Assembly: GCA_965655095.1 (NCBI GenBank)
Contig: OZ296651.1
Coordinates: 5,642,001-5,706,000, forward strand
Length of the DNA: 64,000 nt
From: Haplodiscus bocki
Lineage: Eukaryota
Reading direction: 5' to 3'
Below the pieces are notes generated by a model. That model had not been told where the DNA came from. It did not search any database and saw nothing but the letters and a program-made list of their open reading frames with translations. Numbering within the stretch: position 1 is the first letter of the stretch; every line of letters starts with the position of its first letter. Made by a program: the position numbers and the translations under genes. Of this stretch, positions 1 through 64,000 are shown piece after piece.

Positions 1-1019
1 GATGCATCGATGTGTTAGTTGCGTAAACTTTTCAGAAGTAAAGATACGGTCCATGTCGGTTAGGAATAATTATTGAGAACAGCTGGAAGATATACACAAA
101 CAATCGCGAACTCTCCCTCGAAACATTTAACAATAGCGACGCGACATAGTGAAGGTTTAAATGAACAGCAACAAAATGGAGTTTCACCTTTCAATTTACG
201 GAGAGACTGAAAAACAATCTCTATCACTAAAAAATGTTCTCCATCGAAAATGAGTGGGCTATCGTAGTAAGAGTTTGGCTGTGACACGTCCAGAAAAGTC
301 AAATTGAGTCACCTCCAACATCAGGACAAACCAAACAAGATCAAATCTGCCAATCCATACCATGTCCACGTAGCGGTCAAGCGAAAAAAAAACGAAACTC
401 CCACTACAGGACTAGAACCCACAGCCTGCTACATAGGTGGTTAACGCCTTTCCCACTAGCTCACACGGCTCAACTTGTTCATCAGGCCTTCAAAGCTCCA
501 CGCCAACAGGCATCAAGATACGGCCTAACTCATCTCAAAAGAAAACAATAAAAAGGACTTGATATATCGCCATATCGAAGTGTTCGTAGCCTAACTAATC
601 CGAAGTAAAAATACGGTCCATATCGGTTAGGAAAAACTAATGAGAAACGCCGGAAGATATACACGAATACTTGCGAACCCGACGCAAAAACTGCGCATAG
701 TTTCCGAAAATTCAGGAACCACGAAAGCACTCTCGGAGAAATATTTGACAAAAGCGACTCGACATAGTCAAATTTGTAATGACCAGCAACAAAACGAAGT
801 TTAACCTTTCAAATTAAGGAGGGACTGAAAAACAATGTTTATCATTAGAGAATGTTCTCCATCGAAAATGAGTGAACTATCGTAGTGTAAGAGTGTGGCT
901 GTGATATTTCTAATTAAAAATCAGTTTACAGTCTCCTACAACAGCAGAGGAAACCATAATAGAACAGATTCTACCAATCCACACCATGTTCACGTAGCTG
1001 CAAACCAAAAACGTAGGAA

Positions 1020-1092
1020 CAGCCACGACAGGACTCGAATCCGCAATCTTTTACTTACGAGGCAGACGGCTTCTCCGTTAGGCCACGCGGCT
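1020..1092 (-). pseudogene. tRNA-Arg-derived pseudogene, anticodon drifted to CGT
   Basis: AGCCGCG TG GCCT AACGGAGA AGCC G TCTGC CTCGTAA GTAAA AGATT GCGGA TTCGAGT CCTGT CGTGGCT G. The acceptor stem is perfect; the D, anticodon and T stems each have one mismatch. Confidence 0.8.
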
Positions 1093-1636
1093 CACGTTCA
1101 GCATGCTTTCAAAGCTTCAAAAAAAACACGCATCAAGATGAGGTTCAACTCATTGCTAAGGAAAAGGAAAACAAAGATTTGATATTTCGCGGCATCGATG
1201 TGCTCGTTGCGTAAACTTCAGAATTAAATATACGGTCCATGTCGGTTAGGAAAAACTAATGAGAAGAGCAGGAAGGTATACACAAACACTCGCGAACCAG
1301 AGGCAAAAAGTGCGCAAGGTTTCCAAAAAATCAGGGACCACAAAAGCACTGTCCCTCGAAACATTTAACAATAGCGACTCGCAATAGTCAAGGTTGAAAT
1401 GAACAGCAACAAAAGGGTGTTTCACCTTTCAAATTACGGAGGTACTGAAAAACAATTTCTATCATTAAAGAATGTTCTCCATCGAAAATGAGTGAACTAT
1501 CGTAGTAAGAGTTTGGCTGTGACACGTTCAAAAAAATCAAATTGAGTCAACTCCAACATCAGGACAAACCAAACAAGATCAAATTTGCCAATCTATACCA
1601 TGTCCACGTAGCTGCCAAGCGAAAAAAAAAACGAAA

Positions 1637-1709
1637 CTCCCACTACAGGACTCGAACCCACAGCCTGCTACATAGGCGGCTAACGCCTTTCCCACTAGCT
1701 CACACGGCT
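1637..1709 (-). pseudogene. Highly diverged tRNA-Arg(CCT) pseudogene, left-array variant with loop CGCCTAT (also at 2864, 4098, 5325, 6553, 7782, 9009, 10236)
   Basis: AGCCGTG TG AGCT AGTGGGAA AGGC G TTAGC CGCCTAT GTAGC AGGCT GTGGG TTCGAGT CCTGT AGTGGGA G. It is colinear with the consensus. Acceptor, D and anticodon stems are broken and U33 is lost, but the B box and downstream T-run are intact. Confidence 0.8.
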
Positions 1710-2249
1710 CAACTTGTTCATCAGGCCTTCAAAGTTCCATGCAAACACGCATCAAGATACGCCCTAACTCACCTCAAAGGAAAACAAAGACTTGATATTT
1801 CGCGGCATCGATGTGCTCGTTGCGTAAACTAATCAGAATTAAATATACGGTCCATGTCGGTTAGGAAAAACTAATGAGAAGAGCAGGAAGGTATACACAA
1901 ACACTCGCGAACCAGACGCAAAAAATGCGCAAGGTTTCCAAAAATTCAGGGACCACGAAAGCACTGTCCCTCGAAACATTTAACAATAGCGACTCGCAAT
2001 AGTCAAGGTTGAAATGAAGAGCAACAAAAGGGTGTTTCACCTTTCAAATTACGGAGGGACTGAAAAACAATGTATATCATTAAAGAATGTTCTCCATCGA
2101 AAATGAGTGAACTATCGTAGTAAGAGTTTGGCTGTGACACGTTCAAAAAAATCAAATTGAGTCACCTCCAACATCAGGACAAACCAAACAAGATCAAATT
2201 TGCCAATCTATACCATGTCCACGTAGCTGCCAAGCGAGAAAAAACGAAA

Positions 2250-2322
2250 CTCCCACTACAGGACTCGAACCAACAGCCTGCTACAGAGGTGGCTAACGCC
2301 TTTCCCATTAGCTCACACGGCT
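2250..2322 (-). pseudogene. Highly diverged tRNA-Arg(CCT) pseudogene, left-array variant with loop CACCTCT (also at 4711, 5940, 7167, 8394, 9621, 10847, 11462)
   Basis: Same broken cloverleaf as 1637-1709 with the diagnostic plus-strand motif ctacagaggtggctaacg. It alternates with the CGCCTAT variant in the dimeric repeat. Confidence 0.78.
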
Positions 2323-3480
2323 CAACTTGTTCCTCAGGACTTCAAAGTTCCATGCAAACACGCATCAAGATACGGCCTAACTCATCTCAAATGAAAACAA
2401 CAAGGATTTGATAAATCGCGACATCAAAGTGTTCGTTGCGTAACTAATCCGAAGTAAAAATACGGTCCATATCGGTTAGGAAAAACTAATGAGAAACGCC
2501 GGAAGATATACACAAATACTCGCGAACCCGACGCAAAAAGTGCGCATAGTTTCCGAAAATTCAGGAACCACGAAAGCACTGTCCCTCGAAACATTTAACA
2601 ATAGCGACTCGCAAAAGTCAAGGTTGAAAAGAACAGCAACAAAAGGGAGTTTCACCTTTCAATTTACGGAGGGACTGAAAAACAATGTCTATCTTTGAAG
2701 AAGGTTCTCCATCGAAAATGAGTGGGCTATCGTAGTAAGAGTTTGGTTGTGACGCGTCCAAAAAAAATCAAATTGAGTCAACTCCAACATCAGGACAAAC
2801 CAAACAAGATCAAATTTGCCAATCTATACCATGTCCACGTAGCTGCCAAGCGAAAAAAACAAACTCCCACTACAGGACTCGAACCCACAGCCTGCTACAT
2901 AGGCGGCTAACGCCTTTCCCACTAGCTCACACGGCTCAACTTGTTCATCAGGCCTTCAAAGTTCCATGCAAACACGCATCAAGATACGCCCTAACTCACC
3001 TCAAAGGAAAACAAAGACTTGATATTTCGCGGCATCGATGTGCTCGTTGCGTAAACTATTCAGAATTAAATATACGGTCCATGTCGGTTAGGAAAAACTA
3101 ATGAGAAACGCCGGAAGATATACACGAATACTCGCGAACCCGACGCAAAAAGTGCGCATAGTTTCCGAAAATTCAGGAACCACGAAAGCACTCTCGCAGA
3201 AATATTTGACAAAAGCGACTCGACATAGTCAAATTTGTAATGACCAGCAACAAAACGAAGTTTAACCTTTCAAATTAAGGAGGGACTGAAAAACAATGTT
3301 TATCATTAGAGAATGTTCTCCATCGAAAATGAGTGAACTATCGTAGTGTAAGAGTGTGGCTGTGATATTTCTAATTAAAAATCAGTTTACAGTCTCCTAC
3401 AACAGCAGAGGAAACCATAATAGAACAGATTCTACCAATCCACACCATGTTCACGTAGCTGCAAACCAAAAACGTAGGAA

Positions 3481-3553
3481 CAGCCACGACAGGACTCGAA
3501 TCCGCAATCTTTTACTTACGAGGCAGACGGCTTCTCCGTTAGGCCACGCGGCT
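3481..3553 (-). pseudogene. tRNA-Arg-derived pseudogene (CGT anticodon), duplicate of 1020-1092
   Basis: Same sequence as 1020-1092 at the +2461 higher-order repeat offset. Confidence 0.8.
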
Positions 3554-4319
3554 CACGTTCAGCATGCTTTCAAAGCTTCAAAAAAAACACGCATCAAGAT
3601 GAGGTTCAACTCATTGCTAAGGAAAAGGAAAACAAAGATTTGATATTTCGCGGCATCGATGTGCTCGTTGCGTAAACTTCAGAATTAAATATACGGTCCA
3701 TGTCGGTTAGGAAAAACTAATGAGAAGAGCAGGAAGGTATACACAAACACTCGCGAACCAGAGGCAAAAAGTGCGCAAGGTTTCCAAAAAATCAGGGACC
3801 ACAAAAGCACTGTCCCTCGAAACATTTAACAATAGCGACTCGCAATAGTCAAGGTTGAAATGAACAGCAACAAAAGGGTGTTTCACCTTTCAAATTACGG
3901 AGGTACTGAAAAACAATTTCTATCATTAAAGAATGTTCTCCATCGAAAATGAGTGAACTATCGTAGTAAGAGTTTGGCTGTGACACGTTCAAAAAAATCA
4001 AATTGAGTCAACTCCAACATCAGGACAAACCAAACAAGATCAAATTTGCCAATCTATACCATGTCCACGTAGCTGCCAAGCGAAAAAAAAAACGAAACTC
4101 CCACTACAGGACTCGAACCCACAGCCTGCTACATAGGCGGCTAACGCCTTTCCCACTAGCTCACACGGCTCAACTTGTTCATCAGGCCTTCAAAGTTCCA
4201 TGCAAACACGCATCAAGATACGCCCTAACTCACCTCAAAGGAAAACAAAGACTTGATATTTCGCGGCATCGATGTGCTCGTTGCGTAAACTAATCAGAAT
4301 TAAATATACGGTCCATGTC

Positions 4320-7300
4320 GGTTAGGAAAAACTAATGAGAAGAGCAGGAAGGTATACACAAACACTCGCGAACCAGACGCAAAAAGTGCGCAAGGTTTCC
4401 AAAAATTCAGGGACCACGAAAGCACTGTCCCTCGAAACATTTAACAATAGCGACTCGCAATAGTCAAGGTTGAAATGAAGAGCAACAAAAGGGTGTTTCA
4501 CCTTTCAAATTACGGAGGGACTGAAAAACAATGTATATCATTAAAGAATGTTCTCCATCGAAAATGAGTGAACTATCGTAGTAAGAGTTTGGCTGTGACA
4601 CGTTCAAAAAAATCAAATTGAGTCACCTCCAACATCAGGACAAACCAAACAAGATCAAATTTGCCAATCTATACCATGTCCACGTAGCTGCCAAGCGAGA
4701 AAAAACGAAACTCCCACTACAGGACTCGAACCCACAGCCTGCTACAGAGGTGGCTAACGCCTTTCCCATTAGCTCACACGGCTCAACTTGTTCCTCAGGA
4801 CTTCAAAGTTCCATGCAAACACGCATCAAGATACGGCCTAACTCATCTCAAATGAAAACAACAAGGATTTGATAAATCGCGACATCAAAGTGTTCGTTGC
4901 GTAACTAATCCGAAGTAAAAATACGGTCCATATCGGTTAGGAAAAACTAATGAGAAACGCCGGAAGATATACACAAATACTCGCGAACCCGACGCAAAAA
5001 GTGCGCATAGTTTCCGAAAATTCAGGAACCACGAAAGCACTGTCCCTCGAAACATTTAACAATAGCGACTCGCAAAAGTCAAGGTTGAAAAGAACAGCAA
5101 CAAAAGGGAGTTTCACCTTTCAATTTATGGAGGGACTGAAAAACAATGTCTATCTTTGAAGAAGGTTCTCCATCGAAAATGAGTGGGCTATCGTAGTAAG
5201 AGTTTGGCTGTGACGCGTCCAAAAAAAATCAAATTGAGTCAACTCCAACATCAGGACAAACCAAACAAGATCAAATTTGCCAATCTATACCATGTCCACG
5301 TAGCTGCCACGCGAAAAAAACAAACTCCCACTACAGGACTCGAACCCACAGCCTGCTACATAGGCGGCTAACGCCTTTCCCACTAGCTCACACGGCTCAA
5401 CTTGTTCATCAGGCCTTCAAAGTTCCATGCAAACACGCATCAAGATACGCCCTAACTCACCTCAAAGGAAAACAAAGACTTGATATTTCGCGGCATCGAT
5501 GTGCTCGTTGCGTAAACTATTCAGAATTAAATATACGGTCCATGTCGGTTAGGAAAAACTAATGAGAAGAGCAGGAAGGTATACACAAACACTCGCGAAC
5601 CAGACGCAAAAAGTGCGCAAGGTTTCCAAAAATTCAGGGACCACGAAAGCACTGTCCCTCGAAACATTTAACAATAGCGATTCGCAATAGTCAAGGTTGA
5701 AATGAACAGCAACAAAAGGGTGTTTCACCTTTCAAATTACGGAGGGACTGAAAAACAATGTATATCATTATAAGTTTGTTCTCCATCGAAAATGAGTGAA
5801 CTATCGTAGTAAGAGTTTGGCTGTGACACGTTCAAAAAAATCAAATTGAGTCACCTCCAACATCAGGACAAACCAAACAAGATCAAATTTGCCAATCTAT
5901 ACCATGTCCACGTAGCTGCCAAGCGAAAAAAAAACGAAACTCCCACTACAGGACTCGAACCCACAGCCTGCTACAGAGGTGGCTAACGCCTTTCCCATTA
6001 GCTCACACGGCTCAACTTGTTCCTCAGGACTTCAAAGTTCCATGCAAACACGCATCAAGATACGGCCTAACTCATCTCAAATGAAAACAACAAGGATTTG
6101 ATAAATCGCGACATCAAAGTGTTCGTTGCGTAACTAATCCGAAGTAAAAATACGGTCCATATCGGTTAGGAAAAACTAATGAGAAACGCCGGAAGATATA
6201 CACAAATACTCGCGAACCCGACGCAAAAAGTGCGCATAGTTTCCGAAAATTCAGGAACCACGAAAGCACTGTCCCTCGAAACATTTAACAATAGCGACTC
6301 GCAAAAGTCAAGGTTGAAAAGAACAGCAACAAAAGGGAGTTTCACCTTTCAATTTACGGAGGGACTGAAAAACAATGTCTATCTTTGAAGAAGGTTCTCC
6401 ATCGAAAATGAGTGGGCTATCGTATAAGAGTTTGGCTGTGACGCGTCCAAAAAAAATCAAATTGAGTCAACTCCAACATCAGGACAAACCAAACAAGATC
6501 AAATTTGCCAATCTATACCATGTCCACGTAGCTGCCAAGCGAAAAAAACAAACTCCCACTACAGGACTCGAACCCACAGCCTGCTACATAGGCGGCTAAC
6601 GCCTTTCCCACTAGCTCACACGGCTCAACTTGTTCATCAGGCCTTCAAAGTTCCATGCAAACACGCATCAAGATACGCCCTAACTCACCTCAAAGGAAAA
6701 CAAAGACTTGATATTTCGCGGCATCGATGTGCTCGTTGCGTAAACTATTCAGAATTAAATATACGGTCCATGTCGGTTAGGAAAAACTAATGAGAAGAGC
6801 AGGAAGGTATACACAAACACTCGCGAACCAGACGCAAAAAGTGCGCAAGGTTTCCAAAAATTCAGGGACCACGAAAGCACTGTCCCTCGAAACATTTAAC
6901 AATAGCGACTCGCAATAGTCAAGGTTGAAATGAACAGCAACAAAAGGGTGTTTCACCTTTCAAATTACGGAGGGACTGAAAAACAATGTATATCATTATA
7001 AGTTTGTTCTCCATCGAAAATGAGTGAACTATCGTAGTAAGAGTTTGGCTGTGACACGTTCAAAAAAATCAAATTGAGTCACCTCCAACATCAGGACAAA
7101 CCAAACAAGATCAAATTTGCCAATCTATACCATGTCCACGTAGCTGCCAAGCGAAAAAAAACGAAACTCCCACTACAGGACTGGAACCCACAGCCTGCTA
7201 CAGAGGTGGCTAACGCCTTTCCCATTAGCTCACACGGCTCAACTTGTTCCTCAGGACTTCAAAGTTCCATGCAAACACGCATCAAGATACGGCCTAACTC

Positions 7301-10300
7301 ATCTCAAATGAAAACAACAAGGATTTGATAAATCGCGACATCAAAATGTTCGTTGCGTAACTAATCCGAAGTAAAAATACGGTCCATATCGGTTAGGAAA
7401 AACTAATGAGAAACGCCGGAAGATATACACAAATACTCGCGAACCCGACGCAAAAAGTGCGCATAGTTTCCGAAAATTCAGGAACCACGAAAGCACTCTC
7501 CCTCGAAACATTTAACAATAGCGACTCGCAATAGTCAAGGTTGAAAAGAACAGCAACAAAAGGGAGTTTCACCTTTCAATTTACGGAGGGACTGAAAAAC
7601 AATGTCTATCTTTGAAGAATGTTCTCCATCGAAAATGAGTGGGCTATCGTAGTAAGAGTTTGGCTGTGACACGTCCAGAAAAGTCAAATTGAGTCACCTC
7701 CAACATCAGGACAAACCAAACAAGATCAAATCTGCCAATCCATACCATGTCCACGCAGCGGTCAAGCGAAAAAAAAACAAACTCCCACTACAGGACTCGA
7801 ACCCACAGCCTGCTACATAGGCGGCTAACGCCTTTCCCACTAGCTCACACGGCTCAACTTGTTCATCAGGCCTTCAAAGTTCCATGCAAACACGCATCAA
7901 GATACTCCCTAACTCACCTCAAAGGAAAACAAAGACTTGATATTTCGCAGCATCGATGTGCTCGTTGCGTAAACTTCAGAATTAAATATACGGTCCATGT
8001 CGGTTAGGAAAAACTAATGAGAAGAGCAGGAAGGTATACACAAACACTCGCGAACCAGACGCAAAAAGTGCGCAAGGTTTCCAAAAATTCAGGGACCACG
8101 AAAGCACTGTCCCTCGAAACATTTAACAATAGCGACTCGCAATAGTCAAGGTTGAAATGAACAGCAACAAAAGGGTGTTTCACCTTTCAAATTACGGAGG
8201 GACTGAAAAACAATGTATATCATTATAAGTTTGTTCTCCATCGAAAATGAGTGAACTATCGTAGTAAGAGTTTGGCTGTGACACGTTCAAAAAAATCAAA
8301 TTGAGTCACCTCCAACATCAGGACAAACCAAACAAGATCAAATTTGCCAATCTATACCATGTCCACGTAGCTGCCAGGCGAAAAAAAACGAAACTCCCAC
8401 TACAGGACTCGAACCCACAGCCTGCTACAGAGGTGGCTAACGCCTTTCCCATTAGCTCACACGGCTCAACTTGTTCCTCAGGACTTCAAAGTTCCATGCA
8501 AACACGCATCAAGATACGGCCTAACTCATCTCAAATGAAAACAACAAGGATTTGATAAATCGCGACATCAAAGTGTTCGTTGCGTAACTAATCCGAAGTA
8601 AAAATACGGTCCATATCGGTTAGGAAAAACTAATGAGAAATGCCGGAAGATATACACAAATACTCGCGAACCCGACGCAAAAAGTGCGCATAGTTTCCGA
8701 AAATTCAGGAACCACGAAAGCACTGTCCCTCGAAACATTTAACAATAGCGACTCGCAATAGTCAAGGTTGAAAAGAACAGCAACAAAAGGGAGTTTCACC
8801 TTTCAATTTACGGAGGGACTGAAAAACAATGTCTATCTTTGAAGAATGTTCTCCATCGAAAATGAGTGGGCTATCGTAGTAAGAGTTTGGCTGTGACACG
8901 TCCAGAAAAGTCAAATTGAGTCACCTCCAACATCAGGACAAACCAAACAAGATCAAATCTGCCAATCCATACCATGTCCACGCAGCGGTCAATCGAAAAA
9001 AAAACAAACTCCCACTACAGGACTCGAACCCACAGCCTGCTACATAGGCGGCTAACGCCTTTCCCACTAGCTCACACGGCTCAACTTGTTCATCAGGCCT
9101 TCAAAGTTCCATGCAAACACGCATCAAGATACTCCCTAACTCACCTCAAAGGAAAACAAAGACTTGATATTTCGCAGCATCGATGTGCTCGTTGCGTAAA
9201 CTTCAGAATTAAATATACGGTCCATGTCGGTTAGGAAAAACTAATGAGAAGAGCAGGAAGGTATACACAAACACTCGCGAACCAGACGCAAAAAGTGCGC
9301 AAGGTTTCCAAAAATTCAGGGACCACGAAAGCACTGTCCCTCGAAACATTTAACAATAGCGACTCGCAATAGTCAAGGTTGAAATGAACAGCAACAAAAG
9401 GGTGTTTCACCTTTCAAATTACGGAGGGACTGAAAAACAATGTATATCATTATAAGTTTGTTCTCCATCGAAAATGAGTGAACTATCGTAGTAAGAGTTT
9501 GGCTGTGACACGTTCAAAAAAATCAAATTGAGTCACCTCCAACATCAGGACAAACCAAACAAGATCAAATTTGCCAATCTATACCATGTCCACGTAGCTG
9601 CCAAGCGAAAAAAAACGAAACTCCCACTACAGGACTCGAACCCACAGCCTGCTACAGAGGTGGCTAACGCCTTTCCCATTAGCTCACACGGCTCAACTTG
9701 TTCCTCAGGACTTCAAAGTTCCATGCAAACACGCATCAAGATACGGCCTAACTCATCTCAAATGAAAACAACAAGGATTTGATAAATCGCGACATCAAAG
9801 TGTTCGTTGCGTAACTAATCCGAAGTAAAAATACGGTCCATATCGGTTAGGAAAAACTAATGAGAAATGCCGGAAGATATACACAAATACTCGCGAACCC
9901 GACGCAAAAAGTGCGCATAGTTTCCGAAAATTCAGGAACCACGAAAGCACTGTCCCTCGAAACATTTAACAATAGCGACTCGCAATAGTCAAGGTTGAAA
10001 AGAACAGCAACAAAAGGGAGTTTCACCTTTCAATTTACGGAGGGACTGAAAAACAATGTCTATCTTTGAAGAATGTTCTCCATCGAAAATGAGTGGGCTA
10101 TCGTAGTAAGAGTTTGGCTGTGACACGTCCAGAAAAGTCAAATTGAGTCACCTCCAACATCAGGACAAACCAAACAAGATCAAATCTGCCAATCCATACC
10201 ATGTCCACGCAGCGGTCAAGCGAAAAAAAAACAAACTCCCACTACAGGACTCGAACCCACAGCCTGCTACATAGGCGGCTAACGCCTTTCCCACTAGCTC

Positions 10301-11600
10301 ACACGGCTCAACTTGTTCATCAGGCCTTCAAAGTTCCATGCAAACACGCATCAAGATACTCCCTAACTCACCTCAAAGGAAAACAAAGACTTGATATTTC
10401 GCAGCATCGATGTGCTCGTTGCGTAAACTTCAGAATTAAATATACGGTCCATGTCGGTTAGGAAAAACTAATGAGAAGAGCAGGAAGGTATACACAAACA
10501 CTCGCGAACCAGACGCAAAAAGTGCGCAAGGTTTCCAAAAATTCAGGGACCACGAAAGCACTGTCCCTCGAAACATTTAACAATAGCGACTCGCAATAGT
10601 CAAGGTTGAAATGAACAGCAACAAAAGGGTGTTTCACCTTTCAAATTACGGAGGGACTGAAAAACAATGTATATCATTAAAGAATGTTCTCCATCGAAAA
10701 TGAGTGAACTATCGTAGTAAGAGTTTGGCTGTGACACGTTCAAAAAAATCAAATTGAGTCACCTCCAACATCAGGACAAACCAAACAAGATCAAATTTGC
10801 CAATCTATACCATGTCCACGTAGCAGCCAAGCGAAAAAAAACGAAACTCCCACTACAGGACTGGAACCCACAGCCTGCTACAGAGGTGGCTAACGCCTTT
10901 CCCATTAGCTCACACGGCTCAACTTGTTCCTCAGGACTTCAAAGTTCCATGCAAACACGCATCAAGATACGGCCTAACTCATCTCAAATGAAAACAACAA
11001 GGATTTGATAAATCGCGACATCAAAATGTTCGTTGCGTAACTAATCCGAAGTAAAAATACGGTCCATATCGGTTAGGAAAAACTAATGAGAAACGCCGGA
11101 AGATATACACAAATACTCGCGAACCCGACGCAAAAAGTGCGCATAGTTTCCGAAAATTCAGGAACCACGAAAGCACTCTCCCTCGAAACATTTAACAATA
11201 GCGACTCGCAATAGTCAAGGTTGAAAAGAACAGCAACAAAAGGGAGTTTCACCTTTCAATTTACGGAGGGACTGAAAAACAATGTCTATCTTTGAAGAAT
11301 GTTCTCCATCGAAAATGAGTGGGCTATCGTAGTAAGAGTTTGGCTGTGACACGTCCAGAAAAGTCAAATTGAGTCACCTCCAACATCACGACAAACCAAA
11401 CAAGATCAAATCTGCCAATCCATACCATGTCCACGCAGCGGTCAAGCGAAAAAAAAAGAAACTCCCACTACAGGTCTCGAACCCACAGCCTGCTACAGAG
11501 GTGGCTAACGCCTTTCCCATTAGCTCACACGGCTCAACTTGTTCCTCAGGCCTTCAAAGTTCCATGCAAACACGCATCAAGATACGCCCTAACTCATCTC
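4320..11600. repeat. Higher-order repeat: about six copies of a 2-unit, 1226-1229-bp block
   Basis: Two unit types alternate. Offsets: 4950/6179, 7074/8301/9528/10754 and 7747/8974/10201/11427. Confidence 0.92.
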
Positions 11601-12094
11601 AAAGGAAAACAATAAAAAGGACTTGATAAATCGCGATATCGAAGTGTTCGTTGAGTAATTAATCAGAAGTAAAAATACGGTCCATGTTGGTTAGGAAAAA
11701 CTAACGAGAAACGCCGAAAGATATACACAAACACTCGCGAACCGGACGCAAAAAGTGGGCAAGGTTTCCAAAAATTCTGGGACCACGAAAGCACTCTCCC
11801 TCGAAACATTTAACAATAGCGACTCGCAATAGTCAAGGTTGAAACGACCAGCAACAAAAAGGAGTTTAACCTTTCAAATTACGGAGGGACTGAAAAACAA
11901 TGTCTATCAGTAAAGAATGTTCTCCATCGAAAATGAGTGAACCATCGTAGTGGGAGAGTGTGACTGTGACATTTCCAATTAAAAACCACTTTTGCTTCTA
12001 CTCCAACAGCAGAGGAAACCAGAAAAAAAAACAGATTCTGCCAATCCACACCTTGTCCCATGTCGACTTAGCTGCAAACCACAAAACATAGGAA

Positions 12095-12167
12095 CAGCCA
12101 CGACAGGACTCGAACCCGCAATCTTCTACTTAGGAGGCAGACGCCTTCTCCATTAGGCCACGCCGCT
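12095..12167 (-). tRNA. tRNA-Arg-CCT: tRNA-Arg(CCT), best-preserved copy (one G4:G69 acceptor-stem mismatch; may or may not be functional)
   Basis: Reverse complement folds as AGCGGCG TG GCCT AATGGAGA AGGC G TCTGC CTCCTAA GTAGA AGATT GCGGG TTCGAGT CCTGT CGTGGCT G. D, anticodon and T arms are fully paired (G:U allowed). U33, anticodon CCT, A20 and G73 fit Arg identity. A box TGGCCTAATGG and B box GGTTCGAGTCC are intact, with a T4 run about 9 nt downstream. Confidence 0.78.
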
Positions 12168-14329
12168 CACGTTGTTCGGCAGGCCTTCAAAGCTTCAAAA
12201 AAACACATCAAGATGAGGTTCAACTAATTGCAAATGAAAAGAAAAACAAAGACTTGGAATATCGCGGCATCGATGTCTTCGTTGCGTAAACTATTCAGAA
12301 TTAAATATACGGTCCATGTCGGTTAGGAATAATTATTGAGAACAGCTGGAAGATATACACAAACAATCGCGAACTCTCCCTCGAAACATTTCACAATAGC
12401 GACTCGACATAGTGAAGGTTTAAATGAACAGCAACAAATCGGAGTTTCACCATTCAGTTTACGGAGGGACTGAAAAACAATGTCTAGCATTAAAAAATGT
12501 TCTCCATCGAAAATGAGTGAGCTATCGTAGTAAGAGTTTGGCTGTGACACGTCCAAAAAAATCAAATTGAGTCACCTCCAACATCAGGACAAACCAAAAA
12601 AGATCAAGTCTGCCAATCCATACCATTTCCACGTAGCTGCCAAACGAAAAAAAAAACCGAAACTCCCACTACAGGACTCGAAACCACTGCCTGCTACATA
12701 CGTGGCTAACGCTTTTCCCATTAGCTCACACGGCTCAACTTGTTCCTCAGGCCTTCAAAGTTCCATGCAAACACGCATCAAGATACGGCCTAGCTCATCT
12801 CAAATGACAACAATAACAAGGATTTGATAAATCGCGACATCAAAGTGTTCGTTGCGTAACTAATAAGAAGTAATTATATGGGCTAAATCGGTTTGAACAA
12901 AATCAAGGGACCGGCCTGCAGGTATACACAAATACTCGCGACCCGGAGGCAACAAGTAAGCACTCTTCACGCGATCAGGAACCAGGAAAGCACTCTCCCT
13001 CAAAACATTTTACACCAGCGACTCGACATGGTCAAATTTGTAATGACCAGCAACAAAACGAAGTTTTACCTTTCAAATTACGGAGGGACTGAAAAACAAT
13101 GTTTATCATTAAAGAATGTTCTCCATCGAAAATGAGTGAACTATCGTAGTGAAAGTTTGGCTATGACACGTCCAAAAAAAAAAACAAAATTGAGTCACCT
13201 CCAACAGCAGAACAAACCAAAAAAGACCAGATTCTGCCAATCGACACCATGTCCACATAGCTGCCAAACGAAAAAAACCGAAACTCCCACTGCAGGACTC
13301 GAACCCACAGCCTTCTACATAGGTGGCTAACGCCTTTCCCACTAGCTCACACTGCTCAACTTAATCATCAGACCTTCAAAGTTCCCCGCAAACATGCATC
13401 AGGATACGGCCTAACTCATGGCAACTGAAAAGAATAACCAGGACTTGATAAATCGGACAATCGAATTGTTCGTTGCGTAACTAATAACAAGTAATTATAT
13501 GGGCTATATCGGTTTGAACAAAATCAAGGGACCGGCCTGCAGGTATACACAAATACTCGCGAACCGGAGGCAAAAAGTGCGCAATTTCCACGAGATCAGG
13601 AACCAGGAAAGCACTCTCCCTCAAAACATTTTACACCAGCGACTCGACATGGTCAAATTTGTAATGACCAGCAACAAAACGAAGTTTTACCTTTCAAATT
13701 ACGGAGGGACTGAAAAACAATGTTTATCATTAAAGAATGTTCTCCATCGAAAATGAGTGAACTATCGTAGTGAAAGTTTGGCTATGACACGTCCAAAAAA
13801 AAAAACAAAATTGAGTCACCTCCAACAGCAGAACAAACCAAAAAAGACCAGATTCTGCCAATCGACACCATGTCCACATAGCTGCCAAACGAAAAAAACC
13901 GAAACTCCCACTGCAGGACTCGAACCCACAGCCTTCTACATAGGTGGCTAACGCCTTTCCCACTAGCTCACACGGCTCAACTTGTTCATCAGGCCTTCAA
14001 AGTTCCCCGCAAACATGCATCAGGATACGGCCTAACTCATGGCAACTGAAAAGAATAACCAGGACTTGATAAATCGGACAATCGAATTGTTCGTTGCGTA
14101 ACTAATAACAAGTAATTATATGGGCTATATCGGTTTGAACAAAATCAAGGGACCGGCCTGCAGGTATACACAAATACTCGCGAACCGGAGGCAAAAAGTG
14201 CGCAATTTCCACGAGATCAGGAACCAGGAAAGCACTCTCCCTCAAAACATTTTACACCAGCGATTTCCACACATTTCCAGGATTTTTCGAAATATATGAA
14301 ATAAACATTGGAAATCATCGTTTTCGGGC

Positions 14330-17165
14330 TTTTGCAATTCGTTGACATTCGTTCCGAAGTAGTTTCCAAATAAATTAGCCAGATAAACCGCTCGCATACA
14401 AAAGTAACTTGCTTGTTTTTGTTTGAAATATTTACTGGTTTTAAAAGCTCCGATCTCCTTCATTCTTGTTTTCCCTTCTTCTAGTTTTCTAGTTGCACAA
14501 AATTTTGCCAATCAAGGTCGTACGTATTCAAGACGATTTGTATAAACAACAGTAAGACATGCATTTCGTGGTACAAAGCAAGGCTTAGAAGATTAATTCG
14601 TCGTAATCGCTCCTTGTATTCTAGCTGACTTGTTCCCAGTATCCATTTGCGTGCTTTCATTTGAATTGACTCGATCGCTTTCAAGTCTGTTTTACTCGGT
14701 TTCCAAAGGACGGCACCATAAAATAAAATTGGTACAATGTAGCTACGGTATAGATTCCTTCTAGTTGTCCAGGGTGTCCCACTGGCGATGTTTTGCTTGA
14801 TAGTGAAAAATGCTTTCATGGTCTTTTCGCATCTTCTTTCTATCTGTGCTGTTCAGGTTAGATCGTTTGAGATAATGAAGCCCTGATTGTTTTCAACGAT
14901 ACTGTTTTCAAGTTGATGACCTTGTATAGTGACTTTTGCTATACCTTTCAAACACAGAACTTTAATTTTTTTCAAATCAAGACTCATGAGATTGCTGGAG
15001 CATCATCTCCATTTTTTATGGGCCTCAATTTGGAGTGTTATCCCGTTTTTTGCTACAATTTTATAGTCAACCGCATATCCGAAGCAAGTTGACATGACAC
15101 ATTGTGGAAGATCATTAATAAAAAGGATAAAAAAGGTCCAAGTACAGATCCTTGTGGGACTCCACTTTGCAAAACAAGTTCACTTGAGACAGATGATCCA
15201 ATTTTAACTTTCTGCTTTCTTCACAAGTTCACTTGAGACAGATGATCCAATTTTAACTTTCTCTTTTCTTCACAAATTCATTTGAGACAGATGATCCAAT
15301 TTTAACTTTCTGTTTTTTTTCCTTTCCGATAGCTGCTAATTGGTTCTAGTACACCTCCTCTGATGTCTGCGTTTGTCAATTTTTCCAATAACTTTCCATG
15401 GGAGACCTTGTCGAAGGCTTTTTCGAAGTCCAAGTACATCGTTGCTAAGGTCGTCGAGTCGAGGTTGTCAAAGATTTCAGTCATACACATTATCATCTGC
15501 GTGATGTACGAACGGTTTTTGCGGAACCCGTATTGTTCAGGGGCAATTATGTCTTTGATTACTTCAAAGTAGAGTTTTCCAAAGATTAAAGTCTCTTGAA
15601 GTTTTGAAGTGCAGGAGAGAAGAGAGATGAAGAGGTAATTAGCTACGTTTTGTTTATCGCGGTCTTTGAAGAAGGATAAAAATTCACTGGTTTTCCAGGC
15701 AATTGGATATGTATATTTGTTTGCAATTGTGTTGAACACTAGTGATAATGATTTGCAAAGTGAGTTGGACAGTTTTCTGTGCGGTAAAATTCCTAGCCCA
15801 TCGGGACTTTTTGCTTTGGCAACATCGAGGTTTTCAAGAGCAGATTTTGTTTCGGATTGAGTGAAATGCACGTTCTCAATTTTCATTGGTGATTTGAGTT
15901 CTGGTTTGCTTTGGTAGTCAGTTGAAGTGAAGACAGGTTGCGCAAAGATGTTGAGAAGCCCAGCTTTTTCCAGACCTGTTGTGCCAATTTCAATTTCCAA
16001 GAACATTTCCGCAGGGATTTGTGTAGTCTTCTTGATACGTTTGAAAGAATTCTGAATATCTGAGAACTTTCCACCGGGAAAAACGGTATTCTCGAAGTTA
16101 AATTGATCAGTCTCTAGGGCTAGAAGTATGTTTCCTTTCAGCGCTTCTAATCTCCTCTGACGGTTTTCGTTGGCTTGTTTTTGAAGTGCCTTCTGAAGCG
16201 TTTGTTTCCTTTTAATGAGATTGGAGGTTTCATTTGATACCCAGGAGGCAAAGCTCATTCTATGTCTTGTCTTCGTTGGGATGTGAGATTGAAAACATTT
16301 GTATAGCCATTTATACCACAGCGAAACCCTCATATCAACATTGATGAGGCAAAATGGGACAAAGGGATTTCATCGATGTTTTTAGATAAGGAGGCCCAAT
16401 CAGCTCGTGTGTAAGAAAAGACGGTGAAATCGTTCTTTTCGGCTTCCTTCGGTTGAATTCTGCTCGGTACCCGCTCTGTTCTGAAAGCTTCAGCCGATAT
16501 GGCAGGTGATCGGACTTATAAAGGGTCTTCATTCTATTATCAGCAGAAACGTGTCAGTGTTATTTGTGAGAATAACGTCCAGTATCTTGCTCCTAGTAGT
16601 TATTTCTTGTTGGAAACTGTTTTCGAGTTTTTCTACAACGAGAGCTTCGCTGTAGTCAGTTGATCGCATTTGCTTTCAATTTGTGTTTTCAAAGTTTATA
16701 TCACCTACGACGAGTATAGTTTCACATGCGAGTTTTTTCGACTCGGCAATGAGCAGGTCTATCAAATCAATCATTGGTTGCGGTGGAATTCGGTAGTGGC
16801 TTGGTTTTGGTGCACTGTAGACACAACAAATAAGATAATCAACTTCATGTGAAGAGATTTTTACTGTCACTGTTTCTAAGTACTTTGGATCAAAGCGAAT
16901 TCCAGTGTGTTGAAAATGCGACTTTACAGCTATTAGCACGCCTACGTGCTTGATTTTAGCGTCAGTTGAGAGTCTGTCGTTTCTATGTAAAGAGTAGCTT
17001 TTTAGGAATGAAGCGGTGTGGAGAAGTGCACTTACTAGCTAAGTTTCCGTTAAGCAGAGAGGGTCATAGTAATCACTGATTGAAATGGCATTGGAGAGAC
17101 ACATTCGCTTACTTAAATCAATCAAGCTCTGAACATTGTGGAGAAGAATGAATGTGATTTTGTAC
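14330..17165 (-). pseudogene. LINE ORF2 remnant: APE endonuclease and reverse transcriptase
   Basis: Endonuclease motifs: LLHNVQSL, DPLCLTET*L, GVLIAVK, VVGDINF, ILDVILTN, SDHLP. RT motifs: KAKSPDGL, QYGFRKNRS, YLDFEKAFDKVSH, SGVPQGSVL, INDLPQ and YAVD (catalytic YADD mutated, 15066-15077). C-terminal region: LYRSYIVPILFYGAVLWKP. Confidence 0.93.
15174..15320. repeat. 49-bp tandem triplication inside the LINE RT domain
   Basis: acaagttcacttgagacagatgatccaattttaactttctgctttcttc, or close variants, starts at 15174, 15223 and 15272. Confidence 0.92.
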
Positions 17166-17199
17166 TGGTGGAGCAGTAAGTCATTTTCCTGAATTTTAA

Positions 17200-18038
17200 T
17201 TTTTGCTAATTTCTTTTTCTTGCCATGTTTCTCCTATTTTTTCATACGACTTTAGGTCACGTATCCTAACATGTGTCCGAATGGTCCCATTTTCTATCAT
17301 CTCCTTCCTGTTTATGAGATTTTCCATCTCGAGTTTCGCTTCTGTACATTAGGTTCCTTGCTTACAAAGCTGTTGACTGTAATTTTTTAGTTTTGCGACT
17401 GAGAGCAAGATAAGATTTCGATGCCATTTATTTGCGACTTCAAACACTAATGTTCTAATACGGTTTACTTGTTGTTCTCCTATTCTTCGTAGTTCCGTGA
17501 TTTCGCAGTCAAATTATAGAAAGTTTAGCATAGCTTTTATTTCTCTAATATCTTTCTCGTTTCTTTCCCTAGCACTCTCAGCGTCATTTTCCTGAAGACC
17601 TCGTATTCTTATCCCGTCAAATTCCTTTGCGCTACTTTGTTGTCGTGATGATTGCCGGAGATGGTTTAGGACGTTCACTTGACTTTTGCTCGGAAGAAAC
17701 TTTCAGGTCAGTTATCGCTTTCTTAATACCGTTCATTTCAGTTTGTGGCGACTTGAACTTTTTATCCTCAATTGGCGCCTGCTGTTGAATTTTGGATGGG
17801 GATTCAATTAGCTTGTCATATTTTTTAAGAGCAACACAGTTCTTGCAGATGAGGAGTGCATTTTGGCCCACCTCTTTTATCCCCAAGATTGCAGTTGTGT
17901 GAACTTCTCGTTGAGATGCATCCTACACCCGCAAGTGAAACAGTGAAAATCTTCCTCGTTTGCTGGAATTTCTTTATTGCATGTTAGGCAAAATGAGAGA
18001 GATTCCATTGCGGATTGTAACCTAGTTCTGTTTGACAT
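17200..18038 (-). pseudogene. LINE ORF1 remnant: PHD finger, coiled coil and C-terminal domain
   Basis: ATG at 18038 gives MSNRTRLQSAMESLSFCLTCNKEIPANEEDFHCFTCGCRMH. After a frameshift it reads LGIKEVGQNALLICKNC, completing a PHD-like Cys/His pattern. A later frame reads GIRIRGLQENDAESARERNEKDIREIKAMLNFL*FDCEITELRRIGEQQVNRIRTLVFEV, typical of CR1/L2 ORF1. The left end is approximate. Confidence 0.8.
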
Positions 18039-19600
18039 AGTTTAAGAGAAGGCTCAAAAATAACAAAACTGTCTCTCCTGTAACCTAGTATTCAAGACCA
18101 GGTCAATAGGATATAGAGCAACTCAGTTCCGAGCCTTTAACAAGAAAGCAAGACTTACTCAATTGACGCTGTTCTGGCTCTGCGCAAGGAGTTTTACCTT
18201 CTTCTCTTGTTTAGACGTTTAGGATGTTTTTTCCCAATAATGCGCTTCGCAACTCCTTTATGCCTTAGCACGATAAAGAAGGTTTTCAATTCAGTGGTAG
18301 TAGATTGATGAAGCTGTCGATACTTTTTCAATTCCCGGTTGTTTTTCTCTTTTCGTTTTCAGAAGATATCTCTGGTGATGCCGACTACAGGCAAGTTTGC
18401 TGTTTTTAGATCCTGTTAAAAATTGGGTGTTCCGCCTCTTTGACAGTAAATTATTTAACGTATTATTCTCGAAAAAAGCTTCAATTGGTTTGCTAATTCT
18501 TTCCCCGAGTAGGGACTACTTTCGTAGTTGTTCTCATGCGACGTTAAAGAGTTATTTATTGCGCCGGGCCGAATAACCACTGCTTCGATTTTGAATTTAT
18601 TCAAAAAAATAGCCGACTTCGATCGTTTTGGTGTCTCCTCGTGGCAATTGAGACCAGCGATAGTTGTTAGAACAAGTCCTATCCTCTTCAGTCTCTGCTT
18701 TGCCTTGAAAGAAAGGGTTCGTAGAGCCGAGAATAGTGAACTGGCAGCAAAAACTCTCAAAAATTGACCATCAAATCAATAAAGGGCCACCGTGGCTGCC
18801 CTCATATAGCAACTGAAAAAACACTATTTAATAAGACACTTTTTAATAGTAAGGCTGTGACATGTCCAAAAAGATCACCTTTGAGTCTACTTTAAAACCA
18901 AAAGAAACTGAAAAGGAGACCACATTCTGCCAATCCACACCATGTCCACATAGCTGCCAAACGAAAAAAAAACACAATCTTCCACTACACGACTCGACAC
19001 CACAAACTTCTACTTAGGTGACACCCTTCTTCTCCATCTGGCCACGCTTCTCATGTTGTTTGATAGGCCTTCAACTCTCCATGCAAACACGCACCAAGAT
19101 ACGGCCTAACTCATGGCAAACGAAAAGATTACCAAAGAACTTGATGCATCGCGACCTCGAAGTGATCGTTGCGTAAATAAGAGGTAAATATATGGGCAAT
19201 ATCGGTTCGAAAGAACTCAAGGGACCGACCTGCAGGCATACACAAATACTCGCAAACCGGAGGCCAAAAGTGCGCACATTTTCCAAAAGATCAGGAACCA
19301 GGAAAACACTCTCCCTCAAAACATTTTACACCAGCGCCTCTACATACTCAAATTTGAAATGACCAGCAAAAAAAAGAAGTTTACCTTTTAAATTTACGCA
19401 AGCACCGAAAAACAATGTCTATCATTTAAAAATGTTCTTCATCGAAAATGAGTGAACTATCGTGATGGGATAGTGTGGCTGTGACACGTCCAAAAACATT
19501 AAAAAATGAGTCGCCTCCAGCAGCAGAACAAACAAAATAATGACCAGATTCTGCCAATCCAAACCATGTCCGCATAGCTTCGAACCCCAAAAAATCGGAA

Positions 19601-19673
19601 CAGCCACGACCGGACTCGACCCCGCAATCTTCTACTTAAGAGGCAGACGCCTTTACCATTCAGCCACGAGGCT
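19601..19673 (-). pseudogene. tRNA-Arg-derived pseudogene with CTT anticodon
   Basis: AGCCTCG TG GCTG AATGGTAA AGGC G TCTGC CTCTTAA GTAGA AGATT GCGGG GTCGAGT CCGGT CGTGGCT G. The anticodon arm is intact; the D stem is disrupted, T54 is changed to G, and the T stem has a mismatch. Confidence 0.78.
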
Positions 19674-20224
19674 CATGTTGTTCGGCAGGCCTTCAAAGCT
19701 CCATGCAGACACGCATCAAGATACGGTTCAACTCATTTCAAATGAAAGGAATAACAAAGACTTGATATATCGCCACATCGAAGTGTTCGTAGCGTAACTA
19801 CTCAGAAATAAACATGTGGGCTATATCTGTTTGAACAAACTTAAGGGACCGGTCTGAAGATATACACAAAATCTCGCGAACCCGAGGCAAAAAATGCGCA
19901 TATTTCCGAAAAGTTCAGGAACCAGGAAAGCACCAAACCTCAGAACACTTTACACCAGCGACTCTACATAGTCAAACTTGAAATGACCGGCAGCAAAATG
20001 AAGTTCAACCTTCAATTTAAGGAAGGATTGAAAAACAGTGTCCATCATCAGAGAATGTTCATCATCGAAAATGAGTGAACTATTGTAGTGGGATAGTGTG
20101 GCTGTGAGATTTCCAATAAAAAATCACTTCTGAGTCTACTCCAACAGAAGAAACTGAAAAGGAGACAACATTCTGCCAATCCACACCATTTCCACGTAGC
20201 TTCCAACTTTTAAAAAAATCGGAA

Positions 20225-20297
20225 TAGCCACGACAGAACTCGAACCCGCAATCTTCTACTTAGGAGGCAGACGCCTTTTCCATTATGCCACGCGTCT
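20225..20297 (-). pseudogene. tRNA-Arg(CCT) pseudogene, fairly well preserved
   Basis: AGACGCG TG GCAT AATGGAAA AGGC G TCTGC CTCCTAA GTAGA AGATT GCGGG TTCGAGT TCTGT CGTGGCT A. The CCT anticodon arm is intact; the acceptor and D stems have mismatches and C61 is changed to T. Confidence 0.8.
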
Positions 20298-20423
20298 CAC
20301 GTTCGCTAGGCCTTCAACGCTCCACGCAAACATGCATCAAGATACGGCCTAACTCATGGCAAACGAAAATATTACCGAAGAACTTGATGTATCGCGACAT
20401 CGAAGTGATCGTTGCGTAAATAA

Positions 20424-21063
20424 GTAGCAAAGTATTTTATTTTCTCAAACGGAATGTTCCCTTTGGAACTGTCAGTTCAAAGAAGCTTTTATAACAGTCT
20501 CTTATACTTTCCGTTTTACTTTACGGCTCTCCGGTATGGGTACCATCAATAGCTTATTTTAGAAAGTTGGAAAAGTTTCAAATGAAGGTTCTAAATTGGA
20601 TTGGTTCTGAAAGAGATTATGTTTCAGCACTCAAACTTCACGGCTTGCTCCCCATATGCCACCAGATGATTATTGCAGAGGTTGTTCTGCTCTGGAAGCT
20701 ATGCAATGGTCTTGTGGACATTGGGTATAATCTACAATTCAGCTCTCGACCAACTCGCTCTTCTACACAGGGTCTTCTGGAAGTCCCAAAAACGAAAAAA
20801 ATCTCCACTGAAGCGAACTTTTTCGTTCGAGCTACAAGATCAACTAACGAATTAATCCGACTCGGAGCGATAAACTTACATATGCCGCTCAGTAGTCTTA
20901 AAACTTCGTTATACAGATTTTTCACCCGAAAAATTGAGTCCTTCAATTATAATAATCCTTGTTGCTATTTTGTGAAATGTTATTGCAGTACATGCCGTAA
21001 ATGATGTGCGTTCCGATGCATTTCTTTGTTTTTATTACCTCCACGGAATGGAATTAAGTCTTT

Positions 21064-21095
<32 letters not shown>

Positions 21096-21105
21096 ATACT
21101 ACTAC
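20424..21105 (+). mobile_element. 5'-truncated CR1/L2-type LINE (ORF2 3' end, 3'UTR, (TAC)n tail) with 7-bp target-site duplication TAAATAA
   Basis: The frame reads SKVFYFLKRNVPFGTVSSKKLL*QSLILSVLLYGSPVWVPSIAYFRKLEKFQMKVLNWI...NFFVRA...CCYFVKCYCSTCRK* (stop at 21004). The (TAC)n tail spans 21064-21105. TAAATAA occurs at 20417-20423 and 21106-21112; removing the insert and one copy restores the unit sequence gttgcgtaaataatcagag. Confidence 0.93.
21064..21105 (+). repeat. (TAC)n microsatellite forming the LINE 3' tail
   Basis: About 14 TAC units with one TAA interruption. Confidence 0.95.
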
Positions 21106-22150
21106 TAAATAATCAGAGGTAAATAAATGGGCTATATCGGTTACGACAAAATATAGAGACCGGTCTGAAAATATACATTAAAACTCGCGAACCCGAAGCA
21201 AAAAGTGCGCATAGTTTCCAAAAACCCATGAACCAGAAAAGCACCATACCTCAAAACATTTTACACCAGCGACTCTACGTACTCAAAATTGAAATGACCA
21301 GCAAAAAATGAAGTTTACCCTTTGAATTTACGGAAGGACCGAAAAACAATGTCTATCATTTAAAAATGTTCTTCATCGAAAATGAGTGAACTATTGTGAT
21401 GGGATAGTGTGGCTGTGACACGTCCAAAAACATTAAAAATTGAGTCGCCTCCAGCAGCAGAACAAACCAAAATAATGACCAGATTCTGCCAATCGACACC
21501 ATGTCCACATAGCTGCCAAACGAAAAAAAAACACACAATCTTTCACTACAGGACTCGACACCACAAACTTCTACTTAGGTGACACATTTCTTCTCCATCT
21601 GGCCACGCTTCTCACGTTGTTTGATAGGCCTTCAACTATCCATGCAAACACGCACCAAGATACGGCCTTACTCATGGCAAACGAAAATACTACCAAAGAA
21701 CTTCATATATCGCGGCATCGAAGTGATCGTTGCGTAAATAATCAGAGTTAAATATATGGGCTATATCGGTTTGAAAGAACTCAAGGGACCACCCTGCAGG
21801 TATACACAAATACTCGCAAACCGGAGGCCAAAAGTGCCCACATTTTCCAAAAGATCAGGAACGAGGAAAACACTCACCCTGATAACATTTTACAACAGCG
21901 GATTGACCTACTCAAATTCGAAATGACCAGCAAAAAAATGAAGTTTAACCTTTAATTTACAGAAGGACTGAAAAACAATAATTATCAACAAAGAATGTTC
22001 TCCACCGAAAAAGAGTGACCTATCGTAGTAAGATAGTGTGGCTGCGACATGTCCAATTAAAACTCAGTCGCCTCCAACAGCAGAACAAACCACAAAATGA
22101 CCAGACTCTGGCAATCACACCATGTCCACGTAGCTGCCAACTCAAAAAAA

Positions 22151-22223
22151 CAGCCACGACAGGACTCGACCCCGCATTCTTCTACTTAGGAGTCAGACGC
22201 CTTTACCATTCAGCCACGAGGCT
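22151..22223 (-). pseudogene. tRNA-Arg(CCT) pseudogene
   Basis: AGCCTCG TG GCTG AATGGTAA AGGC G TCTGA CTCCTAA GTAGA AGAAT GCGGG GTCGAGT CCTGT CGTGGCT G. It shares the D-arm and T54 lesions with 19601-19673. Confidence 0.78.
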
Positions 22224-24557
22224 CGCATTGTTCGGCAGGCCTTCAAAGCTCAGTGCAAACACGAATCAAGATAGGGTTCAACTCATTTCAAATGAAAAGA
22301 ATAACAAAGACTTGATATATCGCCACATCGAAGTGTTCGTAGCGTAACTAATCAGAAGTAAATATACGGGCTCTATCGGTTACGACAAACTATAGAGACC
22401 GGTCTGAAATTATACACAAAATCTCGTGAACCCGAGGCAAAAACTGCGCATAGTTTCAACGAGATCAGGAACGAAGAAAGCACTCTGCCTCAAAACATTT
22501 TACACCAGCGACTCGACATAGTCAAAATTGAAATGATCAGCAACAAAACGAAGTATCAACTTTCAATTTAGGGAAGGAAAGAAAAACAATGTCTATCATT
22601 CAAGAAGGTTCTTTATCGACACTGGATGAACTATCGTAGTGGGATGATAGTGTGGCTGCGACATGTCCAAGAAAAATTCAATTTTGAGCCTACTCCAACA
22701 GCAGAAGAAACTGAAAGAACGACCACGATCTGCGGAATACAGACCATGTCTACGTGGCTCCCGAACCAAAAAAAAACAAAACAGCCAAGACAGGACACGA
22801 CCACGCAATCTTCTACTAAGGAGTCAGACACCTTCTCCGTCAGTCCACGACGCTCAAGTTCGTGCGGTTTTCAAAGCTCCATGCGATCACATATCAAGAT
22901 AAGGTTTAACTCATTCCTAAAGAAAAGGATAGGAAGGACTTGACATATCGCGACATCGAAGTGTTCGTCGTGTAACTAATCAAAAGTACATATATGGACT
23001 ATATCGGTTAGGACAAACTAAAACGACCGGCCTGAAGATATACACATATACTCGCGAACTCGAGGCAAAAAGTGCGCATAGTTTCCAAAAACTCAGAAAC
23101 CAGGTAAGCACTCTCCCTCAAAACATTTTACACCAGCGAATCTACATACTCAAATTCGAAAAGAACAGCAAGAAAAAAGTTTAGTCTTTCAATTTACGGA
23201 GGGACAGAAAAACAATATCAATCGTTAGAGATTGTTTTCCATCGAAAAAGAGTGAACTATCGTAGTGGAATGATAGTGTGGCTGCGACATATCCCATGAA
23301 AATTCAATTTTAAATCTACTCCAATAGCATATCAAACTAAAAAAAAGACCAGATTCTGCCAATCCACACCATGTCAATGTACCTAAGAAATAAAAAAAAC
23401 CAAGACAGCCATGTCAGGACTCAAACTCACAACCTTCCCTTAAAGAGTCAGACGCCTTCTCCTTTATGCCACGCATCTCACGTCCTTCGAAAGTTCTTAA
23501 AAGCTCCATGCAAATACGAATCAAGATGAGGATTAACTCATGGCAAAAGAAAACAATAAGAAGGACATGATATATCGCCACATCGAAGAGTTCGTTGCGT
23601 TAACCAATCAGAAGTAAATATACGGGCTATATCGGTTACGACAAACTGTAGAGACCGGCCGGAAGATATACAGAAAGACTCGCGAACCCGAGGCGAAAGT
23701 GCGCATAGTTTCCAAAAATTCAGGAACCAGGTAAACACTCTCCCTCAAAACATTTTACACCAGCGATTAGACATAGGCAAATTTGAATTGAACAGCAACA
23801 AAATGAAAATTGAACTGTCAATTTACGGAGGGACAGAAAAACAAACTTCAACAATAAAAAATGTTCTCCATCGAAAATGAGTGAACTATTGTAGTGGGAT
23901 TGGGTGGCTGCGACAAGTCCAATAAAAATTCAATCTTGAGTCTACTCTCACATCAGAGAAACTGAAAAAAAGACCAGTTTCTGCCAATACACACCATGTC
24001 TACAAAGCTACCAACCAAAAACAAAACAAAACAGCCACGACAAGACTCAAACCCGCAATCTTCTACTTACGAATCAGACTCTTTCTCCAATAGTCCACGC
24101 TGCTGGCGTTTTTTGGCAGGCCTCCAAAGGTTCATGCAACCACGCATCAAGATAAGGCTTAACTCATGGCAAATGAAAACAATAAGAAGGACTTGATATA
24201 TCGCCACATCGAAGAGTTCGTTGCGTAAACCAATCAGAAGTAAATATACGGGCTAATCGGTTAGGACAAACTGAAACGACCGGCCTGAAGATATACACAT
24301 ATACTCGCAAACCCGACGCAAAAAGGGACAGAAAAACAATATCTATCATTAGAGATAGTTCTCCATCGAAAAAGAGTGAACTATCGTAGTTCTCCATCGA
24401 AAAAGAGTGAACTATCGTAGTGGGATAGTGTGGCTGCGACAGGTCCCATTAAAAATCAATTTTGAGTCTACTCTGACATCAGAAGAAACAGAAAAAATGG
24501 ACAGGATCTGCCAATACACACCATGTCTACGTACCTACCAAATAAAAAAAAACAAAA

Positions 24558-24630
24558 CAGCCACAACAGAGCTCGAACCCCCAATCTTCTACTTAGGAGT
24601 CGGACGCCTTCTCCATTAGTCCACGACGCT
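24558..24630 (-). pseudogene. tRNA-Arg(CCT) pseudogene, representative of the 24.5-32 kb subfamily
   Basis: AGCGTCG TG GACT AATGGAGA AGGC G TCCGA CTCCTAA GTAGA AGATT GGGGG TTCGAGC TCTGT TGTGGCT G. Loop CTCCTAA is kept; all four stems have mismatches. Near-identical copies are at 29490, 30102 and 31962. Confidence 0.78.
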
Positions 24631-27600
24631 CACGTTCGACAGGTCTTCAAAGCTCCATGCAAACACAAATCAAGATAAGGTTTAACTCATTGCTAATGAA
24701 AAGGATAGGAAGGACTTGATATATCGCGACATCGAAGTGTTCGTCGCGTAACTAATCAAAAGTAAATATATGGGCTATATCGGTTAGGACAAACTGTAGA
24801 GACCGGTCTGAAAATATACACAAAAACTAGCGATCCCGAGGCAAAAAGTGCGCATAGTTTCTAAAAACTCAGGAACCAGGTAAGCACTCTTCCTCGAAAC
24901 ATTTTACACCAGCGAGTCTACATACTCAAATTCGATAAGACCAGCAACAAAAAAATGGGCTTTCAATTTACGCAGGGACAGAAAAACAATTCCCATCATT
25001 AGAGATTGTTCTCCATCGAAAGATAGTGAACTAACGTAGTGGAATGATAGTGTGGCTGCGAAATGTCACAGAAAAATTCAATTTTGAGTCTACTCTCATA
25101 TCAGAAAAACCTGAGAAAAAACACCAGGATCTGCCGCCAATACACACCATCTCTACGTAGCTACCGAACCAAAAAAAATAAGTCACGACACGACTCGAAC
25201 CCCCAATCTTTTACATAGGAGTCAGACACCTTCTCCATTAGGCCATGCGCTCACGTTCGAGAGGTCTTCAAAGCTTCATGCAAACACGCATCAATATAAG
25301 GTTTAACTCATGGCAAATAAAAAGGATAAGAAGGACTTGATATATCGCAACATCGAAGTCTTCGCTGCGTAACTAATCAGAAATTAATATACGGGCCATA
25401 TCGGTTTGAACAAACTGAAGCGACGCGCCTGCAGGTATACAGAGTTACTCGCGAACCGGAGGCAAAAAGTGAGCATACTTTCCACAAGATCAGGAACCAG
25501 GAAAGCACTCTGCCTCAAAACATTTTACACCGGCGACTCGACATAGTCAAACTTGAAGTGACCAGCAAAAAAAGTTTAGGCTCTCAATTTACGGAGGGAC
25601 AGAAAAACAATATCCATCATTAGAGATTGTTCTCCATCGAAAAAGAGTGAACTATCGTAGCGGGATAGTGTGGCTGCGACATGTCCCACAAAAATTCAAT
25701 TTTGAGTCTACTCTGACATCAGAAGAAACTGAAAAATTGGACAGGATCTGCCAATACACACCATGTCTACGTAGCTACCAATTAAAAAAACAAAACAGCC
25801 ACGACAGAGCTCGAACCCCCAATCTTCTACTTAGGAGTCGGACGCCTTTTCCATTAGTTCACGACCCTCACGTTTGACTGGTTTTCAAAGCTCCACGCAA
25901 ACACAAATCAAGATAAGGTTTAACTCATTGCTAAAGAAAAGGATAGGAAGGACTTGATAAATCGCGACAACGAAGTGTTCGCCGCGTAACTAATCAAAAG
26001 TACATATTTGGGCTGTACCGGTTACGACAAATTGAACAGATCGGCCAAAAGATACACACAAAGACTCGCGAACACGAGGCAAAAAGTGCGCATAATTTCC
26101 AAAAATTCAGGAACCAGGTAAGCACTCTCCCTCAAAACATTTTACACCAGCGAGTCTACATACTCAAATTCGATATGACCAGCAAAAAAAGTTTAGGCTT
26201 CAATTTACGGAGGGACAGAAAAACAATATTCATCATTAGAGATTGTTCTCCATCGAAAAAGAGTGAACTATCGTAGCGGGATAGTGTGGCTGCGACATGT
26301 CCCACAAAAATTCAATTTTGAGTCTACTCTGACATCAGAAGAAACTGAAAAAATGGCCAGGATCTGCCAATACACACCATGTCTACGTAGCTACCAAATA
26401 AAAAAAAACACCCACGACAGGTCTCGAACCCCAAATCTTCTACTTAGGAGTCGAAAGCCTTCTCCATTAGTCCACGATGCTCATGTTCGACAGGTCTTCA
26501 AAGCTCCATGCAAACACAAATCAAGATAAGGTTTAAATCATTGCTAAAGAAAAGGATAGGAAGGACTTGATAAATCGCGACATCGAAGTGTTCGCCGCGT
26601 AACTAATCAAAAGTACATATATGGGCTATATCGGTTAGGACAAATTGAACAAATCGGCCCAAAGATACACACAAAGACTCGCAAACCCGAGGCAACAAGT
26701 GCGCATAGTTTCCAAAAATTCAGAAACCAGGTAAGCATTCTCCCTCAAAACATTTTACACCAGCGAGTCCACATACTCAAATTCGATATGACCAGCAAAA
26801 AAAAGTTTAGGCTTTCAATTTACGGAGGGACAGAAAAACAATATCTATCATTAGAGATAGTTCTCCATCGAAAAAAAGTGAACTATCGTAGCGGGATAGT
26901 GTGGCTGCGACATGTCCCACAAAAATTCAATTTTGAGTCTACTCTGACATCAGAAGAAACTGAAAAAATGGACAGGATCTGCCAATACACACCATGTCTA
27001 CGTAGCTACCAAATCAAAAAAAAACACCCACGACAGGTCTCGAACCCCAAATCTTCTACTTAGGAGTCGAACGCCTTCTCCATTAGTCCACGATGCTCAC
27101 GTTCGACAGGTCTTCAAAGCTCCATGCAAACACAAATCAAGATAAGGTTTAAATCATTGCTAAAGAAAAGGATAGGAAGGACTTGATAAATCGCGACAAC
27201 GAAGTGTTCGCCGCGTAACTAATCAAAAGTACATATTTGGGCTGTAGCGGTTACGACAAATTGAACAGATCGGCCAAAAGATACACACAAAGACTCGCGA
27301 ACACGAGGCAAAAAGTGCGCATAATTTCCAAAAATTCAGGAACCAGGTAAGCACTCTCCCTCAAAACATTTTACACCAGCGAGTCTACATACTCAAATTC
27401 GATATGACCAGCAAAAAAAGTTTAGGCTTCAATTTACGGAGGGACAGAAAAACAATATTCATCATTAGAGATTGTTCTCCATCGAAAAAGAGTGAACTAT
27501 CGTAGCGGGATAGTGTGGCTGCGACATGTCCCACAAAAATTCAATTTTGAGTCTACTCTGACATCAGAAGAAACTGAAAAAATGGCCAGGATCTGCCAAT

Positions 27601-30600
27601 ACACACCATGTCTACGTAGCTACCAAATCAAAAAAAAACAGCCACGACAGGTCTCGAACCCCAAATCTTCTACTTAGGAGTCGGACGCCTTCTCCATTAG
27701 TTCACGACCCTCACGTTTGACTGGTTTTCAAAGCTCCACGCAAACACAAATCAAGATAAGGTTTAACTCATTGCTAAAGAAAAGGATAGGAAGGACTTGA
27801 TAAATCGCGACATCGAAGTGTTCGCCGCGTAACTAATCAAAAGTACATATATGGGCTATATCGTTTAGGACAAATTGAACAAATCGGCCCAAAGATACAC
27901 ACAAAGACTCGCAAACCCGAGGCAACAAGTGCGCATAGTTTCCAAAAATTCAGAAACCAGGTAAGCATTCTCCCTCAAAACAATTTACACCAGCGAGTCC
28001 ACATACTCAAATTCGATATGACCAGCAAAAAAAAGTTTAGGCTTTCAATTTACGGAGGGACAGAAAAACAATATCTATCATTAGAGATAGTTCTCCATCA
28101 AAAAAAAGTGAACTATCGTAGCGGGATAGTGTGGCTGCGACAGGTCCCATTAAAATTCAATTTTGAGTCTACTCTGACATCAGAAGAAACTGAAAAAATG
28201 GCCAGGATCTGCCAATACACACCATGTCTACGTAGCTACCAAATAAAAAAAAAACAAAACAGCCACGACAGAGCTCGAACCCCCAATCTTCTACTTAGGA
28301 GTCGGACGCCTTCTCCATTAGTTCACGACCCTCACGTTTGACTGGTTTTCAAAGCTCCACGCAAACACAAATCAAGATAAGGTTTAACTCATTGCTAAAG
28401 AAAAGGATAGGAAGGACTTGATAAATCGCGACAACGAAGTGTTCGCCGCGTAACTAATCAAAAGTACATATTTGGGCTATACCGGTTCGGACAAATTGAA
28501 CAGATCGGCCAAAAGATACACACAAAGACTCGCGAACACGAGGCAAAAAGTGCGCATAGTTTCCAAAAATTCAGGAACCAGGTAAGCACTCTCCCTCAAA
28601 ACATTTTACACCATCGAGTCTAAATACTCAAATTCGATACGACCAGCAACAAAAGTTTAGGCTCTCAATTTACGGAGGGACAGAAAAACAATATCCATCA
28701 TTAGAGATTGTTCTCCATCGAAAAAGAGTGAACTATCGTAGCGGGATAGTGTGGCTGCGACATGTCCCACAAAAATTCAATTTTGAGTCTACTCTGACAT
28801 CAGAAGAAACTGAAAAAATGGCCAGGATCTGCCAATACACACCATGTCTAAGTAGCTACCAAATAAAAAAAACACCCACGACAGGTCTCGAACCCCAAAT
28901 CTTCTACTTAGGAGTCGGACGCCTTCTCCATTAGTCCACGATGCTCACGTTCGACAGGTCTTCAAAGCTCCATGCAAACACAAATCAAGATAAGGTTTAA
29001 ATCATTGCTAATGAAAAGGATAGGAAGGAGTTGATAAATCGCGACATCGAAGTGTTCGCCGCGTAACTAATCAAAAGTACATATATGGGCTATATCGGTT
29101 AGGAGAAATTGAACAGATCGGCCAAAAGATACACACAAAGACTCGCAAACCCGAGGCAACAAGTGCGCATAGTTTCCAAAAATTCAGAAACCAGGTAAGC
29201 ATTCTCCCTCAAAACATTTTACACCAGCGAGTCCACATACTCAAATTCGATATGACCAGCAAAAAAAGTTTAGGCTTTCAATTTACGGAGGGACAGAAAA
29301 ACAATATCTAACATTAGAGATAGTTCTCCATCGAAAAAGAGTGAACTATCGTGGTGGGATAATGTGGCTGCGACAGGTCCCATTAAAATTCAATCTTGAG
29401 TCTACTCTGACATCAGAAGATACAGAAAAAAACAAGGATCTGCCAATACACACCATGTCTACCTAGCTACCAAATAAAAAAAATCAAAACAGCCACAACA
29501 GAGCTCGAACCCCCAATCTTCTACTTAGGAGTCGGACGCCTTCTCCATTAGTCCACGACGCTCACGTTCGACAGGTCTTCAAAGCTCCATGCAAACACAA
29601 ATCAAGATAAGGTTTAACTCATTGCTAATGAAAAGGATAGGAAGGACTTGATATATCGCGACATCGAAGTGTTCGTCGCGTAACTAATCAAAAGTACATA
29701 TATGGGCTTAATCAGTTAGGACAAATTGAACAGATCGGCCAAAAGATACACACAAAGACTCGCGAACCCAAGGCAAAAAGTGCGCATAGTTTCCAAAAAT
29801 TCAGGAACCAGGAAAGCACTCTGCCTCAAAACATTTTACACCGGCGACTCGACATAGTCAAATTCGATATGACCAGCAAAAAAAGTTTAGGCTTTCAATA
29901 TACGGAGGGACAGAAAAACAATATCTATCATTAGAGATAGTTCTCCATCGAAAAACAGTGAACTATCGTAGTGGGACAGTGTGGCTGCGACAGGTCCCAT
30001 TAAAATTCAATTTTGAGTCTACTCTGACATCAGACAGAAAAAAACCGGGATCTGCCAATACACACCATGTCTACGTAGCTACCAAATAAAAAAAAACAAA
30101 ACAGACACAACAGAGCTCGAACCCCCAATCTTCTACTTAGGAGTCGGACGCCTTCTCCATTAGTCCACGACGCTCACGTTCGACAGGTCTTCAAAGCTCC
30201 ATGCAAACACAAATCAAGATAAGGTTTAACTCATTGCTAATGAAAAGGATAGGAAGGACTTGATATATCGCGACATCGAAGTGTTCGTCGCGTAACTAAT
30301 CAAAAGTAAATATATGGGCTATATCGGTTAGGACAAACTGTAGAGACCGGTCTGAAAATATACACAAAAACTAGCGATCCCGAGGCAAAAAGTGCGCATA
30401 GTTTCTAAAAACTCAGGAACCAGGTAAGCACTCTTCCTCGAAACATTTTACACCAGCGAGTCTACATACTCAAATTCGATAAGACCAGCAACAAAAAAAT
30501 GGGCTTTCAATTTACGCAGGGACAGAAAAACAATTCCCATCATTAGAGATTGTTCTCCATCGAAAGATAGTGAACTAACGTAGTGGAATGATAGTGTGGC

Positions 30601-33203
30601 TGCGAAATGTCACAGAAAAATTCAATTTTGAGTCTACTCTCATATCAGAAAAACCTGAGAAAAAACACCAGGATCTGCCGCCAATACACACCATCTCTAC
30701 GTAGCTACCGAACCAAAAAAAATAAGTCACGACACGACTCGAACCCCCAATCTTTTACATAGGAGTCAGACACCTTCTCCATTAGGCCATGCGCTCACGT
30801 TCGAGAGGTCTTCAAAGCTTCATGCAAACACGCATCAATATAAGGTTTAACTCATGGCAAATAAAAAGGATAAGAAGGACTTGATATATCGCAACATCGA
30901 AGACTTCGCTGCGTAACTAATCAGAAATTAATATACGGGCCATATCGGTTTGAACAAACTGAAGCGACGCGCCTGCAGGTACACAGAGTTACTCGCGAAC
31001 CGGAGGCAAAAAGTGAGCATACTTTCCACAAGATCAGGAACCAGGAAAGCACTCTGCCTCAAAACATTTTACACCGGCGACTCGACATAGTCAAACTTGA
31101 AGTGACCAGCAACAAAAAAAGCTGAGGCATTCAATTTATGGAAGGGCAGAAAAACAATATCTATCATTAGAGATTGTTCTCCATCGAAAATGAATGAACT
31201 AAAGTAGCGGGATAGTGTGGCTGCGACATGTCCCATCAAAATTCAATTTTGAGTCTACTCTCAGATCAGAAGAAACTGAGCAAAAGACCAGGATCTGCCA
31301 ATACACACCATGTCTACGTAGCGACCAAACCAAAAAAAAAATCAGCTACGACAGGACTCGAACCCCAAATCTTCTACTTAGGAGTCGGGCGCCTTCTCCA
31401 TTAGTCCACGATGCTCACGTTCGACAGGTCTTCAAAGCTCCATGCAAACACAAATCAAGATAAGGTTTAAATCATTGCTAATGAAAAGGATAGGAAGGAG
31501 TTGATAAATCGCGACATCGAAGTGTTCGCCGCGTAACTAATCAAAAGTACATATATGGGCTATATCGGTTAGGAGAAATTGAACCGATCGGCCAAAAGAT
31601 ACACACAAAGACTCGCAAACCCGAGGCAACAAGTGCGCATAGTTTCCAAAAATTCAGAAACCAGGTAAGCATTCTCCCTCAAAACATTTTACACCAGCGA
31701 CTCCACATACTCAAATTCGATATGACCAGCAAAAAAAGTTTAGGCTTTCAATTTACGGAGGGACAGAAAAACAATATCTATCATTAGAGATAGTTCTCCA
31801 TCGAAAAAGAGTGAACTATCGTGGTGGGATAGTGTGGCTGCGACAGGTCCCATTAAAATTCAATCTTGAGTCTACTCTGACATCAGAAGATACAGAAAAA
31901 AAACAAGAATCTGCCAATACACACCATGTCTACGTAGCTACCAAATAAAAAAAAATCAAAACAGCCACAACAGAGCTCGAACCCCCAATCTTCTACTTAG
32001 GAGTCGGACGCCTTCTCCATTAGTCCACGACGCTCACGTTCGACAGGTCTTCAAAGCTCCATGCAAACACAAATCAAGATAAGGTTTAACTCATTGCTAA
32101 TGAAAAGGATAGGAAGGACTTGATATATCGCGACATCGAAGTGTTCGTCGCGTAACTAATCAAAAGTAAATATATGGGCTATATCGGTTAGGACAAACTG
32201 TACAGACCGGTCTGAAAATATACACAAAAACTAGCGATCCCGAGGCAAAAAGTGCGCATAGTTTCTAAAAACTCAGGAACCAGGTAAGCACTCTTCCTCG
32301 AAACATTTTACACCAGCGAGTCTACATACTCAAATTCGATAAGACCGGCAACAAAAAAATGGGCTTTCAATTTACGCAGGGACAGAAAAACAATTCCCAT
32401 CATTAGAGATTGTTCTCCATCGAAAAAGAGTGAACTATCGTAGCGGGATAGTGTGGCTGCGACATGTCCCACAAAAATTCAATTTTGAGTCTACTCTCAT
32501 ATCAGAAAAACCTGAGAAAAAACGCCAGGATCTGCCGCCAATACACACCATCTCTACGTAGCTACCGAACCAAAAAAAAATCAGCCACGACACTACTCGA
32601 ACCCACAATCTTTTACATAGGAGTCAGACGCCTTCTCCATTAGGCCACGACGCTCACGTTCGCCAGGTCTTCAGAGCTCAATGCAAACACGCATCAAGAT
32701 AAGGTTTAACTCATGGCAAATAATAAAAAGGATAAGAAGGACTTGATATATCGCAACATCGAAGTCTTCGCTGCGTAACCAATCAGAAATTAATATACGG
32801 GCCATATCGGTTTGAACAAACTGAAGCGACGCGCCTGCAGGTATACAGAGTTACTCGCGAACCGGAGGCAAAAAGTGAGCATATTTTCCACGAGATCAGG
32901 AACCAGGAAAGCACTCTGCCTCAAAACATTTTAAACCGGCGACTCGACATAGTCAAACTTGAAGTGACCAGCAACAAAAAAAGCTGAGGCATTCAATTTA
33001 TGGAAGGGCAGAAAAACAATATCTATCATTAGAGATTGCTCTACATCGAAAATGAGTGAACTATCGTAGCGGGATAGTGTGGCTGCGACATGTCCCATCA
33101 AAATTCAATTTTGAGTCTACTCTCAGATCAGAAGAAACTGAGCAAAAGACCAGTATCTGCCAATACACACCATGTCTACGTAGCGACCAAACCAAAAGAA
33201 AAT

Positions 33204-33276
33204 CAGCTACGACAGGACTCGAATCCGCAACCTTCTATCTAGGAGGCAGACGCCTTCTCCATTAGTCCACGCTTCT
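33204..33276 (-). pseudogene. tRNA-Arg(CCT) pseudogene
   Basis: Colinear with the consensus, loop CTCCTAG, with mismatches in the acceptor stem and elsewhere. Confidence 0.75.
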
Positions 33277-33559
33277 CACGCTTCCTGGCAGGCCTTGAAA
33301 GCTCCATGAAAACAAGCATCAAAATAAAGTTCAACTCATGTCAAATGAAAAGATCAAGAAAGACTTGATATTTCGCCACATCGAAGAGTTCGTTGCGTAA
33401 ACTAATCAGAAGTTAATATACGGGCTAAAACTATTACGACAAACTGAACGGACCGGCCTGAAGATATACACAAAGACTCGTGAATCCGAGGCCAAAAGTT
33501 CGCATAGTTTCCCAAATTTTAGAAACCAGGAAAGGTCTCTCCCTCAAAACATTTTACAC

Positions 33560-36150
33560 CAGCGAGTCTAAATGCTCAAAGTGGAATTGACCAGCAACAA
33601 AAAAAGTTAAGGCTTTCAATTTACGGAGGGACAGAAAAACAATATCAATCATTAGAGATTGTTTTCCATCGAAAATGAGTGAACTATCGTAGTGGGATAG
33701 TGTGGCTGCGGCATGTCTCATCAAAATTCAATTTTGAGTCTACTCCCACATCAGAAGAAACTGAGAAAAAGACCAGGATCTGCCAATACACACCATGTCT
33801 ACGTAGCTACCTAACCAGAAAAAAATCAGCCACGACACCACTCAAACCCCCAATCTTCAACTTAGGAGTCATAGGCCTTCTCCATAAAGCCAGGCGGCTG
33901 ACGTTCTTTGCCAGGCCTTCGAAGCTCCATGAAAACACGCATCAAGATAAAGGTCAACTATTGTCAAATGAAAAGATCAACAGAGACTTGATATATCGCC
34001 ACATCAAAGAGCTCGTTGCGTTTCAACATCAGAAGTAAATATACGGGCGATATCGGTTAGGGCAAACTAAATAGGCCGGCCTGAAGATATACACATATAC
34101 TAGCGAACTCCAGGCAAAAAGCGCGCATAGTTTCCAAAAAATCAGGAACCAGGTAAGCATTCTGCCTGAAAACATTTCACACCAGCGACTCGACATAGTC
34201 AAATTTGAAGTGACCAGCAACAAAAAAAAGCTTAGCCATTCAATTTACGGAAAGACAAAAACAATATCTATCATTAAAAATATCATTAAAAATATCTTCA
34301 TTGAAAATGAGTGAACTATCGTAGTGGGAAAAGTGTGACTGCGACATGTCCCATAAAAATTCAATTTTGAGCCTACTCTCACATCAGAAGAAACTGAGAA
34401 AAAGACCAGGATCTGCCAATACACACCATGTCTACGTAGCCACCAAACCAGAAAAAAATCAGCCACGACACGACTCGAACCCGCAATCTTCTACTTAGGA
34501 GTCATACGCCTTCTCCATGAAGCCAGGGGACTCAAGTTCTTTGGCAGGCCTTCAAAGCTCAATGCAAACACGCATCAAGATAAGGTTCAGCCCATGTCAA
34601 AAGAAAAGAAAAACAAAGACTTGATATATCGCCACATCGAAGAGTTCGTTGCGTAAACTAATCAGAAGTCAATATACGGGCTAAAACTATAACGACAAAC
34701 TAAACAGAACGGCCTGAAGATATACACAAAGACTCGTGAATCCGAGGCAAAAAGTGCGCATAGTTTCCCAAATTTCAGAAACCAGGAAAGCACTCTCCCT
34801 CAAAACATTTTACACCAGCGAGTCTAAATGCTCAAAGTGGAATTGACCAGCAACAAAAAAAAGTTTAGGCTTTCAATTTACGGAGGGACAGAAAAACAAT
34901 ATCAATCATTAGAGATTGTTTTCCATCGAAAATGAGTGAACTATCGTAGTGGGATAGTGTGGCTGCGGCATGTCTCATCAAAATTCAATTTTGAGTCTAC
35001 TCCCACATCAGAAGAAACTGAGAAAAAGACCAGGATCTGCCAATACACACCATGTCTACGTAGCTACCTAACCAGAAAAAAATCAGCCACGACACCACTC
35101 AAACCCCCAATCTTCAACTTAGGAGTCATAGGCCTTCTCCATAAAGCCAGGCGGCTGACGTTCTTTGCCAGGCCTTCGAAGCTCCATGAAAACACGCATC
35201 AAGATAAAGGTCAACTATTGTCAAATGAAAAGATCAACAGAGACTTGATATATCGCCACATCAAAGAGCTCGTTGCGTTTCAACATCAGAAGTAAATATA
35301 CGGGCGATATCGGTTAGGGCAAACTAAATAGGCCGGCCTGAAGATATACACATATACTAGCGAACTCCAGGCAAAAAGCGCGCATAGTTTCCAAAAAATC
35401 AGGAACCAGGTAAGCATTCTGCCTGAAAACATTTCACACCAGCGACTCGACATAGTCAAATTTGAAGTGACCAGCAACAAAAAAAAGCTTAGCCATTCAA
35501 TTTACGGAAAGACAAAAACAATATCTATCATTAAAAATATCATTAAAAATATCTTCATTGAAAATGAGTGAACTATCGTAGTGGGAAAAGTGTGACTGCG
35601 ACATGTCCCATAAAAATTCAATTTTGAGCCTACTCTCACATCAGAAGAAACTGAGAAAAAGACCAGGATCTGCCAATACACACCATGTCTACGTAGCCAC
35701 CAAACCAGAAAAAAATCAGCCACGACACGACTCGAACCCGCAATCTTCTACTTAGGAGTCATACGCCTTCTCCATGAAGCCAGGGGACTCAAGTTCTTTG
35801 GCAGGCCTTCAAAGCTCAATGCAAACACGCATCAAGATAAGGTTCAGCCCATGTCAAAAGAAAAGAAAAACAAAGACTTGATATATCGCCACATCGAAGA
35901 GTTCGTTGCGTAAACTAATCAGAAGTCAATATACGGGCTAAAACTATAACGACAAACTAAACAGAACGGCCTGAAGATATACACAAAGACTCGTGAATCC
36001 GAGGCAAAAAGTGCGCATAGTTTCCCAAATTTCAGAAACCAGGAAAGCACTCTCCCTCAAAACATTTTACACCAGCGAGTCTAAATGCTCAAAGTGGAAT
36101 TGACCAGCAACAAAAAAAAGTTTAGGCTTTCAATTTACGGAGGGACTGAA
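33560..36150. repeat. Higher-order repeat: two copies of a 2-unit, 1257-bp block, with a related third copy at ~36,790-37,780
   Basis: Identical ORFs at 33679/34936, 34029/35286 and 34245/35502, plus a shared 12-bp duplication tatcattaaaaa at ~34269 and ~35526. Boundaries are approximate. Confidence 0.88.
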
Positions 36151-38206
36151 AAACAATATCAATCATTAGAGATTGTTTTCTATCGAAAATGAGTGAACTA
36201 TCGTATTGGGATACTGTGGCTGCCATATGTCCCATCAAAATTCAATTTTGAGTCTACTCTCACATCAAAAGAAACTGAGAAAAAGACCAGGATCTGCCAA
36301 AACACACCATGTCTATGTAGCCACCAAACCAGAAAAAAATCAGCCACGACACGACTCGAATCTGCAATCTTTTACATAGGACTCAGACACCTTCTCCATT
36401 AGGCCATGCCCTCACGTTCGAGATGTCTTCAAAGCTTCATGCAAACACGCATCAAGATAAGGTTTAACTCATGACAAACAAAAAGGATAAGAAGGACTTG
36501 ATATATCGCAACATCGAAGTGTTCGCTGCGTAACTAATCAGAAATCAATATACGGGCCATATCGATTTGAACAAACTGAAGCGACGCGCCTGCAGGTGTA
36601 CAGAGTTACTCGCGAACCGGAAGCAAAAAGTGAGCATACTTTTCACGAGATCAGGAACCAGGAAAGCACTCTCCCTCAAAACATTTTACACCGGCGACTC
36701 GACATAGTCAAATTTGAAGTGACCAGCACCAAAAAAATGCTTAGGCATTCAATTTACGGAAAGACAAAAACAATATCTATCATTAAAGATTGTTCTTCAT
36801 TCAAAATGAGTGAACTATCGTAGTGGGATAGTGTGGCTGCGGCATGTCCCATCAAAATTCAATTTTGAGTCTACTCCCACATCAGAAGAAACTGAGAAAA
36901 AGACCAGGATCTGCCAATACACACCATGTCTACGTAGCTACCAAACCAGAAAAAAATCAGCCACGACACGACTCAAACCCGCAATCTTCAACTTAGGAGT
37001 CATAGGCCTTCTCCATAAAGCCAGGCGACTGACGTTCTTTGCCAGGCCTTCGAAGCTCCATGAAAACACGCATCAAGATAAAGTTCAACTAATGTCAAAT
37101 GAAAAGATCAACAGAGGCTTGACATATCGCCACATCAAAGAGTTCGTTGCGTTTCAACATCAGAAGTAAATATACGGGCGATATCGGTTAGGGCAAACTA
37201 AATAGGCCGGCCTGAAGATATACACATATACTCGCGAACTCCAGGCAAAAAGCGCGCATAGTTTCCAAAAAATCAGGAACCAGGTAAGCATTCTGCCTCA
37301 AAACATTTCACACCAGCGAGTCGACATAGTCAAATTTGAAGTGACCAGCAACAAAAAAAAGTTTAGGCAATCAATTTACGGAAAGACAAAAACAATAACT
37401 ATCATTAAAGATTGTTCTTCATTGAAAATGAGTGAACTATCGTAGTGGGAAAAGTGTGGCTGCGACATGTCCCATAAAAATTCAATTTTGGGCCTACTCT
37501 CACATCAGAAGAAACTGAGAAAAAGACCAGGATCTGCCAATACACACCATGTCTATGTAGCCACCAAACCAGAAAAAAATCAGCCACGACACGACTCGAA
37601 CCCGCAATCTTCTACTTAGGAGTCATACGCCTTCTCCATGAAGCCAGGGGACTCAAGTTCTTTGGCAGGCCTTCAAAGCTCCATGCAAGCACGCATCAAG
37701 ATAAGGTTCAGCCCATGTCAAAAGAAAAGAAAAACAAAGACTTGATATATCGCCACATCGAAGAGTTCGTTGCGTAAATTAATCAGAAGTTAATAGACGC
37801 GCTATGCCGGTTAGGAAAAACTAAACAGACAGGCCAGCAGATATACACAATAACTCGCGAACCCGAGGCAAAAAGTGCCAATAGTTTCCAAAGTTCAGTA
37901 ACCAGGAAAGCATTCTCCCTCGAAAAAATTTAAATCAGCGCTTCGACATACTCAAATTTCAATTGATCAGCAACAAAATGAGGTTTAAACTTTTAATTTA
38001 GGGAGGGACAGAAAAACAATGTCTAACATTAAAGAATGTTCTTGATCGAAGAAGGGTGAACTATCGTGATGTGATAGATTGGCTGTGACATGTCCAATGA
38101 AAAATCACTTTAGAAACTCCTCCAACAGCTGAAGAAACTGGAAACAAGACCAGATTGTGCCAAGCCACAACATGTCTACGTAGCTGCCAAACCATAAAAA
38201 ACAGAA

Positions 38207-38279
38207 CAGCAATGTCAGGACTCGAACCCGCAATCTTGTCCTTAGGAGGCAGACGCCTTCTCAATTATGCCACGCTGCT
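38207..38279 (-). pseudogene. tRNA-Arg(CCT) pseudogene, last clearly recognisable copy
   Basis: Retains TCTGC CTCCTAA and GCGGG TTCGAGT CC; the acceptor and anticodon 3' strands have diverged. Confidence 0.75.
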
Positions 38280-39510
38280 CACGTTGTTCGGCAGGCCTTC
38301 AACACTCGAAGCAAACACGCATCAAGATAAGGTTTCACTGATGGCAATTAAAAGATTAACAAAGACTTGATATTTTGCAACCTCGAAAGGCTCATTGCGT
38401 GAGCTAGTCAAGAAAAAATATACGAGCTATTTCTCTTACGACGAACTCAGAAGACGGCCTGCAGAAATACACAAATGTTGGCGAGCCCGTTAGAGGAAAA
38501 GTTCGCGTATTATCCGAAAGTCCAGGAACCCGGAAAAAACTTTCAAAACTTCTCATACCAGTGCGCCGACAGAATTATATTCGAAATGACCAGCAACTGA
38601 CTGATAACAAAAATTACAACGTACGAAGAGATAGAGAAACAATGGCTCCCATTAGGGAATGTTCCTGATCCAAGAAGAATGGACCAATATAATGGCATAC
38701 TGCGGTGCTAACTTGTCCAATAAAAAACTTTGAGCCTCCTCCAACAGCTCTTCCCAAAAACTGAGAGCAAGAACAGTTTCTGCTAATTCTACGAAAAAAA
38801 CATCTATGACGCAACTCCAACCAGCAATCTTCTACTAATGAGGCATACGCCTTATCTATTACACCACGCAGCTCAAGTTTTTCTGCAGGCCCTAATACAC
38901 ACAGACTCACAGTGAGATATTGTTTAACTCATGTGAGCCGGAAAAAGGTGTGACTCGACAAATCATGACATCGAAGTCATCGTTGCGTAAACCAATGAAG
39001 AGTAATCATACGCGCTAAAACTGCTAGGGCAAAGTCGGAAGAACGGCCTGTAGACACAAACACTGGTGAGCCCCAAATAGCAAACAGATTGCAAAGGATC
39101 AGGAACATTGAAAGTGCATTCCATCAAAACTTTTTTACAACAGACCCTCGACACAGTAATATTTCACATGACGAGCAACTGAATGAAGTCAAAACATTCA
39201 AAGTACGGAGAGATTAAAAAACATTGGCTCTCAATAAGCAATGTTCATGATCCAAAGTGAATGAACTATGGTAGTGGGATGGTGCGGTGTTAAAACTTCC
39301 AATAAATTTCGAGTACGAGTTTCCTCCAACAAATGAAGAGGCTGAAAACAAGAACGGATTCTGCCTATTCACACCACAGTCAAAACAATGCCAAACCAAA
39401 CAAAATCCAAAACTTCCACGATGCGACTCGAACTCACAATCTTGTACTAAGCAGGTGTACGCCGTATCTATTAGGCCACACGCCTCAAGTTATCCTGCAG
39501 GTTTTAAAAG

Positions 39511-39538
39511 CCCCCCCCCCACACACACACACACACAC
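39511..39538. repeat. C10(AC)9 microsatellite within the last array unit
   Basis: Read directly: cccccccccc acacacacac acacacac. Confidence 0.9.
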
Positions 39539-40499
39539 TCAACGAGATACGGTTTACTCATGCAGGCCAAAAAATTGTAGGACTTGACATATCAAAACAT
39601 CGATGTCATCGTTGGGTAAACTAATCAAGATTAAATATACGGGCTAAAGCTCCCACTACAAACTCGGATGACAAGCCAGTAGAGACAAAAATCTTGGCGA
39701 ACCCGTTTGAGTGAATAGTTTGCGTAGTTTCCAAAGCTGCAGGAACCGGGAAATAACTTTACGGCAAGATTTTCTGCAAGATTGCGTTTGCCTTATCAAC
39801 CTCAGCGCTGATAGTTCAAAAGTACACATTTAAATTTAAAACAGGATATGACTAACCTTGTAACAGCTACAGTGTGTATAGCAATAACAGCAACAGAAAG
39901 GGTAAAAATGAGCAATAAATAGAGGACAACAAGCAAATTACGCAACATTTCGACAGAGTCAAAAAGCCCATGTACCATAATGCAATGCCGTTCAGGTCAA
40001 ATCGGGTTGGGCTCTAGCAATGAGGTAGACCGACCGCGCAACCATTCCGGCCTTTCTTCTGGAGCCAGGTAGAAAAAAGAGCAGACTTTTTGGTTTATCG
40101 TGTTCAAAAGTTTGTTGGTTTCTCAAATAAAAGACAGATCAGTGTTGGAAAAGTTTTGCGAAAGTTTGAACACCTTGAAGCATGAAATCAGCAAACGATC
40201 CGAGAATCATGCTTGAAAAGTGAGAAAAAAAATATTTATTGAAACTTGAAATTCCTTGTCATCTATACATGTAATTTAATACCATTTAAATTTTATAATT
40301 CCTTCAACTATCTGTTCTGCACTAACACCTAATTGTGTTGGAAAAACAAAAAACCTACAAGCCTGATCCACCCAAATCTAAAAATTACCATCCAATTCCT
40401 TCTTCCATCCTCGTCTGTAACGGAGCCCCCAGCAGCCGTAGAGTTCTTCCAGGCCAGATTCAGAATGTGGAAAAGATAGGAATCGAAAATGGAACTGCT

Positions 40500-40885
40500 A
40501 ACGCACAAGAACAAAGAAGATTTTGCATGCACAATCTCATACAATTTCTCTCCGCATTATCAACAGTAGAGCGAATGTAGCTCCTGGAATTTTGAGCTAA
40601 ACAACAAATGGTGCTAGAACTGTTATAAAATTGCGTCAGCAACGTTTAATGATGGGAAAGGAACAAGGACCGGAGCAAAGGGAAGTGTATCTATAGTTGG
40701 TTGGATGCTTTATTGATGCTCTTACTCTAAGTGCTACAAAACTTGCAATGAGATTGACTATATGCACAAATAATATACGGCGAATGTCAGTCTGTGGTGT
40801 GGTACAGAAAAAAAAGTTATCATGTATTGGTTTCATTGTCAATTCAACAAGGGCTGTGTCAGGATTTCAAGGAGCTTTGCTATAG
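40500..40885 (+). pseudogene. Possible decayed Cys-rich (PAN/apple-like) domain pair
   Basis: The frame from 40501 reads ...SECSSWNFELNNKWC*NCYKIASATFNDGKGTRTGAKG...CSYSKCYKTCNEIDYMHK*YTANVSLWCGTEKK. After a shift in the A-run it reads LSCIGFIVNSTRAVSGFQG. This is pattern recognition only and includes several stops. Confidence 0.25.
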
Positions 40886-43800
40886 CGAAGTGTTGTAGAA
40901 ACAACGTTTTCAGAAAAAATACATAGTATGTTAGTTTCTCTTGGCTCCAAAAAATGAATGCATATTGACAAGCCAATGGCATCTATTGCCACATTTAACC
41001 AACACTAAGGGTGAGCTCGTTTCGTCAAACCTAAGAAAAACAGATTTGCAGTAGGCGTAAGATGAGTTGTTCGTGATTTGAACTTGATGTTTTGATTACT
41101 TCACACTACAAAACCAACCGATTAAAAATCATAAACTTGAAACTAGAGGCAAAAATGTTTTTGCATGCGACCCAGATAATTTTTTTATTAAACAACCAAT
41201 GGCTTGCCGAAAACTTTCAACCTAAATTTCATATCGATAAGCATTAATTGAACAAATTTTCAGAAACTAACAAACAAATTTCAGTCGAAAAAAAACGAAG
41301 CATTAAAATGCCGATTGGAAAATGGGCATCGCTTAAACCAATTTACACATTATAGGTTTTTGATAGAGCCTCGAAAAAAGAAAATGAGTAGGTAGTTTAG
41401 GAGAAAAATTATTGTTTGTATCGTATTTCTAGAAAATGAAACCAATATTTGGTAAGATTCTAGACTAAGGTTAGGACTTCGAAAAAAAATGAAAGGAATC
41501 CTCAGAAAAAGATCCAAAAAAATCGTTCAACATAAAACGATCTCTTTTGTGTTGAACGATTGTGTTCTGGATGAAAAAGGTTGAAAGGGTAGTTCAAAAG
41601 CAAAACAACGGTTTCGAAGAGACGTTTCGACTGCCATTTTCCAAAACTAAAACAATCTCCGATATGTAGCGGACTTATACATTAAACCAGTCGATTAGGC
41701 CGAGAAAGAGAAGAACCGACATGGGTATTTCAAGAACAAGAATTCGATAGATTGACTAAACATGACACAACACGCAAAAGTAGTTTTGTTTGATCCATCC
41801 ATTCTAGAAAAAAAACTCAAAAATGCTGCATACCAATCGATCTACATATCATAAGCTTTCGATAAGGATCAGATAATAGAAAACGAGTCTTCAGCTTAAG
41901 CGAAAGTCCTTCTGACAATTTGATTGGAATCGACATCATTTCAATTTGGAACTATCTTTGGACCACTTCTAGAAAACAAAACAACCTCTAAAAAGTTCTT
42001 TCAAATCGATTAACAAGTAGATTGAGCCTCAGATAACCATTTCCAATGCAAAGTTTGAGGTAAAAAAAAAACAAAACATAAACTATATCTCATTTTTTTT
42101 TCTCGGAAAATAACTGCCATTGACGTAAAAACTTTATAAATTTGAAGAAACCGAAACGTAAACGACTGCATGTAAAGTGATCTTACAATCTTAGACATTA
42201 TTTTCACTCAGAAGTACAAAACCAATCGTCAAAAAAGCAACTACTCACGAAATGCAAGCAGACCAGTAGCCGCCACACTGTCTCGTACTCAAAAACTTGA
42301 TATGTCAATGATGCTTCTCAGATGAAGCCTTTTCAAAGTCCGCTCCGAAAGAAACACAGAGACGAAAGTGTACAGCGCATACACTTTCAACCAGGGTGAG
42401 ACGTGTAAAGAATAACTGCCACCGACGAAAAGGGGTCAATTAATTGTCCTAAAAAGTCAACATAGTAAAGCCACAAAATTGCTTGCACTGGACCTATTAT
42501 CAGGATTCAAAGTCAGAAGGGAAGCTGCGATTTGCAACAGTTGCACCTATGGAACACCAAAAGAAAGGATTCAATGTATACTTCCCGAAGACACCACCGA
42601 GATATACTGATCGGACAATTAAACAGAAACCTGAAAACCCCAAGGTAAATCTCATAAACATATATACAAGTATAACAAAATCGCTTTATTTTCAAAACAA
42701 GGACACACGCGGGAAAAAGGCACGGCACTCGAATTTTGGCAATTGCGGGGAAGCGCATGAAGAAACTTTTGCAAGTGAGAGCGCCTGAACAAAATCTAGC
42801 TTAAATAAAAACTGGTAAAAATGTTAGTTGTGAACAGATCGAAAAAACAGCAGAAACCTGCGATATCAAACTGGCTGGGGCGAAAGGAAGTAGACTTCGA
42901 ACGGCTGCCATCTAACCTATAGTTTCAGGAAAAAAAAGTTTGAAAGAAGAGACAAAAAAATATTCGAATCTCAAAGAACAAGTCAAAATATTTCATGAGT
43001 AAAACCTAAAAAGATCGAGACAAGTTATGCCTGCTTATTTCACAGAATCTATATCGCGGGGTTTCGAATGAGCACTGAAAGACTGCAACCCAACCGGTCA
43101 TCTTGGGTGAAAACGTTTTCTTTTTCAAAGACGCGAGAAATCTCAAATCTGAGATTACCAGTCATATATTACACGGAAGGAACAGAAAGGTATCTGCGAC
43201 TTGTCGAGAAAATCACCATAGAGCGGGATTTTGAATGAGCACTGGTTGGTCGCGGTCCAACTAGTTGTCTGCCAGAGAAAACTTCGAGATAAGACGCAAG
43301 TCTACATTCTTCGTAGTTCAAACTGCAGTTGGAGGACAAATTGTGTCAAAGGTATGAAGAGACACATCTGGATTCTCCACATGTTCACCCTATTGTGGGA
43401 TCAAAGTCAATGCTGTATGGCCGCAATCCAACCAGTAGTAATTTGACAAAAAAGATTGAAGTAAAAACGGAAACACATTTTCAGAATTTACGTACCACAC
43501 AGTAAATTCATCAGAATTGAAAAATATGAAAATACGGAAATGGAGAAGGTTCCACTCTGTAATTTCCTACCTTTTGTAGTAGCCCTTGTATCCATGAGTA
43601 TATGAACGCAGATCAAAGAGTGAATAAGTGACAAAAATAAATAGGACTAGATTTTACAGTAAAAGAACGGCAAATAAAAGCGGGCACAAGTTTTAGTGAA
43701 ACAATGTCTGTGCATCTGTTCCCTGTCTATCGGTTGACATAATCTGCAATCACGCTCCTCCACAGCAAGCTGGACAAGCGAGCCAGGTGCGATTTCCTGT

Positions 43801-46800
43801 AGCTTAGTAGTGAATAGCCGTTGGTTTTTGAACCATATAGAAGATTGACATCCTACTGTTTAACTCTTGATGGTACCAAGTATAACACAGAAGCAAAGCT
43901 GCATTTCGCAAAAACTCGCCTGAAACTGAAAACCTGCTCCAACTGTACTGATCCCCAACGAAAACATGTTTGCTTCATTCTAAAATCTTCTGCAGCCAAT
44001 TTTCAGAGAGAAAATTTTACCAAAGAGGATATGTGAAATGCAGTTGTTCAAAAGGAATCGAAATTCTCTTTGTTCAGGGAGCAAGAAACATAGCGCAAAA
44101 ACCTGTATTCGCCCAAAAAACTTTTCAAAAAGCAACAAACAAATTTCACCTTCGATCTGTAAGTGAACATATAAAAGGTAGAATATAGAAACAGGACGCC
44201 AGAGCCCAACCTTTAGGGGTGACACGGCGCGAAAAACCAACACTCACACATCAAAGAGCTTTTCTAAGAAGCAAGAAGTCGACGTAGCGTTGCAGAGAAG
44301 CAAAATGCCACAGGTAAATTCCAAAAAAGACGCAAAAAAACATCCGAATGCAAGAGTGAAAACAAATACCCTTCTCAGCAAAGAAAAGGCAGATAAGCTG
44401 AGAAGATACGAAAATAAAAAATCAGTCATGAGGAAAGAAGCCATATACGACTATCATTGAGAATATCTTCATCGTCGTCAAAAAAGTTTGACGGTTCGAA
44501 AACAACTTAGGATAATTTGGAACAGGTGTTCAAAATTCTCCATGCCGGCTGCTTTTCAGAAAACAATAAGTTTTTTCAAACTAATTGACTTTGCCCTAGT
44601 GACTCAATGTGGCAACTAGTCAGTGAGTACAAAGATATGATCAGAAACGAGCAGGAAATATTTGATTTTTTTTGAACACAAGAATTCATTAAAAAAAGTT
44701 GAATGCAGCTGCTCCCTCAACTTATATCTGACAAGTAGTTGAATCTGCCGTAGGCGTAACCAATCGGATAAGTACTCATTAGGAGAAACCGTTTTCATGA
44801 ACAACACCAGAAAAACATCTCGATTTTACGATGAAAAGTTGAAAAAGTTCGAGATAAAAGTTGAAAATAAGAGAGTCTGACTAATTCTCAGAAAATGCAG
44901 GCACAGAGTAGTAGAACCAGTGTCAGATGAGTCCAAACCTACACATAGACACAGGAAAAAACTTGAAAAAACTTAAACAAGGAGAAGAATTCAATTACAA
45001 CAGGCCAACGAAACTAGTCCACATAAACTTTTAGGCCCTTAGTACTCGAATCAAGGCTGGATGGACCCATCTGACACCTTCTCTTTGACAAAAACAGTTT
45101 TAACGATTAACGCAAGTGGAAACATTCTTGAAATTTTAATTGAAGTTCTGTTTTTTTTTTCGCGGAAAAATCACAATAGTTTTTGTCCCCGTCACTAAAC
45201 AAACTTTTGCCACGTAAGCGTTTAAAAAACCATTACACAGAAAAAAGCCAGAAAGAACGTTGAAAATACACGTAAATAGAACTTCTTCAACCTCGATCAA
45301 AAAACGCAGCTGTAATTTACTAGAACGGGTAATAGTTGTAAGCTTGCAAGCAAGATGAGATGGCGAAATTGATAGAGCGAAGGCTTCCGGAGTCAGAAGT
45401 GGCGGTTCAAAGTACTACACCAAATGAAAATACTTCTCAAGAATGCAAAGAAGGCGAGCAATAACTCAACAGAAAAAAAAACAAAAACAACGGAGTCAAC
45501 AGAGGGAAACTGCGCAAGTCTAACTAAGAGCGGAAGCTGCGCTGCGAAACACTTGCAAAGAAAGCGAGACACGAAATCGACGGAAGTCTCTTAAATCTTG
45601 TAGAATTTCCGTTTTGAAAAACAACATTTACAGATAAAAAAACTGAGAAGCAATCTCAATTCTGAAGATTCAAGTTAAGCAGTGGATGGCCGCAATCCAA
45701 CCAAAATCTCTCGAAAAAAATAACCTCGGAAAACAACGCACTCCAAACAAATTTCAACATTCCAAGCGTAAGTCAAACAATGGCGCCTAAACAATTTCAT
45801 ACAGGAAATCTCCGGAAATCAACAGAAAATCTAAACTATTGGCTTTTGAATGTGCATTAGATGGTTCCAATCCGATCCATACCTTCAAGTAAACAACTCT
45901 TAATTTATTTGAAACAACGCAATTAATTTCATTCGACATTCAAGTTAAAAGCAAGCAACTGAGCGTTAGAAACCTCATTAAACACATCTATGATTGTTCG
46001 TCGATTTTCCATAATACAAGATTTTATTCTCCACGGGTGGCCTCGAACAAATAGTCTCAAAGAAAAACAACCTGGAAGAAAGGCTTAACAAAAAAAATTG
46101 AAGAGGCTACCAATAAAAAGGAATAATTTCGCGAGGCAAGAAAAAGCGGGAGGTCACTGGCGTATTAGATTCTCCATACTGCGAAATTTTGGAGGCTGCA
46201 CTCTAATGAGCATGAAAACAGGAAAAACGCAAGTAAAATGTTTTTGAACATCAAAACTACCAGTAAAAATGTTTCACGTAAGGAAATTGAAAAAGGACAT
46301 CCTTTGTTTTTCAAAGATTTTTCATATTGTTCAAACTTTCAAGTGGGCAATAGATGACTGCAATCTGACAAGTATCCATAAAGAAACAAGTTTCAGAAAG
46401 ATGCATGTTGAAACATTTTAAAACTTTCTACTGGAACTCAACATAATTCGCGTGAAAAGTATGAAACGGGACACGCCCGGAGCTTCTTAGACTCTACTTA
46501 TTACGGGCCGTTGAATGGGCACTGGATGACCGCAATCCAAAAAAAAACAATCTTTGAGGACAATCTTTGACGCAATCCAAAAAACTGTGACATGGACAAC
46601 TATGAAAAAAACGCAAAAGTATTCTCAATTTCAAACTACAAGTTAAGACAAATTTTCTGAAGTTTGAACACGAAATCTTTTGCGAGGTTCCGAACGACCA
46701 TCGAATGGCGACAATTGAACAATTAGCCTTCGAGGTAAACGACAGAAGAAAATGGGCCACCATCGCGGTTCGAACATCGAAGCATTTGGAATCGCGAAGA

Positions 46801-48394
46801 TTCTATGGAAAACAAATTGTTTCAGATTTGATTGTTTTGTGTTCCACTTTTCCGCAACTTATTTTTCGTGACCTTACGAATGATCGACAAACCTGAATTC
46901 CGCTGAGTTATTTCTGGAAAACGATGACTTTTGCTTAAACTTTCTGTGACCAAAATCCAGAAAGGCGTTGTGGGGAAATCTCTTCTCCAAATCCATCAAA
47001 GTCTACAAAAATTTTGCGCAAGAGGCTACCACAAAAAGTGTCGAAACTCCAAAAACATCACACTGAAACTTGAGCCTTTCTTGCAATAAATCTTATATCT
47101 TCTGGTAAACTGTTACATATGTCCTTACAGATTCTTTTTGCAAACGTAACTGATAACTATAATCAAAAAGTAAAAATTCATAATTCATAATAGTAAAAGT
47201 AGGTACTTCTGATTTACTTCCAACAAGAGGATAAATTGAGATGGACTGACTTTGAAAATAATTGCGTATTCAGCAACATTAGTCTGTTTGTATTATATTA
47301 TTTTGATTAATTAGAAAGAAAGTTAACGACTCAAAGCAAAGTGCGAAAATTCTCGACCAATCGCGAAAACTGACACTTTGGCTGACTTAAAACAAAAACG
47401 AGCAATTTTCGACAGAGGTCGGAAAACTTTTCTCCAATATGGTTTTTTTGTTGATTATTGTTGCTTCCATGCAATATTAGAAGATTTGCCAGTCGAAAAG
47501 CAACAAATGAACTTCGGTCTTTTCTTACAAAAAAAACGAACTTTTCCGCACAAAAAAAAGAAACATGTCAAAAATAATACGTTGGTATGAATTCACTCAA
47601 ATTCAGCACGGAAAAAGTAGTTTTTCATTTTGTGGGGGAAAACAGCGAAATTTCCGGCGAAAACAAAAAATAGCAAATTTTGAATGAGGTTGACTAAAAT
47701 GCGAAAACCCTTCTCTTACTACTAGAGTCACCGTTTCCAATGTTTTGGTGGGGTTGATTATTCAGTAAGTAGTCCTTTAGCGCCTGTAGGCGCCACTACA
47801 GCTTAAGCGTCAATTGAGTTGAAATCGTCAAATGAGGCAGAAATGTCCGCGACAAAAGAAAGTCATCTTTGTCAATGTCAAAATTTAGCAACATAGATTT
47901 AAAGGAAAAAAGTTTTCTATTTCTCCCCTTGGCTATGATATTAAAAACGCGCCGCAAAAAACTTCTCGAGCTCCAAAATACAAGTCACAAAATTTTTCGA
48001 GGCAGGAAAAAACCGGAAGTTCCTGGGTAATTACTCCATTCACAGCCCCATTGCTGAAAAAACCAACGTTCTAGAATGGAAACGGCATGAACACTTTAAA
48101 TGGAGAACCAGACAGCATCCAGAAAATATCGACACATAGCAAAATATCGCAAAAGAGAGTTTCGAACGATTCACAAAGTAATAACTGCCCCTCGAACGTA
48201 ATAAAGTTGAAACTAGAGCATAGCCGCCCAAAGCGGATAGGTCTTCGGAAAAATTTTGTAATAACCATTGGGTCCCCCAAAACTCTTATTCCTTTTTCCC
48301 GCGAATTGGCATGAATGAATGCAGAAGTTCCCAGGGTTTACACTTTAATATGTATATTGACCGGGGAAAAGTTTCATTTTTGGTTTGCTCGTTC

Positions 48395-48660
48395 TCACCG
48401 CTATTATGATGGTACGTATGGTCCCTCCTGTACTCCACACAGCTTTGCTGCGTTTTGAAAAAGACTTGAAAATTTTCAAATGCCGCATGAATTCTTTATT
48501 TCGGACGAGGTCGTAAAATGTGGTACGAAAAAGCGTAAAAACAAAACAAAAACTGAGTAACACTATAGTAACAAGGAGTATAACTAAATTTTTCCGATGT
48601 CCTAAAAAGTTGTTAATCGTCTTAATACAGAAACTGAAATTCATTTCAGCATCAATAATG
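48395..48660. repeat. Copy of a diverged dispersed repeat (others at ~51765-51910 and ~51950-52205)
   Basis: Colinear shared motifs: tattatgatggt, ctcctgtactcc, ttcaaatgccg, ggacgaggtcg, caaaaac(t/c)gagtaacact, ttttccga. Confidence 0.75.
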
Positions 48661-49894
48661 ATTGCTTGGACCGGTATTAATGAAGAAACTTCCATCAATT
48701 TTATTCACAAAACAACGCTGTATCACCGATTATGTTTTTTGTTTTATCTGAATTTTTCACTTCAACTGAAGTAACTCTAGAAAAGAATTGGCAAGGATTA
48801 GAAAATCACTCTTATTATGCTCACTTATGGTGGTGCTATCGCGAAACTACAAAGAAATGAACTGATTTGATTCATTCTGCTTTCCCTTCATCCGTTGTTA
48901 GATGCCTGAAAAAATAGACAGAATCAAAGAATAACTAATTGATTTTTTCAATTCCGCCAGCGAAAGACAACAAATGATGAATCTGAAGGCTTTGTAAATT
49001 GCCACCAGTAACAAGTCAGAAAAATTCAAAAGAGTATGTTTAATTCACCTGAATTAGCGTCATGATCGCACGGGTGTCAATCAAAAGAATTCAAAAAAGT
49101 AGAAGCACTTTAATGTACCCTGAAAAAATTACATCAGTTTACAATTCAATCAAACACCTTTTTTTTTCGTTTGCTTCTTCAAGCTCGTCACTGTTTGCTC
49201 CATTCTTTGAGCTGAAGAAAATCAGCTGTTTTTCGTTTACTGAATTCAATGAGAAAAACTCAAAGAACGAAGATGCTATATCAATTGTCGGTGACTCTTT
49301 GTCCCGCCGGTTAGTCTATGAAAGGGAAGCTCGTTTGGTAGGGAGAAGCTGCGTGCAATACTGAAGAATACGGCAAGAGACTGACGCACACTAACAAATC
49401 AAGTTATATAGCAACCTTTGAGTTTTCGATTCAGCAATATGAAGCCTTCCTTAATAAATTTGAAATGACACCTTCGCAAAGGCTAATTTGCTGAAAGAAA
49501 CGTGAGGAAAATCTTGGTCGGATGTCGCCTTTTGGCCTGTCGTGACAATTGGCCGTTGATCATACCGCGAAGAAAAACATGTCCCCAATGAAGCCACGAA
49601 CAACCGGCCCAAGATCCATGTTGAGTTGAAGCTTCAATAATGAAACCTCAAAAGAAACTAATTGTAAAAAAAATGATGTCAAAACACATATTTCAGTCGA
49701 ATGAAAGAAGCATGTAGTTAATGAGCAGAGTTTAATAAAATATAGCGCCAGATTTCTGAATATCACTTTAATTTTCATTTTCCGTCGGAATATATTACGA
49801 CAGGAAAATCATTCCCACAGTATGTAGACTTTTGTCTCCGATATTCGCCAAATCTAGCTGCGTCAATTGTGAAACCTTCAGACAAATTTATTCG

Positions 49895-50250
49895 CTCCAA
49901 TGTTCCTCTGGACATGTAAAAAGCAGTTTTGACAACACCAGCCGAAACATTTTCGATAATTTTATTTCTACAAATAGTCCACCCCAGATGTTTCTCTGCA
50001 CACGTAGAATGCAGTTTTGACAAACATGCCGACAAATTCATAGCTCGAAGTCCCGAGAAAATTACGAAATCATGGACACTTTTCAACAAATTTTCCCCAA
50101 GCAGCTCTTCTGGACACAAGTAAAGATTTTTGTGAGAGCCAGCCAAACTTTTTTGCTTCGAGCCCGAATAAAAATCTAGAGTTCTTTTCTCAAAAAAATT
50201 GCTGAAAAATTTGCTCAGGACGCGAAGAAATGAGTTCTAAGAATTCCAAA
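49895..50250. repeat. Degenerate ~90-110-bp tandem repeat
   Basis: The motif ctctggacacgta..a.gcagttttgacaa....gccga recurs at ~49905 and ~49994, and more weakly at ~50108 and ~50215. Confidence 0.6.
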
Positions 50251-51764
50251 TTTTTGTCTAAAGTTTCACTCACTGTGCTAGGAGCGGGCCTATGTTTTCC
50301 TTGAAATTTTCAACCATTTCATGTTTGAGCCAATTCTGACCAACTATCGACGGAAAATATCGCAGCTATGCTGCGCCTTTTCTTAAATACCTATACAAAT
50401 CAAAAGATTTGGATGAGTGAAATCAGCCAAAACATTAATTTTTTTTAGAAAATAGGCCCCTTCGGGACTCGAACATCGACGTGAGGGAAATGAAAAAAAA
50501 ACTTTTTTTTCCAATCAATTTCCGACTGTCTCCAAAACAGCCTCAATAAACTAGCAATCAAACTTCAGCAACAAGTGGCAATGAAACAAGTCAGTTAAAA
50601 TTAGATTGAACGAGTGAGCATACACCGTCGCTGCTTCAGAATAGGGAAAGGTATGAAGTTTCAAAAGGTTAGAAAAATAACTCAGCATAAAAGTCAAATC
50701 AACCTTCGGTGAACTTCCGTCCACCCAGTAAGAGTCAGCCGATGCTGGTCACAAAATGGGATTTCCTACGGTAAAAAAGGATACATCTCCATCTTCAAAG
50801 GGTTATGGATCGTCGCGCATGAATCCCCATATCGTACAAACCATTTTACCCCGGGTGAAAGCTTAAGTATCTTGTGACAATGTAAAGAAATTAGGACGGA
50901 CTGCCAACAATAAGAATGGCAATGATCGCAGTATCTACCATTTAATGTATATTCTTGGTAATAGATGATTTGCTTGCCCTTACAAAGGAATGAGCTGTGC
51001 AGCAATGCCAAACAGATTTTCGTTGATAATTGCGAGTGAATCGGCGCAGCTCTCATTCCCTTGCTCACAAATTGTACATGCTAAGCGGATTCATCAGGCG
51101 GAAAGGAGTATAACCCACTGTTGCGGTTGTAGCAGTGAATGAAATCAGTGAATGAAAGCGCATATCCTGGACTTCAAAGATTCTTTGCTTATAAATTAGG
51201 CGCTTCAACGATTAAAGACGACGAGAGTGAGATTCTGAAACGGACTTCAGACAGCATCTAGCAAATGGACTGACGACGTTGATATTGAAAAACTACTGCG
51301 ATATCTGGTTTTCCACCGGCCGCCGTTTACATTGACATCTACTCGAGCTTCATCTTCAGTGGTCTGAGTTTGAAAAAATGACTCAACTTGCAAAGCTTGA
51401 AGATTTGCGTAGATTTCGAAGCATACCTGGTCTATCAGGTTTGCTAGAAAAAAACTTGCACCACTCGTACTAGAGCTAGGAAATTATCAAAGTCATATAA
51501 CAGAGGAGGCGAGCAAAACTTTACAAAAACTGACGGCAAAAGTTGAAGAAAAAAGATGCGTAAATATTGAACAAGGCCACCGAAGGTTTGAACTTTTATT
51601 TTAGTAGCGCTCTCCCACCAAAAATATGTTATTTAAGGCAAATTCTGTACTCATCGAAGCTTCGTTGCGATTTAAAAAAATTCAAAATGTCGCCCGAAAC
51701 TCCCAGCATATTGACTCGAGAGCAAGAAAAAAATCCTTATGTTTTTGACCTGCGCATTCTCAAC

Positions 51765-52205
51765 GCTAGTATAATGGTTCGTGTGTTGCCCCCTTTACTC
51801 CCACGCAATTCTGCTGCATTTGGAAGTTTTTTGAAAAAAATCCAATGTCGCAAGATACTTTTTTATTTTGGACGAGGTCGCGATATCGTGCGAAAGAGCG
51901 TAAAAAACGAAGCTGCTTCATTATTTGCATCATTTTTTCATTTGTGCACTCTCACCTGTATTATGATGGTCCCAATGGTAACTCCTGTACTCCTAACTTT
52001 GCAGAGCATTGACAAAAAATTCAACTTCTTCAAATGCCGAAGGAAATTACTATTTTCGACGCGGTCAAAAATGCAGGAAAAACCGTTAAAAAAAAACAAA
52101 AACCGAGTAACACTGAGTATTTTCCGAAGTTCCGGAAATGTCAAAAACTTTGGAATATTTGATCACCTGAGCAGCCACCGGAAAATGCATTGATTTATTT
52201 AGCAT
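51765..52205. repeat. Two adjacent diverged copies of the dispersed repeat seen at 48395-48660
   Basis: Matching segments begin at ~51767 (tagtataatggttcgt...ttttggacgaggtcg...agcgtaaaaa) and ~51958 (tattatgatggt...ctcctgtactcc...ttcaaatgccg...gagtaacact). Confidence 0.72.
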
Positions 52206-54995
52206 CGTCGAGAAAGCAAAAGACAATGAGCAGAACTTATGGTTTTTGGTCTCGACCAAGTGTATACTTCAACGTTTTCTGGAGTTTTGAGGTGCAAAAG
52301 CGAATAAGAGGAACATTTTAAAAACTTATGTTTGTTTTCGAGATCCTCCAACTACTGTATACGTGTTTTCAAATATGGGTTTTGGTCTTGCCCAGACTCG
52401 TACATCAATTGTCAGGTTCCGCTCATAGGTGTGAAACCATCAATTTCCTTGGGAATTTACGAAGGAACGACAGTTTGAGAAAGTATTTTTGATTCCGGCA
52501 TCATGCACATAAGCAAATGACGTTTACTTGTTTTCAAATACGGTTTTAGGCTCGCAAAGACTTAATCAGCAGATGCTTAATCTGCATTCATAACGTGTAA
52601 CTTGATAAATATGGGTTGCCTAGTGTACAGGATGCTCAAATTTTGGTCTTTGAAGTTTCACATACTGAAACAATAAGCAAATCTTTTCCATTCCATTAGG
52701 TAATTGTTCAGGATACTGTTACTGTACACTGCATTGGTTCTTAGAATACGCGTGATGGCAACCCGATATAGTCATTTTGAGCCGAAAAATAACCAACCTT
52801 CGACAAATTTCAGGGAGCCATGAAGCTTCGTGGGGACCCCCAGCATAAACTACTACAATTTTTAACCATTTCAACTTTCACCAAGGAGCTGATCTTTGAT
52901 AGCGATTGCGACACTTTTCGAAGTCTCAAATTCCGTTTGTGGTCATGAACACATACATGCATTTGCTTCACATGGTCGCAAGTTTCGACCATATATTATT
53001 ATCGTTTTTGGAACATTTGGGGGTCCAACTCAAATTGTAGAGAATGATTTTTCAATGGTTAAAATTTATGGGGATAATCAAAATTGTTCAACCAGAACCC
53101 CAAAAACATCTTAATGATTAAACGGTTAGAAAAGTTGTTGAAATTACGTACCAATGTAACACTGTGTGAGAATAAAAATCACTTTTAAACATTTCAATTC
53201 CGAAAATCATTTCGACCCGTTCCAACCAAAACATGATACAGGTATCCACCCCGTTTCGTGCAAATTCAAAAAAAAAATTCACACCCGTTTTTATTAAATA
53301 GGCAGAAACATCAACTCATTTTATTAACAACAAATTTCCACACTTTTTGTTTCCTTTTGACAATGTTCCTTTCCCCAATTTCATCTCAATGGAGGCGTTT
53401 CGTGCAAGTCTTGGAGACGCCAGTTCAGAGTTGAGAAGAATGGTTATTGTTTTGTTTGCTACATAGCGAATCCCCGGAGGTTGTTTGTTCAGGCGGCATC
53501 AGTTTGTATTCATTGAAGAAAATTCAATTAATGAAATTTGAAAGAAAAATTTGCAGAATTTTGCAGAAAAGACTTGTTTACATGTTACTACCTGGTTAAT
53601 GATGAATAATTCAATAAAAACAGCAAATTTACCTTTTCAAAGGTCATCTGACAAGATAAGAATGCAGTCGCCATTCCATCAAAATTTCAGTCACCTGGGT
53701 TTCAAAAAGTAGAACTATGAGTCGACTAGTTCTTATTCGCTTGTGACGATCGCCCCGAACGGAATTGAAATGATCCATCAAAACAGCTGTTTCTTAAAAA
53801 AATTCATCCCAAGGCTAGACATTTTACCAGAATTCAAAAGCCTAATTGTAGATGCGAAACATCTAGAACAAAAAACTCTTTTTTGCAAAAAACTGAAACG
53901 ACATCAGTTACGAAGAAAATGGTAAAAATTTTGTGTTGAATGTCGATTCAGAAAATATGCTTTTTCGGGGTTTCACTATAGAAGCATAAAAAACCTTCTC
54001 TCTCAAATTTTGACACTTCCAAAACATTTTACTTCAATTTTAAAAGAATCACCGAAGTCTGTTCCACTAGATCATTTGAGTTGATTAACTTTCGGTTAAT
54101 AAAGTAACACTATCACAGAAAAAGACCGGAAAATCATTGAAAGTGTATGATTTTCTCACATGTTTATTGGAACTTACAGGGGAACATTTGAATGAAACAT
54201 AGCCGCCTAAGGTGGATCGATAGCACTTCATAAATATTTGCGGGAAACAATTTAAAGGACTGCGTATGGCAATTCTTGTTGAGAGTTTCCATTCATTCCC
54301 TAATAATTCTCAAATTCAAAGAAAAAATAAACTAAAAAATGCATATAGCTTGAAATTGACAAGGCGTTTGCCCGGATACGATATCGGATCAGAATTGAAA
54401 AATTAATACAATGAAACTTGATCCCCATTTCCACGGCTTAGCCTTCACTTTAACCCCTGTGCCAAAGCTGGGATGACTTCAATGATTTTTACATTTTGTG
54501 ATCTCCTGAGTTACCACAACACGGCAATGGCAAGGCTCCTACCAGGATAGCGCATTGGATGAGAATTCGTAAACAGAAGAGAAAAGTTTACTTCTCCAAG
54601 GAAGTTATCAAAACAAAGCAAACAAATAAAGCAAACAACGATATGAAAAATGAACAAAACACACAATAAATGGAACCGTGTGACTTGGAGAGGACAGAAA
54701 ACGGCATCACTCAATCCACAAACCCCCGGCCTGACAGATTTAATACTTAGTGAATGGTTACTAATTTAAAAAAAAATCACAAAAAAATGGCAGAAGTGGC
54801 CTGTATCAGAAGCTTCTCTTTAACTTTCACAGTGCCGCTAAAAGCAACGCAACGACAGGTACAAGCAGCCTGCGAGATTAAGTGAGGAGACGGCAACTCA
54901 AGAGGACCCAATTATTTGATAACTTGAACAAGTTACAAGACAAAAAAAGAAACTTAGCAAAAGCGTAACAATTCTGGGAGATTTTTCCAAAACGC

Positions 54996-55071
54996 CCATG
55001 TTTTCGAGTCTTTTTGTGGCACGCAAAAAGTGCCTTTTTTGCGTGCCATGTTTTCGAGTCTTTTTGCGGCA
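54996..55071. repeat. 26-bp direct repeat (50-bp spacing) overlapping a 13-bp perfect inverted repeat
   Basis: ccatgttttcgagtctttttg(t/c)ggca occurs at 54996 and 55046. tggcacgcaaaaa (55017-55029) pairs with tttttgcgtgcca (55036-55048) around a 6-nt loop. Confidence 0.85.
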
Positions 55072-58000
55072 TTCGTAGAAAACTGAGCATGGACATTGGC
55101 TACTTTTCAGCCGGAAAAAAACGAGATTCATTCAGAAGTTTTTTATTTATCAGGCATAAAATACGTGCCATTGGCCTGAAAAGACACATGAGACTATAGA
55201 GAACCTCTTCTGCCCGTTTACTGTAATTGTAGACCTACCGCAGTACTTTTAACAGCTCTATACACCAGAGACAAACGAGCCAAAAAAATCAATTTTTGGC
55301 ATGGGGTGGTGGAAAACCTGTAGGTTGTCTGTCCTTCACCACTCTAAAAGTTAGCCGCCCTATTGTTAGAAAAGTTATACCTCAAGAAAAAGTATAAGAT
55401 TACGAGTTAAATTTTTTCGTCATAATCTCCCATGAATTTCCATCCCAACGGTTTTTTTGCGAAACAAATTTCACTCTCGATACTTTCGAGTGGTTTACAC
55501 CGCAAACGTACGTGTATGAAAGTGGCCAATATTCGTGTTTTCCGCCAAAAAATTTTTGATACCTGCCACAATTCTCAGCTTCCGGATGAATTGAAAACTT
55601 TAAGTAAAAGTTTCCCCGACACGTGTAGCAAAGTAATGCCCGAGAGAAAGAACCTTTTGTGCTGCCGAAACATGCTGTGAATTTCCCGTTTTTTCTATTG
55701 ACAAAACAAGTTTTTTTGACATGACTATGTTTGTGGCGAAACATTCATTAGGCGTAAAGCTACTGGTTGCACTTTGCTACTCCTACTGCGAACAGGATTA
55801 CGCGTTGCTTTTAGGGTAACATAAAGCCGTCTATCCCACCGAACTGGCTAAATTTATTAGTGTTAGAAATTCCAGTGAGCAGTTTTGTCTGATGATTTAA
55901 GTATTTCTCTTCATCCGAGCATAGATTATTCAAATAAAGATCTCGAAGCTTCAAGGGAGTGTCAGGAGGTCTCGAGCAACCTGCACTCTCGGAGCCCATG
56001 GTTAACTCTTGTTGCGCCTGATTTTAGTGGAGCGTAACGAAGCCTCGTAAAACACCAAAGTTAAGGTATTCAGACCCAATTGTTCGAGCTCTACCATCAA
56101 GTAAAAATTTCATCGTAACTCAAAAAACGTTCATTTCCTTTATTGAATATTCTGAAAATTGCGGAAACTCTACAAGTCTCTACTGAATACTAAAGTTTGC
56201 TTGCCGTCCGCCAATTTTTCTGATAAATTTTTCGCGCAAAAAAAATCAAAGTCGATCAAATTTCCCGAAGTGAGCGGTATTTGTCACTCAAGAAATTGCT
56301 TTTTTTTGACAACTAGAGACACCCAAAACATTTGAGTTCGAATGGCATTCACTACTGAACTTTTCATGGGTTTGTTTTGCGAAACAGGCTTGGATAACGA
56401 ACCATTTTTCGCAATCATGAAGATGTTGAAAAATAGAAGTTGCATATTTATCAAATATAAATAATCACCAGAAAATTGCATGGAATTAACTAGGAGGTTC
56501 GAATCTAGCATTTATCAAAATTGATTGCGCAGCAAAACTTTCTCGACGGGTATTCAGAAAAACCCTTGAAAATCGAGCTATTTTTCGCATGTGTGAAATC
56601 TTTTCTGTCAAATTTTAGTCCTATACTCTGGAAGCAATGTCTGAAAAAGATGCCAAGAGGCATTGGCATAACAAGCAAAAACCCATATTTACGTGTTTTG
56701 TTTTAGTGACTGTTTAGAAAACTTTTTGATAGGCTTGTTAAAGAAAAAACCTAACAACCGAGCAATTTTTGGCTGCATTGAATTAATTTGTCAAATTTTC
56801 CTCCAAAATCCAAGAAGCTCCACCCAAAGGAGCCGACAATCTGCAGAGGAAAACAAGATGACTTCAATGTAGTACACACAACAATTTTTGGGGTCAGAAA
56901 ACGTTTGGATAGATTTGTTTGCGCAACAAAAATGAATATCCACCACTTTTGAAAACTCTCAAATCTTACTTTATAGCTTTCTGTGAAATTCCGGGGGTGA
57001 ACCTAGGATTCATATTGAAAGAGATGACCCACTTTTCTGAATTTTCGAGAAAATAATGCAAAATGCCTAGCATTAAGCCCCTACTCCCTACCATATATTT
57101 CATCCCGAAGACATTTGTGACACGCCATGTTCAATTCCAGAGCAAAATATCTCAGGGCGTACTGGTCCGAGAATTGTAGTTTTGTGGAAAATTGTACAAC
57201 GTCGTAGAAGTTTTTTCGCCGAGAAGTTATCGGGAAAAACAATTTGAAAACGAGGGTAAATCGTTGCATTTGATCAACATCAGTCTCATAGATTGGATGG
57301 GTGCATCCTTCAGTGGAATCGATGTCAAGTCACCACTTCTTGATGCTTAAGTGCTTTCAGAAAAGTTCCAACATTCTTCCACCGAGTTCACACTGTAAAC
57401 TTCTTGAGCGATATTGAGGTATTCGAGAAATTCCAACTCCTTCGGGGAGTGCAAGTACCTGTGAATAGTTTGAATCAGCTTCAACAGTACTGTCAGAAGG
57501 ACAAGTAGACCTTGTACTGTGTCAGAAAAACTCTCGCGGTTTACTCTCGGCGGTTTCCTGAGCGGAAACGTTTGCCTCAAAAATTTAAAGTTTTCGGCAA
57601 TTTCACCTCCCTTAAGGCTCGAAAATGACCTGATGGTATAAATCAATGATTTGATGCGCCTCGAAAGACAATTACGGAAGATCGGAGGTCAGGAGAATAT
57701 CCTGAGCATTTTCAGGAAAACTTCGGGGCAGAAGAACGCCAGTATTGAACTATATCAATTCTTTTTACTACTTGAAGGGTTTTTTCAAAGGTTTCGAAGT
57801 TCAACGTCAATGCTGTATCGGAAAACCTAATGGACAAACGCAGTGCGGCTGCATTTTAGGGGCAAGTTGTAGTTTAACAGATATTTAGCAAGCAACTGAA
57901 CCAAAAGTTGGTTTTTTTCAAGTGCATTCGAAACAAAAGGATCGCTGAATAAATTTGGTTTTAAAGCATACCAAGGGCAATGAAGATGACCATTGAGTTT

Positions 58001-61000
58001 TCTCATCGAACTTTCACTTACTATCCGCAAAATAGCTTCGGAGTTGTCAAACTTGCAATCGAACTTTCGCGCGCAGTCGTGTTTACCGCAAAACGGGGTT
58101 ATGCTTACTCCGAGCCCAACGCACAGCTCTTTGCTTCCTTGTGATTTCTTCAAGCGATCAAAGCGAAGCCTATTGCAACGCCGCGCACAAAATTTGGAAA
58201 GATCACATTCTTGAGTCAACAAAGGAGGGTTTTTGTCTGTTCCTTGTTTTCTTATCATTTTCTACGCCAATCTCGCAATTCCTCCACATCTACATCAGAA
58301 ACCCTTTGGCTCTAAAGGTGGTAATTTAATTTCCATCAAAGTCCGACGAGTCTGGGCTAAATTTTTCGCCTTAGTTTTCTTTTCCGAAACCTTAAAATCA
58401 CACTTTCACATACGTTTTTAGCAATTTTCGGCAAAAAAGCTACATCTATCTTGCTCCTCAAATCCCAAACATTAATGTAGTCCATAGTATACTCGATTGC
58501 TTCTCTTCCAATGTTTTTTTAGTGCTCAAAACTTTTGTCAAGATATTATACTTTCTTGGAATGCAATTTCTTGTATTCCATCATTTTTTCAAATCTTCTG
58601 GCAAACCCTTCTTGCTCATTCCTTCCCATACACCAGTTTGAGCGTCACTGAGAGAATTATTCTCATTTTGCCTTAGATCAGGTTGCAGTTTGTCTCAGAA
58701 GAGCCTATAAACCTTCTTACGAAAATCTTTGAGGTACAATCTATTATGGAGCTGAACTAAGATTTTTTTTGCTTCAAAAAATGTCGGAAGTATATTTTTA
58801 TCGGTAAGGAAACTAAAATTTCTTCGAAAAATTCAATTGACTGACTCTGTGATTTCACCAAAAGGGTTTGCACATCAGGGAACTGGTATTGGAGCTTTAG
58901 GCCCTCCATTAGGTCCTGGAAAGTTAAGAGCATGTTTCTCATCGTAAAAATGTTTTCCGACGAACGTGTTTTTTTTCTGCACGGTATTTCACTCAAATCA
59001 GGAGGTTCTCCGATCCCCTAGTTGAAGTGTTTGAAAGCACCACTCTTGATTTAAGTCTAAAGATCTTCATAGAGGTTTCTCTGATCGTGGAATTACGCGG
59101 AAAATAATAGAAGTTCCAGGTTTTAATTTTTTTACCATTTTCTTCAAAGTATGCTATCTTCGGGTGGAATAAAAACTCTGTTTACAAGGATAAGTGAATC
59201 TTGAACAACGCTTCCTTTTCTGCCCAATGAAATTGACAGTCCGTCGCGTCTATTTTTACCCGAGCGAAGTAAAAAATATCAACCTATGTTACTTTCCAGA
59301 GCTGCAAAAAAACGGGAAGGCCTTAGCTAAGGCAATACTTGTTGCTGCGGTAGGTTGGAGAAGGGGGAATTACAAAAAATAAGAACTTTTTCGTATATTT
59401 TTAAATTTTCAGTGTTCTCGAAGTCATGTATCCATATAGATCCCAAACGCAAAACGTTTTTCGCCTGAAATGGTACAAAAGTGAGCCTACCAATGTAATT
59501 TAGCGTGCCGGTGTTCCATCGTTTCCTCACAAAAAAAAATTGGGGGTGTGAGGCATCACAAAATTTCGACACTTCTATTTGCTTTTTCTTCACTTACCTT
59601 GATTGATCCCACTTTCGAGCTATAATAGAACTTCGTATATTGCTGTTTCTGTCTGAACTGGAAGGTTGACAAAACATTTATTAGGGTTCTCTACTATGTG
59701 ACACTTTTGTAACAATTCAAGAATAAAACCTCCTTCAAACCGACCCTTTTAATCTATCATGTTTCATTTCCATGATGAGCTTCCTTTTACAATTCTCTCT
59801 AACTGTTTGTCGCCAGAAATTCGTCTCAAAAAGTCGTCTCTCAAATACTTCAGAAGATCATCGTATTCTCCACTTTCAGCAGCGAAGTGGGATCTTTCGT
59901 GTTAACTTCCCCCATAACATAATTAGTATGCAAAATAATAAGCGGCGTAATGGTTTTAGCGATTCATAGAAGACTTCGCTTCCACGTGGCCAGAGGAGGA
60001 GAAGGAGTTATCACAAAAAAATCCACAAAGTGTCTGAATATTATATTGTAAGAGATCACTACAAATATTATTTCGATGCATTATAGAACACACTATATTA
60101 CCTCCGTGAACAATTTATTTTCTAACACAGAGGCGAAGCTGTGCTGCGAAATCAAGAGACGCTATGATGAAACGCCAAGCGACAATGGCATAGTCATTAA
60201 AGCATGCGACTGCGGCCGAAAGGTGCCCAGTTCGAGATTAGGACACTCCTTTCTCTCTTTGATCAAAATCTAGAAACGAACGCTAGTTGTGAACGTATGA
60301 GAAAAAAAGCAGAAGCCTGTGATATAAAACTTCCTCGACCAAGTATGAGTATCAAAAACTCAAGTTTTTTCAACTGACGTAAAATTGTTCGTAGTTAATT
60401 AACTTATTCACAAATTGTTTTTCAACAACAAGCTATCGACAATTTCTGTAGCTGAAAATAATCTATTACGATAATTTTCCAGACAAGAATTTAACAAGCA
60501 AGTATCACCGAATTTGAACATACAAAAATTCGAGAGAGCAGAATGGGGTACAACTCGAACGAAAGAGCTCGAACGGATTTTTTTTCGTGTTTCGGTGATT
60601 TTAACAAGGGGAAGTGATATTTGTATTTCGTAGCTAAAAAACATAGGACAGCCCAAAAACCATCTGAACAAATCCGGAAAGACCGCAACAAGTCCAAGGT
60701 AAATAAAACATAGGCATCACGAATGCCAGGCATTAAGCCCTAAGAACTGAGCAATGACAGAAGTTGTCAGAAAAATATGAATTGGAAAAATCCAACAAAA
60801 ATTCCTATTGCGTCGGAGATTCAACAGGACGAAAAATTCGGACCGTTTTAAATTTTGCAAACTTTTGACGCTTTGAACAATTTGTAATTTTTCAGCTTAC
60901 GGAATCAGCGATTCTTCGGCGCGATGTAAGGTCAATACTTTGCAAACTTTGGTCTACTTTGGAAAAACAGAAAATAGGATGCAAATTGAAATTGACCATA

Positions 61001-64000
61001 TTTAAAATAATTAAAAGCACTTACATTCGTAGAGTGAATACCGAAGAAAGCCGTCCACTAGAGCTTGAGGAATTGGTCAATCACACCTACGCGAAAAGCA
61101 AAGAAAAAAATATAGGCTCTAAAGTGCCTAGTGCAGGGCTCGAGAAGCGGTACTCCGCAAAAAATTTTCCAACGGAACACTAGTGTACAAATCGAACAAG
61201 TATATATGGTTATTGAAGGAAACCATGGTACTACGAAGAGTGCTGATTAAACAATAGAACAAAAAAAATCAATTATTTCTTTTATACGAGTATAACAAGT
61301 ACGAGTAGCTGTATAATCTATTTTCCTTGGCATCTAAAACAAGCGCACACCCTGAAAAAAAAAGCAAACGACGACTTTTGCAAATACGCGAGAGTGCATG
61401 AACAAACTTTTGCAAGACAGCAACACCACATCAACAAACTATAGGCAAGATTAGAAGGTAGGCGCCAATGCCAGGTGTGAACGGATCAGAAAAAAACCTG
61501 TGAAATCATACTTGCAAGTGCAAAAGTAATTACATGAAAAAAGACCCAGGATATCACTGCTCAAAACCACCTCAGTTGTCGAAAGATACGGAAAAAAAAT
61601 AGGCGACTAAGAACTCTCCCAGTTTATCTGCTGAAATCTCGCGCTGATAAGGCGTGCAACCTCCATTGCCGATTTTAGTTATCTACCAAAATCCCAGCAC
61701 CCATTAAGCAAGTAGCACAGACTAACCAACCCAGCTTGTGGCCATGACGCCATGAATGCCAAAAAACGTGGCTTTCTCGTATATCTTCCTGAATTCCTTT
61801 TTGATAACTCGAGCAAAAAATTTCCAATCAAGATTCGAGACTTGAGTGAAAATGCGGCAGGCACTGAACGAATTATATAGTTCACCAGTACGCATTTTTG
61901 GCGCACGCCCGATCTGCATTTTTTCATCAAACATCTCAATTTTCTGACAAAACACGTCGGTGGAAAAAAAAATCCAATCTAGACGCACAAAAAGGCACCG
62001 TAAAGCACTTTCGGGATCTCAAGTCGTCCACTTCAAGTGATTATACGTCAATCGGGATACCGCGATGCCAAAGAATTGGCAAAAAAGGACATATCTCGAT
62101 TGAAAACTAACAAGCCGCCATTATTCAATAAACATAACTAGTGCAGAGAAAAGTATTTACAATTTGGGCATTATATACAGAAGCACCAGTTGAAGAAAGC
62201 AAGAAAAAACTGAATTGAGAAATCTCAAAAGATTCAATTTGTCGCATTTTAGGGCGAAAACTGGCCGGAAAACAATTACAAAAAGGGTCACAGCACGCCG
62301 CTCTACCGAAAGATCTTCCATCGATTAGTGCATAATATTAGCACTTCCAAGCTTACTGTAAGGACAGGACTGAAAACAATTGCCTTTTACCCTCAGAAAA
62401 ATCCAAAAATTGATACCTTTCTTCGCTAATAACTCGCTGCAAGAAATTTACACCGGCCAAAAAAATCGGATATGATAGATCATGAACCCATTGCATTGTT
62501 TATCCTATAACCAGAGACATCCGACGAATAATTGCCGAAATATTTGGTTTTAAACAAATGAAACGCAGAGATAACAGGGATGGGAGAAAAACGAAAGCAT
62601 TCTGAGGTGTCATAGCGCAAAAAAATTTCTTTCCGCTTGCCCAAAAACGCAAAATATATAAGCACTACTTTTTTAAATGTCTAACAAGTGAATGGAAGTT
62701 GAACTTGTGACCTGCAGAAAGTGATGAAGCAAAACATGAAGCGTTCTTTTCATTTTCGAAGTTCAATAAGACACCCGGTTACCACCGGGACATTATCCGC
62801 CTTCCAACTGTTGAGAAACATGTTTCTCAGAAAACTGCATCATTTTGTATGCTTTCCTCTCACAATATTTTATTAGTTTCTCTCAATTTTCAGAATTTTC
62901 TGCAATTTTCACCAAAAAAACCTCAGTTTTTGTCGAAGAAATATTTTAGGGAAATTTTAAGAATTTACAAATTTGCCATTTTCCGCAATTTTGATCGAGT
63001 TTTTTCCGAAGAATGCTAACTTTTTTTTTTACAAGTAAGACCTATTTTTAAGTTTTTTGGAAAATTTACTTCCATTCTGCGCCAAATTTGCTTCAGATTA
63101 GTCACAAAAAATTTTCAAGTTTAAAATCGTGCAATTGGCAAGTAAACTTTAAAAAACGCAGGCGTCGAGTGTAGGGCGTTCCACATATAATGAAGCACTT
63201 CAAATTCCAGGTTTTTAGTTACGCTGCAATTAATAAACATAAGCCGAATTTTACCTGCTATAGACTGAAAATTGGGTACTAGTCTAGTGTGCGTTCAACT
63301 AAAATGCTCGGACTAAGAACCAAAACGACGCTTCCATTTCGGTGCGCCCGAATTTTGATCTTTCAAATACTATTGGCCAAGAGCTTTCATTGTCAGACAA
63401 ATTCGGATACTCGTAAAATTTACATCGCACGCTAGACAGACCCCGAAAATTGCAAAAAAAATCTCACCATCGAGGGGCAAATGAGACAGAGGGCGAAAGT
63501 ATCAAAAATTTGGACGGCGAATCGAAATGTGAATCAAAGTAATTACCTTTTGAAAAGGATTCGACAATTCTGCAATAAAAATGAAGCGTGTGTATCAAAT
63601 GCAAAACTGGAATGCAGTCGATACAAGTCTGCCGCATTTCCACTTGTATTAGCAGTTTGGGTTGCCTTTTTTAATATGTGGCAGCAGTACGTGTTAACAA
63701 TAGGCTTAAAAGTAAGTAATCAATTCTTGAATACGAACAAGACAAAATGTTACCATCACTACAACGACGCTGTTGGTTACGCTGCTCTTGTCTGATTGGC
63801 TAAAGGAATAAGAGGGAAATAGACTAAGAATTAACATTTGCCAGGGGCGGGTTGCTTGGTTGATGCAATCGCTGGGGACCCTTGCTTTCTATTGCCGCTT
63901 CTTTTGTGTTGTTTGAGGAGGAAAAGAGCTAATTAGGGAACATGAAAGACGAAAATTCATGCAAAAAGAAAGCTAAGAAATATACTCAATAGAAGGTGCG

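What the first reader, a model, noticed from the sequence alone, without database searches (positions are those of the whole stretch)
1..39772. A >=34-kb macrosatellite built from a single tRNA-Arg(CCT) Pol III cassette, almost all copies broken
Seen: ~56 head-to-tail units, each with one minus-strand tRNA-Arg(CCT)-derived module, an adjacent T-run terminator and ~540 bp of spacer. No copy I folded is a perfect cloverleaf. Established: AGG-decoding tRNA-Arg(CCT) is normally a low-copy isoacceptor. Clustered tDNA and B boxes recruit TFIIIC and act as chromatin barriers or condensin loading sites, as at fission-yeast centromeres. Entamoeba keeps its tRNA genes in tandem arrays, but those genes are intact. 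Inference: translational demand cannot explain amplifying non-folding copies. The array is either a neutral tRNA-born satellite or a structural TFIIIC/Pol III landing array, possibly pericentromeric or subtelomeric. I cannot tell from the sequence whether it has been described before.
Basis: partly seen in the sequence, partly recalled or inferred. Interest (0 to 1): 0.85.

Follow-up and report, generated by a model that had tools for sequence, protein, structure and literature searches.

The report
Decayed tandem array of tRNA-Arg genes
About 40 kb of this animal chromosome is 56 head-to-tail copies of one arginine tRNA gene plus its spacer; nearly all copies are dead and drifting like ordinary satellite DNA, a kind of array already reported in cnidarians.

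Summary
Window 1 to about 39646 holds 56 minus-strand tRNA-Arg(CCT)-like modules at a period of about 615 bp. Each is followed within 8 nt by a T run. Two transposon insertions interrupt the array, which runs off the window's left edge.

No copy is a perfect cloverleaf. Six copies pass ARAGORN and Rfam, two come close, and 48 score nothing.

The tRNA part shows no selection:
- Pairing is no better than in shuffles, and there are almost no compensatory changes.
- The tRNA diverges as fast as the spacer (25% against 23%).
- The B box is no better kept than many spacer stretches. Only 23 of 56 units have a canonical B box and 11 of 56 an A box.

The array turns over by unequal exchange. It has dimer, 4-unit and 9-unit duplications at 96-100% identity. 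A second assembly of the same locus differs by whole units.

The neutral tRNA-born satellite reading is therefore supported. The TFIIIC/Pol III landing-array reading is not supported by the sequence, though only ChIP could exclude it.

Tandem tRNA arrays with spacers of several hundred nt or more are published for Hydractinia and Nematostella. This scan has already noted tRNA-Ile, Met and Trp arrays elsewhere in this genome. I score it a new member of a known kind, of low to moderate interest.

The parts
1..39646 (-). Whole tandem array: 56 units of about 615 bp, each a 73-nt tRNA-Arg(CCT)-like module, a T run and about 540 bp of spacer. It is cut by the window's left edge.
398..11534 (-). Youngest, homogenised block: A/B dimer higher-order repeat (99% within a type, 91% between types). 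Its modules are the least tRNA-like, with 7-8 mispairs of 21. A 2461-bp T-A-B-A segment is duplicated (units at 1020 and 3481, 96%).
12095..12167 (-). Best copy: tRNA-Arg(CCT), 54.5 bits, one G4.G69 mispair and 4 G.U pairs. It is the only copy whose minimum-energy fold is a cloverleaf.
1020..1092 (-). Copy passing tRNA models at 34.7 bits, with the anticodon changed to CGT and 3 mispairs. A twin lies at 3481-3553.
3481..3553 (-). Twin of the 1020 copy (anticodon CGT, 34.7 bits).
19601..19673 (-). Copy passing tRNA models at 48.2 bits, with the anticodon changed to CTT and 3 mispairs.
20225..20297 (-). tRNA-Arg(CCT) copy, 43.1 bits, 2 mispairs.
22151..22223 (-). tRNA-Arg(CCT) copy, 46.5 bits, 3 mispairs.
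14264..18845 (-). 4.6-kb insertion of a degraded retroelement inside one unit. Its largest ORF (15302-16333, minus strand) carries a reverse-transcriptase domain. I take it for a non-LTR element because no long terminal repeats were found.
20424..21105 (.). 0.68-kb insertion of a dispersed repeat inside one unit, ending in a (TAC)n microsatellite.
24631..32654 (-). Middle-right block with a 5544-bp (9-unit) segmental duplication. Units at 25180 and 30724 are 100% identical.
33277..37653 (-). Block with a 1257-bp dimer duplication. Units at 34460 and 35717 are 100% identical.
38280..39646 (-). Decayed right edge: the last two units are 64-70% identical to the rest, followed by a 115-bp remnant.

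Best explanation
This is a tRNA-gene-derived satellite. One tRNA-Arg(CCT) gene, with its Pol III terminator and about 540 bp of flank, was amplified head to tail. The array has since been maintained, expanded and contracted by unequal crossing-over and segmental duplication. The tRNA part drifts at the same rate as the spacer, so amplification is a property of the DNA array and not a response to demand for the tRNA. At most a handful of copies, with 12095 the best candidate, could still yield a usable tRNA.

Shown here: the anatomy, the decay, the lack of structural constraint, the higher-order duplications and the unit-number polymorphism. Inferred: the neutrality of the array as a whole, and unequal exchange as the driving mechanism.
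For: Anatomy:
- There are 56 modules at a period of about 615 bp.

Decay:
- None of 56 is a perfect cloverleaf, and the commonest count is 7 mispairs of 21.
- 48 of 56 are invisible to the Rfam tRNA model even at E up to 10.
- Only the best copy folds as a cloverleaf, and no variant is more stable than its shuffles.

No structural selection:
- 68.9% of cells pair, against 70.1% in shuffles.
- Only 2 pairs show a change on both sides, against 6.0 expected.

No sequence selection:
- Over 300 non-redundant unit pairs, tRNA divergence is 25.0% and spacer divergence 23.1%.
- For most units, distance from the consensus is the same in tRNA and spacer.
- The B box ranks 124th of 662 windows, and several spacer blocks are better conserved.

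Turnover:
- Dimer, 4-unit and 9-unit duplications stand at 96-100% identity.
- A second assembly of the locus (ENA contig, 99.2% identical) has two extra units at one place and one fewer at another. The window's unit at 12095 is the recombinant product of two units of that contig.
- Two transposon insertions are tolerated.

Precedent:
- Hydractinia has tandem tRNA arrays with similar spacers for all 20 amino acids, and such arrays are also seen in Nematostella (PMC11067881).
- Nematostella has more than 17000 tDNAs, 89% of them clustered (PMC2888827).
Against: - Copy 12095 is closer to the consensus in its tRNA (2 of 73) than in its spacer (15%; P = 6e-4, about 0.03 after correction for 53 units). 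The best copies are mutually more alike in the tRNA than in the spacer. Those copies were picked for being tRNA-like, which biases this comparison.
- All 56 units keep a T run right after the module. However, T runs are common on that strand, at 16.5 per kb.
- CpG observed/expected is about 1, so there is no mark of long-term germline methylation such as silenced repeats often show.
- No RNA or chromatin data could be consulted.
- I could not see whether the genome has other intact tRNA-Arg(CCT) genes.
Confidence: 0.8

Rival explanations
1. Working tRNA gene cluster under birth-and-death evolution. The locus is the organism's source, or a main source, of tRNA-Arg(CCT). A few copies are kept functional by selection, and the rest are by-products of array turnover.
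For: Six copies pass ARAGORN and Rfam. Copy 12095 scores 54.5 bits, folds as a cloverleaf, and its tRNA is nearer the consensus than its spacer (P = 6e-4). The majority consensus of the modules has a complete 7-bp acceptor stem and D stem, so the founder was very probably a real gene.
Against: Even the best copy has a G.G mispair in the acceptor stem and four G.U pairs. Three of the six passing copies have lost the CCT anticodon, to CGT or CTT. In the other assembly, the copy in 12095's upstream context differs from it at 3 of 73 positions and reads CTT. No compensatory changes are seen. The apparent constraint is partly an artefact of choosing tRNA-like copies.
Confidence: 0.12
2. Structural Pol III/TFIIIC array. 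The repeated B boxes and terminators recruit TFIIIC, with or without Pol III, and act as a chromatin barrier, a condensin loading site or a centromere-flanking element.
For: 16 of 20 A/B-type units in the left part of the array (398-13977) keep GGTTCGAGTCC or GGTTCGAGACC, and all units keep a T run. tDNA clusters are reported to act as boundaries in other organisms; a human tRNA repeat at 1q23.3 is proposed as a boundary element in PMC4041453. The fission-yeast centromere case rests on my own knowledge.
Against: Only 23 of 56 units have a canonical B box and 11 of 56 an A box. B-box columns are no better conserved than many spacer windows. With 18 changes in 73 positions, an untouched 11-nt block is expected about 5% of the time, and the longest untouched run (15 nt) is about what chance gives. 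Earlier notes of this scan, which I did not check, name other candidate centromere satellites 39-56 Mb away on the same piece.
Confidence: 0.05
3. Tandemly amplified tRNA-derived SINE or other mobile element, and not a tRNA gene array.
For: The unit has a tRNA-like head followed by a longer non-tRNA body, as SINEs have. Transposons do land in and near the array.
Against: A T run of 4-10 follows the module directly. It would stop Pol III before the 'body', so the unit cannot be transcribed as a SINE. There are no copies in the 24 kb of flank. Read-contig depth over shared unit segments is only about 5-17 times that of unit-specific segments, which fits a family confined to arrays of this size. 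No poly(A) or LINE-like tail and no target-site duplications were seen.
Confidence: 0.02
4. Assembly artefact: a collapsed or inflated repeat.
For: Long tandem repeats are often misassembled. The two assemblies differ in unit number.
Against: Unit-specific variants are confirmed by short-read contigs from two samples. An independently assembled contig carries them at 99.2% identity over 13.3 kb, including both insertions.
Confidence: 0.01

Closest known systems
Tandem arrays of tRNA genes in the cnidarians Hydractinia and Nematostella (Schnitzler et al. 2024, PMC11067881; Bermudez-Santana et al. 2010, PMC2888827)
   Same: Evenly spaced head-to-tail units, each with one tRNA gene and a spacer of several hundred nt that is similar from unit to unit, in tens to hundreds of copies. 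They occur in a genome that also arrays other small-RNA genes; this scan's own unchecked notes report 7SL and U14 arrays here.
   Different: [quoted passage not shown] Here 48 of 56 modules are no longer recognisable as tRNA, unit families differ by up to about 25-35%, and the youngest block is the most damaged. The paper found no such arrays in other cnidarian genomes. This organism is probably a reef coral according to the scan's notes, which I did not verify.
Entamoeba tRNA gene arrays (Tawari et al. 2008, as cited in PMC11067881 and PMC2888827)
   Same: tRNA genes organised as long tandem arrays.
   Different: Here there is one isoacceptor per unit and most copies are dead.
Silenced clustered tDNAs of Arabidopsis (the Ser/Tyr/Tyr cluster on chromosome 1 in PMC12308677; clustered tDNAs in Hummel et al. 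2020, PMC7544208)
   Same: Tandemly repeated tRNA gene units that exceed translational need. They are reported as silent in most tissues, which is a plausible model for the state of this array.
   Different: The plant copies are mostly intact genes silenced epigenetically in heterochromatin. Here the copies are mutationally dead, and CpG observed/expected of about 1 gives no sign of methylation-driven decay.
[quoted passage not shown]
   Same: A copy-number-variable tandem repeat carrying tRNA genes, proposed to act as a boundary.
   Different: The human unit is 7.3 kb and GC-rich, and binds CTCF. Here the unit is 0.6 kb with 41-43% GC, and nothing in the sequence points to a boundary role.
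Classical satellite DNA with higher-order repeats
   Same: Tens of kb of head-to-tail units, homogenised blocks, higher-order periods (2, 4 and 9 units), decayed edges, transposon insertions and unit-number polymorphism.
   Different: The monomer's origin is known (a Pol III gene), and the family seems confined to one or a few arrays instead of making up a large share of the genome.

Membership tests
Tandem tRNA gene array (Hydractinia/Nematostella type) | Head-to-tail, evenly spaced units, each containing a tRNA gene | tested here: met
   56 modules on one strand, spaced 611-633 bp apart in nearly all cases.
Tandem tRNA gene array (Hydractinia/Nematostella type) | Spacers of several hundred nt that are similar between units | tested here: met
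   Spacers of about 540 bp align over their full length. Unit identity is 64-100%.
Tandem tRNA gene array (Hydractinia/Nematostella type) | Copies are intact, nearly identical tRNA genes | tested here: not met
   6 of 56 reach the Rfam gathering score and 0 of 56 are mispair-free. The array is best described as a decayed derivative of such an array.
Tandem tRNA gene array (Hydractinia/Nematostella type) | Transcription by Pol III | not testable with these tools
   No RNA runs were found for this organism.
Satellite DNA | Long head-to-tail array with homogenised blocks and higher-order repeats | tested here: met
   K-mer periods of 615, 1227, 2461 and 5544 bp. Blocks at 96-100% identity.
Satellite DNA | No selective constraint on the monomer's former gene | tested here: met
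   No covariation. tRNA divergence of 25.0% against 23.1% for the spacer.
Satellite DNA | Unit-number variation between haplotypes or individuals | tested here: met
   The ENA contig has 2 more units at one site and 1 fewer at another, and a different dimer order. The window's unit 12095 is a crossover product. The two assemblies may derive from the same sample.
TFIIIC-bound tDNA/ETC barrier or centromere-flanking tDNA cluster | Intact B boxes kept by selection | tested here: not met
   23 of 56 units have a canonical B box. Its conservation ranks 124th of 662 windows.
TFIIIC-bound tDNA/ETC barrier or centromere-flanking tDNA cluster | TFIIIC, condensin or CENP-A occupancy, and a position next to a centromere | not testable with these tools
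   No chromatin data are available. The position on the chromosome cannot be seen from the window.
tRNA-derived SINE | tRNA head transcribed together with a body and a LINE-like or A-rich tail; dispersed copies with target-site duplications | tested here: not met
   A terminator T run follows the module directly in 56 of 56 units. No dispersed copy lies in the flank. Copy depth is low.

The most novel reading that the evidence does not exclude
The array is not inert. Its B-box and terminator cassettes would be bound by TFIIIC and/or Pol III and organise chromatin. Alternatively, the few model-passing copies with switched anticodons (CGT at 1020 and 3481, CTT at 19601) on an arginine-type body would be expressed as chimeric tRNAs or tRNA-like small RNAs. 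None of my tests excludes occupancy or expression. They show only that no sequence constraint is visible.
Probability: 0.06. Interest if true: 0.6.

Novelty: new member of a known kind. Interest (0 to 1): 0.27.

Why it matters
The array gives a clear, datable example of a Pol III gene turning into satellite DNA. The founder was a plausible tRNA-Arg(CCT) gene. The oldest units keep recognisable tRNAs, while the block amplified most recently carries the most damaged module. This shows that amplification is driven by array mechanics and not by tRNA demand.

If the organism is a reef coral, as this scan's notes suggest, the finding extends tRNA arrays beyond Hydractinia and Nematostella. The Hydractinia genome paper reported finding none in other cnidarians. 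For annotation, such loci inflate tRNA and pseudogene counts and should be masked as satellite.

Tried and rejected
- TRF did not report the array because its period limit is 500. I used k-mer spacing and blastn instead.
- Two metagenome scans found nothing. One used a 36-nt tRNA pattern and the other a 30-nt conserved spacer block, so I have no relatives from other samples.
- Both sequencing-run searches found only DNA-like runs of one study and no RNA, so expression could not be tested.
- Pfam on 15 ORFs of the flank and inserts gave only the RT domain. The flank is non-coding and did not reveal the organism.
- The RT homologue search returned unnamed ENA proteins, so it gave no taxon. The atlas search gave only generic RT clusters.
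- An identical 73-nt tRNA in two units with diverged upstream spacers first looked like purifying selection. Alignment showed that the window unit is simply the crossover product of those two units in the other assembly, so I dropped that argument.
- The intact B box in the young block is within chance, about P = 0.05 for one lineage, so I did not count it as constraint.
- I could not walk the ENA contig beyond the window's left edge, because no gene is called there.
Full report
**Observation**

ARAGORN and Rfam each call only six tRNAs in the window, all on the minus strand between 1020 and 22223. TRF reports no long-period array because its period limit is 500.

K-mer spacing shows strong peaks at 615, 1227, 2461 and 5544 bp. 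A blastn search with the best module (12095-12167) finds 56 minus-strand copies from 401 to 39479, nearly all 611-633 bp apart. Aligned, every copy is a 73-nt tRNA-like module followed by a T run and a conserved spacer start.

Two gaps in the period are insertions inside units. One is 4.6 kb (14264-18845) and carries a reverse-transcriptase ORF. The other is 0.68 kb (20424-21105). Homology to the unit stops at about 39646 and is absent from the remaining 24 kb. The window begins inside the array.

**State of the tRNA modules**

With the standard cloverleaf laid on the 56 aligned modules, none is free of mispairs. The best copy, 12095, has one (G4.G69) plus four G.U pairs. One copy has 2 mispairs, four have 3, and the commonest count is 7 of 21.

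Under the Rfam tRNA model, six copies reach the gathering score (54.5, 48.2, 46.5, 43.1, 34.7 and 34.7 bits). Two score 28.2 and 25. The other 48 give no hit even at E up to 10.

The triplet at the anticodon position is CCT in 48 copies. Among the six passing copies it has become CGT (1020 and 3481) or CTT (19601).

By minimum-energy folding only 12095 forms a cloverleaf. None of five representative variants is more stable than its shuffles, with z from -0.44 to +1.37. So the damaged variants have not acquired another stable fold.

The majority consensus of the modules has a complete acceptor stem and D stem. This points to a genuine tRNA gene as founder. Its D-arm, anticodon loop and T-arm resemble animal tRNA-Arg(CCT) as I recall it; that comparison rests on my own knowledge and was not tested.

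**Is anything under selection?**

1. *Structure.* 68.9% of pair cells are standard pairs, against 70.1% after shuffling partners. Only 2 pairs show a two-sided change, against 6.0 expected. Pairing is higher than in slid registers only because the modules descend from a tRNA.
2. *Sequence by column.* In a non-redundant set of 25 units, the tRNA columns have mean pairwise identity 0.75 and the spacer 0.68. 35 of 600 spacer windows of the same length do as well, and the best window lies upstream of the gene. The B-box window ranks 124th of 662. Spacer blocks such as 11921-11950 and about 12251-12290 are better kept.
3. *Sequence by unit pair.* Over 300 non-redundant unit pairs, tRNA divergence is 25.0% and spacer divergence 23.1%.
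4. *Sequence by unit.* Distance to the consensus is the same in tRNA and spacer for nearly all units. Copy 12095 is the exception (2 of 73 against 15%; P = 6e-4, about 0.03 after correction). In the left block the module has changed somewhat faster than its spacer (25% against 16%).
5. *Promoter elements.* A canonical B box (GGTTCGANNCC) survives in 23 of 56 units and an A box in 11 of 56. All 56 keep a run of 4 or more T within 8 nt, but such runs occur 16.5 times per kb on this T-rich strand. The young block keeps its B box. With 18 changes in 73 positions, an untouched 11-nt block is expected about one time in twenty, so this is not evidence of constraint.

**Dynamics**

The unit identity matrix shows these blocks:

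| Region | Pattern | Identity |
|---|---|---|
| 398-11534 | A/B dimer block | 99% within a type, 91% between types |
| 1020 and 3481 | Duplicated 4-unit segment | 96% |
| 19-25 kb | Older, diverse middle that holds most of the recognisable tRNAs | 74-87% |
| 25180 and 30724 | 9-unit (5544-bp) duplication | 100% |
| 34460 and 35717 | Dimer duplication | 100% |
| Last two units | Decayed edge | 64-70% |

The RT protein led to an ENA contig of 168.5 kb (ERZ26859043 ctg84655). It is the same locus at 99.2% identity over 13.3 kb and includes both insertions. That contig has two extra units next to 12095, one unit fewer at 13287/13908, and a different order of A/B dimers.

The window's unit 12095 is a recombinant of two units of that contig. 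Its upstream spacer matches one unit at 98-100%. Its tRNA and downstream spacer match the other at 100%. The junction lies at the 5' edge of the tRNA. This is direct evidence of unequal exchange. It also explains an apparent case of an identical tRNA in diverged units that I first took for selection. The contig's name style suggests a metagenome-type assembly, possibly of the same sample, so it may be the other haplotype and not another individual.

Short-read contigs from two samples confirm unit-specific segments. Segments shared between units have about 5-17 times the depth of unit-specific ones, so the family is not hugely abundant elsewhere. CpG observed/expected is about 1 throughout.

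**Interpretation**

The simplest account is a tRNA gene array that has become satellite DNA. Array mechanics amplify whichever unit happens to be there, and recently that has been the most damaged one. The tRNA part drifts along with the spacer.

A minority reading is that a few copies still supply tRNA-Arg(CCT). Copy 12095 is the only serious candidate, and even it carries an acceptor-stem mispair.

A SINE origin is unlikely, because the terminator follows the module directly and no dispersed copies were seen.

**Comparison with what is known**

[quoted passage not shown] Its genome paper found tRNA arrays in Nematostella but in no other cnidarian genome (PMC11067881).
- Nematostella has more than 17000 tDNAs, 89% of them clustered (PMC2888827).
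- Other tRNA repeats are the silenced clusters of Arabidopsis (PMC7544208, PMC12308677) and the human 1q23.3 repeat (PMC4041453).
- This scan's earlier notes report arrays of tRNA-Ile, tRNA-Met, tRNA-Trp, 7SL and U14 in the same genome. A follow-up on the Ile array reached the same verdict as mine. Those notes are unchecked here.

**Limits**

- The organism is called a probable reef coral only in those notes. My sole hint is a 5% word share in a coral-reef metagenome run, so I did not verify the taxon.
- Offsets printed by the findings index place other findings up to 112 Mb beyond the window on the same piece. Where the window sits relative to a centromere or a chromosome end is unknown.

**Verdict**

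The feature is real and correctly described. It is best read as a decayed tRNA-Arg gene array behaving as satellite DNA. It is a new member of a known kind.

Noticed in passing
window 14264-18845 (ORF 15302-16333, minus strand): A degraded retroelement is inserted in one satellite unit. Its RT ORF is broken into several pieces and it holds a 49-bp x 2.9 internal tandem repeat at 15174-15316. Relatives at 71-83% identity sit on several long ENA contigs.
   Followed up: partly
window 20424-21105: A 0.68-kb insert lies inside a unit and ends in a (TAC)14.7 microsatellite at 21064-21107. Read-contig depth is about 17-50 times that of unit-specific segments, so it is a dispersed repeat. Its 145-aa ORF has no Pfam match.
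   Followed up: partly
L002 9128-11600 against window 11465-12735: Two-unit (about 1.24 kb) presence/absence difference between the two assemblies. The crossover junction lies at the 5' edge of the tRNA module. There is also a one-unit difference at window 13287/13908, and the A/B dimers stand in a different order.
   Followed up: yes
window 1020-1092, 3481-3553, 19601-19673; L002 11001-11073: Copies that still pass tRNA models but have a changed anticodon on an arginine-type body (CGT or CTT). If expressed and charged they would be chimeric tRNAs; nothing here shows that they are.
   Followed up: no
window 11921-11950 (-) and about 12251-12290 (-), and the same positions in other units: Two spacer blocks are conserved across unit families as well as or better than the tRNA module. 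One lies about 90-115 nt upstream of the tRNA. No Rfam match and no explanation.
   Followed up: partly
window 1-39646: Strong strand asymmetry: AT skew of +0.24 to +0.29 on the plus strand outside the two insertions. Runs of 4 or more T occur 16.5 per kb on the tRNA strand against 4.3 per kb on the other. CpG observed/expected is about 1.
   Followed up: no
window 39647-64000: The flank beside the array has no recognisable gene, tRNA, Pfam domain or long repeat. GC drops from about 0.42 to about 0.38 at the array edge.
   Followed up: partly
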